Assembly (NCBI GenBank): GCA_043801855.1
Contig: JAZDLQ010000103.1
Coordinates: 1,834 to 65,833 of the forward strand
Length of the DNA: 64,000 bases
Direction: 5' to 3'
DNA from: an archaeon
GTDB lineage: Archaea > Nanobdellota > Nanobdellia > Woesearchaeales > GW2011-AR15
The notes under the pieces were generated by a model. It was not told the DNA's origin. It saw only the letters and a program-made list of their open reading frames with translations, and made no database searches. Of this stretch, positions 1-64,000 are shown piece after piece. Position 1 is the stretch's first letter, and the number at the start of each line of letters is the position of its first letter. Position numbers and translations under genes: made by a program.

Positions 1-1107
1 AATTACTGAAAACTCTTTACCGTGCGGAAAGCCAAACTGCATGGGTAATTGCGCAAGAACAGCAGCAGATAATCCTTTTGGGTTAAGAATTTCAAGATAT
101 GCTCTATCTCTATCATCAACTTTTATCTTTCTGATGCTTACTCCAACTGCAACCGGTCTGACAACAAATATCAATAAGGCAAGCATTATCCCAAGGATTA
201 TTTCCTTGATATAACTAAAGTTTATCATCATACCAAGGTATACAAAGAAGAAAATTTTCAGGAAAAATGAGATTTCTGAATAAAAAAACCTTGCCTGAGT
301 GTTCATCGCATATTTAGGGTCTTTATGCAGAAGCGAAAATATTTTTTTTGAGTTGCCTACAACAATTCCAAAAGAAAGGCATGCAAGAGCGCCGTTTGCT
401 GAAAGCGCTTCAACGCTGCTATATAAAAGAAGCAGTGCTGCAATAGTCGTCAGGTATGATTTTGCAAGCTTATCCATGACAGGCAAAAGCTTAAGCCACA
501 AAAAGCCGGCGCCTATTCCAATCAAAATCGCAAGAGCAAAAGAAGACAAAATTTTCTGCAGCACAAGAGCAACGCTGAATGTCTTTAACACGTAGATATT
601 TATTACGGCAATTGCTCCGACAATGCAAAATACATCGCTTATTGCTGATTCAAAAGTCAACGCAAGGGCTGTCGGCTGCGTCATTTTAAGTTTTTTAACT
701 AAAGGAACAATTACTGCCTGTGATGCATCTCCTAAAACTATTCCAAGAAGAAGCCCTTCAATAAAGCTCCAGCCTAAACAAACCATTGTAATAGTCGATG
801 CAACAACTGTAAAAATAAAACCAATAACTGATATGCTCGTGCCTTCAACAATTCCTGCGGCAAGCGACTTGAAATCAACATTCAATACTCCTTCAAACAA
901 AATGAATATTAGTGCAAATGTTGTAAAGACCGGCCCAAGGTTCAGGAGCAGCGTATTATCTGTTGCGTGAAAATAATTGCCGATAATGACTCCTACAATC
1001 ATCAGCCAAAGAACATCAGGAAAACCAGTTTTTTCAAAAATCCACTCGCCGAAAAACCCGACAAAGATTACAATTCCCGTGATTGTAAAAATAGTTGATG
1101 CGTCCAC
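1..1107 (-). CDS. Cation:proton (Na+/H+) antiporter, CPA1/NhaP-like; C-terminal part lies beyond the left window edge
   Basis: Absent from the ORF track because it runs off the window; GTG start at 1105-1107. My minus-strand translation is an uninterrupted 369 codons: VDASTIFTITGIVIFVGFFGEWIFEKTGFPDVLWLMIVGVIIG...LIFILFEGVLNVDFKSL...LTFESAISDVFCIVGA... This is a polytopic membrane protein with Na_H_exchanger-type motifs. The + strand ORFs 299-595 and 623-970 are its antisense shadows. Confidence 0.8.
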   Translation of the reverse strand, partial: MDASTIFTITGIVIFVGFFGEWIFEKTGFPDVLWLMIVGVIIGNYFHATDNTLLLNLGPVFTTFALIFILFEGVLNVDFKSLAAGIVEGTSISVIGFIFTVVASTITMVCLGWSFIEGLLLGIVLGDASQAVIVPLVKKLKMTQPTALALTFESAISDVFCIVGAIAVINIYVLKTFSVALVLQKILSSFALAILIGIGAGFLWLKLLPVMDKLAKSYLTTIAALLLLYSSVEALSANGALACLSFGIVVGNSKKIFSLLHKDPKYAMNTQARFFYSEISFFLKIFFFVYLGMMINFSYIKEIILGIMLALLIFVVRPVAVGVSIRKIKVDDRDRAYLEILNPKGLSAAVLAQLPMQFGFPHGKEFSVI

Positions 1108-1156
1108 ATTGATTAAATAAGGCTACTAGTATTTTAATATTTCTACACGCTTTTTT

Positions 1157-2854
1157 TTACATCTCGTCTGGAGAATCAATTCCTAAAACAGCAAGTCCTG
1201 ATTTAAGTACTTCCTTAACAGAATAAACAAGGAGTATTCTTGCTTTTTCAAGCTCAACATTTTCCTGGATTACTTTGTGCGCATGGTAATAATTGTTGAA
1301 ATTCTGCGACAAGTCAAGAAGATACCTGCATATTATTGAAGGCTTATATTCAAGGGCAGATTTTTCCATAACTGCCGAATAATCTGTAAGCATCTTGATA
1401 AGTTCATGCTCTTCTTTTTCAATTAATAGACTATAATCAACATCATCTGACACTGCCTTGCCATATTTTCTGATAATACTGCAAATCCTTGCATGAGTAT
1501 ATTGCACATAAGGCCCTGTCTCTCCTTCGAACGAGATGGATTCTTTCGGGTCATATGTGAAATCTTTCATAGGGTCATATTTCAGGATAAAAAATTTAAT
1601 TGCTGACAGGCCTATCTGTTCAGCGCGGGCAACAAGTTCATTTTCGCTTAAATCAGGAAATCTTTTCTTAATCTCTTCTTTAGCTATGGAATGCATTTCG
1701 TCAGCCAGGTCGTCGGCGTCAACTACTTTGCCAACTCTAGATTTCATCTTTCCTTCAGGAAGGTTAATCATTCCATATGCAAGATGGAAGCAGTCTTTTG
1801 CAAAAGGAAACTCAAACAACTCAAAAATTTTAAACAGGGACTGGAAATGGTGTATTTGCTCGTTTCCGACAACATAAATCAGTTTGTTCATTGAATAATC
1901 GAGAAGTCGCAGCTTTGCAAGAACCAAATCCTGTGTAATATAAATTGAAGTTCCATCTGCGCGAAGCACAACTTTTTTTCCAAGACCCTCTTTTTCAAGA
2001 TCAACTATAATATTTCCTTTATCGTCTTTTTCAAAAATGCCTTTTTTCAATCCCTCAAGCGCAAGCTCTTTTCCTTTCATATAATGGTCAGACTCGTGGT
2101 ATGCCTTATCCATCTTAACGCCATACCTTTCATAAGTTTCCTTAAACCCGGATACAGCCCAGTCATTCATCTTTTTAAGAAGTGTTCGTGTCTTAGGTTC
2201 ACCATCCTCCCAGTTTTTGAGCATAACTTTAATTTCCTCTTCAAACTCAGGATGGTTTTCAAGCTCCTTTGCATAGCGCACATAAAAGTCACCGACAAAA
2301 TGGTCTGATTTTTTATCAGGATTTTTGTTATGGCCAAATTTTTGGTATGCAAGCATTGACTTGCAGATGTGAATTCCCCTGTCATTGACAATATCAACTC
2401 TTACTGTTTTGTTTCCGGTGAAATCAAACATATTAATTAGCGCATTGCCCAAAACCATGTTTCGTACGTGGCCAAGGTGAAGCGGCTTGTTAGTATTTGG
2501 GCCTGGGGACTCAATCATTACTGTATAATTTTTTTTTGTTCCCTTGCCGTAATTTTCTTTTTGAGCAAAAACTTTTTTTAGTGTTGACTTTGCAAGTGAC
2601 TCTTTATTCACGAAAAAATTCAGGTATGGGCCTATTGCTTTTACTTGTGCAATTATTTTATTAGGCTTAATTTGAGTGGCTAGTTCAGAAGCTATTGCTG
2701 CAGGGCTTTTCCTTAATTCTTTTGCAAGTGAAAAGCAAGGGAATGCAAAGTCACCCATTGAAGGATTTGGCGGAACTTCAATCAGGCTAGCGTCAATTTC
2801 TTTTGAAAGAGCAGAATGCAGCGCATCAACAACTGATTTTTTGTATATATCCAT
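1157..2854 (-). CDS. argS: Arginine--tRNA ligase
   Basis: 565-aa ORF with class I HIGH motif (NKPLHLGHVRN), a GKMKSR segment, and a C-terminal anticodon-binding-type helical region. Length and overall pattern are typical of ArgRS. Confidence 0.93.
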   Translation of the reverse strand: MDIYKKSVVDALHSALSKEIDASLIEVPPNPSMGDFAFPCFSLAKELRKSPAAIASELATQIKPNKIIAQVKAIGPYLNFFVNKESLAKSTLKKVFAQKENYGKGTKKNYTVMIESPGPNTNKPLHLGHVRNMVLGNALINMFDFTGNKTVRVDIVNDRGIHICKSMLAYQKFGHNKNPDKKSDHFVGDFYVRYAKELENHPEFEEEIKVMLKNWEDGEPKTRTLLKKMNDWAVSGFKETYERYGVKMDKAYHESDHYMKGKELALEGLKKGIFEKDDKGNIIVDLEKEGLGKKVVLRADGTSIYITQDLVLAKLRLLDYSMNKLIYVVGNEQIHHFQSLFKIFELFEFPFAKDCFHLAYGMINLPEGKMKSRVGKVVDADDLADEMHSIAKEEIKKRFPDLSENELVARAEQIGLSAIKFFILKYDPMKDFTYDPKESISFEGETGPYVQYTHARICSIIRKYGKAVSDDVDYSLLIEKEEHELIKMLTDYSAVMEKSALEYKPSIICRYLLDLSQNFNNYYHAHKVIQENVELEKARILLVYSVKEVLKSGLAVLGIDSPDEM

Positions 2855-2909
2855 TTTATTTTTTAAAAAGTTGAAGCATCTTTAAAATGTTTTCTCTAAA
2901 AAAATTAAA

Positions 2910-2917
2910 TTTATATA
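2910..2917 (+). promoter_or_regulatory. Archaeal-type TATA box (TTTATATA) upstream of the GT2 gene
   Basis: TTTATATA is centred about 27 nt upstream of the ATG at 2940. This geometry is expected for a leaderless archaeal mRNA. Confidence 0.45.
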
Positions 2918-2939
2918 TAAAGCGTTTTGAAGTGTTGCC

Positions 2940-3548
2940 ATGATAGAATCTTTGCCGCTCATAACTGTATTTATACCCTCTTATAATATGGGTGAAACAA
3001 TAGAGCAAGCAATTTCAAGTGTTCTATCGCAAACATATAGCAATCTTGAAATAATAATCATTGATGATGGCTCAACAGATAGTACTGAAGAGAAATGTAA
3101 ACTGTTTTTAAATGGCGGTCAGAGAGAGGATACGAGAGTTCAATATCTCAAAACTAAAAATAACGGACGCGCAGGTGCAATTAATATTGGAGCAAAGAGT
3201 GCAAAAGGTGAATTCTACACTGTACTTGATGCAGATGACACTTTGCCAGAAGATAGCATTAAGAAAAGATTTGAGGGATTTGATTCTAATGTTAAATCAG
3301 TCTATGGAAATGCAAATTATATCTCTTCAGGAAGCAGCAAAATTAGAAAGTCTAGGCAAGTCAACTCTGTTTATCAATTATTAGGTGCATTAACAACACA
3401 TGTTATTGGCCCAACTATAATGATGAGAGCAGACGTATTTACATCTATCGGTGGTTTTGACATTAAATACCTCAGGGCAGAGGATGACGCTATTAATCTA
3501 AGTCTTTTTAATGTTGGTGGCATGAAGTATATTGATGAACTTGTATAG
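2940..3548 (+). CDS. Family 2 glycosyltransferase, short form (possibly C-terminally truncated)
   Basis: N-terminus ITVFIPSYNMGETIEQAISSVLSQTYSNLEIIIIDDGSTDST plus LDADD and RAEDD motifs typical of GT2. The ORF stops (TAG) at 202 aa, where GT2 proteins usually continue. Confidence 0.8.
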   Translation: MIESLPLITVFIPSYNMGETIEQAISSVLSQTYSNLEIIIIDDGSTDSTEEKCKLFLNGGQREDTRVQYLKTKNNGRAGAINIGAKSAKGEFYTVLDADDTLPEDSIKKRFEGFDSNVKSVYGNANYISSGSSKIRKSRQVNSVYQLLGALTTHVIGPTIMMRADVFTSIGGFDIKYLRAEDDAINLSLFNVGGMKYIDELV

Positions 3549-3883
3549 GGAGCGCACGAATAATCGTAAAAATATATATATGCGCTCCAATATATCGTGC
3601 GCATAAATAATTTCGATTTTTATATGCGCACGCTATATATAATTACAATACAGGATTAATTGGCTTGCATATCCGGTTAAAAAAAAGGATTCGTATGACT
3701 TATGACTTATTAAGATTAATTTGTGATAAAGTAGAATATCCACAAAAATGCCTTTTGCTTGGCAGACAAATGGCAATTGGAGCTGCAAAGCTGTGCTATG
3801 AGCTCTTTTCTGATTCAAAAGCCTAACTTCAAAAAGTTTACTTCTATTGTCATTTACAATCGTCAAATTAACAAAAAATAAAA

Positions 3884-3891
3884 TTTATATA
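3884..3891 (+). promoter_or_regulatory. Archaeal-type TATA box (TTTATATA) upstream of the DUF2339 gene
   Basis: TTTATATA is centred about 27 nt upstream of the ATG at 3914. Confidence 0.45.
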
Positions 3892-3913
3892 CTTAACCAG
3901 ATAAAAATAAAAT

Positions 3914-6109
3914 ATGCAAAGAGAGCACTTTCTGGAATCAGAGGTAAACTTACTCATTAAGGAAAATAAAGAAATCAAAAGCAGGCTTTCATCTCTAGAG
4001 CAGAAATTAGAGTTTGCCAAGAATGACAATACTCCTAATGAATGCCATGAAAAAGAAAAAACAGCAGAAAAATCAAGTAAAGGAACAATTCTTGTAATCG
4101 TTGGAGGAATATTGTGCCTTACAGTTATTGGCATAATAATTGGCCTTCCTCTTTTGATATTGGGTGTTGTTTTGCTTGTTAAAGAAAACAAAGATAGCCT
4201 TACAAAAGAAAAACATGTTGCAAAAACAGAAAACAGCCACACTAAAAATGAGCATATCTCTTCTCATGAAGTTAAGACACAAAAAAACACACATACTTCC
4301 ATTGAGGAAAACATCGGGTTGAAATGGTTCAGTAAAATTGGGATTTTAGCTCTTGTTATAGGTATAGCTTTTTTTATTAAATATGCGATAGACAACAACT
4401 GGATGAGCTATCTGGTTAGAATTATAATCGGCTGCCTGATAGGTGCATCTTTAGTTTTTTTCGGTGATTTCCTCTCAAAAAAAGAAAAATACTCAGCATG
4501 GGCAAAAACTCTTATCGGCGGCGGTTTTGCGCTAACTTATTTTTCAATTTTTGCCGCTTATAATTTTCCTGAGTATCGGGCAGCAATTGGCATTAGCCAG
4601 ATTGTAGATATATTTATGCTAATAGTAATAGTCATTTTTGCAGTCATATTCTCAATCAAAGACAACTCTCAGGTGATAGCCGCAGAATCCTTTTTCCTTG
4701 GCTATGTGACTTCGCTTCTTGGCACAAGCTTTGAATTGATAACCCTGTTCTACAGCCTGATTTTAACTATCGGCCTGGTTTTTGTTGTTTCGTACAAAAA
4801 ATGGCCGGCAATAGGGATTGGCGGAATAATTGCATCATATGCATTATACATCTTGTGGGATACAAAAAATCCTGACTCATTTGCTTTTACAACAGTAATT
4901 CTTATAACCTATTTCCTGGCGTTTAGCTCCCAATATTTTCTGATATCAAAACAGGATGAGACAAAAGTTCTTGCGGTGATTGGAGCAATAATTAATTCAT
5001 TCTTCTTTTTTATATTATACCAGGGCTTTATTTCAGACAAATATTACGCTTACAGAGGATTAGTTCCAGTAGGATTGGCTGTTTTCTATATCATATCATA
5101 TTTCTACTCAAAAAAATCTAAAATGTTTCACTTGCCGCAGACTAACCTCTATCTTTCATTATTTTTCTTAACAATTGCAATTCCAATCCAGCTTGACGAG
5201 CGGCTTATAACAATTTCCTGGGCTCTTGAATCTGTAATTCTTATACTATTACATTATAAAACAGGGCTAAGAGAATTAAAGTTTGTATCTTATGCAGTTT
5301 CGTTAATTACACTGATAAAATCTTTATTTTATAACAATGATTTTGTGCATTTCGATGCGATTGCAGGAATATTTAGTGTGAGGCTCATATCATCCTTAAT
5401 AACAGTATTATGCTTCTATTTTATTTATGAGGAAGTTAAGAAAAAAAATCTTCATGGAACTGAATATATAATTGGAAATCTTTATTCATGGGCAGCAAGC
5501 TTGATTCTATTGAAAATAATTTTTCTGGAAGTTAATAATACCGCTGCAATCACTGCAATTCTTTCGCTATTAGCATTACTGCTAGTTATAGCATCAAAAA
5601 AAGAATCAAAAGAGCTGCTTTATCAGGGATATGCTGTTTCAGCAATTGTTGTTTTAAAAGTTGTGCTGGTTGATAGCTGGGCGCTCAAAAAAGTATTTTT
5701 TCTGGAATCAAAGCTGTTTGCTTTTACATCCGCAATCGCTGCGATTTATCTGATTTATCTTTTGCTTAGAAAAAAAGAGGAGAAAATGCCTGAAATTATT
5801 TATTCGTATGCAGGTATTTTCCTTAGCTTTTTACTGGCCTTAACTGAATTAAAAGAATTTCAAGTATCAATCGGTTGGAGCATCCTTGCCTTGATTGTAA
5901 TGGTAACTGGCTTTTACTGCAAAGAAGAGCATTTCAGAATCCAGGGAATAATTATATTTGCACTGACAATATTGAAAGTGTTTCTTTACGACATACGTTC
6001 CCTTGATACTCTTTATAGGACATTATCATATATCTTTCTTGGCGTCATGCTTTTAACTGTTTCATTCATTTATGCAAAATATAAGGATAAATTGAAGAAG
6101 ATAATCTGA
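3914..6109 (+). CDS. DUF2339-type polytopic membrane protein with N-terminal coiled coil
   Basis: 731 aa. It has an N-terminal coiled-coil segment (LLIKENKEIKSRLSSLEQKLEFAK), then the hallmark EENIGLKWFSKIGILALVIGIAFFIKYAIDNNW segment, followed by more than 15 hydrophobic helices. Confidence 0.7.
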   Translation: MQREHFLESEVNLLIKENKEIKSRLSSLEQKLEFAKNDNTPNECHEKEKTAEKSSKGTILVIVGGILCLTVIGIIIGLPLLILGVVLLVKENKDSLTKEKHVAKTENSHTKNEHISSHEVKTQKNTHTSIEENIGLKWFSKIGILALVIGIAFFIKYAIDNNWMSYLVRIIIGCLIGASLVFFGDFLSKKEKYSAWAKTLIGGGFALTYFSIFAAYNFPEYRAAIGISQIVDIFMLIVIVIFAVIFSIKDNSQVIAAESFFLGYVTSLLGTSFELITLFYSLILTIGLVFVVSYKKWPAIGIGGIIASYALYILWDTKNPDSFAFTTVILITYFLAFSSQYFLISKQDETKVLAVIGAIINSFFFFILYQGFISDKYYAYRGLVPVGLAVFYIISYFYSKKSKMFHLPQTNLYLSLFFLTIAIPIQLDERLITISWALESVILILLHYKTGLRELKFVSYAVSLITLIKSLFYNNDFVHFDAIAGIFSVRLISSLITVLCFYFIYEEVKKKNLHGTEYIIGNLYSWAASLILLKIIFLEVNNTAAITAILSLLALLLVIASKKESKELLYQGYAVSAIVVLKVVLVDSWALKKVFFLESKLFAFTSAIAAIYLIYLLLRKKEEKMPEIIYSYAGIFLSFLLALTELKEFQVSIGWSILALIVMVTGFYCKEEHFRIQGIIIFALTILKVFLYDIRSLDTLYRTLSYIFLGVMLLTVSFIYAKYKDKLKKII

Positions 6110-6120
6110 AATCTAAAAAA

Positions 6121-6500
6121 AAAAGTTGCTTGTAAAAATCCTCGCAACAAAATATAAAAAATTTAGAATTTCTCCAATAAAAACAGCATCACAGCCATCT
6201 CTGTCCACATGCGGTTCTCTGTGCATCCTTATCAGGCTGCACCGAGCTATTTTCCGTATCGGAAAAGTTGCTCGTAAAACACCTCGCAACAAAATTAACC
6301 ATCTAAAACTTCTCCAATAAAAACAGTATCACTGCCATCTTTCGTCCACATTCTATTCTCTGCGCATCCTTATCAGGCTGCACCGAGCTATTTTCCGTAT
6401 CGGAAAAGTTGCTCGTAAAACACCTCGCAACAAAATTAACCATCTAAAACTTCTCCAATAAAAACAGCATCACAGCCATCTCTGTCCACATGCGATTTTC
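6121..6500. repeat. Tandem repeat of about 140 bp (two full extra copies plus a partial one) that reiterates the 3' end of the OTC gene
   Basis: TCTCCAATAA recurs at 6171, 6311 and 6452 (period 140/141 bp). A long shared block, GGCTGCACCGAGCTATTTTCCGTATCGGAAAAGTTGCTCGTAAAACACCTCGCAACAAAATTAACCAT, occurs twice, and a degenerate partial copy lies at 6121-6160. Confidence 0.9.
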
Positions 6501-7385
6501 CGCTTCGTCAAACACGATTGACTGCGGGCTGTCTATGACTTGAGCAGTTACTTCATATCCTCTATATGCAGGTAGGCAGTGCATGAATATAGCGTTATGC
6601 TTTGCAAACTTCATAATTTTTTCATTTACCTGATAAGGCGAGAATATCTTCACACGCTCTGCTTTCTGCTCAGGCTTATGGTGATAGCTCATCCATGTGT
6701 CTGTTACAATAATATCTGCATGCATTGCTGCATCTTTAGGGTCATTTGTGATAATCACTTTTGAGCTTTGGTTTAGCGCAACTTGCGTTGCATCCATAAT
6801 AACTTCTTTTTTTGGCTCATATTCGCTGCCAGACGGGCTTGCAACACTAATGTTGATTCCGGCCATAGCGCAGCCTTGAATAAGTGAATGTGTCACATTG
6901 TTGTTTCCGTCACCCAAAAATGCAAGCTTTAGGCCTTTAAGCTCTCCTTTTTTTTCTTTTATCGCCATCAAATCAGCTAATATCTGGCATGGGTGCGAGA
7001 AATTAGTGAGCATATTGATTACCGGAACCCTTGAATTCTTTGCAAGTTCAATTATATCGCTATGCTCAAAAAGCCTTGCTGAAATTATATCAACATATCT
7101 TGAAGCGCATTTGGCAGTGTCATGTATTGTCTCTCCTTTTCCCATTGGTGATGTGCTTGTATCATAATAGATTGCATGGCCGCCAAGCTTCATCATTCCT
7201 GTTTCAAAAGAGATTCTTGTCCGTAGCGACGGCTTTTGAAAAATCATAAGAAGGGTTTTTCTCTTCAGCGCTTTTCTGTATTCATCCGGGTTATTCTTTA
7301 GCTCGATTGATTTGTCAATTATACAAATCATTTCTTCAGGCGTGATGTCAGTAAGGTCAGTAAAGTCTCTTTTCATAAAAATCAC
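6444..7385 (-). CDS. argF: Ornithine carbamoyltransferase
   Basis: 313 aa with the carbamoyl-phosphate motif SLRTRISFE, HPCQILADL and HCLPAYRG, which are diagnostic of OTC rather than ATCase. The start could also be the Met at 7376. Confidence 0.9.
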   Translation of the reverse strand: MIFMKRDFTDLTDITPEEMICIIDKSIELKNNPDEYRKALKRKTLLMIFQKPSLRTRISFETGMMKLGGHAIYYDTSTSPMGKGETIHDTAKCASRYVDIISARLFEHSDIIELAKNSRVPVINMLTNFSHPCQILADLMAIKEKKGELKGLKLAFLGDGNNNVTHSLIQGCAMAGINISVASPSGSEYEPKKEVIMDATQVALNQSSKVIITNDPKDAAMHADIIVTDTWMSYHHKPEQKAERVKIFSPYQVNEKIMKFAKHNAIFMHCLPAYRGYEVTAQVIDSPQSIVFDEAENRMWTEMAVMLFLLEKF

Positions 7386-7431
7386 CGAATAAAAAAGATT
7401 ATTTGGAAATTTTTAAAAGTTTGGTAAAAGA

Positions 7432-7971
7432 ATGAGATACTCCCAGAATAATTATAAATATAACGATAGAATTCTTCTTTATATGACCTCTCTTGAAGAT
7501 AAACTAGCTCAATTTATTAATCTTATAATTGATGAAGGAAGAGAATCCTTTCCTATTGAAGGCTATAATTTGGCAATAGAGCATTGGCAATTGAAAGGTT
7601 ATTGGAGAATTGATGCAAAAGATATCACAATGTTATATCATCCAGGAAAAGGCCCAAATAATAAATCACTAGTAGAATACATGTTTGCCATTAGAAAAGA
7701 GGAAGATAAAATAGTGATTGCTAATTTCCATAGATTATCATATATAAAGAGACATGGGTACGGACGTGAATCACTAAGTGAAATTGAAAAGGCTGCATCA
7801 GTACTAGCTCATATTCGGAAAACTCCTGTTGAGATACGATTTAGAGTTTTCCAAGATGAAGTGCAATTCTGGTTGGATAGTTTAGGATATCAATATCAAG
7901 GAGAGGTGCCCTCATATGTACTTAGTTTACCTTCTTTAAGAGTTTATATAAAAAAATTTAATTTCTTTTAA
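7432..7971 (+). CDS. Hypothetical protein (weak GNAT-like motif)
   Basis: 179-aa ORF divergent from argF. Only a weak acetyltransferase-like segment is seen (KRHGYGRESLSEIEKAA). The start may be the internal Met (MTSLEDK). Confidence 0.45.
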   Translation: MRYSQNNYKYNDRILLYMTSLEDKLAQFINLIIDEGRESFPIEGYNLAIEHWQLKGYWRIDAKDITMLYHPGKGPNNKSLVEYMFAIRKEEDKIVIANFHRLSYIKRHGYGRESLSEIEKAASVLAHIRKTPVEIRFRVFQDEVQFWLDSLGYQYQGEVPSYVLSLPSLRVYIKKFNFF

Positions 7972-8036
7972 AAAAAATAATAGAAAAATAAAAATTCTGC
8001 TTGGAAACTTGGATCCTAGAAAAGTGACCTAGTTAA

Positions 8037-8198
8037 CTAAAATTTCCTTTTTTTCTGGTAGCAATCTCTGCAAAAAACAGGTCTGCCATCAGTTGGTTTG
8101 AATGGAACTTCGCATTCGTTTCCGCACTCTGAGCATTGAGCTTTGTGCATTTCTCTTGGTCCAAAGTCTCTTCTTGGGCCTCTGTTAAAATTGTTCAT
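8037..8198 (-). CDS. CxxC-x17-CxxC zinc-ribbon mini-protein (53 aa)
   Basis: Below the ORF-track size cut-off. My translation: MNNFNRGPRRDFGPREMHKAQCSECGNECEVPFKPTDGRPVFCRDCYQKKRKF. CSEC and CRDC are separated by exactly 17 residues. A strong GGAGGA Shine-Dalgarno sits 6 nt upstream of the ATG. Confidence 0.8.
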   Translation of the reverse strand: MNNFNRGPRRDFGPREMHKAQCSECGNECEVPFKPTDGRPVFCRDCYQKKRKF

Positions 8199-8389
8199 CT
8201 TTTTTCCTCCTTAAAAAAACACAAAAAATTCCGTACAATTTCAGGTCTCTTCTATGTTTTCATTGATGAAATTTATACTAGTATATAAACATATAGGTAA
8301 TATTTAGTCGATTTTGATGAATCATACTATTTTTGGATAAAACGAAAAAAACCGATTGCTATAAATAATTCCAAATATTTTATGTAATC

Positions 8390-9679
8390 GTGATACATAT
8401 GGCTAATAATCATTCCAAAGGACATAACTACAGCCCGCTTGGGCCAAAAAGTGCTGCAATAATTGAGAGAATTAACAAGCACAGTGCAACTAACTATTTG
8501 CCTTATCCATTTGTCGTTGAAAAGGCAGAGGGTGCATGGCTAATTGATCCTGACGGTAATAAGGCTCTTGACTTTTTATCAGCATATTCAGCTGTTCTAA
8601 CACACAGGCATAAGGGGGTAATTGAAGCAGTTGAAAGAGAAATGAAAGAAGGAAGTGACCTTGTCAGCAGAGCAGTTTACTCATCTAGATTTGCTGATTT
8701 TACAGATAAGATTCATGAAGTTACAGGATATGATAGAGTCCTTCCGAAAAGTGATGGCGGCTCAGCCACTGATTCAGCAATAAGCGGCCTGCTCATGCAC
8801 GGATTTGTCAGAGGAATTAAAAATCCTGAAGTAATACTTACAAAAGATTATTTTCATGGAAGATCATGGGTTTTTGCATCAAATGCGCTCTTTGACCCTG
8901 ACCAGAGTTATAGGAGGATTCCAAAGGCTCCAGGCATTGTCGTTGTCGATGATAATATTGATGCGATAAAAGCAGCAGTAAATGATAACACAATTGGCAT
9001 TTTTATTGAAACGCATAAAGGTGAAGGAGGGCCTCTTTTTTCAAATAAGAATTATTTTTTAGCAATAAAAACACTTGCTAAAAATCGCAATCTCTTTTTT
9101 GGCTGCGATGAGATTCAAACAGGCCTTGGGCGATGCGGTTATATTATGGCTTGGCAGGAATATGGGGAAGTTGCAAGGCCTGATTTTGTAACCTTAGGAA
9201 AAGCCCTTGGCGGTGGAATTATTCCGGTAAGTGCAGTAGTTGGTAATGAAGAATTCATGAAGATTTTTACACCAGGAAGCGATGGAAGCACATTCGGCGG
9301 CTACCCTATTGCATGCGCTGCAGCAGTTGCATCACTTAATTATATTGTATCAGAAAATATCCCTAAAAAATCACTCGAGCTTGGAGATTATTTTGTAAAA
9401 AAGCTAAAAGCAATACCAAATATTAATGTCGAAAACAGGGGACTATTGATAAGAGTTGAGATAAAAGGCATTGACACAGCAAAATATGTTTGTTTAGAGA
9501 TGCTTGTTGGAAAAAATAGGAATCCAAGAGTGTTTATGAAAGCTGGACATAATGACCCAATAAAAAAAGTTGCATATACAAGAATAGCGCCGCCGCCTGG
9601 CGCCATGACAAAAGAGTTGATTGATGAAGCAGTTGAAAAGACGATTGCGCCAATACTGAAGGATGCAGGAAAGTTTTAA
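8390..9679 (+). CDS. rocD: Ornithine aminotransferase-like class III PLP aminotransferase
   Basis: 429 aa with the LSAYSAV segment, DEIQTGLGRCG, and TLGKALGGG (PLP-lysine context). The track start is a GTG; an ATG lies 9 nt downstream (8399). Confidence 0.8.
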   Translation: MIHMANNHSKGHNYSPLGPKSAAIIERINKHSATNYLPYPFVVEKAEGAWLIDPDGNKALDFLSAYSAVLTHRHKGVIEAVEREMKEGSDLVSRAVYSSRFADFTDKIHEVTGYDRVLPKSDGGSATDSAISGLLMHGFVRGIKNPEVILTKDYFHGRSWVFASNALFDPDQSYRRIPKAPGIVVVDDNIDAIKAAVNDNTIGIFIETHKGEGGPLFSNKNYFLAIKTLAKNRNLFFGCDEIQTGLGRCGYIMAWQEYGEVARPDFVTLGKALGGGIIPVSAVVGNEEFMKIFTPGSDGSTFGGYPIACAAAVASLNYIVSENIPKKSLELGDYFVKKLKAIPNINVENRGLLIRVEIKGIDTAKYVCLEMLVGKNRNPRVFMKAGHNDPIKKVAYTRIAPPPGAMTKELIDEAVEKTIAPILKDAGKF

Positions 9680-9690
9680 ACACAATTTCC

Positions 9691-10908
9691 TCAAATATCA
9701 AATTCAATATAATATCCATACCTGTCAATTCCAGTAACAAAATCATTAACACTAGTCGTATTGGCAGATTTGTCAGAAAGTACCTTTAACACTTCTTTAA
9801 ATTCTATACTATTAACAAGCCTTGGCTTAAAACCTGAGGCAGCATTATCGCTTTTGAAAGGATAGAGTCTAAGAAATATCTTTTCAGAATTGTTTTGGCT
9901 TTGAATGATAAGCCTTGTAATAAAAGAATATGGAAACCCGCTCATAGATGAGTATCTTCCAATAGAATTAAAAAAGAAATTTCCGATTCCATACACAACA
10001 TATGTGTCGTTGAAAAAATCTACTTGCTGGAGAGTATGCGAGCCATGGCCTATAATAAGATTAACATCACTGCTTTTTGTTATTTGCGTTGCAAGCTGCT
10101 TTTGGCGCTGGCTCATCCACTCGTAATCTTCTCCCCAATGTATTAGTAGAATAATAAATGATTCAGGTTCTTTTTTTCTTATTTGCCTTATGTTTTCCCA
10201 AAGAGCAGAATCGTCAATGCTAAGCACGCCTGCCTTATTCTTCTTTGCGTAAAAATTATATTTTTGCTCATAACTTGTTCTGTTATCAAAAGCTGAAAAC
10301 ACGAAAATTTTTCTTGTTTTGCCGTTACTTGAAATATCTATATTTAGCGGTTCTGCAGCGTCAATGCTGCTAAATCCGGCGCCAAAAAGCGATATTTTTG
10401 CTTGTCCCAGGTTACGTAAAGTGTCTTTTAGGCCTTCCTCTTTAAAATCCATCATGTGGTTGTTTGCTAAGGACACAGCACTAATTTTGTATTTTTTAAA
10501 TATATACGGCGTAACTTGCGGATTATCGCTCTCAACAAAGCTTTTATTATTTCCATAAGGCGATTCCTTAAGTGTTGTAATTGGCGCTTCAAGATTTGCA
10601 ATTGAATAATCTGATTCATTAAGCAGCAGGCTGAAATTTTCAAAAATTTTGGAAAAGAATAGTGAAAACTCTTTTTCATTGCAATCTATTATAGAGCGGC
10701 TTTCACAGTAATCTCTAAAGCTTGTATCTCCTAAAATTAGGATTGAATATTGACTATTGCCTAATTGATTTTTATTACAGCTTTCTTCCTGCCAGGCCTT
10801 TTTTCCAAGAGAAATTACTAGAATTATTAGTACAATTGTTGCAATTGCATAAATAATTGTAAAACAAACAATCTTTCTTTTTTTTTTCATCAAAAAAGAA
10901 AAAGCCAA
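9691..10908 (-). CDS. CapA/PGA_cap-family membrane-anchored metallophosphatase-like protein
   Basis: 405 aa with an N-terminal TM helix (IVCFTIIYAIATIVLIILVISL), then NLEAPIT and SLANNHMMDF motifs characteristic of the CapA family. Confidence 0.7.
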   Translation of the reverse strand: MAFSFLMKKKRKIVCFTIIYAIATIVLIILVISLGKKAWQEESCNKNQLGNSQYSILILGDTSFRDYCESRSIIDCNEKEFSLFFSKIFENFSLLLNESDYSIANLEAPITTLKESPYGNNKSFVESDNPQVTPYIFKKYKISAVSLANNHMMDFKEEGLKDTLRNLGQAKISLFGAGFSSIDAAEPLNIDISSNGKTRKIFVFSAFDNRTSYEQKYNFYAKKNKAGVLSIDDSALWENIRQIRKKEPESFIILLIHWGEDYEWMSQRQKQLATQITKSSDVNLIIGHGSHTLQQVDFFNDTYVVYGIGNFFFNSIGRYSSMSGFPYSFITRLIIQSQNNSEKIFLRLYPFKSDNAASGFKPRLVNSIEFKEVLKVLSDKSANTTSVNDFVTGIDRYGYYIEFDI

Positions 10909-10928
10909 ATGTAGTTATTAAACTTATT

Positions 10929-11107
10929 AAATTGCACAGCCAGAAATCCAGATACTTAAGTATACTGGATGAATGGCTGCGCTTGGCAGTGCAATTTGCT
11001 GAAGTCCGAGCAGCGAATCCCCACCATTAATTGAAAATAAATATATTTTCAATTTGCTAAAAATGCGTCCATTTTTATCATATGGTAGGGGAGAGCCTCG
11101 GACTTCA
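10929..11107. other. Two adjacent long imperfect hairpins (candidate structured ncRNA or MITE-like element; strand undetermined)
   Basis: Hairpin 1: AAATTGCAC (10929-10937) pairs with GTGCAATTT (10989-10997), with inner stems AGCCA/TGGCT and TCCAGATAC/GTATACTGGA. Hairpin 2: TGAAGTCCGAG (11000-11010) pairs perfectly with CTCGGACTTCA (11097-11107). Inside it, CCCCACCAT pairs with ATGGTAGGGG, and there are two further small hairpins (TTGAAAAT/ATTTTCAA and AAAAATG/CATTTTT). The stems are GC-richer than the surroundings. Confidence 0.5.
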
Positions 11108-11474
11108 TTCAAATTTTTAAAAATGAACTTCTTGACTCATTTTTTTATTAATTAGTCACTTATTATTAGTAAAAAAAGTTTATATAACTCAACCTAATAA
11201 TTTTTATCTTATTTAATTAAAGTGGGAGGAGTTAAACATAGAATTTCATAGTATAGACAGTTTTTCGGTAATTAGCAGTATAGAGAAGATTGCAAAAACC
11301 CTGCAAACTTCTAATATAGCAAATGGACAAATTCCTTTGCTATTAGGAAAAGCGCATTTTTCGCGCTTTGAGTATAGAGCACTTTGCATCGTGTTTTTAA
11401 CGTCGAGAGAGCCTTTGCTCTTTTTAAAAATCGCACTTTTTGCAAAGTTCTCTATAAATTTCTTTAATAATAAT

Positions 11475-11485
11475 TTTTATATATC
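11475..11485 (+). promoter_or_regulatory. TATA-like element (TTTTTATATAT) upstream of the giant surface-protein gene
   Basis: Centred about 33 nt upstream of the ATG at 11513 and 12 nt upstream of the GTG at 11492. A second TATA-like CTATAAAT lies at 11452-11459. Confidence 0.4.
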
Positions 11486-11491
11486 TAAGAG

Positions 11492-12016
11492 GTGTGGAGC
11501 TTGAAAAAAACAATGTTTGTAGCTTTAGCTGCCTTTCTTTTGGCAGCATTATTTGCAAATGCAGAAGTATTAATTGTTAGCCTAAATAAGGGAGAGTATT
11601 CGGCCGGTGAATCTGTCCTCATATCAGGCTATACTTTTGATGACAATCTGAATGCAAAATCAGACAGCACTGTTACAATTTATCTTAATGATACTCTACT
11701 CTATGAAGGCCTTCCCGCATCAGATGGATTATTCAACCACACCATAATAAACATCTCTGTCGGAAGCTACAAAGTTACTGCAAACACAAGTGACTCTACG
11801 CAGGTTTTAACATTTGAAGCTACTGCAGCAGCTCTTACTCCATCTTACATAATTATTGCATCTTCATTAAATGTCCCGTACACAAATCCGCTAGTCAATT
11901 TTACAGTCCAAAAATATTTAGGAGACACGCTGACAAGCGACTCTTACACATACAATATATATTACTCAAACGGAACACTATTTAATTCATCAACCTATAC
12001 AAGCGGCTCTTCTTAA
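11492..12016 (+). CDS. Signal-peptide-bearing N-terminal segment of the giant surface protein; ends at an in-frame TAA
   Basis: Signal peptide MWSLKKTMFVALAAFLLAALFANA (alternative ATG start at 11513), followed by Ig-like beta-sandwich repeats. It is in the same frame as 12365-21652, and the frame stays open from 12017 onward. Confidence 0.8.
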   Translation: MWSLKKTMFVALAAFLLAALFANAEVLIVSLNKGEYSAGESVLISGYTFDDNLNAKSDSTVTIYLNDTLLYEGLPASDGLFNHTIINISVGSYKVTANTSDSTQVLTFEATAAALTPSYIIIASSLNVPYTNPLVNFTVQKYLGDTLTSDSYTYNIYYSNGTLFNSSTYTSGSS

Positions 12017-12364
12017 ATAATCAGGCTTCCGGGTGAAGCAGGATTCTACAATATAATAATAGACGGCAAAAAAGCATTTAGCGTTAATGTTGCAAAGTTT
12101 GACCTGAAATATAAAATCACAGATAAGACAGGAACCCAGAAAACGACATTCAAGCCAAATGGCGTTGCTTATTTTGAAGTAGAGGGCTATTCAAATGGCC
12201 AAAAAATAACAAACGCAACTGTTACTGCTAAAGTTACTGACCCAACTGGAACAATAAATACTGTTACATTTGTTGATACAAGCGGCTTATATAAGGGAAA
12301 CACAAATGTCACCCAGACAACCCCAATCCAACTTAGGGCAGGAGATTATGTAGCTGAATTTATT

Positions 12365-15300
12365 ATGAAAGATTCTTCAAATAATGAGCAGACTATCAAA
12401 GGATATTTTACAGTTATGGGGCTTGATGTATCAGTTAAGCTAATTGAAAAGAGGCCTTATCCGACAGGTGATATCGCAGAGTTTGATATCACAGTTAAAA
12501 ATCTTGAGACAGGAGCGCTATTAACACATAATAGTACATTATATTTAGTTGAAATAGAAAGCAATGGTAAATTATATGATACAACTACAGCAGTAATTGC
12601 TGAGAATTCCGATACAACTAAAACATCTCTTTTGACGTTTCTGGTTCCGAATTTTGCCGACGGAAATTATTTCCTGAAAATAAAAGCAACAAATGGAGGG
12701 AAAGTAGGAAAAGGAACTGAATTTATTGAAATATCCAATACTGAAATCTATGCAGAATTATCAGATAATTTTGGAAATTACAGAAACCAGTTTAAGCCGG
12801 GAGAACTTGCAAAAATAACTGTTAGCTCTAATGTTAACCTGTCTTATGTCAACCTGAGTGTTTACGATAAAGGCAATAATATCAAGTCAACTGCCAATGC
12901 AACAGCAAGCGCTGCAGGTGCGTCAATAACATTTAATGTTCCTGTAGCCCAGGACGGCTATTATGCGGAATTGACAATTATTACGCAGTCAGGCTCATCC
13001 GTTAAACGCCAGGTATGGTTTACCGTGCAGAACTATTTTTCATTTTTAGACGTAAAAGATTTGAATAATAATCACAGGTTTGTTAACCAGCAGGGCTCTG
13101 AATTTTTAGCAGAGATAAATGTTGTTGACATAACATCAGGCCAGAATGTTGATGTATCAAGCTTCACATTTAAGATTAACAAAATAGTGAATGAAGAAAC
13201 AAACGCAGAGTATACTAATTTTAAAGCAACAAGAAATACAACTTATACTGACGCGTCAACAGGCAGAGTAACTTATAATGTAATTCCTCCATCTCTTCCA
13301 AACGGAATATATAGAATTGAATATACTATTGTGAATACTCTTGGCGAATCTTTCTCAGGCAATGGCTGGTTTGGAATTTCAGCTTTTGGCGTGACAGTCA
13401 GTACATATGATTCGACAGGACAGCAGAAAAGAGGATTTGCTGCCGGAAGCAATATTAATGTTTCAGTAACACTATCTAATTCGTATAACGGGACAGCAAC
13501 AATAGTCAGGGAATTTTTTTCTGATGTTACATTCAATGTTTTAAATGGAAACGGCTCGGCTGTTCTCAATGCATCATCAGGCCAGATTCCAAGCCAATCA
13601 GGATTTTATGGCTTTGGAGTTGAAGTAGAAAATACAGATGGCAACAAGGGATATGGTGAAGGTTTTTTTGAAATAAAAAGCTTAAATTTTAAAAGCATAA
13701 CAGCAAGAAGCAATGCAAAGTTTGCATCAAATGCATTAATTATTGCTGATATTGTGATGGAAAAAGCAGGGGAGCTTGTTAATGAGACCAACGCCACATT
13801 ATCACGGCTTGTTCGGCAAAGAGACGGTGCAGCATTATCTGCTTCTTCACTTTCATCATTATCTGATTCATTTGGCAGATCAACCATAAACATTACTGCA
13901 AGCAGCCTTGAAAAGGGATTTTATTTTGCAGAATTAAAGGCAGTTAAGGGAACTGATACAACTTACGGAGGATTCGGTTTTGAAGTAGTTGAAGATAAAG
14001 TATCCATAACATTAAGCGACACAGACAGGATTTTTTCCCAGACTGAAAACATTGAAATTAGTGTTCTTGTGACATATCAGAATGACACGCCTAAAAATAA
14101 TGTAACAGTCAATTTAACATCGTTTTTAAATTTTAATACTTGGTCAACAGTTGCAGTAAATAAGCAGGCAACAACCTCAACTAGCGGCGTTGCAACATTC
14201 AGCGTATCCGCTGCAAACTATAACCCGGCCAGGTATGCGCCTGTTATTAATATTCCAGGCATGGCAAATGCAATTGTAGGGTTTGGAAACAGTGAATTTG
14301 AGGTTAAGCCTTTTTCAACAACAATTGTTTTTTCAGAAGGAAAAGATTATTTTGACACAGATGATACTATCACGATTAACGTTAGTGTCACAGGATCAGT
14401 CACTGTTAGTGCTGTTGTTACTGATAAAGCAGGAAATGCTGTTAATGTTGATTATTCTTATTCCAACAATGTATTAACACTTAATAATGACCTTGATCCA
14501 GGAGAGTATTTTGTTGAAGTGACAATTACCCAGAGCACAAGTACAGTATCAAAGACGCTTTGGTTCCAGGTTATTTCACCGGAAATACATCTTCAGCCTT
14601 TGCCAAATCCAAATTACCAGGAAACAGATACAATTAATTTTGATTACACTGTTTTTACAATAAGCTCTAACGGCTGGGCTCTTGCTAATGCAACAGTTAA
14701 TATTACAGCAATAAAGAACTTATGGCAGGGAACAGAGGAAGAAGTCGGTGTCTTATTTAATGCAACAGAAGAAGACTCTTATGCATTTGATTTAACCTCT
14801 TACGCACTTGAAAAAGGAGATTACCTTCTTGTATTTGAAGTAATAGGAAATCCAAATTTTGAAAACACGCTTTACTTTAGGATATCAAAAGACGTTTCAT
14901 TTAGTGCAAGTTCTAATGTGGCTTCAAATAATGTCTCAATTAATGTGACAACAACAGGATTTGGTTCTCCGCAGATTTTACTTGAAGGATACACTAATTT
15001 TGAATCATTCACTTATACATTAGTTGGAGGAACTCCTGTCTCAGCAGCAAATGCTCTGCTTAGCCTAAATGGGCTTTCAAACGGCTTTTATCAGGCAAAT
15101 ATTAAAGTCACTGATGGAGCAGAAAACTATTATTTCAATACATTCTTTGATGTAAGGGTAAAAGATGTAACAATTGATGCTCCGGGAGAAGCCTTTGTTG
15201 GCGAGCCAGTACAGTTTAACATAACAGCAACTAGTGCCGGAGTATTCTGGGTGATTGACCCGTTCACTCAAAACATTGTACAGAAAACACAAGTCAGTCC

Positions 15301-18300
15301 GGGTTACACAGAACTCAATGTAACATTCAATTATCCAACCCATTATATATATAGCAGCGGCGTTGATAAGTGGGAGGCATTCAGGAACGGAGAAGATATT
15401 AATATAAGAAACGTTGGATTTGATGTAGTATGGCCTTATATGAATAACAGGTATATTCTGACAGGTGCGACAAATTTCACGTTTAATGTAAGCTCTGGAA
15501 AATATAATACACCAATGACATTAAAGCTGAAAAACCATTTTTCTGGAAATACAAAGACTTTATCAACATTAATGACAGCCCCAAATTCTGATTGGAAAGA
15601 ATTTTCATACGATCTTGATGATGCGGTAGAGGGTCTTGGCTTGTCAAACGGCCCTCATGATGTTGAATTAACTCTGGAAGATGGCTCAGCACAGCCTCCG
15701 AAGATGTATTTCTTTATTGACATTTTCCCAGATCAATACAATATGTGGGCATGGACAGACAGATGGGAATACAGGACAGGAGAGCAGATGACAATTAATA
15801 TTGACATATTTGATATTTTATCTGGCTGGCAAAAACAGTCTCCGGATAATGTTTCACTTGAGTCATTATATGATTCATTCAGGCAGCCGGTGTCAGGAAG
15901 CCTTGGTTGGACTCAAGGGAATAATTTTGCAAATCTAACAATTGGAAGCAGCTGGGTAACAGGTAATTACCATGCTGAGCTAAAGCTTAATAAGAGCGAT
16001 GTGCTTAGGACAGTTCCATTTGACTTTTATGTCAGGGGAAATGACAACTTAAAGCTATTCTGGCAGCAAAACAAATGGGATTATTCATCAACAGAAACTT
16101 ATCAGATATCAATTGATGCAAGAGACAAAGGCCTTGCTGCTGTTGGAGTTCCCGTTACATTGGTAGGATTTGAAATGCGGCCCGAAAACTGGAATGACAC
16201 TCCGACTCCAGTAGAAATTAACGGGGCATATAATTTCTCAAACAACAATGTTACTGACGCAACCGGAAGAATAACATTTAGGTTAAATATTTCACAGGCG
16301 CAGCTTGGCAGTGGAGGATATAGCGCAAGAGTAAATGTTGGCGGCCAGCTTGTATGGCTTGACTTTAATGTGAGAACTTATCAGGTAGATGCATATCCTG
16401 AAGAGTGGGAATATGGCATTACAGATACAATTGAGATTAATGCAAGGGCAAGAAACATTGATACTTTTGCGCCAATTAATGAAAACGGAAACGTAACAAT
16501 AATTAAAATAAGAAGGCATGAGCAGGGAAACTGGATGCCGCAGGATATTCCACTTGAAAGCTTTGGAATTTATGATGCATCAACTGATGTTTTTAATGGT
16601 GAAGCATTGATAGAAATGTCTGCAAATCAGACTGCCCTTGCTCTTGAAAAAGCTTATGATTTTGAATTAGAGCTGCTGATGAATCTGACAGGGAGTGGAG
16701 TATCCAAAGGATATGTATGGTTCAAGCTTTCAAACTCAGATAAGCCGGCAGCAACAATTGTTGATAACACTGGATCTGAACCGGATGCGTATTTTGCAGG
16801 CCAGAATTATACACTGAGAGTAACTGGTGCAACTTCTGCAACACTAAGAAATATGTGGGGCCCGCAGTCTATGAATTATAACAAGGCGCTTGTTAATAAT
16901 AGCGGAACTTTGCAGACAGATTTCTATAGTCCGCAGTCTCCTGGAATGTATACCCTTGAAATAGAGATAAGGCGATCAGAAGGATTTCCTGAATTCATCT
17001 ATCAGGATTTCCAAATTGGCGGAGACACACAGTTAGACCTGTGGCTTGAGGAGTCATCAGTTGTTCCTGAAGTCAATTTTACAGTAGGATTATTTTTGAT
17101 GGGAAAAGGAACTGATCCATTTTGTAATCCTGAATATGGCTGTAATCGACCAATGGATAACTGGTTTGGTCCGCTGGGAAATAAGACTGTAAGGCTTACT
17201 GCAATAAAAGACCTCGATACATTCACCTTGATTAACAAGACCAATCTGAATATTGCCGCAACAACTAGTGACTTTCCTGACTGGATGCTCGTTGCAAACA
17301 CTCCAGGTGAGGGATGCGGCGGGTTTGATACAGAGCAGAATTGCACGGATGAAGGCTGCAGCTGGATTGTTGATGGGTATTGCGAGCCTAAATTCGATGG
17401 ATGTATTTACGGCGACACAAATACCTGCCAGAATGTTCACGGTTCTGATTGTGTGTGGAATATTGATCACTGCCAGCCTAAGATGTCTGGAAACTGCCAA
17501 TACGGAGATAGCGGCACATGTGAATCCGTTGATCATGCAGCAGATTGCCAATGGATTGAGCAAGACGGTCACTGTGAAGGAGAATATGATACGAGCCAGG
17601 ATAATCAGGGGCAATTCATTTCACAAGGTGAAGAGCCTGGAAGAGCTACTTTCAACCTTCATCCAACCATTCTTAACCTAACAGCAGGCAAGAGTTATGA
17701 TATAATCTTTAGCTATATTAGCGATGATGGTGAAGAAACTGAAGGAAAACTTGCAATACAGGTTGAAAAATTCCATGTCGCAATTTCAAGAGGCGAAGAA
17801 AATCTTGCAGCAAATACTTTACAATATGTATGGATGAAAACAGCTAATCTATACGGCGCTCCAATTGCTAACTGCACAATATCTTTCAGCGCATTATATA
17901 GCGCAAAAGACTATAAGCTTGTGAAGACTTTAAGCATCAGCGGCAACTCAAGCACTGAAGGCAACTATATCTTTACGTACACGACACCAAGCCTTCCCGG
18001 AGAGTATCTTGTTGAGGGTCAAGTGACATGCACTGTTGACAGTGTGCCGGTGACGCAGAAGATTGCATATTTTGTAGATGTCAGCGCAAAGAATTTAGAA
18101 GTTGACATGAAGACAAGGTTCAAGGAAAATGAAAACATCAAAATACTTATCACAACAAAGGATAGGATGGGCAATGCAATTCCTCAAAGGCTTGATATTA
18201 ACTTGTATCATGACAGGGAAGACTATCCTGCGCCAATATATTCACTTGGCGGTTCAGATTGCACAGTTCTTGATGCAAACCAGGCATGGGATTTAAGGAC

Positions 18301-21300
18301 AGAACAAGTTAGCGAAACAAATAACAGGATGGAAATTTCTACTGATGAGACAGGAAAACTAGAGCTAGAGCTTTGCGCCATGCCAAATGGCGCTTATATG
18401 ATAGACATCTTTCCATTGCTTGATTTTGCAATGATGGATGAAGGTCCAAAAACAGAAGGCAAGGGAGATAACTTTGGCTTTTTTAGCGATTTCATGGTAG
18501 GTCCAGGAGAAGTAATAATTACAACAAATTTAACATATATGGTAGGTGATACTGTTGTGCTGAATATATCTGCAACTGATGATAACAACAACCCACTTAA
18601 TGGAACACTTGTTGCATCAGAATCAATCCAGGAAATATATAGCCAGAATGGAGAAACAGATATACTCGTGCATCAGAATGATTCCATTGACCTATCATTG
18701 ACGGGCGGAAGCATCCTATTACAATATGTTATCCCGCCAAACGGCACTTATGAAGAGAATGATTCTGTTGTTATGGATATCAGGGCTGCTCCTGTTGACG
18801 GAAGCATTATGCTTGAAGATAACCTAGGGGAAAAATACTCTTTTAACAACCTGCTCTATACAATTAAAAACAGCAGAATTTCAGAGTTAAGTGTTTCACA
18901 AAGTGTTAAGGCAAACAAGCTGATTAATGTATCTGTGAGAACTGAAAACACCAACCGCTACAAAGTGGAATTCGGCATATTTTTCTTAAAAGACAACACT
19001 AATAAGGAAAAGTCCTGGAAAGTTCAGGGCGGCGTGTTCCTTGCAAATGTATCCGGCCAGAATTACAGCGAAGGTGTTTTTCAGGTACTTAGCCCAAAAG
19101 AGCCAGGGACATATTATCTTGCAATTCCAATCTATGCTCTTGGAACACCAATGGATGACATTGCAACAGCCACTGAGCTTTTGATAGCGCCTGTTGAAGT
19201 TACTCTGGATCTTGCAAATGTGTCTGGAATTTTAACTGAGCTTGACGGGTCAACAGCAATCCAATCAGCGCTTGTAAGGATAGGTAAAAAGGAAGTATAC
19301 ACTAATTCAACAGGCGGATTTGAAATGCTTGTTCCAAAAGGCAAAGCAAGTATAGAAATTGAGCGAAAGGTTAACGGCGAATTAAAGCAGACAATGAAGA
19401 CTCTTGAATATGATTTTGTGAATGACACTGTAGTTGATGTTAATTTCTATGGCTTTTTGCTAAATGGCACGCTTCAGCAGACCATATTTAATATCACCAG
19501 CCCAAGTACAGACTTATCAACTATGAAGATAAGGATAAATGTATCTGTAAATAACACTGGCTACCAGAACTTCACAAACTATACTATCAAGGCAGTTGCA
19601 AGCAGCGGAGAAGAGATAAAAATTGAAAGTGTTGAGCCTATTGAAAAAGAGTATGTGTTTTTCAGGAACCTCTATGCAGGCTTTGAGACAGGCAGCTATG
19701 AACTTAATGTTAAATTCAAGGCAGAATACTGGAACAGCTCTTCTTATGTTTTGGTTAATAATATAGAACTGAATTCAACAGTAGGAGCAGTCCTTGAAAA
19801 ATCTTATGAAGTTGAGACATATGCTGTAGCAGGTGATTCTCTGGACAATGATGGAGACTGCTCTGGAAACAGAACCAATGCTCCGGATTGCACACCCCAA
19901 CAAGGAACAATTGGTATTTGTATTGATGAGGAAGAGAATAACAATAAAGATGATGACTGTGACGGAAAGATTGATGAAGATCTTGAAGGCATGAATTATT
20001 TTGAATGGTGCGGAAATGGTTTTTGCGCAGGAAGCGAAGTGTATAATTGCTTTGAAGATTGTGCAACAGGCTATTGCGGAGATAATGTCTGCTCTTCTAC
20101 AGAAACTTATATGTGCGTTGAAGACTGCGGCGGAACAAACTGCACGCCGTTAAACACATGTGCAGGCGATGGTTCAGCATATTTCTGCAACAACTGGGGA
20201 ACCCTTGAGCCTGCAAACTGGTGCCAGTCACAGTGTAATTCTGATAATTGCTGGGCTTGTTCTACTGAAGAGTGCGTAAGCAAGGGATGCACTCTTGGCA
20301 GCGAAGGGCAGAATAGTTGGTGTTATAAATTAGAAGTATGCGGTGATAATTCATGTCCTGCATGCACTTCATTTAGCGCCTGCGATGCAACTTCATCATG
20401 CCAATGGGAAGTTGATTCATACAGCCCAAATGGCGGATGGTGTGAAAGGCCATGGAACTGTGACAATGAATGCGCTGCATGCATGGATCAGTCAAGTTGT
20501 GATGCATCTACTGCAACAATGGGAGAGAGTGGATGTGCTTGGAAAGTTGAAGGTTTGGGTTCATGGTGCCAGTGGAATATGTCTTACGCACCACCTTCCG
20601 GAGGAATGGGCGGTATCATTGAAAACCTATGGGTAGACTCAAATTTCTCAAAAGGAGATTATCAGGCTCTTGAGGATTGGCAATGCTATTCTGACTATTG
20701 CGGCGTAGAAAACCAGGCAGGAAACTACTATATTATGCTATCAATGGGAACAACAAATGTTGATATTAAAGTAAACGGAGCATATTTTGCGACAATAAAT
20801 AATAGCAACGGCAACTGGGGAAAGAAATGGACTAATACAACATATGCATTTTCTAACGGTACATATTTAATCGAAATCTTTGATAAAATCGGGCCTGATT
20901 ACGTTGCATGGAACGTCACATTTGGCGACCAGACTGGAATTGGAAACATCATAATAAATACTATGGGAAACAGCAGCAGTAACAAAATAGCTGATGCATA
21001 CAATGAATCTGGAAAAGAAGTTTGTGATGGAGAGGGTAACTGCTATCTTGTAACTGGAGTAGGAATATCTGGAAATTATTATGTTACTGTTGAACTGTAT
21101 CAGGGAGATAGTATCAATGTAACAGTTAAAGACAGCAACAACAACCAGAATATCTATGCATTGAATAGTATCCCAAGACATGGTTATTACAGTACTCCTG
21201 CAATAAGTTTCCAGAACAACAAACAATACATAATTTACGTTCAGGATAATGTAAATACTGGTGTTGAGCAGTTCTGGGCTGTTGGTGTTGGTTCATGGGT

Positions 21301-21652
21301 TAGTTCGCCATTCAGATATAACTTAATGCCTATATCAGCAAGCCCAATGTGTGTTGAGAACGGCTCTGTTGCAACAGTTGAATATGCAATTACTAATACA
21401 GCATATAAGGATTCATTGTTTAATGTGACTTATGCATTTAATACAACAACCGGGATTAATACTTACGATCAGCTTGTCACATCTGTTGATTATGGGATGC
21501 CTCCAAATTTCTTGGCGACTCAGTTTTACAATCTGAATATTTGGTCTGCTGGTTCCTCATATAAATTAAATGTGACTGTTAGAAACAGCGAAAATCCAAG
21601 CGTAAACCAGAATTATACATGGATTATTAATGCAGAAGCATCTTGTCCTTAG
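12365..21652 (+). CDS. Giant secreted/surface protein (at least 3095 aa): tandem Ig-like/CARDB-like repeats, carboxypeptidase-regulatory-like domain, Cys-rich modules; no membrane anchor
   Basis: One uninterrupted ORF. There are dozens of repeats of about 90-110 aa ending in G-x-Y...V patterns. Cys-rich blocks lie at about 17306-17595 and 19830-20620. It has no signal peptide of its own; the frame is open upstream to 12017 and contiguous with 11492-12016. No C-terminal TM segment. Confidence 0.85.
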   Translation: MKDSSNNEQTIKGYFTVMGLDVSVKLIEKRPYPTGDIAEFDITVKNLETGALLTHNSTLYLVEIESNGKLYDTTTAVIAENSDTTKTSLLTFLVPNFADGNYFLKIKATNGGKVGKGTEFIEISNTEIYAELSDNFGNYRNQFKPGELAKITVSSNVNLSYVNLSVYDKGNNIKSTANATASAAGASITFNVPVAQDGYYAELTIITQSGSSVKRQVWFTVQNYFSFLDVKDLNNNHRFVNQQGSEFLAEINVVDITSGQNVDVSSFTFKINKIVNEETNAEYTNFKATRNTTYTDASTGRVTYNVIPPSLPNGIYRIEYTIVNTLGESFSGNGWFGISAFGVTVSTYDSTGQQKRGFAAGSNINVSVTLSNSYNGTATIVREFFSDVTFNVLNGNGSAVLNASSGQIPSQSGFYGFGVEVENTDGNKGYGEGFFEIKSLNFKSITARSNAKFASNALIIADIVMEKAGELVNETNATLSRLVRQRDGAALSASSLSSLSDSFGRSTINITASSLEKGFYFAELKAVKGTDTTYGGFGFEVVEDKVSITLSDTDRIFSQTENIEISVLVTYQNDTPKNNVTVNLTSFLNFNTWSTVAVNKQATTSTSGVATFSVSAANYNPARYAPVINIPGMANAIVGFGNSEFEVKPFSTTIVFSEGKDYFDTDDTITINVSVTGSVTVSAVVTDKAGNAVNVDYSYSNNVLTLNNDLDPGEYFVEVTITQSTSTVSKTLWFQVISPEIHLQPLPNPNYQETDTINFDYTVFTISSNGWALANATVNITAIKNLWQGTEEEVGVLFNATEEDSYAFDLTSYALEKGDYLLVFEVIGNPNFENTLYFRISKDVSFSASSNVASNNVSINVTTTGFGSPQILLEGYTNFESFTYTLVGGTPVSAANALLSLNGLSNGFYQANIKVTDGAENYYFNTFFDVRVKDVTIDAPGEAFVGEPVQFNITATSAGVFWVIDPFTQNIVQKTQVSPGYTELNVTFNYPTHYIYSSGVDKWEAFRNGEDINIRNVGFDVVWPYMNNRYILTGATNFTFNVSSGKYNTPMTLKLKNHFSGNTKTLSTLMTAPNSDWKEFSYDLDDAVEGLGLSNGPHDVELTLEDGSAQPPKMYFFIDIFPDQYNMWAWTDRWEYRTGEQMTINIDIFDILSGWQKQSPDNVSLESLYDSFRQPVSGSLGWTQGNNFANLTIGSSWVTGNYHAELKLNKSDVLRTVPFDFYVRGNDNLKLFWQQNKWDYSSTETYQISIDARDKGLAAVGVPVTLVGFEMRPENWNDTPTPVEINGAYNFSNNNVTDATGRITFRLNISQAQLGSGGYSARVNVGGQLVWLDFNVRTYQVDAYPEEWEYGITDTIEINARARNIDTFAPINENGNVTIIKIRRHEQGNWMPQDIPLESFGIYDASTDVFNGEALIEMSANQTALALEKAYDFELELLMNLTGSGVSKGYVWFKLSNSDKPAATIVDNTGSEPDAYFAGQNYTLRVTGATSATLRNMWGPQSMNYNKALVNNSGTLQTDFYSPQSPGMYTLEIEIRRSEGFPEFIYQDFQIGGDTQLDLWLEESSVVPEVNFTVGLFLMGKGTDPFCNPEYGCNRPMDNWFGPLGNKTVRLTAIKDLDTFTLINKTNLNIAATTSDFPDWMLVANTPGEGCGGFDTEQNCTDEGCSWIVDGYCEPKFDGCIYGDTNTCQNVHGSDCVWNIDHCQPKMSGNCQYGDSGTCESVDHAADCQWIEQDGHCEGEYDTSQDNQGQFISQGEEPGRATFNLHPTILNLTAGKSYDIIFSYISDDGEETEGKLAIQVEKFHVAISRGEENLAANTLQYVWMKTANLYGAPIANCTISFSALYSAKDYKLVKTLSISGNSSTEGNYIFTYTTPSLPGEYLVEGQVTCTVDSVPVTQKIAYFVDVSAKNLEVDMKTRFKENENIKILITTKDRMGNAIPQRLDINLYHDREDYPAPIYSLGGSDCTVLDANQAWDLRTEQVSETNNRMEISTDETGKLELELCAMPNGAYMIDIFPLLDFAMMDEGPKTEGKGDNFGFFSDFMVGPGEVIITTNLTYMVGDTVVLNISATDDNNNPLNGTLVASESIQEIYSQNGETDILVHQNDSIDLSLTGGSILLQYVIPPNGTYEENDSVVMDIRAAPVDGSIMLEDNLGEKYSFNNLLYTIKNSRISELSVSQSVKANKLINVSVRTENTNRYKVEFGIFFLKDNTNKEKSWKVQGGVFLANVSGQNYSEGVFQVLSPKEPGTYYLAIPIYALGTPMDDIATATELLIAPVEVTLDLANVSGILTELDGSTAIQSALVRIGKKEVYTNSTGGFEMLVPKGKASIEIERKVNGELKQTMKTLEYDFVNDTVVDVNFYGFLLNGTLQQTIFNITSPSTDLSTMKIRINVSVNNTGYQNFTNYTIKAVASSGEEIKIESVEPIEKEYVFFRNLYAGFETGSYELNVKFKAEYWNSSSYVLVNNIELNSTVGAVLEKSYEVETYAVAGDSLDNDGDCSGNRTNAPDCTPQQGTIGICIDEEENNNKDDDCDGKIDEDLEGMNYFEWCGNGFCAGSEVYNCFEDCATGYCGDNVCSSTETYMCVEDCGGTNCTPLNTCAGDGSAYFCNNWGTLEPANWCQSQCNSDNCWACSTEECVSKGCTLGSEGQNSWCYKLEVCGDNSCPACTSFSACDATSSCQWEVDSYSPNGGWCERPWNCDNECAACMDQSSCDASTATMGESGCAWKVEGLGSWCQWNMSYAPPSGGMGGIIENLWVDSNFSKGDYQALEDWQCYSDYCGVENQAGNYYIMLSMGTTNVDIKVNGAYFATINNSNGNWGKKWTNTTYAFSNGTYLIEIFDKIGPDYVAWNVTFGDQTGIGNIIINTMGNSSSNKIADAYNESGKEVCDGEGNCYLVTGVGISGNYYVTVELYQGDSINVTVKDSNNNQNIYALNSIPRHGYYSTPAISFQNNKQYIIYVQDNVNTGVEQFWAVGVGSWVSSPFRYNLMPISASPMCVENGSVATVEYAITNTAYKDSLFNVTYAFNTTTGINTYDQLVTSVDYGMPPNFLATQFYNLNIWSAGSSYKLNVTVRNSENPSVNQNYTWIINAEASCP

Positions 21653-21663
21653 AGGTGAATGAA

Positions 21664-22842
21664 ATGAAAAAAATAGTAATAGCCGTTTTTTACTTGTTTG
21701 TTTTAGTTTTTAGCGCATCTGCTGCAACTCTTTCATGCCAGCAGATAAGTGAAACAAGCCAAAGTATTCCTCAATTTTCGAGTAGCACTATTGAGATAAG
21801 ATGCAGCGCGTCAGGAGGAACAGTAAGTAATATTCAAATAACTCCAAATAGCAATCCTTCAACAGGATTAACTATTACAAGCAGCCAGACTATCAGCAGT
21901 TCGATATCTGATCAGTCAAGCAGTACTGCAAAGTGGAGTGCAACCGGCGATTCGCCAAACACTTACACTGTTTCTTATACTGTATCAAGTGATGGCACAA
22001 ACTCATGGAGCGGCGCCTCCACTACAACAGTTAGTGTTCCTTCACCTGCCCAGCTTAGCGTTGAATATGTTCTGCCTCCAAGTATCTTTGCACCGGCAGT
22101 TGAAACGCTTGATTTCCAGATAACAAACATTGGAGGAACAAGTGCCACAAACGTGAAGATGAAATTAAATAATGGCTCTCTTTACACATATCCAACCTCA
22201 ATTGAAGCAGGAGCATCAGCCTCATACAGCTGGACAAATTCAACTGGATTTAATGTATCTGGTGAATACACAACTTATGTTTATATTGCAGATACATTGC
22301 ATGACAGCGTAACAGCAACAGTTTTGACAGGAGAGGAAGGCATAAATGCAACAAGCGGCTGGAGCCTTATAAGTTATCCAAAGCAGCCTGATAATACAAG
22401 CGTTGTCCATGCAGTTGAAGACATATCTTCTATCTTTACTATAATTTATAGATATGATGGTGGCGTCACATGGAAATCTTATGACGGCCCTGGTGGCTCT
22501 CCTGACACATTAACAACAATATCCTCTGCAAAAGGTTATTGGCTTAAAACAACTCAGTCAACACAGCTGAATTTTACAGGAACAGAGGTATCAAGTATGC
22601 AGATAAATCTAACAAGCGGCTGGAATCTAATAGGATATCCGAAATCTACAACTACTAATTTAACAACTACAATGGCAGATATACTTAACAATGTAGATAC
22701 TATTTTCAGGTTTGATGGCGGTGTCACATGGAAATCTTATGACGGGCCTGGTGGTTCTCCCGACACATTGACAACACTTACTCCTGGAAAAGGTTATTAT
22801 GTAAAAATGAATAATGCAGATACTTTATCAGTGATAAACTAA
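21664..22842 (+). CDS. Secreted CARDB-like protein with two C-terminal GWNLIGYP...PGKGYYVK repeats (cassette 1, gene A)
   Basis: I prefer the ATG at 21664 (MKKIVIAVFYLFVLVFSASA signal peptide), which is preceded by GAGGTGA 6 nt upstream; the track start 21643 is TTG. A CARDB-like segment (LDFQITNIGGTSATNVKMKL) is followed by two repeats of about 75 aa. Confidence 0.8.
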   Translation: MKKIVIAVFYLFVLVFSASAATLSCQQISETSQSIPQFSSSTIEIRCSASGGTVSNIQITPNSNPSTGLTITSSQTISSSISDQSSSTAKWSATGDSPNTYTVSYTVSSDGTNSWSGASTTTVSVPSPAQLSVEYVLPPSIFAPAVETLDFQITNIGGTSATNVKMKLNNGSLYTYPTSIEAGASASYSWTNSTGFNVSGEYTTYVYIADTLHDSVTATVLTGEEGINATSGWSLISYPKQPDNTSVVHAVEDISSIFTIIYRYDGGVTWKSYDGPGGSPDTLTTISSAKGYWLKTTQSTQLNFTGTEVSSMQINLTSGWNLIGYPKSTTTNLTTTMADILNNVDTIFRFDGGVTWKSYDGPGGSPDTLTTLTPGKGYYVKMNNADTLSVIN

Positions 22843-23275
22843 TAGGTATACAGTAAGAAAAAGGATATAAAAAAATGAAAATCAAATACGGCTTAAACTT
22901 TTTATCATATCTTGTAACAGGCTTATTGATAATGGTCCTTGTATCAGGGAACATTCAGACTTCATTATCAGATTCTGGAACAGGCGTCAGAGTCATAACC
23001 AGTGGATTGCTTGTGTCAAATGCAAATCTTACTGTTTTGATATTTACTGATCCTGATGGAGGAACTCCTGTATACAATGAGACTTTTGTAAATTCAATAA
23101 TGAATGGCAGCTGGGGGGTAATGCTTGGTGAAAACCCTTCTATTCCGCTTAATCTGGAATTCAACAGGAAATACTATAAGGATTATCTTATTAACGATGA
23201 AAATGTAAGTTTTACAAATCTGACTGGCTCAACTGTTGACAGGCAGTTTTTCTACAGTCCAATGGGTGAAATTGG
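22800..23275. repeat. Copy 1 of a near-identical segment of about 480 bp, spanning the gene A 3' end, the intergenic spacer and the gene B 5' end
   Basis: Aligns with 25503-25979 at a constant offset of 2703/2704 nt. It includes AAAATGAATAATGC...TCAGTGATAAACTAA...GTAAGAAAAAGGATATAAAAAAATGAAAATCAAATACGGCTTAAACTTTTTATCATATCTTGTAACAGGCTTATTGATAATG. Roughly nine in ten positions are identical by eye. Confidence 0.85.
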
Positions 23276-24776
23276 TCGTGATTCAAATTCTTCAGGACTT
23301 CATTCAACCGCAATAGGGTATGAGAATAACGCTTCAGGCGATTATTCAACAACTATAGGCAGGAAAAATCTGGCGAATGCAAGCTATGCTTTTGCAGCAG
23401 GTTATTTAAGCAACGCAACAGGTTATGCATCCTCTTCAATCGGCTGGACAGCACGAGCTTCAGGAATTGCATCATTTGCAGCAGGAATGAACACAGTTTC
23501 TTCTGGAATTGGAGCCTCTTCTTTAGGCTCAGATACTATTGCAAACGGGCATTATTCAGTAGCTTCAGGTTATTTTGCACAGGCTTCAGGTTTGGCATCA
23601 GAAGCATTCGGGTATTATGCAAAAGCAACAGGAGATTATTCAACAGCAGTTGGCAACTTTGCAAAATCACATGGGATTTACTCTTTTGCATGGGGTGGAT
23701 CCAATTGTTCAGTTGCCTCTTCTTCATGCAATAATACTGCACAGAATGCTTTTGCTGTCTATGGTAGCGTCTGTGTTTCAAATGCGACAAATGCGTGCCA
23801 GGCCAAAGGAGATGGAACAATTAGCGCAGAACAAATATGCTTAAATGGAAACTGCAGGACAATCTGGTCAACTCAGGGTGCAAATTATTCATGGGATACT
23901 GTTTCAAATGTGACTGCTGTTGCACTTGGAGTAAATACAAATGCAAGCGGGACTAATTCAACTGCACTGGGCATGGCAACAAATGCAGAAGGGCTTGGCT
24001 CATTTGCAGCAGGGAAAGAAACACATGCATCAGGGATTGCAGCAAGTGCAATGGGTTTAAACTGCACAGCATCAGGATGGTATTCAACAGCATTAGGTAA
24101 GGATTCAAATGCAGTAGCCTTTGGCTCTCTTGCGGCAGGGTATGGCGCAACTGCAGGCTCATACTGGGCTGACTATGCAGCTGTTGCCCTTGGAATGTAT
24201 ACACAGGCGCATGGTCCATATACAACTGCGATGGGCTATAATACAAGAGCAACAGGCAGTGCAGCAACAGTAATGGGAAAAGACACTCTTGCGACAGGGG
24301 ATTATTCAACTGCTGCAGGATACAATACGTATGCAATATGGGAATCCTCTTTTGCTATTGGTGAAGGCACAATTGCAGGCTCTTTGTATAAAGGAAAAGC
24401 ATTGGCAACAGGTTATTTCACTCATGCAGCAGGCAATATTTCAACAGCACTGGGCAGCTATGCTAAATCTTATGCTGATAATTCATTTGCATGGGGAGGA
24501 AGCAACTGCACAACAACAGCATCATTTTGTAATGCAACAAAGAAGAACACATTTGCAGTATTTGGGAATTTATGTGTGGCCAATGCAACAACAGTATGCC
24601 CTGAAATAGCCGATGGTACAGCATATTTTAGCGATGCAATGCAATTGCAGCCAAGACTAAATCCACCATCTGCATCTGCAATAGGCAAAATTTATTATGA
24701 TTCAGATCTTAATAAAATATGTTTCTATAATTCGTCATCATGGGTGTCAACTGATGGAGAGACAGTGTGCAGCTAA
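22875..24776 (+). CDS. Hep_Hag/YadA-head-like repeat protein, two tandem repeat-plus-cap modules (cassette 1, gene B)
   Basis: 633 aa. An N-terminal hydrophobic segment (MKIKYGLNFLSYLVTGLLIMVLVSG) and a conserved domain of about 110 aa are followed by 14-residue repeats of the type S-x-A-x-G-x-x-x-x-A-S-G-x-x. The module SFAWGGSNC...FAV(Y/F)G..CV.NAT..C occurs twice. C-terminal tail: GKIYYDSDLNKICFYNSSSWV. Confidence 0.8.
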   Translation: MKIKYGLNFLSYLVTGLLIMVLVSGNIQTSLSDSGTGVRVITSGLLVSNANLTVLIFTDPDGGTPVYNETFVNSIMNGSWGVMLGENPSIPLNLEFNRKYYKDYLINDENVSFTNLTGSTVDRQFFYSPMGEIGRDSNSSGLHSTAIGYENNASGDYSTTIGRKNLANASYAFAAGYLSNATGYASSSIGWTARASGIASFAAGMNTVSSGIGASSLGSDTIANGHYSVASGYFAQASGLASEAFGYYAKATGDYSTAVGNFAKSHGIYSFAWGGSNCSVASSSCNNTAQNAFAVYGSVCVSNATNACQAKGDGTISAEQICLNGNCRTIWSTQGANYSWDTVSNVTAVALGVNTNASGTNSTALGMATNAEGLGSFAAGKETHASGIAASAMGLNCTASGWYSTALGKDSNAVAFGSLAAGYGATAGSYWADYAAVALGMYTQAHGPYTTAMGYNTRATGSAATVMGKDTLATGDYSTAAGYNTYAIWESSFAIGEGTIAGSLYKGKALATGYFTHAAGNISTALGSYAKSYADNSFAWGGSNCTTTASFCNATKKNTFAVFGNLCVANATTVCPEIADGTAYFSDAMQLQPRLNPPSASAIGKIYYDSDLNKICFYNSSSWVSTDGETVCS

Positions 24777-24777
24777 A

Positions 24778-25545
24778 ATGAGACAGGTTATTCAAAATAC
24801 AGCATTGCAGATTTTCTTTTTATCATTGTTGCTAATTATTTCACTAAGGACTGTTTATGGAAATTCAACATCATATAGTATTGCTTTTTTAGAAAACGGC
24901 ATTGCAGATTCAGTGGCAGCAAGCAGTGCAAGCTATTCTGTTGAGTCTGCAAACAACAATGCTGAGCCTGCTGGAAACATGAGTTCAGCAAGCTTATATG
25001 GTGAATTTGGAAAAAAACAGCTCATTCAGGAATCAAATAAAATTATTGCTCTGGCTTCTGGCTGGAATTTAATCAGTTTTCCGCTGGGATTAAAAAATGA
25101 GTCCATTACAAATGCAGTATCTGGCATCTCACCATCATTAAGCATTGTTTACAGGTATGACGGCGGAGTTACCTGGAAAAGCTATGATGGCGCTGGCGGT
25201 TCTCCTGATACACTCTCATCAATTGCACCAGGAAAAGGTTATTGGGTTAAAATGACAAATTCAGAAGACCTTGAAAACATAGGTTATGTGCTGGATTATG
25301 TATCCATTCCGCTTTCATCTGGCTGGAATTTAATTGGCTATCCAAAATCAGCAAGCAGAAGCCTGACTGAAGTTTTTTCAAATATTACTGATAATCTGGC
25401 GATAGTTTATAGATATGACGGAGGAGTTATATGGAAAAGCTATGATGGTCCAGGAGGTTCACCAGATACATTGACAACCTTAAGCCCTGGAAAAGGATAT
25501 TATGTGAAAATGAATAATGCTGATACTTTATCAGTGATAAACTAA
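24778..25545 (+). CDS. Secreted protein with two GWNLI(S/G)(F/Y)P...PGKGY(W/Y)VKM repeats (cassette 2, gene A)
   Basis: The ATG at 24778 lies just after the stop of the preceding gene and gives MRQVIQNTALQIFFLSLLLIISLRTVYG. The track start 24697 would overlap the upstream gene by 80 nt. The C-terminal 16 residues (GKGYYVKMNNADTLSVIN) are identical to those of 21664-22842. Confidence 0.8.
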   Translation: MRQVIQNTALQIFFLSLLLIISLRTVYGNSTSYSIAFLENGIADSVAASSASYSVESANNNAEPAGNMSSASLYGEFGKKQLIQESNKIIALASGWNLISFPLGLKNESITNAVSGISPSLSIVYRYDGGVTWKSYDGAGGSPDTLSSIAPGKGYWVKMTNSEDLENIGYVLDYVSIPLSSGWNLIGYPKSASRSLTEVFSNITDNLAIVYRYDGGVIWKSYDGPGGSPDTLTTLSPGKGYYVKMNNADTLSVIN

Positions 25546-25979
25546 CAGGTTATACTGTAAGAAAAAGGATATAAAAAAATGAAAATCAAATACGGCTTAA
25601 ACTTTTTATCATATCTTGTAACAGGCTTATTGATAATGTCCTTTGTATCAGGGAACATTCAGACTTCATTATCAGATTCTGGAACAGGCGTCAGAACAAT
25701 AAGCAGCGGGCAACTTGTGTCGAATACAAACCTTACTGTTTTAATATTTACTAATCCTGATGGAGGAACTCCAGTATACAATGAAACTTTTGTAAATTCA
25801 ATAATGAATGGCAGCTGGGGGGTAATGCTTGGTGAAAACCCTTCTATCCCATTGTATCTTGAGTTCAATAGAAAATACTACAAGGATTATATGATAAATA
25901 ATGAGAACGTAAGCTTCACAAACCTTAGCGGCTCAACAGTTGACAGGCAATTCTTCTATTCTCCTATGGGTGAGTGGGG
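25503..25979. repeat. Copy 2 of the near-identical segment of about 480 bp (see 22800-23275)
   Basis: Direct comparison of the two stretches; the intergenic spacer differs by a single 1-nt indel and a few substitutions. Confidence 0.85.
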
Positions 25980-27186
25980 ACGCGGGTCCAATGCCAGTGG
26001 TATCTATTCAGCAGCATTAGGTTATTATACTGTCGCCAGCGGTGGCTATGCAACCGCTATGGGTAATAGAAGCACAGCTAGTGGAATTTATTCAACAGCG
26101 ATGGGTAGTAATACAACAGCTAGCGCAGCAAGTTCAACAGCCATGGGCGGCGATACTATAGCTAGCGGTAATGTTTCAACAGCAATGGGCGGTTCAACTA
26201 CAGCGAGCGGCTTTCTTTCAACAGCCATGGGTTATTTTACTACAGCCAGTGGTTATGCTTCAACTGCGATGGGAGTTAGGACTAATGCCACAGGATATTA
26301 TTCAGTTGCAATGGGTTATGGAAGCAGTTCTAGCAGCTATGCTTCAATTGCAGTAGGATTTCAATCTAATGCTACAGGATATTATTCAACAGCAATGGGT
26401 GAAGTTACTGCAGCTAGCGGTTATGCTTCAACCACAATGGGCAGTAACACCAGAGCTAGTATGCCGTTCTCAACTGCAATGGGCTCTAATACTATCGCTA
26501 GCGGTGATTATTCAACTGCCATGGGATATGGGACTGAGGCAAGTGGAGATTATTCAACTACAGTTGGCTATAGAACAAATGCAAGCGGTCAATATTCCAC
26601 TGCGTTGGGATATGAAACTATTGCATCCGGATATGATTCTATTGCATTGGGCTATAAAACATTAGCCAACGAAAGTTACTCTTTCGCAATGGGAGATAGA
26701 ACCAATGCCACAGGAATTAATTCCATTGCAATGGGCACGGTAACTCAAGCAAGCGGATCTTACTCTACTGCCATTGGTTTTATATCTACTGCCAGCGGAC
26801 AGTCATCAACAGCTATTGGCAGGTATGTACATGCAAAAGGAGGATATTCAATTGCAATGGGATACGGTGCAAATGCAACAGCTGACTATTCATTTGCATG
26901 GGGAGGTCCTTCGTGTTATAATTTACCATCGAACTGCAGCAATACCAGAGAGGGTCTATTTGCAGTATATGGAGGCATGTGCATCGCAGATGCTAAAACT
27001 GTATGTCCTGACATTGATGATGGAGTAGCATTTGTTGATAAGGCATTCTTGTTAAATCCAAGAGCTACACCGCCTACAGGTGCTATGGAAGGAATGATGT
27101 ATTTTGATTCAGACATCCACAAGCCCTGCTATTTTAATTCAACTAATTGGGTGAGGTTTGAAAATTCAAGCTTAGTCTGTAGTTAA
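25579..27186 (+). CDS. Hep_Hag/YadA-head-like repeat protein (cassette 2, gene B)
   Basis: 535 aa. The first ~130 residues are nearly identical to those of 22875-24776. About 30 consecutive 14-residue repeats follow (ASG.YSTAMG..T.), then SFAWGGPSC...FAVYGGMCIADAKTVC and the tail GMMYFDSDIHKPCYFNSTNWV. Confidence 0.85.
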   Translation: MKIKYGLNFLSYLVTGLLIMSFVSGNIQTSLSDSGTGVRTISSGQLVSNTNLTVLIFTNPDGGTPVYNETFVNSIMNGSWGVMLGENPSIPLYLEFNRKYYKDYMINNENVSFTNLSGSTVDRQFFYSPMGEWGRGSNASGIYSAALGYYTVASGGYATAMGNRSTASGIYSTAMGSNTTASAASSTAMGGDTIASGNVSTAMGGSTTASGFLSTAMGYFTTASGYASTAMGVRTNATGYYSVAMGYGSSSSSYASIAVGFQSNATGYYSTAMGEVTAASGYASTTMGSNTRASMPFSTAMGSNTIASGDYSTAMGYGTEASGDYSTTVGYRTNASGQYSTALGYETIASGYDSIALGYKTLANESYSFAMGDRTNATGINSIAMGTVTQASGSYSTAIGFISTASGQSSTAIGRYVHAKGGYSIAMGYGANATADYSFAWGGPSCYNLPSNCSNTREGLFAVYGGMCIADAKTVCPDIDDGVAFVDKAFLLNPRATPPTGAMEGMMYFDSDIHKPCYFNSTNWVRFENSSLVCS

Positions 27187-27255
27187 AATCAATGAAATGA
27201 AAAAAAATATAAAGAAAAGCAATCAAAAAATGATAATAAGAGGGGAACTATTATA

Positions 27256-27993
27256 ATGAAAACCAATTCAATAGTTGTTTTAATACTATTTTGTATTATT
27301 TTTACTTCTTATGTTAATGCAATTCCGCAAATTCCAACAGTATATTACGGTGTTGTGAGCGAAGATGGAGGCCCATTACCTGGGAAGGAAGTTATTGTCA
27401 AGGATTCATTAGGAAACAATGTATATAGCACTGATTTGATTAGTGATGCAGACGGGATATACAAGGCCAATGTCTTATGGGATGACTCTGAAACAATAGA
27501 AGATGAAGGCGTTAGCGAAGGAGAAAAAATATCCTTTTATATTAATGGGAATAAAATCAAGGATTTGACTGTTGGGGCAAAAGGAGCTTTTATAGAAAAT
27601 GATTTGGCAATTACAGGCGAGGAAATCAGTTCTCCTTTGTTTGAGCGTCCAAAAAATAGAAATGGCGAAATATCTCAGAATGATGCTGATGAAGAAGGAG
27701 TTGCAGGAAATCAAATAGACGACACCGGGCAAGCATCTAATCCAACTCAGCCAGATAATGTTGATTTGTTGCAGCCGCCTGAATCAGAAGGAAGCGGACA
27801 AAAGACTACTGATAATAGCAATTCCAATGTAAATGCCATAATATCAGAGAAGGAGTTGGAAAAAATTGCAGAAGACAATAAAAAAGTGGGTCAATTAGGA
27901 AATATCTTGGTTATAGCAGGAATTGTTATTGTATTGTTAATTGCTATCATTTATGTAATAGGCATATTTTCAAAAAAGAGGGCGGAAAAATGA
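27256..27993 (+). CDS. Secreted beta-sandwich protein with acidic linker and C-terminal TM anchor
   Basis: 245 aa: signal peptide, the domain IPTVYYGVVSEDGGPLPGKEVIVKD...GEKISFYINGNKI, an acidic low-complexity linker, then the TM helix ILVIAGIVIVLLIAIIYVIGIF and a KKRAEK tail. Confidence 0.7.
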   Translation: MKTNSIVVLILFCIIFTSYVNAIPQIPTVYYGVVSEDGGPLPGKEVIVKDSLGNNVYSTDLISDADGIYKANVLWDDSETIEDEGVSEGEKISFYINGNKIKDLTVGAKGAFIENDLAITGEEISSPLFERPKNRNGEISQNDADEEGVAGNQIDDTGQASNPTQPDNVDLLQPPESEGSGQKTTDNSNSNVNAIISEKELEKIAEDNKKVGQLGNILVIAGIVIVLLIAIIYVIGIFSKKRAEK

Positions 27994-30900
27994 GTAAGAT
28001 AACTAAAAAATTGTTGATATCTGTTTTTGCAGCATTAATGTGTGTGTTGTTTGCATTTTATGCAACAGCAGCAGGGCCAGGCAGCCCAACAAACTACAAC
28101 GGTTATGCAACCTGTAACGGATATGAAATTCCTGCAGGTGCCATTATATGGATGGAATCAGAAGGCAGAAATGTCTCAACTGACGGCTGGACAGATACAA
28201 CCAATTTTACTTATTATGATCCTACTCAAGGAACTCCTACAGATCGGTATTTTCTTCATCTTCAGTGGAGAGATATTGGCGACCCTCTTTTATATTATGG
28301 AGCGGATGATGGAGATCCTGTAACTATTTATGTCAACGGGATAAATGCATCTCTTTTTACTGCTGATGATTCTCAATCATCTGTTTTATATAACCTGTCT
28401 TTTTCAGATAGTGTTTCTCCTTCAAATGTATCAACACTTAGTGCACAAGAGCTTGCCGTGCAAAACCAGTCTGTTATTAACATCTCCTTTTGGGGGACAC
28501 GGGATAATCTCTGGACTAATTTATATTATCTCGTATATAGAGGAACAAGTTCATCTGTTACATTTGCCGATGGAACAAGAATAAATGCAACTCTTTTTAA
28601 TGGAACAGGTAGAATAACTATCAATGATACACTCCCAGCAAGAGGACAAACGTATTATTATGCAGTATATGCAAATGATACCTCTGGCAATCTTGGCGCA
28701 AGGGCAATATCAAATGCAGTGTCCACAACAAACCTTGTTCCTGCTCAAGTTACAGGAGGCGCTGCAAGCAGCAACAACAACAGCCTGAATATCACATGGA
28801 CTGCAGTAACAACGCACAATAACGGAACAGGAATTGGAGGAGATTTAGTTGGATATCATGTTTATAAAAATGTAAGTGATGTCTGGGTTCTTACAACTAC
28901 TACAACAAATACTTTCTATTACAACAACAGCCTGACAAACAACCAGCCATACCAGTTCAAGGTTGCAGCTTATGATTTGGATTCAAACGAAGGCCAGAAT
29001 TCTTCTGTTATATCAGGAACGCCAAGCGAGAGGCCGACAATAACAATGACAAGCCCGGCAAATTATCTATTTATCCGCTCTGGTGTAAGCTTGAATTTTT
29101 CAGTAACTTCTGGTGCTCTTCAAAATGTCTGGTATTCTCCTAACGGCGGTGCAACAAATTCTACTTTTGTCTCTCCTTATGGAATTGATACAACAGCATG
29201 GACAAACACTCAAAGCTATATTGTTGTAGTTGGAGCAAATAACACAAATGGCCAAAGCACAGTTGAAACATATAATGTAACAATTGATAATAATAAGCCA
29301 ACAGTCACAAACCTTGCAGTAAATGATTCTGATTCTATTGTTTCGTCAGGCGTTTCAATAAGGATTAATGTAACTTCAATTGATTTATCTCCATTTACTT
29401 CAATTCTAGTTGGAAACTCTACTATGGTAACTATGGCTCAGCTATCTGGAAACCATTATACAGCAATTACAACAGCATCTACACTTGGATGCCCAGGTAC
29501 AAACCAAGGTTGCAGAGTCATTGTTAATGCAACAGATTATGCTGGCAATTCAAATGATACTATTGCCCTATTTTTTACTGTTGATAATATTGCACCAACT
29601 GTTTCAAATCCATATGTAGTAGGCGGCTTAATCAACACAACTGATGATCTAGTCAGAGAAAACGATACAATCTCGGTTAATGTAACAGTTACAGACTCAA
29701 ATGCAATTTCATCAGTTTCAGTAAACAGCCAGCCAATGAATAGTGTAGGAAACAATAAATACAATTATACTGGAAGCGCGCTTGCTCTTTGCGGTGCATC
29801 TGATGGCACATGTACACTGACTTTTGTTGCAACAGATGTTGTTGGTAATATTAACAGCACAACAACAAAGGCAATCACAGTTGATGATTCTGCGCCAACT
29901 ATATCCTCTGTAACTATTTCAGATAATTACATTAGCAATAACACGAATGTTACTGTTACTGTTGCAGTTACCGATTCATTAACTGCAGTGCATAATGTAT
30001 CAGTTGAAGGAGTATTACTGACAAGCCAGGGAGGCGGTGTCTGGAATGGAACGCTTAATTTAACTGATGAAACAGTGGACGCAGTTGATGTTGCTGCATT
30101 TGATATTGTTGGAAACTCGGATACTGACAGCGCAACAACTTATACTATGGATAATACTGCCCCCTACATTAATTCAATTATTTTATCTGATTATTATGTC
30201 AGGAGCGGAACACCAGTTACAGTTACTATAAATGTAACAGATAATGCAATTAATACTGTGACAGCTGAGGGTGTAACACTCAATAACAGTGGTGATATAT
30301 GGTCGGGAATTATTACTTTGGCGCTGGGAGGGTCTCCAATTAATGTTGTTGCAATAGATAATGCAAGCAACCAAAGGACAAATAATTCAATAGGATTTTC
30401 AACAGATGATATCTCTCCTTACTATAACTCAATTGCTTTGTCTGATTCTTACGTCAGGCCAGGAGCAACAGTTACAATTACAGCAAATATTACTGAGAAT
30501 CATATGACAAGTGTCACTGCTGATGGAACATCACTGTCAAACAGCACAGCAGATATATGGACAGGAAGCATAACTCTTGGAGATGCAAGCGGTTACGTAA
30601 CTTTAGTTGCAACTGATGATGCAGGAAATACGAATACTAGTGTTTTTACAACATATACAATTGATTCTACAGCGCCAACATTTTCAATAACAACTCCAGA
30701 AGCTGACGGGATATATACAAATGCAGACGGAAACATTACTTTTAGCTTCATTGTTTATGACGCAAATATATCAAAAGTCAATGTATCTATAGATAATGGG
30801 CTTTATATGTATGGCAACACTACAAATGGAACACATATAGTGCAATTTACAGGGCTTTTAGCTGGCGAGCATTCGGCAGTATTTAGCGCAAGTGATGAAG

Positions 30901-33041
30901 CAGGCAACAATGCAACAGAGGTCACAAGAGCATTTACTATTGTTGCGCCTTTAAACCTAACAGAGTACACTTTGGATCTTGACACAAGCTTAGGCTCTCC
31001 TGTAAGAAGCATTAATTTTTCTTTAGGTGGAGTACAGGTGACAAATAATGAGTCAATATCTGCAAATAATACTTTTGCACTGGCAATAGAACTAAATGCA
31101 TCAAATATTATTGTCAATGTTGAGATTCCGCAGTTCAGCGGCCTTGATGCAGTTTGGGAAAGAACATTTTTACTTAATGTAAATGCAACATCAGCAAGCG
31201 GCCTTGAAGTTGCAGAAAACTCAGGCTTAACATTGTCAGCAATGGTTTTATTTGTTAACACAACAGATTTCCTTGATGATGAAGACTATTTAACAGGAGC
31301 AAGAATCACATTCAATAGAAGCTTAAATGATTTAGATGTGCTTTATATTGCAGACGATTCTGGAGAAACAATATATGTTTTGAGTGCATGCGATAGCGTT
31401 CCAAACAGCACAATTACATTAGCCAATATGTGCTACGCTAATACATCTTCAAATATTACTCTTTACGTGCCGCATTTTTCAGGAGGAGCTCTTGGAAATG
31501 ATACAGTATCGCCGCAGATAACAATGAATGAGCCGGTTGCAGGAGCAATTGCAAACAGCTATTTCCTGTACAATATAACTGTTAATGAGGCAAATCCAAC
31601 AGATACAGGAGTATTCTGCTGGTATATTTTCAATGGTACAGATACACAATACAATCTGACGCTTGCTGATTTTACCGAGACAGGAACTGAGTACAAGTAT
31701 GCAATGGATTCTAGATTCTATAACATAACAAATGGTTCATATAAAGTGACAACAAACTGCACAGATTTAAAAAACCAAACTGAACAAAATGTAACTATAA
31801 TTACAATTGCAGATTCAACAGCTGCCAGAATGAGCTATGGAAATCCTTCTGTAAGCACAACAACAGCATCAATTATTGTAGGTTCAAATTATACCTATGA
31901 CCTGGTCAATTACACAATGACATACGGGACAAATGCAAGCAGCCTGACTGTAAATAAAAACTCAACATCATATGATGACTCATTTATATTATCGCTTACA
32001 GGACTCAGTGCGTCAACAAAATACTATTACAATTTTACAGCCTGTGATATTAACGGAAATTGTGTGCAGACAGTTGTATGGAATTTTACAACATCAGTTG
32101 TTGTTGCAGAAGAGGATGATTCTCCTACTGGAGGTTCAAGTTCAAGGCCACCAGGGGATAGTTCTTCACTAGCAAATCTCAAAGCAGTTGCATCATGGAG
32201 CAATGTTGTTCCAAATACACCATACAAAATGAATGTGACAAATGTAAATATTCCGCTAAGACTAGTAACTTTTGAAGTTGAAGAAGGTTATCCGCTTTTG
32301 ACACTTAAATTAACTGGCCATGATAGTAATCCTTCTGTTGAAACTGGACTCCTTGTATATAAGTACTTTGAGGCAGCAAAAACTCCAGTTGGTGCAAACC
32401 TTCGAATGGTTCTATTCAGGTTTAGTGTTGAAAAAACTTGGATTGCAGAAAAACAAGTTGCTAAAGAAAGAATTGTACTGCTTCATTACAATAATGTATG
32501 GGAGGAATTAACTACTAAACAAACAGGAGAAGATAGTGGAAATGTCTATTATGAAGCGTATGTTTCGGAATTTAGCTATTTTGCAATTGCAGTAAAGGCA
32601 GCTGAAGCACCACTAATTGTTGCACCAGTAGAACAGCAGCCTCCAGTTGCAACGCCACCAGCAGCAACGCAGCCTCCGGCTACGCAGCCTCCTGTTCAAA
32701 GAGAGCCTCCGGCAACTGAGAAAAAACAGTCAGACGTATCATTTAATACAATTATAGTAATAATTGTGCTGGCTTGTTTTGCAGGAGCAGGAGCAATATT
32801 TATTATAGCAAATAAATTAAAAAATCTGAAACAGATAATGAAAGAACACGGAGTGCACGAGCCGCATGGTGATACGGAAAAGCTTGAAAATTATGTCTCA
32901 AAAGCATTAGATTCAGGCCATCATCATGAGACAGTAAGTAAGCACTTGGTCAAGCACGGCTGGGATAAAGAAGTTGTTGAGAAAACAGTCCACAAAGTTA
33001 AACAGGAAAAAGAATCGCAGAAACAAACTTTGAAAAAATAA
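27990..33041 (+). CDS. Large C-terminally anchored surface glycoprotein candidate: FN3 domains, Ig-like repeats, PGF-pre-PGF-like domain, Pro-rich stalk, TM helix, His-rich cytoplasmic tail
   Basis: 1683 aa. Elements in order: signal peptide; FN3-like segments (LNITWTAV...GYHVYKN...YQFKVAAYDLDSNEG); at least five repeats starting (V/I)D(N/D)xAPx(I/V); the segment FRFSVEKTWIAEK...IVLLHYNNVWEELTT...YYEAYVSEFSYFAIAV; the linker QQPPVATPPAATQPPATQPPVQREPP; the TM helix IIVIIVLACFAGAGAIFIIA; and a tail containing HGVHEPHGD and SGHHHE. Its start overlaps the upstream stop (ATGA). Confidence 0.85.
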   Translation: MSKITKKLLISVFAALMCVLFAFYATAAGPGSPTNYNGYATCNGYEIPAGAIIWMESEGRNVSTDGWTDTTNFTYYDPTQGTPTDRYFLHLQWRDIGDPLLYYGADDGDPVTIYVNGINASLFTADDSQSSVLYNLSFSDSVSPSNVSTLSAQELAVQNQSVINISFWGTRDNLWTNLYYLVYRGTSSSVTFADGTRINATLFNGTGRITINDTLPARGQTYYYAVYANDTSGNLGARAISNAVSTTNLVPAQVTGGAASSNNNSLNITWTAVTTHNNGTGIGGDLVGYHVYKNVSDVWVLTTTTTNTFYYNNSLTNNQPYQFKVAAYDLDSNEGQNSSVISGTPSERPTITMTSPANYLFIRSGVSLNFSVTSGALQNVWYSPNGGATNSTFVSPYGIDTTAWTNTQSYIVVVGANNTNGQSTVETYNVTIDNNKPTVTNLAVNDSDSIVSSGVSIRINVTSIDLSPFTSILVGNSTMVTMAQLSGNHYTAITTASTLGCPGTNQGCRVIVNATDYAGNSNDTIALFFTVDNIAPTVSNPYVVGGLINTTDDLVRENDTISVNVTVTDSNAISSVSVNSQPMNSVGNNKYNYTGSALALCGASDGTCTLTFVATDVVGNINSTTTKAITVDDSAPTISSVTISDNYISNNTNVTVTVAVTDSLTAVHNVSVEGVLLTSQGGGVWNGTLNLTDETVDAVDVAAFDIVGNSDTDSATTYTMDNTAPYINSIILSDYYVRSGTPVTVTINVTDNAINTVTAEGVTLNNSGDIWSGIITLALGGSPINVVAIDNASNQRTNNSIGFSTDDISPYYNSIALSDSYVRPGATVTITANITENHMTSVTADGTSLSNSTADIWTGSITLGDASGYVTLVATDDAGNTNTSVFTTYTIDSTAPTFSITTPEADGIYTNADGNITFSFIVYDANISKVNVSIDNGLYMYGNTTNGTHIVQFTGLLAGEHSAVFSASDEAGNNATEVTRAFTIVAPLNLTEYTLDLDTSLGSPVRSINFSLGGVQVTNNESISANNTFALAIELNASNIIVNVEIPQFSGLDAVWERTFLLNVNATSASGLEVAENSGLTLSAMVLFVNTTDFLDDEDYLTGARITFNRSLNDLDVLYIADDSGETIYVLSACDSVPNSTITLANMCYANTSSNITLYVPHFSGGALGNDTVSPQITMNEPVAGAIANSYFLYNITVNEANPTDTGVFCWYIFNGTDTQYNLTLADFTETGTEYKYAMDSRFYNITNGSYKVTTNCTDLKNQTEQNVTIITIADSTAARMSYGNPSVSTTTASIIVGSNYTYDLVNYTMTYGTNASSLTVNKNSTSYDDSFILSLTGLSASTKYYYNFTACDINGNCVQTVVWNFTTSVVVAEEDDSPTGGSSSRPPGDSSSLANLKAVASWSNVVPNTPYKMNVTNVNIPLRLVTFEVEEGYPLLTLKLTGHDSNPSVETGLLVYKYFEAAKTPVGANLRMVLFRFSVEKTWIAEKQVAKERIVLLHYNNVWEELTTKQTGEDSGNVYYEAYVSEFSYFAIAVKAAEAPLIVAPVEQQPPVATPPAATQPPATQPPVQREPPATEKKQSDVSFNTIIVIIVLACFAGAGAIFIIANKLKNLKQIMKEHGVHEPHGDTEKLENYVSKALDSGHHHETVSKHLVKHGWDKEVVEKTVHKVKQEKESQKQTLKK

Positions 33042-33066
33042 TTTTTTCTTATTTTATTTTCTTTTT
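33042..33066 (+). terminator. Oligo-T tract (candidate archaeal terminator) after the surface-protein operon
   Basis: TTTTTTCTTATTTTATTTTCTTTTT lies immediately after the TAA at 33039-33041. Archaeal termination typically uses T-runs. Confidence 0.4.
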
Positions 33067-33110
33067 CGTAAAAAAGATGCAAATCTTTTGATAATACAGA
33101 AATCCGATTG

Positions 33111-33120
33111 ATATAAATAT
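33111..33120 (+). promoter_or_regulatory. TATA-like element (ATATAAATAT) upstream of the first gene of the glycan island
   Basis: Centred about 30 nt upstream of the ATG at 33145. Confidence 0.4.
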
Positions 33121-33144
33121 TAATGAAATTTCTATGTATTTATA

Positions 33145-33849
33145 ATGAATAAAAAAAAGATGGCGATTTTATCAATTATTTCTCTTTTTATATTTAATAT
33201 TATTTCAATTGTCTTGGGTAAATCTAACATATATTTAGGAATAGCGCTTATTTTTTGCATATTATATCTTATTGGAATTGTCTTTAAAAGAACAGTTATT
33301 AAAAATAAATTTGGAGCATTTTGGCTTTTAGCTTATGCCTATTTGCTGATATTTATACCTATTCTATTATCTTATTTTAAAATAATAAAATCTAATGAAT
33401 TCTTGTTTTTGTTTTTCATATTTTTTAGTGTTATTGCTTATGAACTTGAAATTGATCCAAGGTATTCAATAGTAATGGCTCTTTTAATGCTTTGGCTTGC
33501 CCCATTTTTAATGTCATTTGGTATGAGCGCATTAGCAGAAGAGACAGCAATAATTGTTTACTATTTTTTAATATGCGCTCTGGCATTGCAGGTAATTCAA
33601 TTCAGGCAAAATTCAAAAATCAATATTGACCTTGATAAAATCAAGCTTATATTTATACGAAAGAATAATCTTTATTATGCGGTTTTCTGGCTGATCTTTT
33701 ATTTTATCGCAGGATATTTTTTGCTAAGCCCTATATCATTAGCTCTTAGCCTGTATTTTAGCACAGTGTTTGGATTTTTTTATGGCGCAAGGCTTTTGTT
33801 GAAACATGATACTAAAAAAAGCATTTGGAAAGGACTCGACACTTATTAA
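33145..33849 (+). CDS. Hypothetical polytopic membrane protein
   Basis: 234 aa with about seven hydrophobic helices and no recognisable motif. It is the first gene of the same-strand glycan cluster. Confidence 0.6.
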   Translation: MNKKKMAILSIISLFIFNIISIVLGKSNIYLGIALIFCILYLIGIVFKRTVIKNKFGAFWLLAYAYLLIFIPILLSYFKIIKSNEFLFLFFIFFSVIAYELEIDPRYSIVMALLMLWLAPFLMSFGMSALAEETAIIVYYFLICALALQVIQFRQNSKINIDLDKIKLIFIRKNNLYYAVFWLIFYFIAGYFLLSPISLALSLYFSTVFGFFYGARLLLKHDTKKSIWKGLDTY

Positions 33850-35068
33850 GGCTGGAGCCATATTTTTTATTGCATCTGTGCTTGGCGCTGCACTTAATTA
33901 CCTGTATCACTTAATCATTGGAAGGATGCTTGGCCCTGAAAAATATGGGGTATTAGGAAGCCTATTTGCAATCATATATTTTATCACTTTTTTTTCAGCC
34001 ACCTTTAACGTGGTTATCTCGAAATTTTCATCACATTTCAGCGGAAAAAGCGAGATTAGGCGCTTGAAGCACCTAATAATAGGTGCAGCTGGAAAAATCG
34101 CGCTTTATGGGAGCTTATTACTTGTCATTTATATCTTATTCAGCCCTCAGATAGCGCATTTTATGAATATAAGCGATATTAACGGAATCATTATTGTTGG
34201 TGTAATGGCTTATTTTTCAGTAATTTTCTCAATTCTTATTGGCGCATTAAACGGCATGCAGCGTTTTGTTTGGCAAAACATATCTTCTTTTAGCGCAGTT
34301 TTCCTAAAATTCTCTTTAGGAGTCTTTTTTGTATATATTGGGTTTGGAGTATTGGGAGCACTGGCTGCAGTTCTTATTGGGATTGTTGTTGGGATAATGG
34401 TTGCAATAATTCCTCTATTTTTAATGCTGCGAAAAATAAAGGCAGAAAAATTTGACTCTAAAAGCCTGTATTTGTTTGCACTCCCTGTCTTTATTTCTTC
34501 ATCATTATTGTCTTTTATGATAACAATAGATGTCTTTTTGGTCAAGCATTTTTTTAGCTCAGCTGATGCCGGCCACTATGCAGCGGCAGGAATGGTTGCA
34601 AAAATCATCTGGTTTGGAAGCGGATTTTTTGCGTCTCCGATTTTTCCGATGATAGTTGAGCTAAAAGCTAAGAAAAAAGACCCCTCAAAAATATTAAGGA
34701 AAGCGCTTGCCTATACAGCAATCATTGCTGCGATAGGGATAACTGCATATTATGCAGCGCCAATTTTAATTGTTTCCACGCTTTATGGAGCTGAGTATCT
34801 GGCAATTGCTGAGTATATATGGATATTTGGCTTTGCGCTGGGCATTTATTCTATTATCAATGTGCTCGTTTTGTATAATTTAGCAATTGAAAAGTATAAA
34901 TACATCTTCATATTGTTTATTGCTGCTATTATTGAGTGCACAGGAATATATTTATTCCATAGCGAATTAATTGATGTAGTAAAAATAGTGCTTGCAGCAA
35001 ATATTTTTTTGCTTTTGGGTTTGCTTTTTATCAATCGAAAGGACATTGGGGTTAAAATTGCGCAATAA
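33806..35068 (+). CDS. Wzx-like oligosaccharide flippase (MOP superfamily polysaccharide biosynthesis protein)
   Basis: 420 aa with about 12 TM helices. The N-terminal pattern KAGAIFFIASVLGAALNYLYHLIIGRMLGPEKYGVLG is typical of polysaccharide-export flippases. Confidence 0.7.
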   Translation: MILKKAFGKDSTLIKAGAIFFIASVLGAALNYLYHLIIGRMLGPEKYGVLGSLFAIIYFITFFSATFNVVISKFSSHFSGKSEIRRLKHLIIGAAGKIALYGSLLLVIYILFSPQIAHFMNISDINGIIIVGVMAYFSVIFSILIGALNGMQRFVWQNISSFSAVFLKFSLGVFFVYIGFGVLGALAAVLIGIVVGIMVAIIPLFLMLRKIKAEKFDSKSLYLFALPVFISSSLLSFMITIDVFLVKHFFSSADAGHYAAAGMVAKIIWFGSGFFASPIFPMIVELKAKKKDPSKILRKALAYTAIIAAIGITAYYAAPILIVSTLYGAEYLAIAEYIWIFGFALGIYSIINVLVLYNLAIEKYKYIFILFIAAIIECTGIYLFHSELIDVVKIVLAANIFLLLGLLFINRKDIGVKIAQ

Positions 35069-35795
35069 AAAGTTATCAGTGATTGTTCCTGTTTTTAAGG
35101 GAGGAAAATTTATTGAAGAAAATCTTTCTATTATGAAAAAAAGCTTTAGTGAGCAATTTGCGAATACTGAAATAATTGCTGTGATTGATGGTTCAACTGA
35201 CGACTCGTTATCGCAGGCTAAAAAAGTTGAAGGAATAAAAGTTGTCGGCTATACCAAGAATATGGGAAAAGGCTATGCCCTAAAATATGGGTTTAAGCAT
35301 GCAACTGGCGATTTTATCACATTCATTGATTGCGATATGAACCTGCATCCAAAGCAGCTTAGAAATTTTGTTCCTTATTTGTCAACCGCAGATATTGTTA
35401 TTGGAAGCAAAAGGCATCCTTTTTCCAAAGTGAATTATCCACTTACTAGAAAAATACTAAGCAAGGGATTTCAGCTTTATTCTTGGCTTGTTTTAGGCGT
35501 CAGCCTTCGCGATACACAATCTGGCTTAAAAATAATGAAACGAGAGGCTTTAGAAGTATTGCTGCCTCTTGTTGTCGTCAAAAGATATGCATTTGACTTA
35601 GAGCTAATGTTCTTAGCGCAAATGCATGGATTTAGGACTGTTGAAGCCCCAATACTCCTTAATTATGACAGGGAAATGCCATCAACTGTTGATTTAAAAG
35701 CAGCGTACGGGATGTTTATGGATGTTCTTGCCATCAGGTACCGGTTCTCCTTCACTAAATATTATCAAAAGCAATATCACAATCAATTCAAATGA
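35058..35795 (+). CDS. Family 2 glycosyltransferase (dolichyl-phosphate-sugar synthase-like)
   Basis: LSVIVPVFKGGKFIEE, VIDGSTDDS, FIDCDM and the SGLKIMKRE segment. I place the start at the TTG at 35058; the track ATG at 34992 would overlap the flippase by 77 nt. The start is uncertain. Confidence 0.8.
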   Translation: MRNKKLSVIVPVFKGGKFIEENLSIMKKSFSEQFANTEIIAVIDGSTDDSLSQAKKVEGIKVVGYTKNMGKGYALKYGFKHATGDFITFIDCDMNLHPKQLRNFVPYLSTADIVIGSKRHPFSKVNYPLTRKILSKGFQLYSWLVLGVSLRDTQSGLKIMKREALEVLLPLVVVKRYAFDLELMFLAQMHGFRTVEAPILLNYDREMPSTVDLKAAYGMFMDVLAIRYRFSFTKYYQKQYHNQFK

Positions 35796-36739
35796 AATTC
35801 TCAATTATTATTCCTGTCAAAAATATCAATGATTACATTATAGAGTCTATGGAGCATATGCAAAGACTTTTGCATAAAGATTTTGAGATAATAATTTTAC
35901 CGGATTATAATGAAAAAATAACTTATCCAAAGACGATAATTATTCCTACTGGAAGTGTTGGCCCTGCATTGAAGCGGGATATCGGCGCAAAAAAAGCAAA
36001 AGGCGAATTTTTAGCATTTCTTGATGATGATGCATATCCAAGGGAAAATTGGCTGAAAAACGCAGAAAAAAACTTTGCTGATGCTAATATCGCTGCAGTT
36101 GGAGGCCCTGCAGTGACTCCGATAAATGAAAGCATAAAAAGAAAAATATCCGGGCTTATTTTCAGCTGCCCAATAACAAGTGGCGGAGCAGGAACCTATA
36201 GGTATGTTCCAGGCAAGAGAAGATATGTTGATGATTTTCCTTCTGTTAATTTTATTGTTAGAAAGAGCGTTTTTGAAAAATTGAACGGTTTTGACACAAA
36301 TTTCTGGCCTGGAGAAGACACTAAACTGTGCCTTGACATAGTGCATAAATTAAATATGAAAATAATTTATGATCCGACAGTTTTAGTGTATCATCATAGG
36401 CGTGAAGTATATAAAGATCATTTAAAGCAGGTAAAGAGCTATGCAATCCACAGGGGATTTTTTGCAAAAAAATATCCACAGACGTCATTTAGGATAGGCT
36501 ATTTTATGCCATCAATCTTTGTCTTAGGATTGCTTTTAGGATGGCTTTTTTCTTTTGTACATATATTCTTTTTTTATTTTTATATAGCAACTGTCTTATT
36601 ATACATTATAATGGCTCTTGGAGATTCATTGAGGCATAAGAGTTTAGCTCATTATGTCTTTATAGGAGTTATCTTAACCCATCTTGCCTATGGTATTTTT
36701 TTTATGCAGGGCATATTATCTCAAAAGCTTAAACAATGA
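35792..36739 (+). CDS. Family 2 glycosyltransferase with C-terminal TM helices
   Basis: FSIIIPVKNINDYIIESMEHM, FLDDDAYP, WPGEDTKLC, and two or three C-terminal hydrophobic helices. ATGA overlap with the upstream gene. Confidence 0.85.
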   Translation: MKFSIIIPVKNINDYIIESMEHMQRLLHKDFEIIILPDYNEKITYPKTIIIPTGSVGPALKRDIGAKKAKGEFLAFLDDDAYPRENWLKNAEKNFADANIAAVGGPAVTPINESIKRKISGLIFSCPITSGGAGTYRYVPGKRRYVDDFPSVNFIVRKSVFEKLNGFDTNFWPGEDTKLCLDIVHKLNMKIIYDPTVLVYHHRREVYKDHLKQVKSYAIHRGFFAKKYPQTSFRIGYFMPSIFVLGLLLGWLFSFVHIFFFYFYIATVLLYIIMALGDSLRHKSLAHYVFIGVILTHLAYGIFFMQGILSQKLKQ

Positions 36740-38181
36740 AAATAGCAATATCATATCCTCCTCTTGTATCCACTAAAGGACGCGCTTTTTTATCCCAGAA
36801 TAGGCAGTTTCAATGGACACACACAAACAATGTGATATATCCTGTTGTGCCTGCATATGCTGCAACCATGCTCCAAAAGAGCGGCCACTCTGTCTTATGG
36901 GATGATGCAAATGCACAACTCCTCCATTTTGATAAATGGATTGCTCGATTGAATGCATTTTCTCCTGATGTTATTTTTTTTGAGACAAAAACTCCAGTTG
37001 TAAAACGACACTGGAAATTGATTGATATTATTAAAAGAAAAATGCCTAATGTACAAGTTATCCTTGCAGGAGACCATGTGACTGCATTTCCAGCAGAAAG
37101 CTTTGAAAATTGCGCTGTTGATTTTGTATTGACAGGAGGGGATTATGATTTTTTACTCTTAAATTTAGTGAATCATTTTAGCAATAAAGAGAAATTAGAG
37201 GGAGGAATTTATTATCGGAAAAATAATAATGTTGAATGCACCGGAAAATTTGTGCTTAATCATGACTTGTGCGCTCTTCCAATTATTGATCGGAGATTGA
37301 CAAGATGGAAAGATTACTCTATCAATAACTCAAACTATAAATATTTGCCAGGAGCATACACAATGGCAGCAAGAGACTGCTGGTGGGGAAAATGCACTTT
37401 TTGCTCATGGACAACACTATATCCTGGAGCGCATTATAGGTGCAATTCACCAATTAAGCTTCTTGATGAGATTGGGATACTTTCAAATAATTTCAAGGTA
37501 AAAGAAATCATGGATGATTCAGGATCATTTCCAACTGGTGAATTCCTTGATTCATTCTGCAGGGGCATGATTAAGCGGGGCTATAATAAAAAAATAAAAT
37601 TTGACTGCAATTTCAGGTTCAATGCTGTATCAAAAGAGCAATTTTTCCTTATGCGTAAAGCTGGTTTTCGCTTTATTCTCTTTGGCCTTGAAAGCGCGCA
37701 GCAATCGACGCTTGAGCATGTAAATAAAAATATTAAGATTGAGTATGTTGAAAGGGATTTGACATATGCTAAAAAAGCTGGACTTGATCCGCATATAACA
37801 GTAATGGTAGGATATCCCTGGGAATCAAAACAAGATGCTTCCAATACCCTTGACTTTGCAAAACAATTGTTCAGAAAAGGCCTTCTTGACAGTCTTCAGG
37901 CGACAATTGTTGTGCCATATCCGGGAACGCCATTATTTGAAGAATGCAGGAAGAATAATTGGCTAAAAACAGAAGACTGGGATGAATATGATATGAGCAA
38001 AAGCGTGATGAAATGCCATGTTTCCGATAACGAGCTTAAAGGAATGGTCAAGCAGATGTATAAAGGCGCGTTTTACCCAGGCTTTATTGCGCGGAAGATA
38101 CTATCTGTAAGAAATTATGATGATGTAAAACATCTGATGAGGTATGGTGTTAAGTTTCTGAAAAAATTGAGGGATTTTTAA
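36736..38181 (+). CDS. Cobalamin-binding-domain radical SAM enzyme with variant Cx4Cx2C cluster motif
   Basis: 481 aa. It has an N-terminal Rossmann-like B12-binding region (DVIFFETKT...VILAGDHVTA), a cluster motif RDCWWGKCTFCSW, and a GLESAQQSTL-type radical SAM core. ATGA overlap with the upstream GT2. Confidence 0.75.
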   Translation: MKIAISYPPLVSTKGRAFLSQNRQFQWTHTNNVIYPVVPAYAATMLQKSGHSVLWDDANAQLLHFDKWIARLNAFSPDVIFFETKTPVVKRHWKLIDIIKRKMPNVQVILAGDHVTAFPAESFENCAVDFVLTGGDYDFLLLNLVNHFSNKEKLEGGIYYRKNNNVECTGKFVLNHDLCALPIIDRRLTRWKDYSINNSNYKYLPGAYTMAARDCWWGKCTFCSWTTLYPGAHYRCNSPIKLLDEIGILSNNFKVKEIMDDSGSFPTGEFLDSFCRGMIKRGYNKKIKFDCNFRFNAVSKEQFFLMRKAGFRFILFGLESAQQSTLEHVNKNIKIEYVERDLTYAKKAGLDPHITVMVGYPWESKQDASNTLDFAKQLFRKGLLDSLQATIVVPYPGTPLFEECRKNNWLKTEDWDEYDMSKSVMKCHVSDNELKGMVKQMYKGAFYPGFIARKILSVRNYDDVKHLMRYGVKFLKKLRDF

Positions 38182-38209
38182 TGTTAAAGTTCCTTTTCTG
38201 GAAGCCATT

Positions 38210-38599
38210 TTATTTTAATTGTTCAAAAAGATGTGTAATAATCTCCCTTATTATTGCTTTGTTTAACTCAATATAATTTTTGTGTATCATAAATCCCTCG
38301 TATGATATGCGATTTCTGTACTCTCTCATTTGCTGCAAAAATTGCCTCATCTGTTCATCTATTTTATTTTGTTTGGCAACATAATCAATAAGCTCTTGAT
38401 GAGCACCTTCTCCTTTTACTTTAACTCCTTCCCTTATCGTAATAGCCTCTATCAATTTGTGAACTACGTCATAGTAATCTGATAGAGTGTTACTTGGATA
38501 TTTTTCCATATCAGTATTGCTTAGTCTTTCTAGGGTGATCTCTGCCATCTTTCTTAGCGATTCTGATTTTTGCATATCTGGTTTAACTTTTGTAATCAT
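38210..38599 (-). CDS. HEPN-domain protein (toxin-like partner of the adjacent nucleotidyltransferase)
   Basis: 129 aa, all-helical, with a conserved Arg-containing helix (REYRNRISYEG). It overlaps the upstream MNT gene by 4 nt, the classic MNT-HEPN arrangement. Confidence 0.6.
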   Translation of the reverse strand: MITKVKPDMQKSESLRKMAEITLERLSNTDMEKYPSNTLSDYYDVVHKLIEAITIREGVKVKGEGAHQELIDYVAKQNKIDEQMRQFLQQMREYRNRISYEGFMIHKNYIELNKAIIREIITHLFEQLK

Positions 38600-39135
38600 T
38601 TATATCCCTCCAAAAAACCACTTAATACTATCCCATTAATAACGTTATTTTTTAATTCTTTAGCATATGAATTAAAATTATCATTAAAGTGCAATTCAAT
38701 TTTCCTTCCAAGCTTTTTTTCAAATGAACTAATATCCAATTCTTCCTTTTTACATTCAACAAATAAATCAATATCGCTCTTTTCGATATCTTCACCTCTT
38801 TGAAAGCTTCCAAAAAGCACAATTGACTTTGGCATTAGTTTTTCTTCAATAAATTCAATTAATTTTGATTGAAAAATAACTGAAATATTATGAATGGTTT
38901 TGTATTTCTTGAAAGTTTTATTGTCTAAATTTGCTGTATAAAGGGGGAATTTTCTATCGCCTTTTTTCTCTACGGATTCTATTAACAACCCATTTTTTAC
39001 TAATTTTTCTAAATTATTTTTAACAGATGTATGTGCTAATCCAATGCTTCTACTAATATCCATAAGATAGTGTTTCTTAGTTGGGTTAATAAAAAAAAAT
39101 TCAGCTGTCCTATCCATACTACTTTTTTGTATCAT
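38596..39135 (-). CDS. Minimal nucleotidyltransferase (MNT) with N-terminal winged-helix domain
   Basis: 179 aa with a wHTH-like N-terminus (ISRSIGLAHTSVKNNLEKLVKNGLL) and the Pol-beta NTase signature LFGSFQRGEDIEKSDIDLFV. Confidence 0.8.
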   Translation of the reverse strand: MIQKSSMDRTAEFFFINPTKKHYLMDISRSIGLAHTSVKNNLEKLVKNGLLIESVEKKGDRKFPLYTANLDNKTFKKYKTIHNISVIFQSKLIEFIEEKLMPKSIVLFGSFQRGEDIEKSDIDLFVECKKEELDISSFEKKLGRKIELHFNDNFNSYAKELKNNVINGIVLSGFLEGYK

Positions 39136-39282
39136 ATATTACATATTTGTAAGACGTATTATATAAATGTATTGTTTTTTGGAACTTCCCTAAATAAATT
39201 AACGAAAAACATTGTTTTTATATTTTTGAGTAAAATATAATAATAAGTAACGTTATTTTTTTCTTATTAGGGGGAATATTGA

Positions 39283-39465
39283 ATGCCTAAAAGCCGTAAA
39301 ATGAAAGTCTCAGTTATCGTCACAACGAAAAACGAGGAGAGAAATATTGCTAGATGCCTGGTGAGTGTTAAGAATCAGAGCTACCCAAATATAGAGATAA
39401 TTGTTGTAGACAATAACTCAAGTGATAAGACAAAGGAGATTGCGAAAAGAGGCAGTAATAAATGA
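39283..39465 (+). pseudogene. 5' fragment (about 55 codons) of a GT2 gene, paralogous to the start of 40038-40877
   Basis: KVSVIVTTKNEERNIARCLVSVKNQSYPNIEIIVVDNNSSDKTKEIAK matches LVSVIVTTKNEERNIGRCLESVKNQSYSNIEIIVVDNDSSDKTKKIAK. The fragment then ends in an ATGA overlap with the DUF1016 ORF. Confidence 0.8.
39307..39446. repeat. Imperfect direct repeat of about 140 bp, copy 1 (GT2 5' end)
   Basis: GTCTCAGTTATCGTCACAAC...GATTGCGAA aligns with 40053-40192 at a constant offset of 746 nt. Most positions are identical by eye. Confidence 0.85.
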
Positions 39466-40031
39466 ACTCGATTAATAATGAGAAAGAATATATCTCTTTC
39501 CTCTTAGAGATAAAGGAGAGAATAAGAAACGCACAGTATGATGCATTAAGAGCAGTAAATAAAGAGCTTATCGGTTTATATTGGGATATTGGCAGGAAAA
39601 TATCTGAGCAGCAGGAAAAGCGTGGATGGGGAAAGTCCATAGTGGAAAATCTTGCCAAAGACCTGCAAAAAGAATATGAAGGAATAAAAGGATTTTCTGC
39701 ACAAAACCTATGGTATATGAGGCAATTCTACTCAAGCTACAGCTCTAATACAAAACTCCAGCCGCTGGTTGGAGAAATTAGCTGGGTGAAAAATGTAACA
39801 ATTATGAGCAAGTGCAAGGATGACTTAGAAAGAGAATTTTACATTAAAATGACTAAAAAGTTTGGCTGGACAAAAAATGTTTTGATAAATCAGATTGAAA
39901 ATAGGGCGTATGAGAAATACATTCTTAACCAGACAAATTTTGATCAAACATTAACTACACAGCTGCCAAATTATTTATTAAAATACCTCCCCTCAAAAGA
40001 AGAATTAATAAAAAAGTTGGAGATGTTATGA
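39462..40031 (+). CDS. DUF1016/YhcG-family protein lacking the PD-(D/E)xK nuclease core (apparent internal deletion)
   Basis: 189 aa. The N-terminal YhcG-type region (IRNAQYDALRAVNKELIGLYWDIGRKISEQQEKRGWGKSIVENLAKDL...FSAQNLWYMRQFY) runs directly into a family-typical C-terminal tail (LPNYLLKYLPSKEELIKKL). Full-length members are about 350 aa. Confidence 0.65.
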   Translation: MNSINNEKEYISFLLEIKERIRNAQYDALRAVNKELIGLYWDIGRKISEQQEKRGWGKSIVENLAKDLQKEYEGIKGFSAQNLWYMRQFYSSYSSNTKLQPLVGEISWVKNVTIMSKCKDDLEREFYIKMTKKFGWTKNVLINQIENRAYEKYILNQTNFDQTLTTQLPNYLLKYLPSKEELIKKLEML

Positions 40032-40037
40032 AAGAAG

Positions 40038-40877
40038 ATGACAAACCAATTAGTCTCAGTTATCGTCACAACAAAAAACGAGGAGAGAAATATCGGAAGA
40101 TGTTTGGAGAGCGTTAAGAATCAGAGCTATTCTAATATTGAGATAATTGTTGTTGATAATGATTCGAGTGATAAGACTAAGAAGATTGCGAAGAAGTACA
40201 CGGGAAAGGTGTATGACCTGAAAAGCGAGGTTGATTTGAAAAATGTTGTCAGTTACAGAGGTGCCCAGATGAATTTTGGAGTCAGCAAATGCAATGGTAA
40301 GCTGATTTTTTTTCCTGATGCTGACATGACATTCGACAAAAATTTGATTGGTGAAGCGGTTCAAAAATTGGATAAAATTGATGCGTTTTTTATACCAGAG
40401 ATTATTAGGGGCAAAGGCTTCTTTGGGAAAATAAGAAATTTTGAGCGCAGCTTCTACAATCAGACATGCATCGACGGAGTGCGAATTGTTAAAAAAGAAT
40501 TATATTATAAGATAGGCGGCTTTGACGAGAAAAACATAATGTTTGGGCCTGATGACTGGGATTTTACAAAAAGGATAAAAATCAATTCAAGAAAGACAGG
40601 AATAACAAAATCTGTTTTATACCATCATGAAGAGGCGCTGACAATTAAATCTTATATTAGAAAAAAGAAAAAATACGTCCATACCTTTGATGGTTACATT
40701 AAGAAATGGGGCAAAAATGACCCTGATATAAAAAAGCAGCTTGGAGCGTATTACAGGATGATCGGTGTGTTTGTCGAGAATGGCAAGTGGAAAAAGTTAA
40801 TAAGCAGCCCTATTTTATCAATAGGGATGTATTTTGTTCGGTTTCTAGTTGCAATAAATTATTTATTCACTCGTTAA
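40038..40877 (+). CDS. Family 2 glycosyltransferase
   Basis: 279 aa with VSVIVTTKNEERNIGRCLESVKNQSYSNIEIIVVDNDSSD, FFPDADM and FGPDDWDF. Confidence 0.85.
   Translation: MTNQLVSVIVTTKNEERNIGRCLESVKNQSYSNIEIIVVDNDSSDKTKKIAKKYTGKVYDLKSEVDLKNVVSYRGAQMNFGVSKCNGKLIFFPDADMTFDKNLIGEAVQKLDKIDAFFIPEIIRGKGFFGKIRNFERSFYNQTCIDGVRIVKKELYYKIGGFDEKNIMFGPDDWDFTKRIKINSRKTGITKSVLYHHEEALTIKSYIRKKKKYVHTFDGYIKKWGKNDPDIKKQLGAYYRMIGVFVENGKWKKLISSPILSIGMYFVRFLVAINYLFTR
40053..40192. repeat. Imperfect direct repeat of about 140 bp, copy 2 (GT2 5' end)
   Basis: See 39307-39446. Confidence 0.85.
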
Positions 40878-40878
40878 A

Positions 40879-41568
40879 ATGGAAAACATTACAGGCGAAA
40901 AGCCCTCAGACGCATTATTTGGCAGGAAAGCCTTTTCAGTTAGCTTTATGGTTGCCAATGATTTCAACGAAAAAATAATGCTTGATATAGGCTGCGGCTA
41001 TGGCTGGTTTGAACTTGCTGCAAATGAAAATAAGTGCAAAAAAATTTATGGCATTGAGCCGTCAGAGAAAGGCTTGATTACTGCAAGGAAGCATATACAA
41101 AATAAAAATATTATTTTTATGGCAGCAGATGCATTTTTCCTTCCATTTGAAAAAAACACTTTTGACACAATAGTATGCTGGGAGGTTTTAGAGCATTTGC
41201 CAAAAAACTCAGAAATGAGGCTTTTTAATGAAATGCATCGAGTATTAAAGCCATCCGGTCATTTTTATTTATCTACTCCAAATTCTGCTCTATTAAGTAA
41301 ATTTTCTGATCCAGCATGGCTTATGATGGGGCACAGGCATTATTCACGAGGCAATATCATCGCCATTGCAAAAAAAAGCCATTTTCAAGTTGAAAAAATA
41401 ATAATAAAAGGCGCGTTTTGGGAAATTTTATCCATCCTCAACCTGTACGTTTCAAAATGGATATTTAGAAGAAAGCCTTTTTTTGAAAAATTCCTGCAAA
41501 AAAAGCAGGACAAGGAATACTTAAACGATGGGTTCAACACAATATTCATGAAAGCAAAAAAGGTCTAA
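40879..41568 (+). CDS. Class I SAM-dependent methyltransferase
   Basis: 229 aa with motif I (MLDIGCGYGWF), FDTIVCWEVLEHL and LKPSGHFYLSTP. Confidence 0.8.
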   Translation: MENITGEKPSDALFGRKAFSVSFMVANDFNEKIMLDIGCGYGWFELAANENKCKKIYGIEPSEKGLITARKHIQNKNIIFMAADAFFLPFEKNTFDTIVCWEVLEHLPKNSEMRLFNEMHRVLKPSGHFYLSTPNSALLSKFSDPAWLMMGHRHYSRGNIIAIAKKSHFQVEKIIIKGAFWEILSILNLYVSKWIFRRKPFFEKFLQKKQDKEYLNDGFNTIFMKAKKV

Positions 41569-41569
41569 A

Positions 41570-43411
41570 ATGTGCGGCATCTGCGGGTTTAATTTTTCTG
41601 ATGAATTACTTATTAAGAAAATGATTGGAACACTTAAGCATAGAGGCCCAGACCAGGAAGGAATATTTTTGGATAATCAAGTATCACTTGGCCATACAAG
41701 GCTTTCCATTATTGACTTATCTGAAAATGGCCGACAACCTATGTCAAATGAAGATGGCACTATACAGATTGTTTTTAATGGGGAAATATACAACTTTAAT
41801 GAGATAAAAGAAAAACTTCATACAAAGCATAAGTACAAGAGCAATTCAGACACTGAAATTCTGCTTCATTTGTATGAAGAAAAAGGAATTGAAATGCTTA
41901 ATGAGCTTAACGGAATGTTCGCGTTTTGCATATATGATAAAAAAAAGAAAATCCTCTTTTGTGCAAGAGACAGATTTGGCAAAAAGCCTTTTTATTATTC
42001 CATTTATGATAAAACATTTGCTTTCGCATCAGAGATAAAGGCGCTTCTAAATTTAAAAAAATTTGATGTTAATGAATCTTCAGTTAATGAATATTTTATG
42101 TACGGGTTTGTGCCTACTCAAAACTCTATTTTTAAGGATATCAATAGGCTGCCTGCGGGCAGCTATCTGACTTTTGACCTAAAAAACAACAGACTGCAAA
42201 ATGGTATTTACTGGGATTATTCACAGTATAAATTGGGTACCAGCTCATTTGATGAATATAAAAATCAAGTAGAAAAAGAACTTATTGATTCAATTAGAAG
42301 AAGGCTTATATCTGATGTTCCGCTCGGAGTTTTTTTAAGCGGAGGAATTGACAGCAGCCTGGTTCTTGGCTGCCTAAGTAAAATTATGGACAGCAGAAAA
42401 ATAAGCACGTTTAGCATAGGCTTTAAAGAGCCTGCATTTGATGAGTCTGCATTTTCAAGCACAATTGCAAAAAAATACAAAACAAACCATCATTTGCAGA
42501 TTCTTAGTGCTGGTGATTGCTTAAAGGCTCTTCCTGAAATTATTGAGAAAATGGATGAGCCTATTTCAGACCCTTCGATTATGCCAACTTATCTGCTTTC
42601 AAATTATACTAGAAAAAAAGTGACTGTTGCTCTATCAGGAGACGGCGCTGATGAGCTTTTTGGCGGGTATCCTAAATATTTTATATCCAGATATTTGCAA
42701 TATTACCGCTTCTTGCCAAACCAAATGAAAAGAGTAATTAAAAAAATACTATTATCTCTTCCGACAAGCCCTAATAACTGGCTGTTAAATTATAAAATAA
42801 AAAAAGGCGTAGAGTTTATTGATTACCCTTATTATATAAGAAGCAACCTTTGGGTTTCTAACTTTGGAATAACTGAATTAAGACGGCTTTTAAATAATTC
42901 AAGAAGCGAAGCGGAGTTGCTTTCTCCTGTTGAAAAATATCATAATTTCTACAAAAACAAGGATATTATAAATGAACTGATGTATATCGATATCAAAATG
43001 ATGCTCCAGGATATGTACTTAGTTAAAGTTGATCGGGCAAGCATGTTTAATTCCCTTGAAGTAAGATCCCCTTTTTTGGATATTAATGTTGCAAAACTCT
43101 CTGCGCAGATGGAATCCATATACAAGGTTAAAGGAACAGCAACAAAATATATCCTAAAAGAAATTGCAAAAAAATATCTGCCAAAAGAATTAATATATCG
43201 GAAAAAGAGAGGATTTGGAGTTCCGTTGAATAAATGGATAAAAACAGAATTAAATAAAGAAATCAGAAAAACGATTAACCAAACTAACTTTAATTTAAAT
43301 AAAAAATATGCGCTTGGCTTACTATCTGATATTGATAAAATAGATTCTTCCCAAAAAATATGGTCAATTTATATATTCTTAAAATGGTATGAGAGATGGG
43401 CAAAAAACTAG
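41570..43411 (+). CDS. asnB: Asparagine synthase (glutamine-hydrolysing)-type amidotransferase
   Basis: 613 aa. It has the N-terminal nucleophile MCGICGF, a Ntn glutaminase domain (HRGPDQEG...FNGEIYNF), and the PP-loop synthetase motif FLSGGIDSS. Confidence 0.9.
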   Translation: MCGICGFNFSDELLIKKMIGTLKHRGPDQEGIFLDNQVSLGHTRLSIIDLSENGRQPMSNEDGTIQIVFNGEIYNFNEIKEKLHTKHKYKSNSDTEILLHLYEEKGIEMLNELNGMFAFCIYDKKKKILFCARDRFGKKPFYYSIYDKTFAFASEIKALLNLKKFDVNESSVNEYFMYGFVPTQNSIFKDINRLPAGSYLTFDLKNNRLQNGIYWDYSQYKLGTSSFDEYKNQVEKELIDSIRRRLISDVPLGVFLSGGIDSSLVLGCLSKIMDSRKISTFSIGFKEPAFDESAFSSTIAKKYKTNHHLQILSAGDCLKALPEIIEKMDEPISDPSIMPTYLLSNYTRKKVTVALSGDGADELFGGYPKYFISRYLQYYRFLPNQMKRVIKKILLSLPTSPNNWLLNYKIKKGVEFIDYPYYIRSNLWVSNFGITELRRLLNNSRSEAELLSPVEKYHNFYKNKDIINELMYIDIKMMLQDMYLVKVDRASMFNSLEVRSPFLDINVAKLSAQMESIYKVKGTATKYILKEIAKKYLPKELIYRKKRGFGVPLNKWIKTELNKEIRKTINQTNFNLNKKYALGLLSDIDKIDSSQKIWSIYIFLKWYERWAKN

Positions 43412-44325
43412 TTTCAATTATAATTCCTACTTATAATCGGGAAAAAGAAGTCCTTAATTGCCTAAAGAGCCTCTCTTTAATTGATTATCCCAATGTAGAA
43501 GTAATTGTAGTTGATAACGCGTCAGATGACAACACAGTAAGAGAAATAAAAAATAGATTTCCTAAAGCAAAAATCATCAGGCAGGCAAAGAATAATGGGG
43601 CAGTAGTTGCACGAAATATCGGCGCAAAGGAAGCATTAGGAGATTACATTCTCTTTTTGGACAGCGACAATTATGTAAAAAAAGATTTTCTTTCTGAGTT
43701 AGTAAAACTGATGGAAACTGATAAAAACATTGGCTTTGCAGGCCCTAAAATGTATTTTTATCATGATAAAAAAAGGATATGGTATGCGGGCGTCAAAATT
43801 AATCTGGCAACCAGCATTACAAAATATATTGGCTCTAATGAAATAGACGACGGCCAGTATGATAAAATAAAAGAAGTTGAGCATATACCAAATTGCTGGC
43901 TTGTCCGTAAAAGCATAATTGATAAAATCGGCTTGATGGATGAGACATTTGTTATGACATATGGTGAGGCAGACTGGCCGATGCGTGCAAAAAAAGCAGG
44001 ATATAAAGTGATGTTTTGCCCGTCATCAATTGTATATCATAACATAGAATTGCCTGGCAGCGCAAAAGGACTGAGGGGTGAGATTGGTTTTGATACCCCT
44101 TACAGGATTTACTATCTTGCCAGAAACAGGACTATATTTATGAGAAGATATGCAAAACAGGTTAATTTCATAGTATATATTGTAATTTTTCTACCAATAA
44201 TTTCCCTTTGGTATATCTATAATTTTGCCAGGTACAAAAGAATGGACTTATTGGTCCCTTTCTTGAGAGGAGCTTTCGATGGGATATTTTATGGGCTCTT
44301 TATAAAAAAGGTGAGAGGGAAATGA
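43396..44325 (+). CDS. Family 2 glycosyltransferase
   Basis: 309 aa with VSIIIPTYNREKEVLNCLKSL, VVDNASDDNT, FLDSDN and YGEADW. It overlaps the asnB end by 16 nt. Confidence 0.85.
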   Translation: MGKKLVSIIIPTYNREKEVLNCLKSLSLIDYPNVEVIVVDNASDDNTVREIKNRFPKAKIIRQAKNNGAVVARNIGAKEALGDYILFLDSDNYVKKDFLSELVKLMETDKNIGFAGPKMYFYHDKKRIWYAGVKINLATSITKYIGSNEIDDGQYDKIKEVEHIPNCWLVRKSIIDKIGLMDETFVMTYGEADWPMRAKKAGYKVMFCPSSIVYHNIELPGSAKGLRGEIGFDTPYRIYYLARNRTIFMRRYAKQVNFIVYIVIFLPIISLWYIYNFARYKRMDLLVPFLRGAFDGIFYGLFIKKVRGK

Positions 44326-45809
44326 AGATATTGTTGCTTAATCCTGGATGGCTATTGAAAAAAGAAGATGCAGATTTTTTCAGGATAAGCCAGCCTGACA
44401 GCCTTGGATATATCGCTGCTGCACTTAAAGAAGCCGGCCACAATGTAAGGCTGATTGATGCAGCATCAACAGGTTGGAAAGAATCCTGTTTTTCTGAAGG
44501 GAATGTTTATTTTGGCATGCATATAAAAAAAATAATTGAGGAAATAAGACTATTTTCTCCAAATTTAATAGGTGTGCCGCTAATCTCAAGCTTCCTGAAA
44601 AACAACGGCTTTTTTGCATTGAGCAAGATTAAAAAAGCGTTCCCTGATATATTGACTGTTGTTGGAGGGGCTCATGCAACTGTTGCTGTAGAAGAATGCC
44701 TGCAAAAGGAATTTATTGACTTTGTGGTAATTGGGGAAGGAGAAAAAACAACACTTGAATTGGCTAATGAATTAAGCGCAAAAAATCCTGAATTTGAAAA
44801 AATAGATGGGCTTGCTTTTAAGAGAAAAAATGGGATTGTCATTAATAAAAAAAGGGAGTTGATATCAAATCTAGATGCCTTGCCTTTCCCATCAAGAGAA
44901 CTTTATCCAATGGATAATTATTTCATTGCTGCAAAAAAATTAATATCGACATTTGCACTTTCTACATATGGAAAAAAATGGGCTACAGTCATAACCAGCC
45001 GGGGCTGCCCTTATAATTGTATTTTTTGCTCAATCTATCTTAGCATGGGCAGGAAATGGAGGCCAAGAAGCCCAGAAAATGTGATTCTTGAGATTGAGCA
45101 GCTTATACAAGATTATGGCATAGAATATATTGCATTTTTAGATGACAATATGTCACTTGATAAGAGCAGAATGAAAAGGATATGTGAATTGATTATTTCC
45201 CGCAAGCTAAGAATAAAGTGGAGCACGCCTAATGGCCTGCGAGCAGACACATTGGATGAGAGCTTGTTGCGGCTGATGAAAAAGTCAGGATGTGAACGAA
45301 TTGCTGTAGCTGCTGAGAGCGGAAGCCAGAGAGTTGTTGATCAGATAATAGGAAAAAATCTCCAGCTGACAGAGGTTGTAAGAGTTGTTTCGATGTGCAA
45401 GAAAATAGGATTAAAGGTTGATTGTTTTTTTGTTATGGGTTTAATTGGTGAGACAAAAAAAGATCTAGGAATGACTGTAGATTTTGCAAGGCATCTGCAC
45501 AAGATTGGAGTGAGCGGCTTAAACATTGCGATTGCAACCCCTTTTCCAGGAACAGAGTTCTATAAGCAATGCATTGAAAAAAAATTAATATCAACGAATT
45601 TCGATAAGTTTACCATGTTTCGTGGGGATTTTTACATAGCCACAGAGGATTTCAGCGCTGAAGAGCTTAGGATGTACAAGAAGAGGGCAGATAAAATAAT
45701 CTTTTTTCATAAGGATTACCTGCGGTTTCTAATATTATTGCTGCTTAATGACCCTTTAAAGTTTATCAGGTTCTTTATTAATCATATCAAAATGTTTTTA
45801 AAAACATGA
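44322..45809 (+). CDS. Cobalamin-binding-domain (class B) radical SAM enzyme
   Basis: 495 aa with an N-terminal B12-binding-like region (NLIGVPL...TVVGGAHATV) and the canonical SRGCPYNCIFCS cluster motif. ATGA overlap with the upstream GT2. Confidence 0.8.
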   Translation: MKILLLNPGWLLKKEDADFFRISQPDSLGYIAAALKEAGHNVRLIDAASTGWKESCFSEGNVYFGMHIKKIIEEIRLFSPNLIGVPLISSFLKNNGFFALSKIKKAFPDILTVVGGAHATVAVEECLQKEFIDFVVIGEGEKTTLELANELSAKNPEFEKIDGLAFKRKNGIVINKKRELISNLDALPFPSRELYPMDNYFIAAKKLISTFALSTYGKKWATVITSRGCPYNCIFCSIYLSMGRKWRPRSPENVILEIEQLIQDYGIEYIAFLDDNMSLDKSRMKRICELIISRKLRIKWSTPNGLRADTLDESLLRLMKKSGCERIAVAAESGSQRVVDQIIGKNLQLTEVVRVVSMCKKIGLKVDCFFVMGLIGETKKDLGMTVDFARHLHKIGVSGLNIAIATPFPGTEFYKQCIEKKLISTNFDKFTMFRGDFYIATEDFSAEELRMYKKRADKIIFFHKDYLRFLILLLLNDPLKFIRFFINHIKMFLKT

Positions 45810-45855
45810 AAGATTTAATAAGGTTCAGTCAAGTTATCTAAAAATTTAAAAAAAA

Positions 45856-47301
45856 ATGAAAATTCTGTTCGTAATTCCATGGATGAAATCGCTCTTTGGA
45901 GATGAAAGAACTCCTCCAGGCCACCCTCATCTGGGAATTGCATATCTATCAGCAGTCCTAAAGCAAGAGGGGCATAATGTTCGTGTTTTTGATCAGGGGA
46001 TTGAAAAGGATGATTCAAAATTATACTCTCTTATTGAGGATTTTAAGCCGAATATAATTGGTATTACTGCATTTAGCTATTGCATGAAATTTGTGAAAGA
46101 GCTGATTAATGAGATAAAAAAAAAATCAAAAGCCCCAATTGTGATAGGCGGCCCCCACGTGGCTGCTCTGCATTCAGAAATTTTACAAAAGACAAAAGCT
46201 GATTTTGCAATAAAAGGCGAGGCTGAAAATTCATTTATTGGTTTTCTGAATAATCTTCCATCCGGAGATTTTGCAAAAGCTGATGGCCTGATATGGAAGA
46301 AGCCAAATGGCGAAATAATAGAGAATAAAGATGCAGCTTATATAAAAGATCTGGATTCTATTCCTTTCCCTGATTTTGCAGTCTTTGATTTCAAAAGATA
46401 TAATTATTACCAGAACAAAACAATACCTCTTCTTACATCAAGAGGATGCCCTTATGGATGCAATTACTGTTCAGTTCGGCTTTCAATGGGCAGGGGATTT
46501 AGGCCAAGGAGCGCTGATAATGTCATCTCAGAGATAACGCTCTGGTATAATAGAGGATTCACCAATTTTGAATTCAATGATGATTGCTTTTCATTAGATC
46601 TTGGCAGGGCAAAACTTATCTGCAGGAAAATACTTGAGAGCAAGATTAAAATTACATGGCAGCTTTATAATGGAATAAGGGTCGATAGGGTTGATTATGA
46701 ATTGCTATTGCTTATGAAAAAAGCAGGCTGCATATTCATTTCATACGGAAGCGAGTCAGGTGTACAGGATATAATTAATAAAATCGGAAAGGGAATCAGG
46801 CTTGAGCAGGTTGAACAAGCAGTCAATCTGACAAACAAGGCAGGGATTAAGAATTCTGTAAATTTTATAATTGGCCATCCAGGAGAAACCTATAGCCTTG
46901 CGTTAAAATCAATTCGGTTTGCCTCAAAATTAAGGACTGGCTTTGTTAATTTTTATAATGTCATTCCTTATCCAGGAACTACGCTTTGGGATTGGATTGA
47001 GAAAAACGGAAAATGGCTTTACCCAAAGGATTACATACTGGAGAATGTAGGAAGCCGTGATTTAACGCCAGTATTTGAGACAAATGAGTTTAGAAGAAAT
47101 GATAGGATTAAGGCGCTTAAACTTGGATTTGCATTGTATGAAAAAACAATCATGAAATTCAGGCTTGGTGGATTTGTCGGAACATCTGCTTATTATTTTA
47201 CAAGGGTGCCGTTTGTCTTTCGGGCAGCAAGATACATTGCACTTGAAAATAAATTTGGAAATTTAGTTTATAATATAATGACCGGAAAGTCCAGAAAGTG
47301 A
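45856..47301 (+). CDS. Cobalamin-binding-domain (class B) radical SAM enzyme
   Basis: 481 aa with NIIGITAF...IVIGGPHVAA and the SRGCPYGCNYCS cluster motif. It is a paralogue of 44322-45809. Confidence 0.8.
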   Translation: MKILFVIPWMKSLFGDERTPPGHPHLGIAYLSAVLKQEGHNVRVFDQGIEKDDSKLYSLIEDFKPNIIGITAFSYCMKFVKELINEIKKKSKAPIVIGGPHVAALHSEILQKTKADFAIKGEAENSFIGFLNNLPSGDFAKADGLIWKKPNGEIIENKDAAYIKDLDSIPFPDFAVFDFKRYNYYQNKTIPLLTSRGCPYGCNYCSVRLSMGRGFRPRSADNVISEITLWYNRGFTNFEFNDDCFSLDLGRAKLICRKILESKIKITWQLYNGIRVDRVDYELLLLMKKAGCIFISYGSESGVQDIINKIGKGIRLEQVEQAVNLTNKAGIKNSVNFIIGHPGETYSLALKSIRFASKLRTGFVNFYNVIPYPGTTLWDWIEKNGKWLYPKDYILENVGSRDLTPVFETNEFRRNDRIKALKLGFALYEKTIMKFRLGGFVGTSAYYFTRVPFVFRAARYIALENKFGNLVYNIMTGKSRK

Positions 47302-47310
47302 GTTGCGTTA

Positions 47311-49257
47311 ATGGAATACAGTAAATTTAATGATATAATTACTCAGATAAGAAAAGTAGTTCACAATAAAAATAAAAGTCCAAATAAGTGGTGTTATTTA
47401 ACTAGCATAGAATACATGGTTGAATCCCGCATATACCTTAATAGTATGCATAATGATTTATTAAAAGTAAAAAATTACCTCAAAGAAGGCGACCATATTC
47501 TTGACTTTGGAACAGGCAGCGGGATTTTTGCGATGCTGCTTTCAAAATATAATGTATCAGTTGATGCTATTGATACAATTGAAAACAAAAGCCAGTCTGA
47601 TCCCAATTTTAATGATACAAAGATAAAGCAAAAGGAGATATGGCAAGAATTCAAAAAAAAATTCAATGTTGACTTTAGGCATTATGACGGAAAAAAGCTT
47701 CCATTTCCAGACAACTGCTTTGATGTAATTACAACATATGCAGTAATTGAACATATAACAAAATCAGACCTTAAAATAGTAATGCCTGAATTACAAAGAG
47801 TTCTTAAGCCCGACGGACTTTTGTTTGTTTTTAAGCTCCCAAGAAAGTTTGCTTATATTGAATATGTGGCAAAACTATTAAATCTGGGCGGACATGAGGA
47901 TTTATACGGAGATAGGCATTCAAAATTATTTTTTAAAGAACATGGTTTTACGACTTTAGAATATTGGAAATCTGTTCTTTTCTTTGAATATCCCGGCAAG
48001 ATTACTAATAAGCTCTATTGGATTTTTATTAATCTTGAGAAAATATTTAACAGAACTCCTCTGATGCTGTTTTCGCATGATAACAATTTTGTGCTCAGAA
48101 AATCAAGCCAACCAGAAAACGCTGAGGTTTTGATGATTGCTCCAACTTTTCTTCCTGTTGTTGGGGGAAGTGAAACTCATATAAATGACCTTGTGAATTT
48201 TCTTTCAAAAAAAAATATTTATGTTAATTTAATAGCCTGCACGTATAACAAAAAGGAAACTCCATATGTTGAAAAGCACAAGAACCATCAAATAATAAGA
48301 ATTAAATGCTTAGCTCCCTGGATGAATGAATTGTTTAAGTTATCTTCTGTGTCCTATTTTATTTTGATTGCTCCTATTCAGATTTTATTTTCAGTTTTTT
48401 TTATGGCAAAACACCATAAGAGAATTAAATTTGTCCATGTGCATGCTTTTACAGCAGGATTTTGCGGGATAATTCTGAAAATTTTGTTTCCAAAAAAAAG
48501 ATATGCGCTTAGTGTCCATGGCATTTATTTTAGCAAAAATCCAAAACATCTAAGGTATAATAAGTATGCGGGCTATATTCGGTTCATAAGCAGTTTCTAT
48601 GACAGAATATTTGCTATTGGCAAAAGATCAGCAGCTGAACTTGCTGAAATAGGAATTGACATGAAAAAAATCATCAGATATAGGTATTGGGTTGATGAAG
48701 GCATATTTAAACCAGTTCGAGTTGAGAAGAAAAAAAGATTGCAAGTCCTCTTTGTAGGAAGGCTTATCCACGCTAAAGGAGTTGATATACTGCTTGAAGC
48801 AGCTAAAAAAATGAAAGATATTGATTTTTTATTTGCGGGTGAAGGAGACCTTACAGAACAAATTAGTTCTGCCCTAAAAAAATACAATAATATTAAGCTT
48901 CTTGGCAGGTTAAATCAAGAGGAGCTGCCTTTTTATTATTCTTCGTCGGATTTAACTATTCTTCTATCACAAAATGATGGTGAGGGACTGCCGCGAGTGC
49001 TTATTGAATCATTATTTTGTGGAACTCCTGTTATAGGCACTGACTGCGGCGGGACTAAAGAGCTAATAAGCTCAGATGTGGGGTTTATTGTCAAGCGAGA
49101 TATAGATAGCTTAATAAGATGCCTTGAAACGTACAAAAATAATTTAAGCTTACAAAAAAAATTAAAGGCTAATGCAAGGAAATATGCACAAGAAAATTTT
49201 TCAATCAATGAAGCAGGAGTATTTATTGAATGGTACAAAAATCAAAACAAAAATTAA
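47311..49257 (+). CDS. Fusion protein: N-terminal SAM methyltransferase plus C-terminal GT4-type glycosyltransferase
   Basis: 648 aa. Methyltransferase motifs: ILDFGTGSGIFA, FDVITTYAVIEHI, LKPDGLLFVF. GT4 region: MIAPTFLPVVGGSETH...FVGRLIHAKGVDILLEA...GEGLPRVLIESLFCGTPVIGTDCGG. Confidence 0.8.
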   Translation: MEYSKFNDIITQIRKVVHNKNKSPNKWCYLTSIEYMVESRIYLNSMHNDLLKVKNYLKEGDHILDFGTGSGIFAMLLSKYNVSVDAIDTIENKSQSDPNFNDTKIKQKEIWQEFKKKFNVDFRHYDGKKLPFPDNCFDVITTYAVIEHITKSDLKIVMPELQRVLKPDGLLFVFKLPRKFAYIEYVAKLLNLGGHEDLYGDRHSKLFFKEHGFTTLEYWKSVLFFEYPGKITNKLYWIFINLEKIFNRTPLMLFSHDNNFVLRKSSQPENAEVLMIAPTFLPVVGGSETHINDLVNFLSKKNIYVNLIACTYNKKETPYVEKHKNHQIIRIKCLAPWMNELFKLSSVSYFILIAPIQILFSVFFMAKHHKRIKFVHVHAFTAGFCGIILKILFPKKRYALSVHGIYFSKNPKHLRYNKYAGYIRFISSFYDRIFAIGKRSAAELAEIGIDMKKIIRYRYWVDEGIFKPVRVEKKKRLQVLFVGRLIHAKGVDILLEAAKKMKDIDFLFAGEGDLTEQISSALKKYNNIKLLGRLNQEELPFYYSSSDLTILLSQNDGEGLPRVLIESLFCGTPVIGTDCGGTKELISSDVGFIVKRDIDSLIRCLETYKNNLSLQKKLKANARKYAQENFSINEAGVFIEWYKNQNKN

Positions 49258-49781
49258 ATTTGGGATGCGGGCAAAAAAAGCTTAAAGGATATATCAATGT
49301 AGATTTCAATCCAGAAACTAGCCCGGATATAATTCATGATCTTAATAATTTTCCGTATCCTTTCAAAGACAATTCCTTTAAAGAAATATTACTAGACCAT
49401 GTGCTTGAGCATCTTAATGATCCTATAAAAGTAATAATCGAGCTTAACAGGATATCGAACCATGATGGATTAATAATTGTAAAATCTCCTCATTTTTCAT
49501 GCAACTGGCTGCATCCTGGCCACAAAAGTGCAATAAGCTCGATGCTTTTTTCGTATTTTGAGCACAAGGGAAGTGATTATTATGGCCAATGCAAATTTAA
49601 TGTTCTTAGTATCAAGCTTAAATGGATGCGTAACCCCAAATTAAGAAATTTTATTGTAAGAGGAATTAATGCAGCAATAAATTATTTAGCAAACCTAAAT
49701 ATTGGATTTTGCCAAAGGGTTTGGTGCTACTGGGTTGGCGGGTTTGAAGAAATTGAGTTTCGTGTGAATGTAAAAAAATGA
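49230..49781 (+). CDS. SAM-dependent methyltransferase (type 11-like)
   Basis: 183 aa with LNLGCGQKKLKGYINVD, ILLDHVLEHL and GLIIVKSPH. It overlaps the upstream gene by 28 nt. Confidence 0.75.
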   Translation: MVQKSKQKLNLGCGQKKLKGYINVDFNPETSPDIIHDLNNFPYPFKDNSFKEILLDHVLEHLNDPIKVIIELNRISNHDGLIIVKSPHFSCNWLHPGHKSAISSMLFSYFEHKGSDYYGQCKFNVLSIKLKWMRNPKLRNFIVRGINAAINYLANLNIGFCQRVWCYWVGGFEEIEFRVNVKK

Positions 49782-50875
49782 AGAAAATATCAGATTCAAT
49801 TGTATTGAATCCAAAGAATGCAATAAGGATATTCAATTCAGGAGTTTCATGCCTTATTCAAGGCCAAAAATCAGGCCTGCCGCTGCGGCTTCAGGTAGAG
49901 CTATCAGGCAAGTGCAACCTGGCATGTGAAATGTGCCCGCATTCTTATCTTGATAAAAAAAATAAGACTTCAGGATTCATTTCCTTTGAGACATACAAAA
50001 AATTATTTGAGCAGATAAATCCCCTTCTTGTTGATTTTACTGGCCAGGGAGAAGCTATGCTAAATCCTGAGATATACAAGATTGCAGATTATACGAATAA
50101 GAAAGGTGTACGGTTCGGATTTAACTCAAATTTCACTCTGCTTGGAAAAGAAAATTTCTACAGGCTTTATAAAACTGGAATTTGTTATCTGGGACTTTCT
50201 TTGGACAGCATAAACAAGAAAACCTATGAGAAAATTAGAATAGGGGCTAGTTTTGATAAAGTAATTTCAAATTTTAAGGCAGCATTAAAAATAGATGTTC
50301 GCAAAATATTGACCATCGGAACAGTTATAACTGATTTAAATATTGATGAACTTGAGGACATTATTCTTTATTGCAGAAAGAATTTTCCAGGAGTTCCTTT
50401 TGTTTTTTCTCCGCCTCTTTCTTATGGCCTTGAGGTGATGGAATCATATTTTAAGGAAAAAGAGATTTTTACTGCCAAAAAAAGATATTTTATTTCAAAG
50501 ATTAGTAAAGTGAAGCAACTTGCGTCAAAATTAAATCTAAAAGATACTGCTGTTTCTTTGGCAGACAGCCGTGATTATTTTTCATCTGATCGTACCTTAA
50601 ATACAGATAAAGCCTGCTATATGCCATATCTGAACCTCATGGCGTTTAGCAATGGCAATGTCTACCCTTGCTGCTACATGCCTTTTAACAAGAATCCGTT
50701 TGGCAATGTATTTTATGAAAATTTTAGTGATATTTGGAATAACAAAAAATTTTTTGCGTTCAGGAAAGCGCTTAAGGCCAATAGGAAATCAATTAGAGAA
50801 TGTTCACTTTGCAGGTTTACCTCAAGCCAAGCAAAATATCTCTTGCCTGTTAGAAGGATGCTTTTCTTGAAGTAA
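49778..50875 (+). CDS. Radical SAM enzyme with C-terminal SPASM/twitch-like Cys cluster
   Basis: 365 aa with LSGKCNLACEMCPH (CxxxCxxC), the GQGEAMLNPE segment, and a C-terminal Cys-rich segment (CYMPY...GNVYPCCYM...CSLC). ATGA overlap with the upstream gene. Confidence 0.8.
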   Translation: MKKISDSIVLNPKNAIRIFNSGVSCLIQGQKSGLPLRLQVELSGKCNLACEMCPHSYLDKKNKTSGFISFETYKKLFEQINPLLVDFTGQGEAMLNPEIYKIADYTNKKGVRFGFNSNFTLLGKENFYRLYKTGICYLGLSLDSINKKTYEKIRIGASFDKVISNFKAALKIDVRKILTIGTVITDLNIDELEDIILYCRKNFPGVPFVFSPPLSYGLEVMESYFKEKEIFTAKKRYFISKISKVKQLASKLNLKDTAVSLADSRDYFSSDRTLNTDKACYMPYLNLMAFSNGNVYPCCYMPFNKNPFGNVFYENFSDIWNNKKFFAFRKALKANRKSIRECSLCRFTSSQAKYLLPVRRMLFLK

Positions 50876-50898
50876 TGGCGTAAATAATTCTTTAGGAT

Positions 50899-53800
50899 CT
50901 ACGGCTCCATAATTATCAGCGGATTATAAATCTCAACATCGCAATTAGGCTCAATAAAAATTATTGCTTCTCCTTCATTTTCATTTGCATCCATTTTTCC
51001 TAAAAAATACAGTATTTCATAATTTTTTCCAAGTGAATCTGATGAAAACAGGTTGTAATGGCTAAGCCTTGTCATGTGGCCTGAGGCAGGATAGATTCCA
51101 ATCCTTGCGCACCCCTTTTCAGTAGCTTTTACCCATGATACGACAGCGATATTAGGCTCGATATGGTATGATTCACTAAAATACTTTTCGAGGTTTAACT
51201 TTATTTTTACTTTTCCAGCTTCTTGTTTTGTTGAAATGTACATTACTGAGGAATTAGCATTGTTTACCATTACATTAGCGCATGACAGGTTGATGTTTAT
51301 GCTAAGCACATTTTGGCTTGTATCGCATAAACTATTATTTGGTATTATGTTAATTATTGTTTTTTGCATATTTTCAACTGAAAAGTCAGGAAATGGTGAT
51401 ATAGTTTGCTTGGACTTATCTATTATATTATAGCTGTCAAGAAGGATTGTTTGTTCATTTTCAATTAGTTTCTCTTCATTTGCTACTCCGACAAAGGCAT
51501 ATGTTTCGTCGCTTAGTGTGATGTTAAGGATTGAATGCTGGCCGAAAGTTGCGGCATAGATACTATCCATTTCCTTATCGTACGCAAGCTGCTCTAAATG
51601 AATTCCTGAGATATTTACCATCTCTTGCAATATTTTTCGAGATTTTTCAAGGATGTAAATCTTGTTTTCAGGTGTTATTTTTAGTATATATCCATCTGCG
51701 CCTTCATGGAGCGTGTTTGAAACATAAATGTTTCCTATTATATCCTGTATTAGTCCTCGTGGCTCTGAAAAATATTCTGATTTCAGAGTTGATATTTGCG
51801 CTCTGCTGTTTATTTTATAAATGAGATTTAAGCTTGTGTCAGTAGCATATATTGTGTTGTTGGAAGCAAACAAAATTCCCTGAATGCCGCCGAATATGCC
51901 TGTAAAATTTAACAAGCTCTCTTTTTTTCCGTTTCCTTTTATTTTAGTAATCTGGCCTGCATCTGTGAAAATCAGCGTATTTTCTTCTTTTGAATAATCC
52001 ATGCCGAATAACGCTTCTTCCGTATCTGCGATTTTAATTGTTTTCTGCTTATTTATATCAGCCAAGAATATTTTCTTCCCAAGATAATCCCCAATAAAAA
52101 TGCTGTCACCATCTTTATGCTTAACTAGCATGATGCTGTCGATTTTTTGATTGTCAGCCTGTATTTTTATTTCACTAACATTTTTATTGCCTATTTCGAA
52201 TTTGTATATTGTGTCAGTTTCCAGATAGTAGTTAGTGAAAAAAACAGCCCCGTCACTTGCCAGGCTGATGCTGTAAGGATATATTGATGTATTTGTCCAC
52301 AAGATTGAAGCTTGCTTGGAACTCCCTTTTTTATCCGAAGCTTCTCCATAGATAGAAACATCATCATCAGCTTTTTTTTCGGAGCCAATAATAGTTTTTC
52401 TTTGCGCCAAATCGTCGTCCATATCTTCGATTGCTTCATTGTCATATTGGCTGATTGGCGCATCATTGTGTCTAACAGCAAATTCACTTGGTTTGATATG
52501 GTAGGTCCTGCCTTGATATAAAGAATCCAACATAAGGCAGGCTGCTATAGATGCGAGCAATGTTAAAAAAACAATTAACAGCAGATTTTTCCTAATAAAT
52601 GCAGCTATTTGCATGTCTTCTTCTTTTTTAAATGCCACATAAAGAAATATTCCGAATACTATCAGTAGCGCATAAATTGCTGCCTGGTAAATACTTTGAG
52701 GATAATAGTAAATCGTATATATACCGGGCTCTTCTGCATGCCATCCGTTTGCATAAAAATTGACCGAAAAATGCTTATTTTCTTTTTTTTGGAAAAATTG
52801 CCCCAGCATTGAAGGTTTGCCTTTTACAAGAACCCAATTATCATCATATGCCTCAGAAAAAATTAGAAATTTATTAGATGAAGTCTTATTCACAATAAAC
52901 ATAACTGGGCTTTTTTTTATATAAGTGTCATCTGCCCCGCCATATATCTCTTCTGCGGGAACGACAAGATTGGCTTTATTATAACCCGGGTTCCAAACCT
53001 GCAGATTTTCAAAGGCTCTTATGGAATGATTATAATGCTGCAAATAAGATGAAGTATAAATATGCATATTGGTATTTTGAAGATTAATGATTTGCAGCTT
53101 TCCAAACTGCTTTTGTTCGTATCCTGAGTTGTGCAGGTATGAAATAAAGCTCAAATATTTTTTACCGGTTATAGGATACCAATCATTGTTTCCTTCAATA
53201 TAGCCCCAATTTGCATCCTCGTGCAGTAAAAGATACTTTATGTTGTATATTTTAAACAAATAGTCGAGCATTGGGCTTATTGAGCTTTCGGAAGGTTGTT
53301 TATCAAAAGGGGAATTGTTGGAATAATTCATGAGAATTTTTAAGTAGTTTATCGTGCTATGCTTTTTGCCATTGGTTTCAATTCTAAGATAAAAATCTCT
53401 GGCAGGATTCTCTTCAGTAAAAGAAATGCTTTTTTTAGTAATTTTTTCTGATATAAACGTATTGTCATATATCTTTTTCCAGTGTTTCATATCACTGCTG
53501 ATGCTTAATGCTTCACCGTAATCGTTATGCTCAAAGCTGCTGTATTCAACTAATCCATTTACAACTTCATTGCTGTTAGAGAGATTAAGGATTATGTACC
53601 CCGGATGGTAAAGTATTATCTGTCCGCTTGAAAAAAGAGAAGAATAGCCCTTTGCGCCAGGCAAGGAATTCTTAAAAACTGTTACATAATTTTGTGAAAA
53701 AGTCTTCTCATTAAAGCCATACTCAGGGATTTCATAGGTAAATATGATCTTATCATCAATCTCATTGAAGGAGACTATTGAGATGTTGCTCAATGCTAAA

Positions 53801-55305
53801 GATAATTCTTCAACTAGTGGCTCCATCTTATCAGATATTCCAATAAAATCTGAACTGAACAAATAAGGGTATGGGTTAGAGCCTTGAAATCCATGTTCCC
53901 AGTAAAAGGCAGACTGATAGTTTGTGCTTATCGGCATTGGAAGCACCCTGTAATCTTCTTTATCTGCCTCAAGATAATCATTTGCCAATTCATAATATTG
54001 CGGAACTTTAAAGGAGCTTGACCTAAGCAATTTTCCCTCTTCAACAAAATCATATCCACTAAATACAGGCAATGCAAAAATCACAAATACTATGCTTATT
54101 GCAGCCTGCATCGCTATTTTTAACTTATTGTTTTTTATGCTTAATAATATTGCGTCAATCGACAATCCAATCAAGATTGAATAAAAAAGAGTGTAAATCA
54201 GGTTGAGTTTAGTTAGGTTTCTAAAAACAGTAATAAAGAATGGGATTTTCTGAAACACAACTGAATTGATAAAGCCAAAAGGAGGCTTTAGCCCGTTCTC
54301 AATTGCAATTATGCATAGCAGGCCAAATAATGTAAAATAGTACAAAGACTTGTTTGGAAGCCTAGTAAGCTTGATGCTAAACAGCGCAAGGCTAACAAAA
54401 AGAAATTCAATTATTATTATATACGGTGTTTTTAATATATGATTTGCATATGGAAAAAAAACATCTTCCCCCCTGAACTTTAATAGATAGTTTTGGCCAT
54501 ATGGAAAGCCGATAAAGGCGTACCTTATGTATGCGCTTGCGCCTTCCATCACAGATACATCTGTAGTTCCTTCAATATTTGAGGATAAAAGGTTTGTTTG
54601 CATTGAAAAAAGGCTCGGAAGAATCCAAAAGCTGTTTAATAGCATCCATAGCAAAAGGAATGTTGCAGAATATTTAGCGACAAATTTTTTTTCATCTTTA
54701 AAAAAATAATAAACAGCATAAAAGATCATCGGCAAAAATTGAATTATTATAAGGCCCGGATTTGTAAATGAATACGATGAGAACAGCGTAATTATAACAA
54801 CAGAGCTAAGTACATATCCCACTTTTTTTTTCTCAGCTAACCCTTTTATGAAAAGTGCAGTAGTGAGCGGAAGAGTTGCAAAAAGAGTAAAATAAAATAA
54901 ATGAAGCATTACTCCTATTCCAAATGCGTAAAACATTGAGCAAAAAATCCTGCTAAAAAATCTCATCTCCAAAACACGGCATAGATAGTACATTGATGCA
55001 GCAGAACCAAAAATTATCAGGAGATAATACACCCTTTGGGAAAGTTCTGGCCCAATAGCCGATATGATTAGGCTAAAAAACCCGAAAGGGAAAATCATAG
55101 GAGATGCTCTCGTCATGGAATACCCAAGGGAATCAGGCGTCCACATATAAATTAGTGATTTGAAGTATTTGATGTCAAGCAGCGGCCAGAAATGATCGTA
55201 ATACCAAATCATTGTGCTTTTTTTAAAAAATCGAGTAATTATAAATAGCGACATTAAGAATAAAAGGCAAAGCCCAAGTAAATTCTTTTTTTTTTCAAGT
55301 TTCAT
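50899..55305 (-). CDS. GT-C-like (AftD/DUF3367-type) polytopic membrane protein fused through an extra TM helix to a C-terminal beta-propeller-like domain
   Basis: 1468 aa. The first ~860 residues are collinear with the upstream paralogue (YYDHFWPLLDIKYF, FQKIPFFITVFRNLTKLNLI, QGSNPYPYLF, HNDYGEALSISSD). Then come two TM helices and about 560 aa of repeated blades (SIYPYSISLASDGAVFFTN, IFIGDYLGKKIFLAD, LIFTDAGQITKI, TIYATDTSLNLIYKIN, NIYVSNT...ILKIT, SIYAATFGQHSILNI). Confidence 0.75.
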   Translation of the reverse strand: MKLEKKKNLLGLCLLFLMSLFIITRFFKKSTMIWYYDHFWPLLDIKYFKSLIYMWTPDSLGYSMTRASPMIFPFGFFSLIISAIGPELSQRVYYLLIIFGSAASMYYLCRVLEMRFFSRIFCSMFYAFGIGVMLHLFYFTLFATLPLTTALFIKGLAEKKKVGYVLSSVVIITLFSSYSFTNPGLIIIQFLPMIFYAVYYFFKDEKKFVAKYSATFLLLWMLLNSFWILPSLFSMQTNLLSSNIEGTTDVSVMEGASAYIRYAFIGFPYGQNYLLKFRGEDVFFPYANHILKTPYIIIIEFLFVSLALFSIKLTRLPNKSLYYFTLFGLLCIIAIENGLKPPFGFINSVVFQKIPFFITVFRNLTKLNLIYTLFYSILIGLSIDAILLSIKNNKLKIAMQAAISIVFVIFALPVFSGYDFVEEGKLLRSSSFKVPQYYELANDYLEADKEDYRVLPMPISTNYQSAFYWEHGFQGSNPYPYLFSSDFIGISDKMEPLVEELSLALSNISIVSFNEIDDKIIFTYEIPEYGFNEKTFSQNYVTVFKNSLPGAKGYSSLFSSGQIILYHPGYIILNLSNSNEVVNGLVEYSSFEHNDYGEALSISSDMKHWKKIYDNTFISEKITKKSISFTEENPARDFYLRIETNGKKHSTINYLKILMNYSNNSPFDKQPSESSISPMLDYLFKIYNIKYLLLHEDANWGYIEGNNDWYPITGKKYLSFISYLHNSGYEQKQFGKLQIINLQNTNMHIYTSSYLQHYNHSIRAFENLQVWNPGYNKANLVVPAEEIYGGADDTYIKKSPVMFIVNKTSSNKFLIFSEAYDDNWVLVKGKPSMLGQFFQKKENKHFSVNFYANGWHAEEPGIYTIYYYPQSIYQAAIYALLIVFGIFLYVAFKKEEDMQIAAFIRKNLLLIVFLTLLASIAACLMLDSLYQGRTYHIKPSEFAVRHNDAPISQYDNEAIEDMDDDLAQRKTIIGSEKKADDDVSIYGEASDKKGSSKQASILWTNTSIYPYSISLASDGAVFFTNYYLETDTIYKFEIGNKNVSEIKIQADNQKIDSIMLVKHKDGDSIFIGDYLGKKIFLADINKQKTIKIADTEEALFGMDYSKEENTLIFTDAGQITKIKGNGKKESLLNFTGIFGGIQGILFASNNTIYATDTSLNLIYKINSRAQISTLKSEYFSEPRGLIQDIIGNIYVSNTLHEGADGYILKITPENKIYILEKSRKILQEMVNISGIHLEQLAYDKEMDSIYAATFGQHSILNITLSDETYAFVGVANEEKLIENEQTILLDSYNIIDKSKQTISPFPDFSVENMQKTIINIIPNNSLCDTSQNVLSININLSCANVMVNNANSSVMYISTKQEAGKVKIKLNLEKYFSESYHIEPNIAVVSWVKATEKGCARIGIYPASGHMTRLSHYNLFSSDSLGKNYEILYFLGKMDANENEGEAIIFIEPNCDVEIYNPLIIMEP

Positions 55306-58300
55306 TATCTATGCCTTTTTCTTACGCTTATAAGCAGTATTGGGTATGCAATAATGATTATAATTGTTAAGCTTAAAAATACATTCAGGTACGTCTGAGG
55401 ATAGAAAAAAAGAGTATATCTCCCTGCATCAGCAATATGCCATGCATTCGCATAGAAGTTTACTTTTATGTGGTTGAAGCCATCATTTAATCCTAATCTG
55501 TCAAAAAAAGAGGGGCTGCCCTTTACAAGTCTCCAGTTATCGTCATACCTTGCTGATAAAACAAGGTATTCTGGCATGCTTGATTTTTTTTCGACAATAA
55601 TTTCTGTAGGATTCGCAATATTGTATTCTGCAATTCTCATGTTTTCAACAGGCGCATTTGGGCTAATAATAAATTCTTCATCATATTTTTGAGCGTCTTT
55701 GATGTTTAGATTAGCAAATGTTGCTTTACTGAATTTTTCAATACTGTCCACAAAGTAGACATATTTTGCTTCTTCTTCAAGCTGGGTTATGCTAACCATT
55801 CCAATATCAACAGATCTATTATTGTTATCATCACTAAATAATTTAAGAAAATTTAGGTACTGAAATTTTGTATTTGGATACCAATCATTGGACCGCAATG
55901 CTATGTAATTCCAATTTGTGTCTTTATGAAACAAGATAGAATCAATATTATAAAGCGACAGTACATGCTTAATTAGCTTAAAATCAATGTTGTCCTTGCT
56001 TAAATCGTTTTTATATTTAATACTGACATCAATCGCAGAAATCGTCTGGTGCTTTTTAGTATTATTTGAGAGCTTAAAATAAACAAAATTGGCTCCATTA
56101 GCGTATTCACTTTCTGCAAGCTTTTGTGTGTATCCTGCATTATCGGCATTATTATTTAGCAGTTCAATCCAGTTTAGGCCATCTCTGCTGATGCTGATTC
56201 TCTCACCATAATCCTTATGATTATAGCTCCTGTATTCGAATGCGGCATTCTGTATTGGGTATCCAACATCAAACTTCCATATAATCTCACTAGGTTTTTC
56301 TGAAACCAGCTGTCCGCTTTCTATTGACCAATTATTGTAATTATGGTCTGAAGTTAAATTACCTTGGAGATAATTAAATGCTGCAATATCCGTTTTTCTG
56401 AAGCCATTCTTATCTATTTTATAATTATAGTACATATATTCATCGGTTCTTACCAATTTGCAGCCTGTGCCAGCAAGATTTGCACTGATATCAATGAAGC
56501 TTACTGTTGAATGCTTTCTGCCATTGCTCTCTAATTTCATCATCATCCTGTTTTTTCCATGCAGATAACGAGAAGAAATATTTTTTACACTAATTACATT
56601 ATCACTTAGCGTATTATTAAATATCAAAAGCCACTCATTGCTGTCGCCAGATAAATATATCTTTTCTCCGTAGTCATTATGGTTAAAGCTTCTTAAAGAG
56701 ACATTGACCTCGTTTATCGGGCAGGTAAATGAATAATCCCATATTAAATAACAGTTGCCTGTGCAAACTAATTGGCCGCCGTCTGCAAGCCATGGACTAT
56801 GTTCTGCATCGCCATTAAATCCATTCAAGCTTGATACTCTCTCTTCATAGAACCCAAAATACGGCACTTGGTAATAGAAGATGCCATCACCTGAGAGATA
56901 TTCAAGTGGCATCCTCGAGATGTATCCAGAGAGTGTATCAAAAAGAAAATCTGAGCCCCACTTTGATCCTATTACATTTTTTTTGAATAGGTATGGGTAA
57001 GGATTTGAGCCCTGGTAACCTTTATCCCAGTCCAACGCAAGTTGATATGTCTTTGTTAAAGGCATTGATAATGCTCTTGCGTCCTGGTTTGATTCTGCCA
57101 AATATTTATCAGCAGCACTGTAATAGTCTGGTATTTCAACACTTGAGCTTCTTAAGAATTCTCCTTTATCAACAAAATTATATCCTTTCCATACAGGGAA
57201 AGAATAGGCTATGAAAATCACAATCAATATTGCATAGACTGCTTTTGGGAGCTTTTTTTTCTCAATAGTATCAATTGATTTGCCTATCATCAATGCAGCA
57301 AGCATCATCACAATTAAGTTGAATTTTGTCAAATTCCTAAAGATAGTTATAAAAAAGGGAATCTTTTGGAAAACAAATGTGTTTATGGTGCTAAATGGTT
57401 CCTTAAGGCCGTTCTCAATAATAATTAATAACAAATAAAAAAAGAATACGAATAGATAAAAAGAATAATCTTTTGAATTTGGAAAAACCAAAAATAAAAT
57501 CATCAATAAAAAAAATAAAAAACCTATAAATATGACGATTGGATTTTTAAGGAAATGATTTGCCCACGTAAATATAACGTCTTTTTCAAATTTGGAAAAA
57601 TATCCCTGGCCATAAGGAAGATTAAGCATAGCATATTTAATGTCAGCGCTCACGCCTTTCATTACAGTTATATCAGTCATACCTGAAATCTCTGAGCTTT
57701 CTAAGTTTGATTTAATCGAAAAAAAGTTGGGCACTATCCAAAATGAATTAATTAATAGCCAAAAAAAGGCAAGGGCAAGTGAAAACTTAATTACATGCTG
57801 CTTATTTTTTTCAGTAAATAAAAAGAAAATCCCTGCAAATAAGAGAGGCAGCCATTGAATTATAATATATCCTGGGTTTGAATATGCTGAAGTTCCAGTA
57901 AATAGCCAGATAACCGAGAACAAATATATATAGGGAAATTTTTTCTGCTTTTTTATGCCATTTATATAAAGGCCAAAATATAATGGCATGAACGCAAACA
58001 AGGTAAGGTATGAAAATCCAAAAATCAGGCTAAGGCCAAATGCGTAAAAACATGCGGAGAAGAATCTGGAAAACTTTGAGAGATTTAGTATTGAACATAA
58101 ATAATACATAGATACTGCAGCAGATGCAATGATAAAAAAATAATATACACCTTGTGATGTTAGATTGCTTAAACCAATAAAATCAATTATTCCAATAAAA
58201 AGCCCCATCGGAAGAAGATTAGGTATTCCCCTGACAAATGACATTCCAATTCCATCAGCATTCCACGTATATAAATTAGATAAGAAATATTTTATTCCTA

Positions 58301-58430
58301 AAATTGGCCAGAAATGATCAAAGTGCCATATTGGAAGACCATCATTAAAATAATTTAGAGTTACAATTAATGATAATAATAACAGAATCGATATGAGAAT
58401 CCATGATTTTCTTAGAAGTTTTATTAACAC
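55305..58430 (-). CDS. GT-C-like (AftD/DUF3367-type) polytopic membrane protein with two discoidin/CBM-like inserts
   Basis: 1041 aa with about 14 N-terminal TM helices, HFDHFWPILGIKYF, FQKIPFFITIFRNLTKFNLI, QGSNPYPYLF, two HNDYGE/HKDYGE beta-sandwich segments and a C-terminal TM helix. Its stop shares one base (TAATG) with the downstream paralogue. Confidence 0.75.
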   Translation of the reverse strand: MLIKLLRKSWILISILLLLSLIVTLNYFNDGLPIWHFDHFWPILGIKYFLSNLYTWNADGIGMSFVRGIPNLLPMGLFIGIIDFIGLSNLTSQGVYYFFIIASAAVSMYYLCSILNLSKFSRFFSACFYAFGLSLIFGFSYLTLFAFMPLYFGLYINGIKKQKKFPYIYLFSVIWLFTGTSAYSNPGYIIIQWLPLLFAGIFFLFTEKNKQHVIKFSLALAFFWLLINSFWIVPNFFSIKSNLESSEISGMTDITVMKGVSADIKYAMLNLPYGQGYFSKFEKDVIFTWANHFLKNPIVIFIGFLFFLLMILFLVFPNSKDYSFYLFVFFFYLLLIIIENGLKEPFSTINTFVFQKIPFFITIFRNLTKFNLIVMMLAALMIGKSIDTIEKKKLPKAVYAILIVIFIAYSFPVWKGYNFVDKGEFLRSSSVEIPDYYSAADKYLAESNQDARALSMPLTKTYQLALDWDKGYQGSNPYPYLFKKNVIGSKWGSDFLFDTLSGYISRMPLEYLSGDGIFYYQVPYFGFYEERVSSLNGFNGDAEHSPWLADGGQLVCTGNCYLIWDYSFTCPINEVNVSLRSFNHNDYGEKIYLSGDSNEWLLIFNNTLSDNVISVKNISSRYLHGKNRMMMKLESNGRKHSTVSFIDISANLAGTGCKLVRTDEYMYYNYKIDKNGFRKTDIAAFNYLQGNLTSDHNYNNWSIESGQLVSEKPSEIIWKFDVGYPIQNAAFEYRSYNHKDYGERISISRDGLNWIELLNNNADNAGYTQKLAESEYANGANFVYFKLSNNTKKHQTISAIDVSIKYKNDLSKDNIDFKLIKHVLSLYNIDSILFHKDTNWNYIALRSNDWYPNTKFQYLNFLKLFSDDNNNRSVDIGMVSITQLEEEAKYVYFVDSIEKFSKATFANLNIKDAQKYDEEFIISPNAPVENMRIAEYNIANPTEIIVEKKSSMPEYLVLSARYDDNWRLVKGSPSFFDRLGLNDGFNHIKVNFYANAWHIADAGRYTLFFYPQTYLNVFLSLTIIIIIAYPILLISVRKRHR

Positions 58431-58442
58431 TTTATTTTTAAC

Positions 58443-58799
58443 CTATTTATTATCTGTTTTTGTAAAATTAGCGATAGCCATTACAATTGTACCTGCCAAA
58501 AGCAAAAGAAATACTGCAATGGATGCGTTTTCAGCAAGGCTATCTCTACCAACTATCATGGCAAAAGGAATAATCGGCAGTATTACAAACGAAATTTTAT
58601 AAAGTGAATCAGAACGAAGATAATTCAGTTCTGGTATGCTTGATACAAGAGACCTAATCGTCATTGCAAATTTTTTCATAATAATTTTTAAGATATTTAT
58701 AGTAATATTAAGTGGTTTTATCAATAATATATTGCAGACAGCATCAAAAGCTTCATCAACTAGTTTATTCTGGAAAAAATCGTCTTTTATTTCGTTCAC
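58443..58799 (-). CDS. Small hypothetical membrane protein
   Basis: 118 aa with two predicted TM helices at the C-terminal half. Co-directional with the GT-C genes, 12 nt upstream of 58430. Confidence 0.5.
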   Translation of the reverse strand: MNEIKDDFFQNKLVDEAFDAVCNILLIKPLNITINILKIIMKKFAMTIRSLVSSIPELNYLRSDSLYKISFVILPIIPFAMIVGRDSLAENASIAVFLLLLAGTIVMAIANFTKTDNK

Positions 58800-58812
58800 C
58801 CCGGATATAATT

Positions 58813-59805
58813 TCATTTGGTACTTAATTTTATCTTATTTAGACCACCATACAATGGAAATATCATAAAATCATCATAATTATTTACAACCTTAGCATTA
58901 TTATAATTCGCATAAAGATGCAATATTAATTTTTCGGTGCAATTTTCTGGCATAAAAATAGTTGAATATTTTTTCCATTCATTTGATGAATTTAAAGCAA
59001 CATTTATATTGCATATTCCACAGCCGCTGTCCCAAAGGCAAATATATGGATTGTCTCCCTTATAATAAAATGAAATTGAATATGATTTTGCATTTTCAAT
59101 TTGTTTTATCTCCTGATTTACGCATGCGCAATGGCTGCTTGATCCTAATTCAAGAGAATATTTTTTTTCAATTGAATTATTTGATTGTATTGCAAAAATA
59201 CTTTCAGTGCCAGACTTGCCCTTGCAGCAATCCTTTACACCACTCCACGTCCCTTCCTCAAAACCGCCATCTTTAAGCAGATTCTCACCAGTTCCAGGAA
59301 ACTCAATCTTCAAAGAATGCTCTCCTTTTTTTAGCTTCATGTCTCCAATGTTCACCCACATGTAATCCTCTCCAAACACTTTTTGGGTAAAATACTTTTC
59401 GTCAACAGATATTTTATTTTTCCTGTTCTCAAAATTAGACAATATATATAGGTTATAATTGCCTGTTTCATTAATGCTGAATTTATACAGGGCAGAATTG
59501 CCACTTACCTCTCCATTGGATAAGTCAATATCTATTTCAACACTTTCGCTGCTAAAAGAATCATTGCCATCCAATATTGAATTTAGCGCAATGAATATAA
59601 TAAGTAATACGCCAGCTGCAGCAAAGATTGCCTCTGCTGCATTAATCAGATGCTTTCTAAAATTTTTTTTAACTTTTATCATTCTTTTTTTATCTGGCTC
59701 AATTGCAGCTTTTATCTTTTTTAACGGTGTATAATATTTGGAATGTGAATCATCCTGAAATATTGTCTCATCTTTAGGAATTTTAATCTTATGAATAACA
59801 CTCAC
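58813..59805 (-). CDS. Membrane-anchored protein with CBM4/9-like carbohydrate-binding module
   Basis: 330 aa with an N-terminal TM anchor (AAEAIFAAAGVLLIIFIALNSIL) and a GGFEEGTWSG...YSLELGS...YSISFYYKG pattern typical of CBM4_9-type beta-sandwiches. Confidence 0.55.
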   Translation of the reverse strand: MSVIHKIKIPKDETIFQDDSHSKYYTPLKKIKAAIEPDKKRMIKVKKNFRKHLINAAEAIFAAAGVLLIIFIALNSILDGNDSFSSESVEIDIDLSNGEVSGNSALYKFSINETGNYNLYILSNFENRKNKISVDEKYFTQKVFGEDYMWVNIGDMKLKKGEHSLKIEFPGTGENLLKDGGFEEGTWSGVKDCCKGKSGTESIFAIQSNNSIEKKYSLELGSSSHCACVNQEIKQIENAKSYSISFYYKGDNPYICLWDSGCGICNINVALNSSNEWKKYSTIFMPENCTEKLILHLYANYNNAKVVNNYDDFMIFPLYGGLNKIKLSTK

Positions 59806-59889
59806 CCCATGCTAACGATTTATCTAGGCTAATATAAATTTTTTGCAAAATCGAAAGATTTAAGAAGAATTTCTTCCAAGGTTGTTAAT

Positions 59890-61128
59890 ATGGGCAGAAT
59901 TGTTGAGCTTAACAATATGGAATTTAGGATTAGTCCTGTTAGGCTGAAATACTTGTTGGACTTATACAAGTTATCAAATGAAGAATTTCTTTCAAAATTA
60001 CAGGGCACTAATAAAAATATAGTTTTATCATTGGACGATATAAGTCAGATATTACAAGATAATAAAAAAGTGAAGCTTACCTTATTAAAAAAAATGGATA
60101 ATATCTTTGGGAAAGGAGTTAATTGGCTTATTTCTAAGAGGGGTTTGCCTTCCAAGGAAAAATTTAGTCTTTTTTTTAGAAAAGATAAATTTAACTCGAG
60201 AATAAATATAGGCTCAATTAGGATAGTTGAAGAATTTGAAAGAAAGAAAGATGAAATTGAAGCTTATTGCAATAACATTAATTATAAGGCCATAAAAAAA
60301 TTAAATTATAATTTAACTGATGATCCTGACTTTGTCGCAAAAATTATAAGGAAGAAGTTTGATGAAACCAGAATTAAATTAAAAAAGGAGGCTCTTTTAA
60401 GAGAAAATAATTCAGATAGGGATTTTTTGGAAAATTTAATTCGGATCATTGAAGAGTTTAATGTTTTTGTTTTTGAATTTACCGAAAACTGGAATAAAAA
60501 AGATAAAGCAGATTTTAACGGTTTTTTCATGAGTCCAAACCTGATTGTCATAAAACGGCAGCAAAACTATTTTAAAAGGGAGATTTTTACATTAATGCAC
60601 GAATTTGCGCACTACTTAATTAATGAAGAAGAAATTGATGAAGAAGTAGGCGAGTCTTTAAATCAAGGAAAAGTCGAAAATTGGTGTAACGAATTTGCAT
60701 ATCAATTTTTAATTGCTGATTTTGATAATAAAATTAAGGAATTAGATGAAGCTGTTTCTTCAAATGGTTTTCACAAAGAATTGCTAGAAGAGATTTCTAA
60801 AAAAACCAGGTTAAGCACTTTAGCTTTATATACCAAGCTAAGAATTATTAATAAAATATCCGCAATGTCATATAGTAAAATATATGATGAGATTATTGAT
60901 TCTATTAACAAAGAAATTCAAAAAAAAAAGGAAGCTGCAGAGCTTGAAAGACAGATATTAAAAGAAAAAGATCAAAAATCATTTACAAGTTCTCCCAAGC
61001 CAATTGAATCTAATTTGTTTAAAGAAATCCTTAAAATTAATTATTTTGAAGGCAATATTAGTGAGGGTCAAGTATTGGAATCCTTAAAATTAAAGAATAA
61101 ATCAATAAATGAGGTAATTTATTCATGA
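59890..61128 (+). CDS. ImmA/IrrE-family (COG2856-type) zinc metallopeptidase with N-terminal HTH-like region
   Basis: 412 aa. It carries an HExxH motif in the family-typical context (REIFTLMHEFAHYLINEE), an N-terminal helix-turn-helix-like segment (LSNEEFLSKLQG) and a C-terminal coiled coil. Confidence 0.65.
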   Translation: MGRIVELNNMEFRISPVRLKYLLDLYKLSNEEFLSKLQGTNKNIVLSLDDISQILQDNKKVKLTLLKKMDNIFGKGVNWLISKRGLPSKEKFSLFFRKDKFNSRINIGSIRIVEEFERKKDEIEAYCNNINYKAIKKLNYNLTDDPDFVAKIIRKKFDETRIKLKKEALLRENNSDRDFLENLIRIIEEFNVFVFEFTENWNKKDKADFNGFFMSPNLIVIKRQQNYFKREIFTLMHEFAHYLINEEEIDEEVGESLNQGKVENWCNEFAYQFLIADFDNKIKELDEAVSSNGFHKELLEEISKKTRLSTLALYTKLRIINKISAMSYSKIYDEIIDSINKEIQKKKEAAELERQILKEKDQKSFTSSPKPIESNLFKEILKINYFEGNISEGQVLESLKLKNKSINEVIYS

Positions 61129-61725
61129 AATTTGATATACTGCTTATTGATGCAAATAGTATTATCAATTTTATGAGGTATTATCATAAATATTTTGCCT
61201 TTTATGATGTAAAAGAAAAAAAAACCTGAATTTCAAATAATATTCAAAGGATTACTGGACTTCCTAATTCAAAAAGTCAAGTCAGGTGAAATAATAATAT
61301 TAGACAAAGTAAATGATGAATTGTTGAGTTCTGATTTAAATGAATTTAAGGTTGCAATCAAAGATTTAATTATAAATAGTTTGGTTGTCTTTAATGAAGT
61401 GGGGGACTTAATAGAAAAATATAGAATTCTGGAAAATGAAAAATTAATCGATGATCAAGATAAAATTAATGCAGAATTAGAGCTTTATGAAACAAAATAT
61501 GCAGATTTATTTCTAGTTGCATATGCAAATAAGTTAAAATCAGAAGGCAAAAAGGTTTTATTAATTACTGAAGAAAAGTTTGGAAAAGAAGGAAAATTAA
61601 TCCCTAAAATTCCAATTATCTGCAAAAAAGAAAATGAAAATACTCATTGTAGAAATATGCCATTCGCATTATTTGAATTTTACAACGAAGAATTAGAATT
61701 CTCTCTAAATATTAATTCTAAATAG
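61125..61725 (+). pseudogene. DUF4411-type PIN-like protein interrupted by a +1 frameshift in an A9 run
   Basis: The ATG overlaps the ImmA stop (ATGA). Frame 0 gives MKFDILLIDANSIINFMRYYHKYFAFYDVKEKKT* (stop at 61227-61229). Frame +1 continues from the A9 run (61216-61224): PEFQIIFKGLLDFLIQKVKSGEIIILDKVNDELLSS...ADLFLVAYANKL...KVLLITEE...KIPIICKK. Joined, this resembles full-length DUF4411. Confidence 0.65.
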
Positions 61726-61804
61726 ATCTGATTTAGTAAATTTCTTTTTTATATTGCCTGCGTTCTCTATAAGCTTTATTAACAAAAAAACTTTCCATAT
61801 GTGA

Positions 61805-63493
61805 ATGATTGGCTTTGTTAAAAAAAACATTGATTATTTACTGCCATTAATCTTATTCTTCATTATTTTTTATAATAATCTTTTCACCAGTATGTTTTTT
61901 CTTGACTTTACACCTTATCAACACTTTCATCTATTAAAAATACTGTCACATGTGAATTTCTCTGGGTATGAATTCATCTATATCGCACAGCTATTTCTGC
62001 TTTCCATATTCAATCTGTCTCATCTTTTATTCCAGTTTTTAGTATTATCTTCACTAATTCTATCCTTTTTTTTCATTAAAAAGCTTGTATTGCATAACAC
62101 ATTATTATTCTCTATCATATTTTTCTTCAACCCTTTTGTATATTCCCGCATAATGACAGGACAGTTTAGCATTCTTATTGCATATCTTCTTCTGCCAATG
62201 TACATCTACTATCTCTTCAATTATCTTAGAGAAGATTCTTCACCAGCATCTCAACTAAAGCTGTCCCTCTCCTTCAGCATCTGCGGCATGTTCGCAGCGC
62301 AGGTCTTCGCTATAAATTTTTTGATTTTCATTCTAGCGTCAATATATTTCTACCAAAAAGATGAATTTTCAATTAAAGAATTCGTTAAATCAACAGCGAT
62401 TATTTTTTCACTTATATTTCTTCTAAACGCCTTCTGGCTGCAAGGTCTATTCTCAAGTAATGTATTCTCGCAGATAGATTCATCAGATGAGGCGTTTTAT
62501 GCGCCAAAACTATCTGAAAACATTCCTGCATCAGCAAAAATAATCGGCATGTGGGGATTTTGGAGAGAAGCTGGATATATCACAACATATAAAACACTGC
62601 CCAGCCTATTATGGTATGCGCTGACTTTTATGTTTGTATTACTAATGCTCTTAGGCTTTTACAAGAATGGATTTAAAAAAGAATCCAAGCTCTTTTTTTC
62701 CTTTTGGTGGCTTGGTGTTATATTTGCACTGGGCATATCACATCCCTACACTGCAATAATATTTAATTTTTTATTTGAAAAAATACCGTTTTTCAGTGGC
62801 TTTCGCGACAGCCATAAGTTCGCTGCATTAATCGCTCTTTCATATGCATATCTCTGCCCGTATGGATTAGCTTACCTTAAAGAGAATACAAAAGGATTAT
62901 TAAAAAAAGCAATTCCAATTGCATTTATTATCTTAGTGCTCTTGTATACTTACCCATTAATAGGGTTTTGGAATCAGGTTAAATCAACTGATTATCCGCA
63001 AAGCTATATAGATACAAATGATTTCTTTAAAACTCAGAATATCATAGGCCGCATTATTTATCTGCCGTGGGAAACATACATAACCTACAACTGGTCAGCA
63101 AATGTCTCATCAGATGGAAGGATAGCAAACCCCATTAACAAGCTACTAGATCCAACAATAATAACTGGCCCAGAAAAATATGGAAGCGCAACGGATATGC
63201 AAAATAGCATTTCGGAATGTATTGAAAAAAAATCAATTAAATGCCTGGAAAATCGCTCAGTGCAGTATATACTGGCTGATTCCTGCCTGCAGGTAACACA
63301 GCAATACGGCTGGATAGATGCAATAAAAGCTCATAAGGATGGTTGCATTACCATCTACAAATTAAATAATGCAACTGCAATAAACCAAAAAGCCAATGTT
63401 CCACTGCGGTTTGCAGCAGGAATTTTGCTAAGCATTACAGCATTTTTAATAGTTATTATCAAACTCATTAACGTTATTATTTCTAATGCGTAG
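61805..63493 (+). CDS. Third GT-C-like polytopic membrane protein (shorter relative of 50899-58430)
   Basis: 562 aa with about 13 TM helices. It shares the FEKIPFFSGFRDSHKFAALIAL motif with the two giants (FQKIPFFIT(V/I)FRNLTK), followed by a soluble C-terminal domain and a terminal TM helix. Confidence 0.65.
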   Translation: MIGFVKKNIDYLLPLILFFIIFYNNLFTSMFFLDFTPYQHFHLLKILSHVNFSGYEFIYIAQLFLLSIFNLSHLLFQFLVLSSLILSFFFIKKLVLHNTLLFSIIFFFNPFVYSRIMTGQFSILIAYLLLPMYIYYLFNYLREDSSPASQLKLSLSFSICGMFAAQVFAINFLIFILASIYFYQKDEFSIKEFVKSTAIIFSLIFLLNAFWLQGLFSSNVFSQIDSSDEAFYAPKLSENIPASAKIIGMWGFWREAGYITTYKTLPSLLWYALTFMFVLLMLLGFYKNGFKKESKLFFSFWWLGVIFALGISHPYTAIIFNFLFEKIPFFSGFRDSHKFAALIALSYAYLCPYGLAYLKENTKGLLKKAIPIAFIILVLLYTYPLIGFWNQVKSTDYPQSYIDTNDFFKTQNIIGRIIYLPWETYITYNWSANVSSDGRIANPINKLLDPTIITGPEKYGSATDMQNSISECIEKKSIKCLENRSVQYILADSCLQVTQQYGWIDAIKAHKDGCITIYKLNNATAINQKANVPLRFAAGILLSITAFLIVIIKLINVIISNA

Positions 63494-63503
63494 TAACGTA
63501 AAC

Positions 63504-63511
63504 TTTATATA
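63504..63511 (+). promoter_or_regulatory. Archaeal-type TATA box (TTTATATA)
   Basis: Centred about 31 nt upstream of the ATG at 63538. Confidence 0.45.
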
Positions 63512-63537
63512 GTATTTACATTCTATAAAATTGAATA

Positions 63538-64000
63538 ATGGGGAAAAAAAGATTTGAGTTATTTAGTGTGTTCTTTACTATCTCAGTTGTAATACTGCTA
63601 ATATTATCAGGCACTGCAAAAGCAATAACCCTTGGCGTTTCAAATATTGAGGCTTCAGCTGAATCAGCGTCACAAACAAGCTTCCTTGCAAAAGTGGATC
63701 TGCATACAAATGATATTCTTCTTGCAAGTTCAAATTTTACAGTGACTATGACAAATAACGCAGGCCTTGCAAATTATACCTGCACTTTTAATGTCGATGG
63801 CGGTGAAATAACCTCTTGCAGCGGCATAAGCGTTGTCTTATACAGCAGGAACTGGACAAGCATGGGCACAGGCTATGGATTTGGCTATGGCTATGGATAT
63901 AACTATAATGATTCAGAGACAACATATGAATCGATAAATTTTTCAGCCTCTCAAGGCGTTGGATATGGATTTGGCTCTGGATTCGGATATGATGCCTATA
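63538..64000 (+). CDS. Secreted protein with GYG/GFG repeats (5' part; continues beyond the right window edge)
   Basis: My translation: MGKKRFELFSVFFTISVVILLILSGTAKAITLGVSNIEASAES...MGTGYGFGYGYGYNYNDSETT...GVGYGFGSGFGYDAY. It has a signal peptide and is open to the window end. Confidence 0.65.
   Translation, partial: MGKKRFELFSVFFTISVVILLILSGTAKAITLGVSNIEASAESASQTSFLAKVDLHTNDILLASSNFTVTMTNNAGLANYTCTFNVDGGEITSCSGISVVLYSRNWTSMGTGYGFGYGYGYNYNDSETTYESINFSASQGVGYGFGSGFGYDAY

Follow-up and report, generated by a model that had tools for sequence, protein, structure and literature searches.

A putative cell-envelope glycan locus combining glycosyltransferase and radical SAM modules in a Woesearchaeota-like DPANN archaeon

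Characterised radical SAM enzymes of class B are mostly methylases (review PMC12931638), and the B12-dependent enzymes have been described with a CX3CX2C motif; cobalamin binding itself is a property that no sequence signature can establish. AprD4, a sugar 1,2-diol dehydratase, binds no cobalamin (PMC12931638); for HpnJ and the calditol synthase Cds, lipid-linked sugars are the proposed substrates (PMC13459092). Here we describe an archaeal operon that joins four radical SAM genes to a set of glycosyltransferase genes, within a 64,000-nucleotide stretch of contig JAZDLQ010000103.1 (the window). A sequence-only reading had taken it for a glycan-type locus of which the radical SAM genes are a functional part, which agrees with the synteny seen in many genomes and with the lack of clustering with non-glycan enzymes, and had called the system undescribed; we likewise found no published description of these glycosyltransferase and radical SAM cassettes in the literature. 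The reading that we favour, at a probability of roughly 60%, is that the region is a horizontally shared mosaic of GT2 and radical SAM modules assembling a cell-envelope glycan in a Woesearchaeota-like DPANN archaeon. The host assignment is backed by an ArgRS encoded in the window, which shares 65% identity with Woesearchaeota MAGs.

The ORFs lie at the coordinates given in that earlier reading, with 13 tightly packed biosynthetic genes on the + strand between 33806 and 50875, encoding a flippase, four GT2s, a methyltransferase-GT4 fusion, two other methyltransferases, an AsnB amidotransferase, three B12-domain radical SAM proteins and one radical SAM protein with a SPASM Pfam match. Fourteen same-strand genes had been counted; the packing on the + strand stands, and the set is made up of 13 biosynthetic genes and a DUF1016 ORF rather than fourteen pathway genes. 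Base-by-base inspection verified all of the overlaps reported: start and stop codons share an ATGA at 35792, 36736, 44322 and 49778, and the overlap is longer at 43396 (16 nt) and at 49230 (28 nt). An insert at 38.2-40.0 kb is, as had been claimed, the sole interruption, and the remaining intergenic gaps are 46 nt or less. Domains were called with Pfam at gathering cut-offs, and NCBIfam supplied the family models.

The operon begins with a MOP/Wzx-type flippase (33806..35068; Polysacc_synt 62.2 bits, cut-off 28.2) with about 10 TM-like segments by hydropathy. Its start is overlapped by 44 nt by a small + strand protein (33145..33849) that has 7 TM-like segments by hydropathy, no Pfam or NCBIfam match, and no homologue in any related locus by BLAST. 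GT2a (34992..35795) is of the polyprenyl-phosphate-sugar synthase type (DPMS/ArnC/GtrB-like), its nearest solved relatives being the Pyrococcus furiosus Dol-P-Man synthase 5mlz (57.7 bits), ArnC and GtrB, with partial NCBIfam matches to PgfS, PpgS, ArnC and a Dol-P-hexose transferase; because its orthologues are 248-249 aa long, the true start probably lies near 35046 rather than at the TTG at 34992. GT2b (35792..36739; Glycos_transf_2 and Glyco_trans_2_3) is membrane anchored, with two TM-like segments at its C-terminus by hydropathy, while GT2c (40038..40877) and GT2d (43396..44325) match Glycos_transf_2 at 100 and 127 bits. Among the methyltransferases, MT1 (40879..41568) is a class I SAM enzyme (Methyltransf_11, 77.9 bits), the fusion protein (47311..49257) joins an N-terminal methyltransferase domain to a GT4 (Methyltransf_11, Glyco_transf_4, Glycos_transf_1), and MT3 (49230..49781; 183 aa) is methyltransferase-like, matching Methyltransf_11 weakly (27.2 bits) and carrying the SAM-binding motif LGCGQ. 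The AsnB-type glutamine amidotransferase (41570..43411; GATase_7 and Asn_synthase) begins ATG TGC (Met-Cys), giving a Cys2 nucleophile; it scores 494 against TIGR03108, under the cut-off of 816.9, and passes the generic asparagine synthase model TIGR01536 (493.6, cut-off 267), a pass which counts against the glycan explanation.

On one side the operon is met by two tandem, paralogous, AftD-like GT-C membrane glycosyltransferases of 1468 and 1041 aa (50899..58430, - strand, convergent with the operon). They match GT-C_AftD at 33.5 bits (cut-off 26) and 21.2 bits, share 41% identity and have 10-12 TM-like segments each; they are likely to be the extracytoplasmic transferases. Related clusters also end in large GT-C-like proteins, with PMT_2 in locus L002, a faint AftD match in L084 and weak homologues in eight others. 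On the other side, + strand genes for surface proteins that are giant or secreted form a block (12365..33041; 3095, 399, 633, 282, 535, 245 and 1683 aa); the proteins have N-terminal hydrophobic segments. Two of them (at 22875 and 25579) contain YadA_head repeats, a third (at 27990) has Big_7/Big_13, and the 3095-aa protein has weak Ig-like and macroglobulin matches; these proteins could be glycan acceptors or co-expressed surface structures.

Parts of this operon recur widely. The first B12-domain protein, rSAM_A, has at least 6139 protein matches and 580 matching stretches in a species-genome collection, the best 80 of the 580 being 49-58% identical, and its relatives of 49-59% identity span CPR bacteria, Desulfovibrio relatives, anammox bacteria, Methanoperedens and Bathyarchaeia. 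In 66 of 74 loci rSAM_A is preceded, at no more than 3.5 kb, by a GT2b orthologue (at least 35% identity); 52 of 64 have GT2a or the flippase within 8 kb, flippase homologues of 22-34% identity lie alongside in 38 of 83, and GT2c homologues, up to 64% identical, follow downstream in 23 of 75. The cassette is present in Methanoperedens and Kuenenia, and in the cultured Fundidesulfovibrio agrisoli, where two NDP-sugar SDR enzymes flank it. For the third such protein, rSAM_C, 313 metagenome relatives were recovered (the best 80 of 313 at 44-62% identity); a GT2d-like gene, with orthologues 50-59% identical, lies directly (within 600 bp) upstream in 43 of 65 metagenome loci, and at least three class-B-like radical SAM proteins occur in 14 of 27 long loci. 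Orthologues of the fusion's methyltransferase domain (43-52% identity) come directly after rSAM_C in five loci, including L002, L083 and L165, and the same methyltransferase follows directly or within about 2.5 kb in five more. MT1 orthologues (44-52% identity) occur in five loci, L002 and L266 among them, and rSAM_B orthologues (53-58% identity) sit within syntenic clusters. AsnB shares a block with GT2d and rSAM_C in six loci (among them L002, L083, L165 and L266), but most related loci lack it (it is present in 3 of 27 long ones), a point against the glycan explanation.

Four loci (L002, L083, L084 and L165) show orthologue-level synteny with the window at 42-64% identity gene by gene, and the metagenome contig L266 is largely collinear with it, lacking the insert and rSAM_B and having an extra 1.6 kb or so between rSAM_A and GT2c. 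Chance juxtaposition is thus not what we see, the same orthologues being adjacent in dozens of unrelated genomes. The cluster is not a DPANN peculiarity; it is a mosaic of modules widespread in anaerobes, and its units of a glycosyltransferase and a radical SAM enzyme turn up in hundreds of uncultured anaerobes as well as in a few that have been cultured. Two observations weigh on the other side: one rSAM_B orthologue (53% identity) lies alone in a purine operon, and Bathyarchaeia relatives of about 40% identity form radical SAM arrays without glycosyltransferases, so the wider family is not glycan-specific.

A tailored envelope glycan as the operon product is well supported, and this product is probably a cell-surface sugar carrying undescribed modifications. 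Observed are the genes and their domains, and which pairings are conserved and where they occur; from these we infer substrates, an order of steps, the chemistry of each radical SAM enzyme, cobalamin use and an acceptor. Three modules would take part: flippase, GT2a, GT2b, rSAM_A and GT2c; MT1, AsnB, GT2d, rSAM_B, rSAM_C and the methyltransferase(-GT4); and MT3 with the fourth radical SAM enzyme, which is of the twitch type. At the cytoplasmic face, the GT2 and GT4 enzymes would build sugars on polyprenyl (dolichyl) phosphate as the carrier, and tailoring would occur while the sugars are lipid-linked or nascent. The three AprD4/class-B-like enzymes may attack unactivated sugar carbons by radical chemistry, with C-methylation, dehydration/deoxygenation or rearrangement as the outcome; the BtrN-like twitch enzyme may perform carbinol oxidation or epimerisation, the class I methyltransferases O- or N-methyl addition, and AsnB carboxyl amidation. 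The flippase would then flip the tailored product across the membrane, and outside it the GT-C pair would transfer the product to an acceptor on the surface, for which the giant proteins encoded next door are plausible candidates. Domain searches of the 64-kb window found no nucleotide-sugar synthesis gene, initiating phosphoglycosyltransferase or AglB/STT3, so carrier and acceptor are guesses. MOP flippases usually carry PP-linked oligosaccharides and AftD-type GT-C enzymes usually use P-linked monosaccharide donors, and hence at least two carriers or routes may be mixed here.

It had been predicted that the glycan would be heavily C-methylated, and in a rather unlikely version of this each of the three B12-domain enzymes would be a cobalamin-dependent C-methyltransferase (GenK/Fom3-like), yielding a multiply C-methylated, amidated glycan. 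That each has both domains is confirmed: the thresholds for B12-binding and Radical_SAM are passed by rSAM_A (36736..38181; 37.8 bits, cut-off 32.1, and 39.3 bits, cut-off 29.5), rSAM_B (44322..45809; 56.2 and 88.9 bits) and rSAM_C (45856..47301; 70.8 and 66.7 bits), and the prevalence of methylases in class B also favours methylation. The canonical CX3CX2C is present in rSAM_B (CPYNCIFC) and rSAM_C (CPYGCNYC), which have partial matches to P-/C-methyltransferase models (Sden_1168, 193 bits, and PhpK, 128 bits). However, these scores lie far under the cut-offs (193 versus 575 for Sden_1168), and no radical SAM protein of the operon reaches the cut-off of any curated NCBIfam family, methylase or other equivalog, nor does any cluster with a characterised non-glycan enzyme. 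Among solved structures the top sequence match of all three is AprD4, the cobalamin-free dehydratase (91 bits for rSAM_B; MgmA, CysS and TsrM are further relatives of rSAM_C), and it is also the top fold match (6fd2, TM 0.72-0.76) of the AF2 model of rSAM_A (pLDDT 83.7), the one B12-domain protein that was modelled. Family alignment shows the invariant cluster motif of rSAM_A, RDCWWGKCTFCSW, to be CX4CX2C and not the CX3CX2C of described B12-dependent enzymes; rSAM_A belongs to a strongly conserved, uncharacterised family. Furthermore, rSAM_C already has class I methyltransferases among its conserved partners. Heavy C-methylation is therefore an assumption, and C-methylation only one possible chemistry among several.

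It is unlikely that the head group of a membrane glycolipid, rather than a polymer or protein glycan, is what the modules decorate, with rSAM_A contracting the ring of a lipid-linked sugar in the manner of HpnI/HpnK/HpnJ (hopanoid glucosamine to cyclitol ether) or Cds. HpnJ is the top NCBIfam match of rSAM_A and spans it fully (residues 33-479 against profile positions 31-468 of 472), the tight pairing of rSAM_A with the membrane-anchored GT2b parallels HpnI-HpnJ, and the lipid-linked substrates proposed for HpnJ and Cds also speak for it. Yet the score of 176 bits is far under the cut-off of 577.6, GT2b has no HpnI match in NCBIfam, and an exported oligo- or polysaccharide is what the flippase, several further glycosyltransferases and the GT-C transferases suggest. 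Because bacteria and archaea differ in their membrane lipids and the cassette is found in both, any lipid substrate would have to be one that they share, such as polyprenyl phosphate; the archaeal-lipid chemistry once offered as an alternative is unlikely, the rSAM_A cassette being mostly bacterial.

The enzyme at 49778..50875 (Radical_SAM and SPASM Pfam matches) had been labelled SPASM. Its invariant cysteines are C46, C50, C53, C280, C298, C342 and C345, the last four forming one auxiliary site, as in BtrN, and not the 7-Cys SPASM set, and residues 276-351 align to the auxiliary-cluster region of BtrN; the label is better replaced by twitch type. Few members of this subfamily are known (43 representatives at E 1e-30 or better; best 41% identity). 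The overlapping 183-aa/365-aa pair with MT3 recurs in one other contig, an MT3 orthologue of 59% identity is found in another, and a distant homologue of the twitch enzyme is clustered with GT4, PIG-L and B12-domain radical SAM genes. Since AprD4 and BtrN are both aminoglycoside enzymes, and the tailoring set of methyltransferases and amidotransferase is rich, an aminoglycoside- or nucleoside-sugar-like secondary metabolite might be envisaged in place of an envelope glycan, but we consider this decidedly improbable given the MOP flippase, membrane-anchored GT2s and polyprenyl-phosphate-sugar synthase type GT2a, the adjoining GT-C transferases and giant surface proteins, the occurrence in genome-reduced CPR and DPANN lineages, and an operon without aminocyclitol or NDP-sugar aminotransferase genes. 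Least credible of all is a RiPP-like system in which a peptide is modified by SPASM and B12 radical SAM enzymes before being glycosylated, for despite the SPASM match, Foldseek matches to the sactipeptide/streptide maturases CteB, SuiB and SkfB, and partial matches to ApyD and RiPP C-methyltransferase models, the sugar-directed BtrN, BlsE and DesII match the fold equally well, the four auxiliary cysteines make the rule that SPASM enzymes act on peptides inapplicable, a precursor gene cannot fit in the operon's gaps nor an RRE domain before a radical SAM motif beginning at residue 46, and neither a protease nor an ABC exporter is present.

The insert, by its domain content, appears to be a small defence islet outside the pathway. 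Its HEPN (38210-38599, - strand; Pfam HEPN/HepT) and nucleotidyltransferase (38596-39135, - strand; Pfam NTP_transf_2) form a toxin-antitoxin or candidate-defence like pair that is covered by PADLOC PDC-M05B/PDC-M05A and has the lowest G+C of the region (0.31). A DUF1016 ORF of 189 aa (39462..40031, + strand) consists of the N-domain only (DUF1016_N, 164 bits), without the usual C-terminal nuclease half, and matches PADLOC PDC-S02, whose profiles are up to 357 long, at positions 1-168. Its start overlaps (ATGA) the stop of a 60-aa remnant resembling the N-terminus of GT2c (39283..39465, + strand), the DNA at 39306-39446 being 86.5% identical to 40052-40192 over 141 ungapped nt.

Between 33806 and 50875 the plus strand carries a near-continuous run of open reading frames, which we read, with a probability of roughly 60%, as a locus producing a tailored envelope glycan. 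Every domain call of the sequence-only reading is backed by Pfam: a MOP/Wzx flippase (33806; Polysacc_synt), GT2 glycosyltransferases GT2a, GT2b, GT2c and GT2d (34992, 35792, 40038 and 43396), B12-binding plus Radical_SAM proteins rSAM_A, rSAM_B and rSAM_C (36736, 44322 and 45856), class I methyltransferases at 40879 (MT1), in the N-domain of a GT4 fusion (47311) and, weakly, at 49230 (MT3), an AsnB-type amidotransferase starting Met-Cys (41570), and a Radical_SAM plus SPASM protein (49778), all on the plus strand. The ATGA start/stop overlaps it placed at 35792, 36736, 44322 and 49778 were all verified, as were those at 43396 and 49230, of 16 nt and 28 nt respectively; a defence insert at 38.2-40.0 kb aside, the remaining junctions are gaps of 1-46 nt. 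Its assumption of a DPANN host likewise holds, because the window's ArgRS is 65% identical to Woesearchaeota MAG genes.

The locus is a glycan assembly cluster of a known kind, to which an uncharacterised but widespread tailoring layer has been added. As proposed here, the GT2 and GT4 enzymes would build a glycan on a polyprenyl phosphate carrier, the radical SAM, methyltransferase and AsnB enzymes would tailor the carrier-linked or nascent sugars, the MOP flippase would turn the product across the membrane, and AftD-like GT-C enzymes would effect transfer outside the membrane, with adjacent giant surface proteins as plausible acceptors. GT2a is of the polyprenyl-phosphate-sugar synthase type, since its closest similarities are to Pyrococcus Dol-P-Man synthase, ArnC and GtrB; GT2b resembles TarP, TarS, GalT1 and PglI and ends in two C-terminal hydrophobic helices, and GT2d is nearest to the rhamnosyltransferase subfamily. 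Carrier-bound tailoring that precedes GT-C transfer is familiar from the Arn, Gtr and decaprenyl-P-arabinose routes, and the ArnC/ArnD/ArnEF/ArnT, GtrA/GtrB/GtrC and decaprenyl-P-arabinose plus AftA-D systems share with the window the logic of carrier tailoring, flippase and terminal GT-C, the last being AftD-like in the window and PMT_2 in the related cluster L002. There, Ugd-, formyltransferase- and deacetylase-type genes resembling those of the Arn pathway stand next to the radical SAM block, together with GT2- and PMT_2-type genes. The window departs from Arn and Gtr in its flippase, which is MOP/Wzx-type and not GtrA or ArnEF, in its many more glycosyltransferases and its radical SAM tailoring, and in an acceptor that is putative.

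Giant or secreted proteins, among them two of 3095 aa and 1683 aa, are encoded together upstream (12365-33041). On the downstream side, two convergent genes encode paralogues of 1468 aa and 1041 aa, each with a GT-C_AftD N-domain and 10-12 hydrophobic segments, after which comes a CBM_4_9 protein. None of the window's major ORFs encodes STT3/AglB, an initiating phosphoglycosyltransferase or a nucleotide-sugar enzyme, nor does any match Glycos_transf_4 or Bac_transf; the locus is thus not placed within archaeal N-glycosylation (Agl), genes for which could lie elsewhere in the genome. The AsnB protein has the family's Met-Cys start and matches GATase_7 (154 bits) and Asn_synthase (281 bits). It scores 493.6 on the generic asparagine synthase model TIGR01536 (cut-off 267) and 494.3 on TIGR03108, the XrtA/PEP-CTERM EPS amidotransferase; because the cut-off of the latter is 816.9, it is not a member, although it shares with the AsnB-type amidotransferases of polysaccharide loci (TIGR03108, WbpS-like) a two-domain build, a Cys2 nucleophile and a glycan locus. 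Within this locus type AsnB is an accessory gene, found in 3 of the 27 long loci, and a uronic-acid-forming dehydrogenase is absent from the window but present in L002.

The sequence-only reading had allowed that these genes might be juxtaposed by chance, which is not upheld by the orthologue-level synteny found in contigs L002, L083, L084, L165, L266 and L323. L002 is ordered GT2b, rSAM_A, GT2c (each with intervening sequence), then rSAM_B, MT1, GT2d, AsnB, rSAM_C, a methyltransferase (MT), rSAM_D, a big membrane protein and PMT_2; L323 reads GT2c, rSAM_B, MT1, GT2d, AsnB, rSAM_C, MT, rSAM_D; and L083 and L165 share the order rSAM_B, AsnB, GT2d, rSAM_C, MT, rSAM_D, MT and a 938-aa membrane protein. 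L084 runs from rSAM_B through flippase, GT2a, GT2b, rSAM_A, a GT2, MT and rSAM_D to an AftD-like GT-C gene. L266 (GT2b, rSAM_A, GT2c, MT1, AsnB, GT2d, rSAM_C, GT-C) follows the order of the window minus the defence insert and rSAM_B, and has ~1.6 kb of additional sequence separating rSAM_A from GT2c. In pairwise BLAST, the genes of L002, L083, L084 and L165 are gene-by-gene orthologues of the window's at 42-64% identity, and paralogues within the window are 22-35% identical to each other. The window's own rSAM_B has no exact entry in the contig index. The closest rSAM_B homologues (53-58% identical) lie in contigs with the same neighbours, and one rSAM_B orthologue is found by itself within a purine operon. 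When metagenomes were scanned with an rSAM_C alignment, 313 relatives came up, of which the best 80 are 44-62% identical, and a GT2d-like gene lies no more than 600 bp upstream of rSAM_C in 43 of 65 loci. Judged by this conservation, the gene juxtaposition in the window is meaningful, and the operon is put together, mosaic-like, from three or more conserved modules, because the cassette around rSAM_A, the rSAM_C block and the MT3/twitch pair all recur elsewhere. Loci of at least 15 kb carry on average 2.4 class-B-like radical SAM genes, with three or more in 14 of 27; richness in such genes is a recurrent trait of this locus type, not a singular event.

Several features of the related clusters deserve separate mention. 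The fourth class-B-like paralogue, rSAM_D (~510 aa), regularly follows the rSAM_C-MT pair (L002, L083, L084, L165 and many more); the window is without it, the MT there being fused to GT4, with MT3 and the twitch radical SAM gene coming next. In L083 (9712-9921) and L165 (3605-3808) a ferredoxin gene of 67-69 aa lies immediately upstream of rSAM_B, in the opposite orientation, and adjoins GHMP-kinase and NDP-sugar epimerase genes; it could possibly be a dedicated reductant for the radical SAM enzymes; the window's operon has no ferredoxin gene of this kind. Bathyarchaeia (L085-L164; for example L091, L099, L104 and L143) have rSAM_B and rSAM_C homologues, at 28-45% identity, in arrays of class B paralogues that reach eight matches per 21 kb and lack glycosyltransferases, relatives of ~40% identity among them, which shows that functional inference at the family level has its limits. 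Several homologues in L104 look split, through frameshifts in long-read MAGs or as pseudogenes.

The most widely conserved module is the cassette of GT2a or flippase, GT2b and rSAM_A, sometimes with GT2c. rSAM_A has at least 6139 protein matches, the top 120 all 54-59% identical, and 580 matching stretches in a species-genome collection, the best 80 of the 580 at 49-58% identity. Its bacterial hosts include Shapirobacteria, Berkelbacteria and other CPR, Nitrospinota, Elusimicrobia, Dehalococcoidia, Spirochaetota, Omnitrophota, Thermodesulfobacteriota (including the cultured Fundidesulfovibrio agrisoli) and Brocadiaceae/Kuenenia; archaeal hosts in the species-genome collection are Methanoperedens and Bathyarchaeia. 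The locus is not DPANN-specific, and the nearest relatives of rSAM_A in that collection are bacterial (best, Berkelbacteria at 58%), which suggests inter-domain transfer. Among 85 rSAM_A orthologues, with testable loci as denominators, a GT2b orthologue lies on the same strand within 3.5 kb upstream in 66 of 74, GT2a or the flippase lies no further than 8 kb upstream in 52 of 64, and a GT2c homologue lies downstream in 23 of 75. Such strict pairing of GT2 and radical SAM genes suggests that each radical SAM enzyme edits the sugar installed by its partner glycosyltransferase. The family motif RDCWWGKCTFCSW, of the form CX4CX2C with C215, C220 and C223 as its cysteines in rSAM_A, is invariant, and its loop is the one stretch inside the rSAM_A AlphaFold model where confidence is low; the family is remarkably constrained.

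In a Kuenenia sp. MAG (SOET01000033.1; L168 1-3637, minus strand) a protein of at least 1573 aa without Pfam domains adjoins GT2a, flippase, GT2b and rSAM_A. Papers on the heavily methylated S-layer O-glycan of Kuenenia name no biosynthetic genes (PMC5088730, PMC7709395), and a link between the cassette and that glycan is a lead only.

As to chemistry, all three B12-domain proteins have the class B architecture of a B12-binding domain and a radical SAM core, scoring 37.8 (36736), 56.2 (44322) and 70.8 bits (45856) on PF02310 (cut-off 32.1) and 39.3, 88.9 and 66.7 bits, in the same order, on PF04055 (cut-off 29.5). The canonical CX3CX2C motif is present in rSAM_B (CPYNCIFC) and rSAM_C (CPYGCNYC); the rSAM_A family instead has CWWGKCTFC, that is, CX4CX2C, and in this rSAM_A departs further from the class. 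None of the four radical SAM proteins reaches a curated NCBIfam cut-off. The equivalog models compared include HpnJ, BchE, PhpK, Sden_1168, HpnR, BzaD, MgmA, TsrM, ApyD and AprD4, and the best matches were HpnJ for rSAM_A (176 against a cut-off of 577.6), the Sden_1168 P-methyltransferase for rSAM_B (193 against 575) and ApyD for rSAM_C (163.5 against 750).

By sequence, the structurally solved enzyme closest to each of the three proteins is AprD4 (PDB 6fd2; 30-91 bits), followed by MgmA/QCMT (9ccb), CysS, TokK, TsrM and OxsB. The AlphaFold (AF2) model of rSAM_A (pLDDT 83.7) also matches AprD4 best (TM 0.72-0.76), genuine cobalamin enzymes coming next, with TsrM, OxsB, TokK, CysS and MgmA among its matches. 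AprD4 is a radical SAM 1,2-diol dehydratase that acts on the paromamine sugar ring in apramycin C3'-deoxygenation; like rSAM_A, rSAM_B and rSAM_C it has an N-terminal Rossmann-like domain and a radical SAM barrel, and its substrate is a glycoside. It nonetheless shares only ~15% identity with rSAM_A in structural alignment, its NCBIfam model gives the three proteins 41-116 bits against a cut-off of 500, the window has no adjacent AprD3-like reductase, rSAM_A has CX4CX2C, and AprD4 belongs to a soluble antibiotic pathway whereas the window's enzymes lie in an envelope locus. In Fundidesulfovibrio agrisoli SG106 (L204), where the order reads SDR, GT2, GT2b, rSAM_A, GT2c, SDR, the SDR genes flank the cassette, an arrangement compatible with AprD4-like dehydration and subsequent reduction. 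Despite its Rossmann-like domain AprD4 binds no cobalamin, according to a 2026 review (PMC12931638), and because class B enzymes bind the cofactor base-off, with neither protein ligand nor marker motif (PMC12931638), cobalamin dependence is not decidable from sequence.

That all three enzymes are cobalamin-dependent C-methylases is a tentative proposition with the odds against it. C-methylation would have class B precedent by analogy: among the sugar and phosphonate methylases drawn from PMC12931638 and general knowledge (GenK, GenD1, Fms7, Fom3, PhpK and Sden_1168), GenK, GenD1 and Fms7 C-methylate glycoside sugars, and the group shares its architecture and partial model matches with the window proteins. 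These methylases, however, serve antibiotic pathways and not GT2-paired envelope cassettes, and the window proteins, which are putative cobalamin users, do not approach their equivalog cut-offs. By analogy, the candidate chemistries are C-methylation, AprD4-like dehydration or deoxygenation, and HpnJ/Cds-like ring contraction (PMC13459092).

The best-surviving alternative to a tailored envelope glycan is decoration of a glycolipid head group, which is possible, and a parallel is offered by HpnI-HpnK-HpnJ of the hopanoid cyclitol ether and by the calditol synthase Cds. HpnJ and Cds are proposed to reshape a lipid-linked sugar through ring contraction (PMC13459092). As in the cassette, the Hpn system pairs a GT2 with a BchE/HpnJ-like radical SAM enzyme, and HpnJ is the top NCBIfam match of rSAM_A; the window, however, has no HpnK deacetylase. 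To our knowledge the cassette hosts lack hopanoids, and we know of no biochemical characterisation of HpnJ or Cds themselves. Equivalence to HpnI-HpnJ was rejected, the HpnJ score of rSAM_A being 176 against 577.6 and no HpnI occurring among the GT2b matches at E 1e-5 or better, and the pair is kept only as a mechanistic analogy. Within the envelope glycan reading, a narrower proposal, which we regard as doubtful and something of a long shot, is that rSAM_A performs a radical transformation of a polyprenyl-phosphate-linked sugar that would be new to envelope biogenesis (carbocycle-forming ring contraction, C-branching and deoxygenation are candidates), rSAM_B, rSAM_C and the twitch enzyme adding further edits. 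If true, a monosaccharide as yet uncharacterised would be common on the surfaces of many anaerobic, largely uncultured prokaryotes.

The flippase, the membrane glycosyltransferases, the GT-C enzymes and the occurrence of such loci in the reduced genomes of CPR and DPANN speak against a diffusible secondary metabolite.

The 49778 protein bears on a third alternative, a RiPP or protein-directed system. It had been called a SPASM enzyme, and its Pfam SPASM match reaches 46.9 bits, but its only invariant C-terminal cysteines are C280, C298, C342 and C345, with no further cysteine after them, and not the seven that serve two auxiliary [4Fe-4S] clusters in SPASM proteins. We assign it to the twitch type because these four fall in register with the BtrN auxiliary-cluster region (residues 276-351). 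BtrN, the butirosin twitch radical SAM enzyme, is a 2-deoxy-scyllo-inosamine dehydrogenase with a carbohydrate-like substrate. BtrN (PDB 4m7t) matches with 52.9 bits overall and 33 bits in the auxiliary domain, where all four cluster cysteines are kept; the core domains are only weakly similar (17.7 bits) and the twitch enzyme is ~100 residues longer. Its top NCBIfam model is N_Twi_rSAM (92.6, cut-off 170). The fold search returned peptide-directed (CteB, SuiB, SkfB, anSME) and sugar-directed (BtrN, BlsE, DesII) enzymes at similar scores and so has no power to separate the two. A RiPP system is unlikely, since the operon, with gaps of at most 46 nt, has no precursor gene, its ORFs have no peptidase, protease or exporter in Pfam, and the four-cysteine twitch enzyme leaves no room for an RRE domain, its radical SAM motif beginning at residue 46. 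For the twitch enzyme, BtrN-like carbinol oxidation or epimerisation is, by analogy, a candidate chemistry.

The twitch subfamily is small, with 43 members at E 1e-30 or better among 1.84 billion representatives (HMMER), the best 41% identical. MT3 (183 aa) and the twitch enzyme (365 aa), whose genes overlap, reappear as such a pair in L249 with no change in length, and a 31% homologue of the twitch enzyme lies in another cluster with GT4, PIG-L, MT and B12-radical SAM genes. In two relatives, P0090 (863 aa) and P0114 (848 aa), an rSAM_B-family B12-radical SAM protein is naturally fused to a C-terminal SPASM radical SAM domain; as a Rosetta-stone link these were set aside, the SPASM halves being ~28% identical to the twitch enzyme and the support weak.

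Archaeal lipid-chain modification, which the sequence-only reading offered as an alternative, is unlikely, since most carriers of the best-conserved cassette are bacteria.

Full-text literature, of which coverage was incomplete, yielded no description of these cassettes or of radical SAM-rich glycan clusters in DPANN or CPR, in keeping with the earlier claim that the combination had not been described. Antibiotic pathways (GenK, AprD4, BtrN, DesII) supply the known examples of sugar tailoring by radical SAM enzymes; we know of no characterised case in primary cell-envelope glycan assembly. CPR and DPANN surfaces mediate an episymbiotic lifestyle. The radical SAM genes are no local oddity, GT2 plus radical SAM cassettes being present in hundreds of genomes of both prokaryotic domains, and the question is experimentally tractable by genetics and glycan chemistry because the cassette occurs in a cultured sulfate reducer, Fundidesulfovibrio agrisoli. 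Solving the cassette would assign function to several very large radical SAM families, rSAM_A alone exceeding 6000 sequences, and might explain unassigned methylated or odd-mass sugars reported on the S-layer glycans of anaerobes. Recent reviews of B12-radical SAM and lipid-modifying radical SAM enzymes list no polysaccharide-directed member (PMC12931638, PMC13459092).

The insert at 38.2-40.0 kb comprises a HEPN/nucleotidyltransferase pair on the opposite strand and an ORF with a DUF1016 N-domain, matching PADLOC candidate defence families PDC-M05A/B and PDC-S02. It is placed between rSAM_A and GT2c (38210-40031), and its DUF1016 gene is a half gene. A 60-aa ORF (39283-39465, plus strand), whose stop overlaps the DUF1016 start (ATGA), is the N-terminus of a second GT2c-like glycosyltransferase; 39306-39446 is 86.5% identical in DNA, ungapped over 141 nt, to 40052-40192 at the 5' end of intact GT2c. 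The insert therefore either came with a duplicated GT2c 5' end or made one that then diverged, and the match favours recombination with a related cluster over a plain insertion. The collinear contig L266 lacks the insert, and in the Kuenenia MAG a PDDEXK_3 gene (L168 7409-7822) separates GT2b from rSAM_A; the rSAM_A neighbourhood has the look of a hot spot for insertions. Further downstream, past the glycan genes, a 412-aa protein (59890-61128, plus strand) that carries an IrrE/M78 peptidase domain and weakly matches PADLOC capP is followed by a DUF4411 protein (61321-61725, plus strand), and the two may form another small defence or toxin-antitoxin-like pair. A tRNA scan and an Rfam scan for riboswitches and other RNAs found nothing in the window.

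Trimeric-autotransporter adhesins of bacteria contain YadA-head repeats, and proteins rich in them (22875-24776 and 25579-27186, one with 14 matched stretches) are found here in an archaeal genome, among the 3095-aa and 1683-aa surface proteins. Some 'binchicken' and other co-assembly MAGs (e.g. L004, L083, L089, L176) have organism labels that look unreliable, for example 'uncultured Methanosarcinales' on an ArgRS that shares 64% identity with the Woesearchaeota-like query, and either 'Pseudomonadales' or 'Saccharibacteria' on loci with an anaerobe-type cluster; such labels were not relied on. ArgRS of Fibrobacter/Fibrobacteraceae (L038, L043, L046, L047) is 45-47% identical to that of the window, inside the DPANN archaeal range, whereas other bacterial ArgRS reach only 34-41%; on this comparison, argS may have undergone inter-domain transfer involving Fibrobacteraceae.
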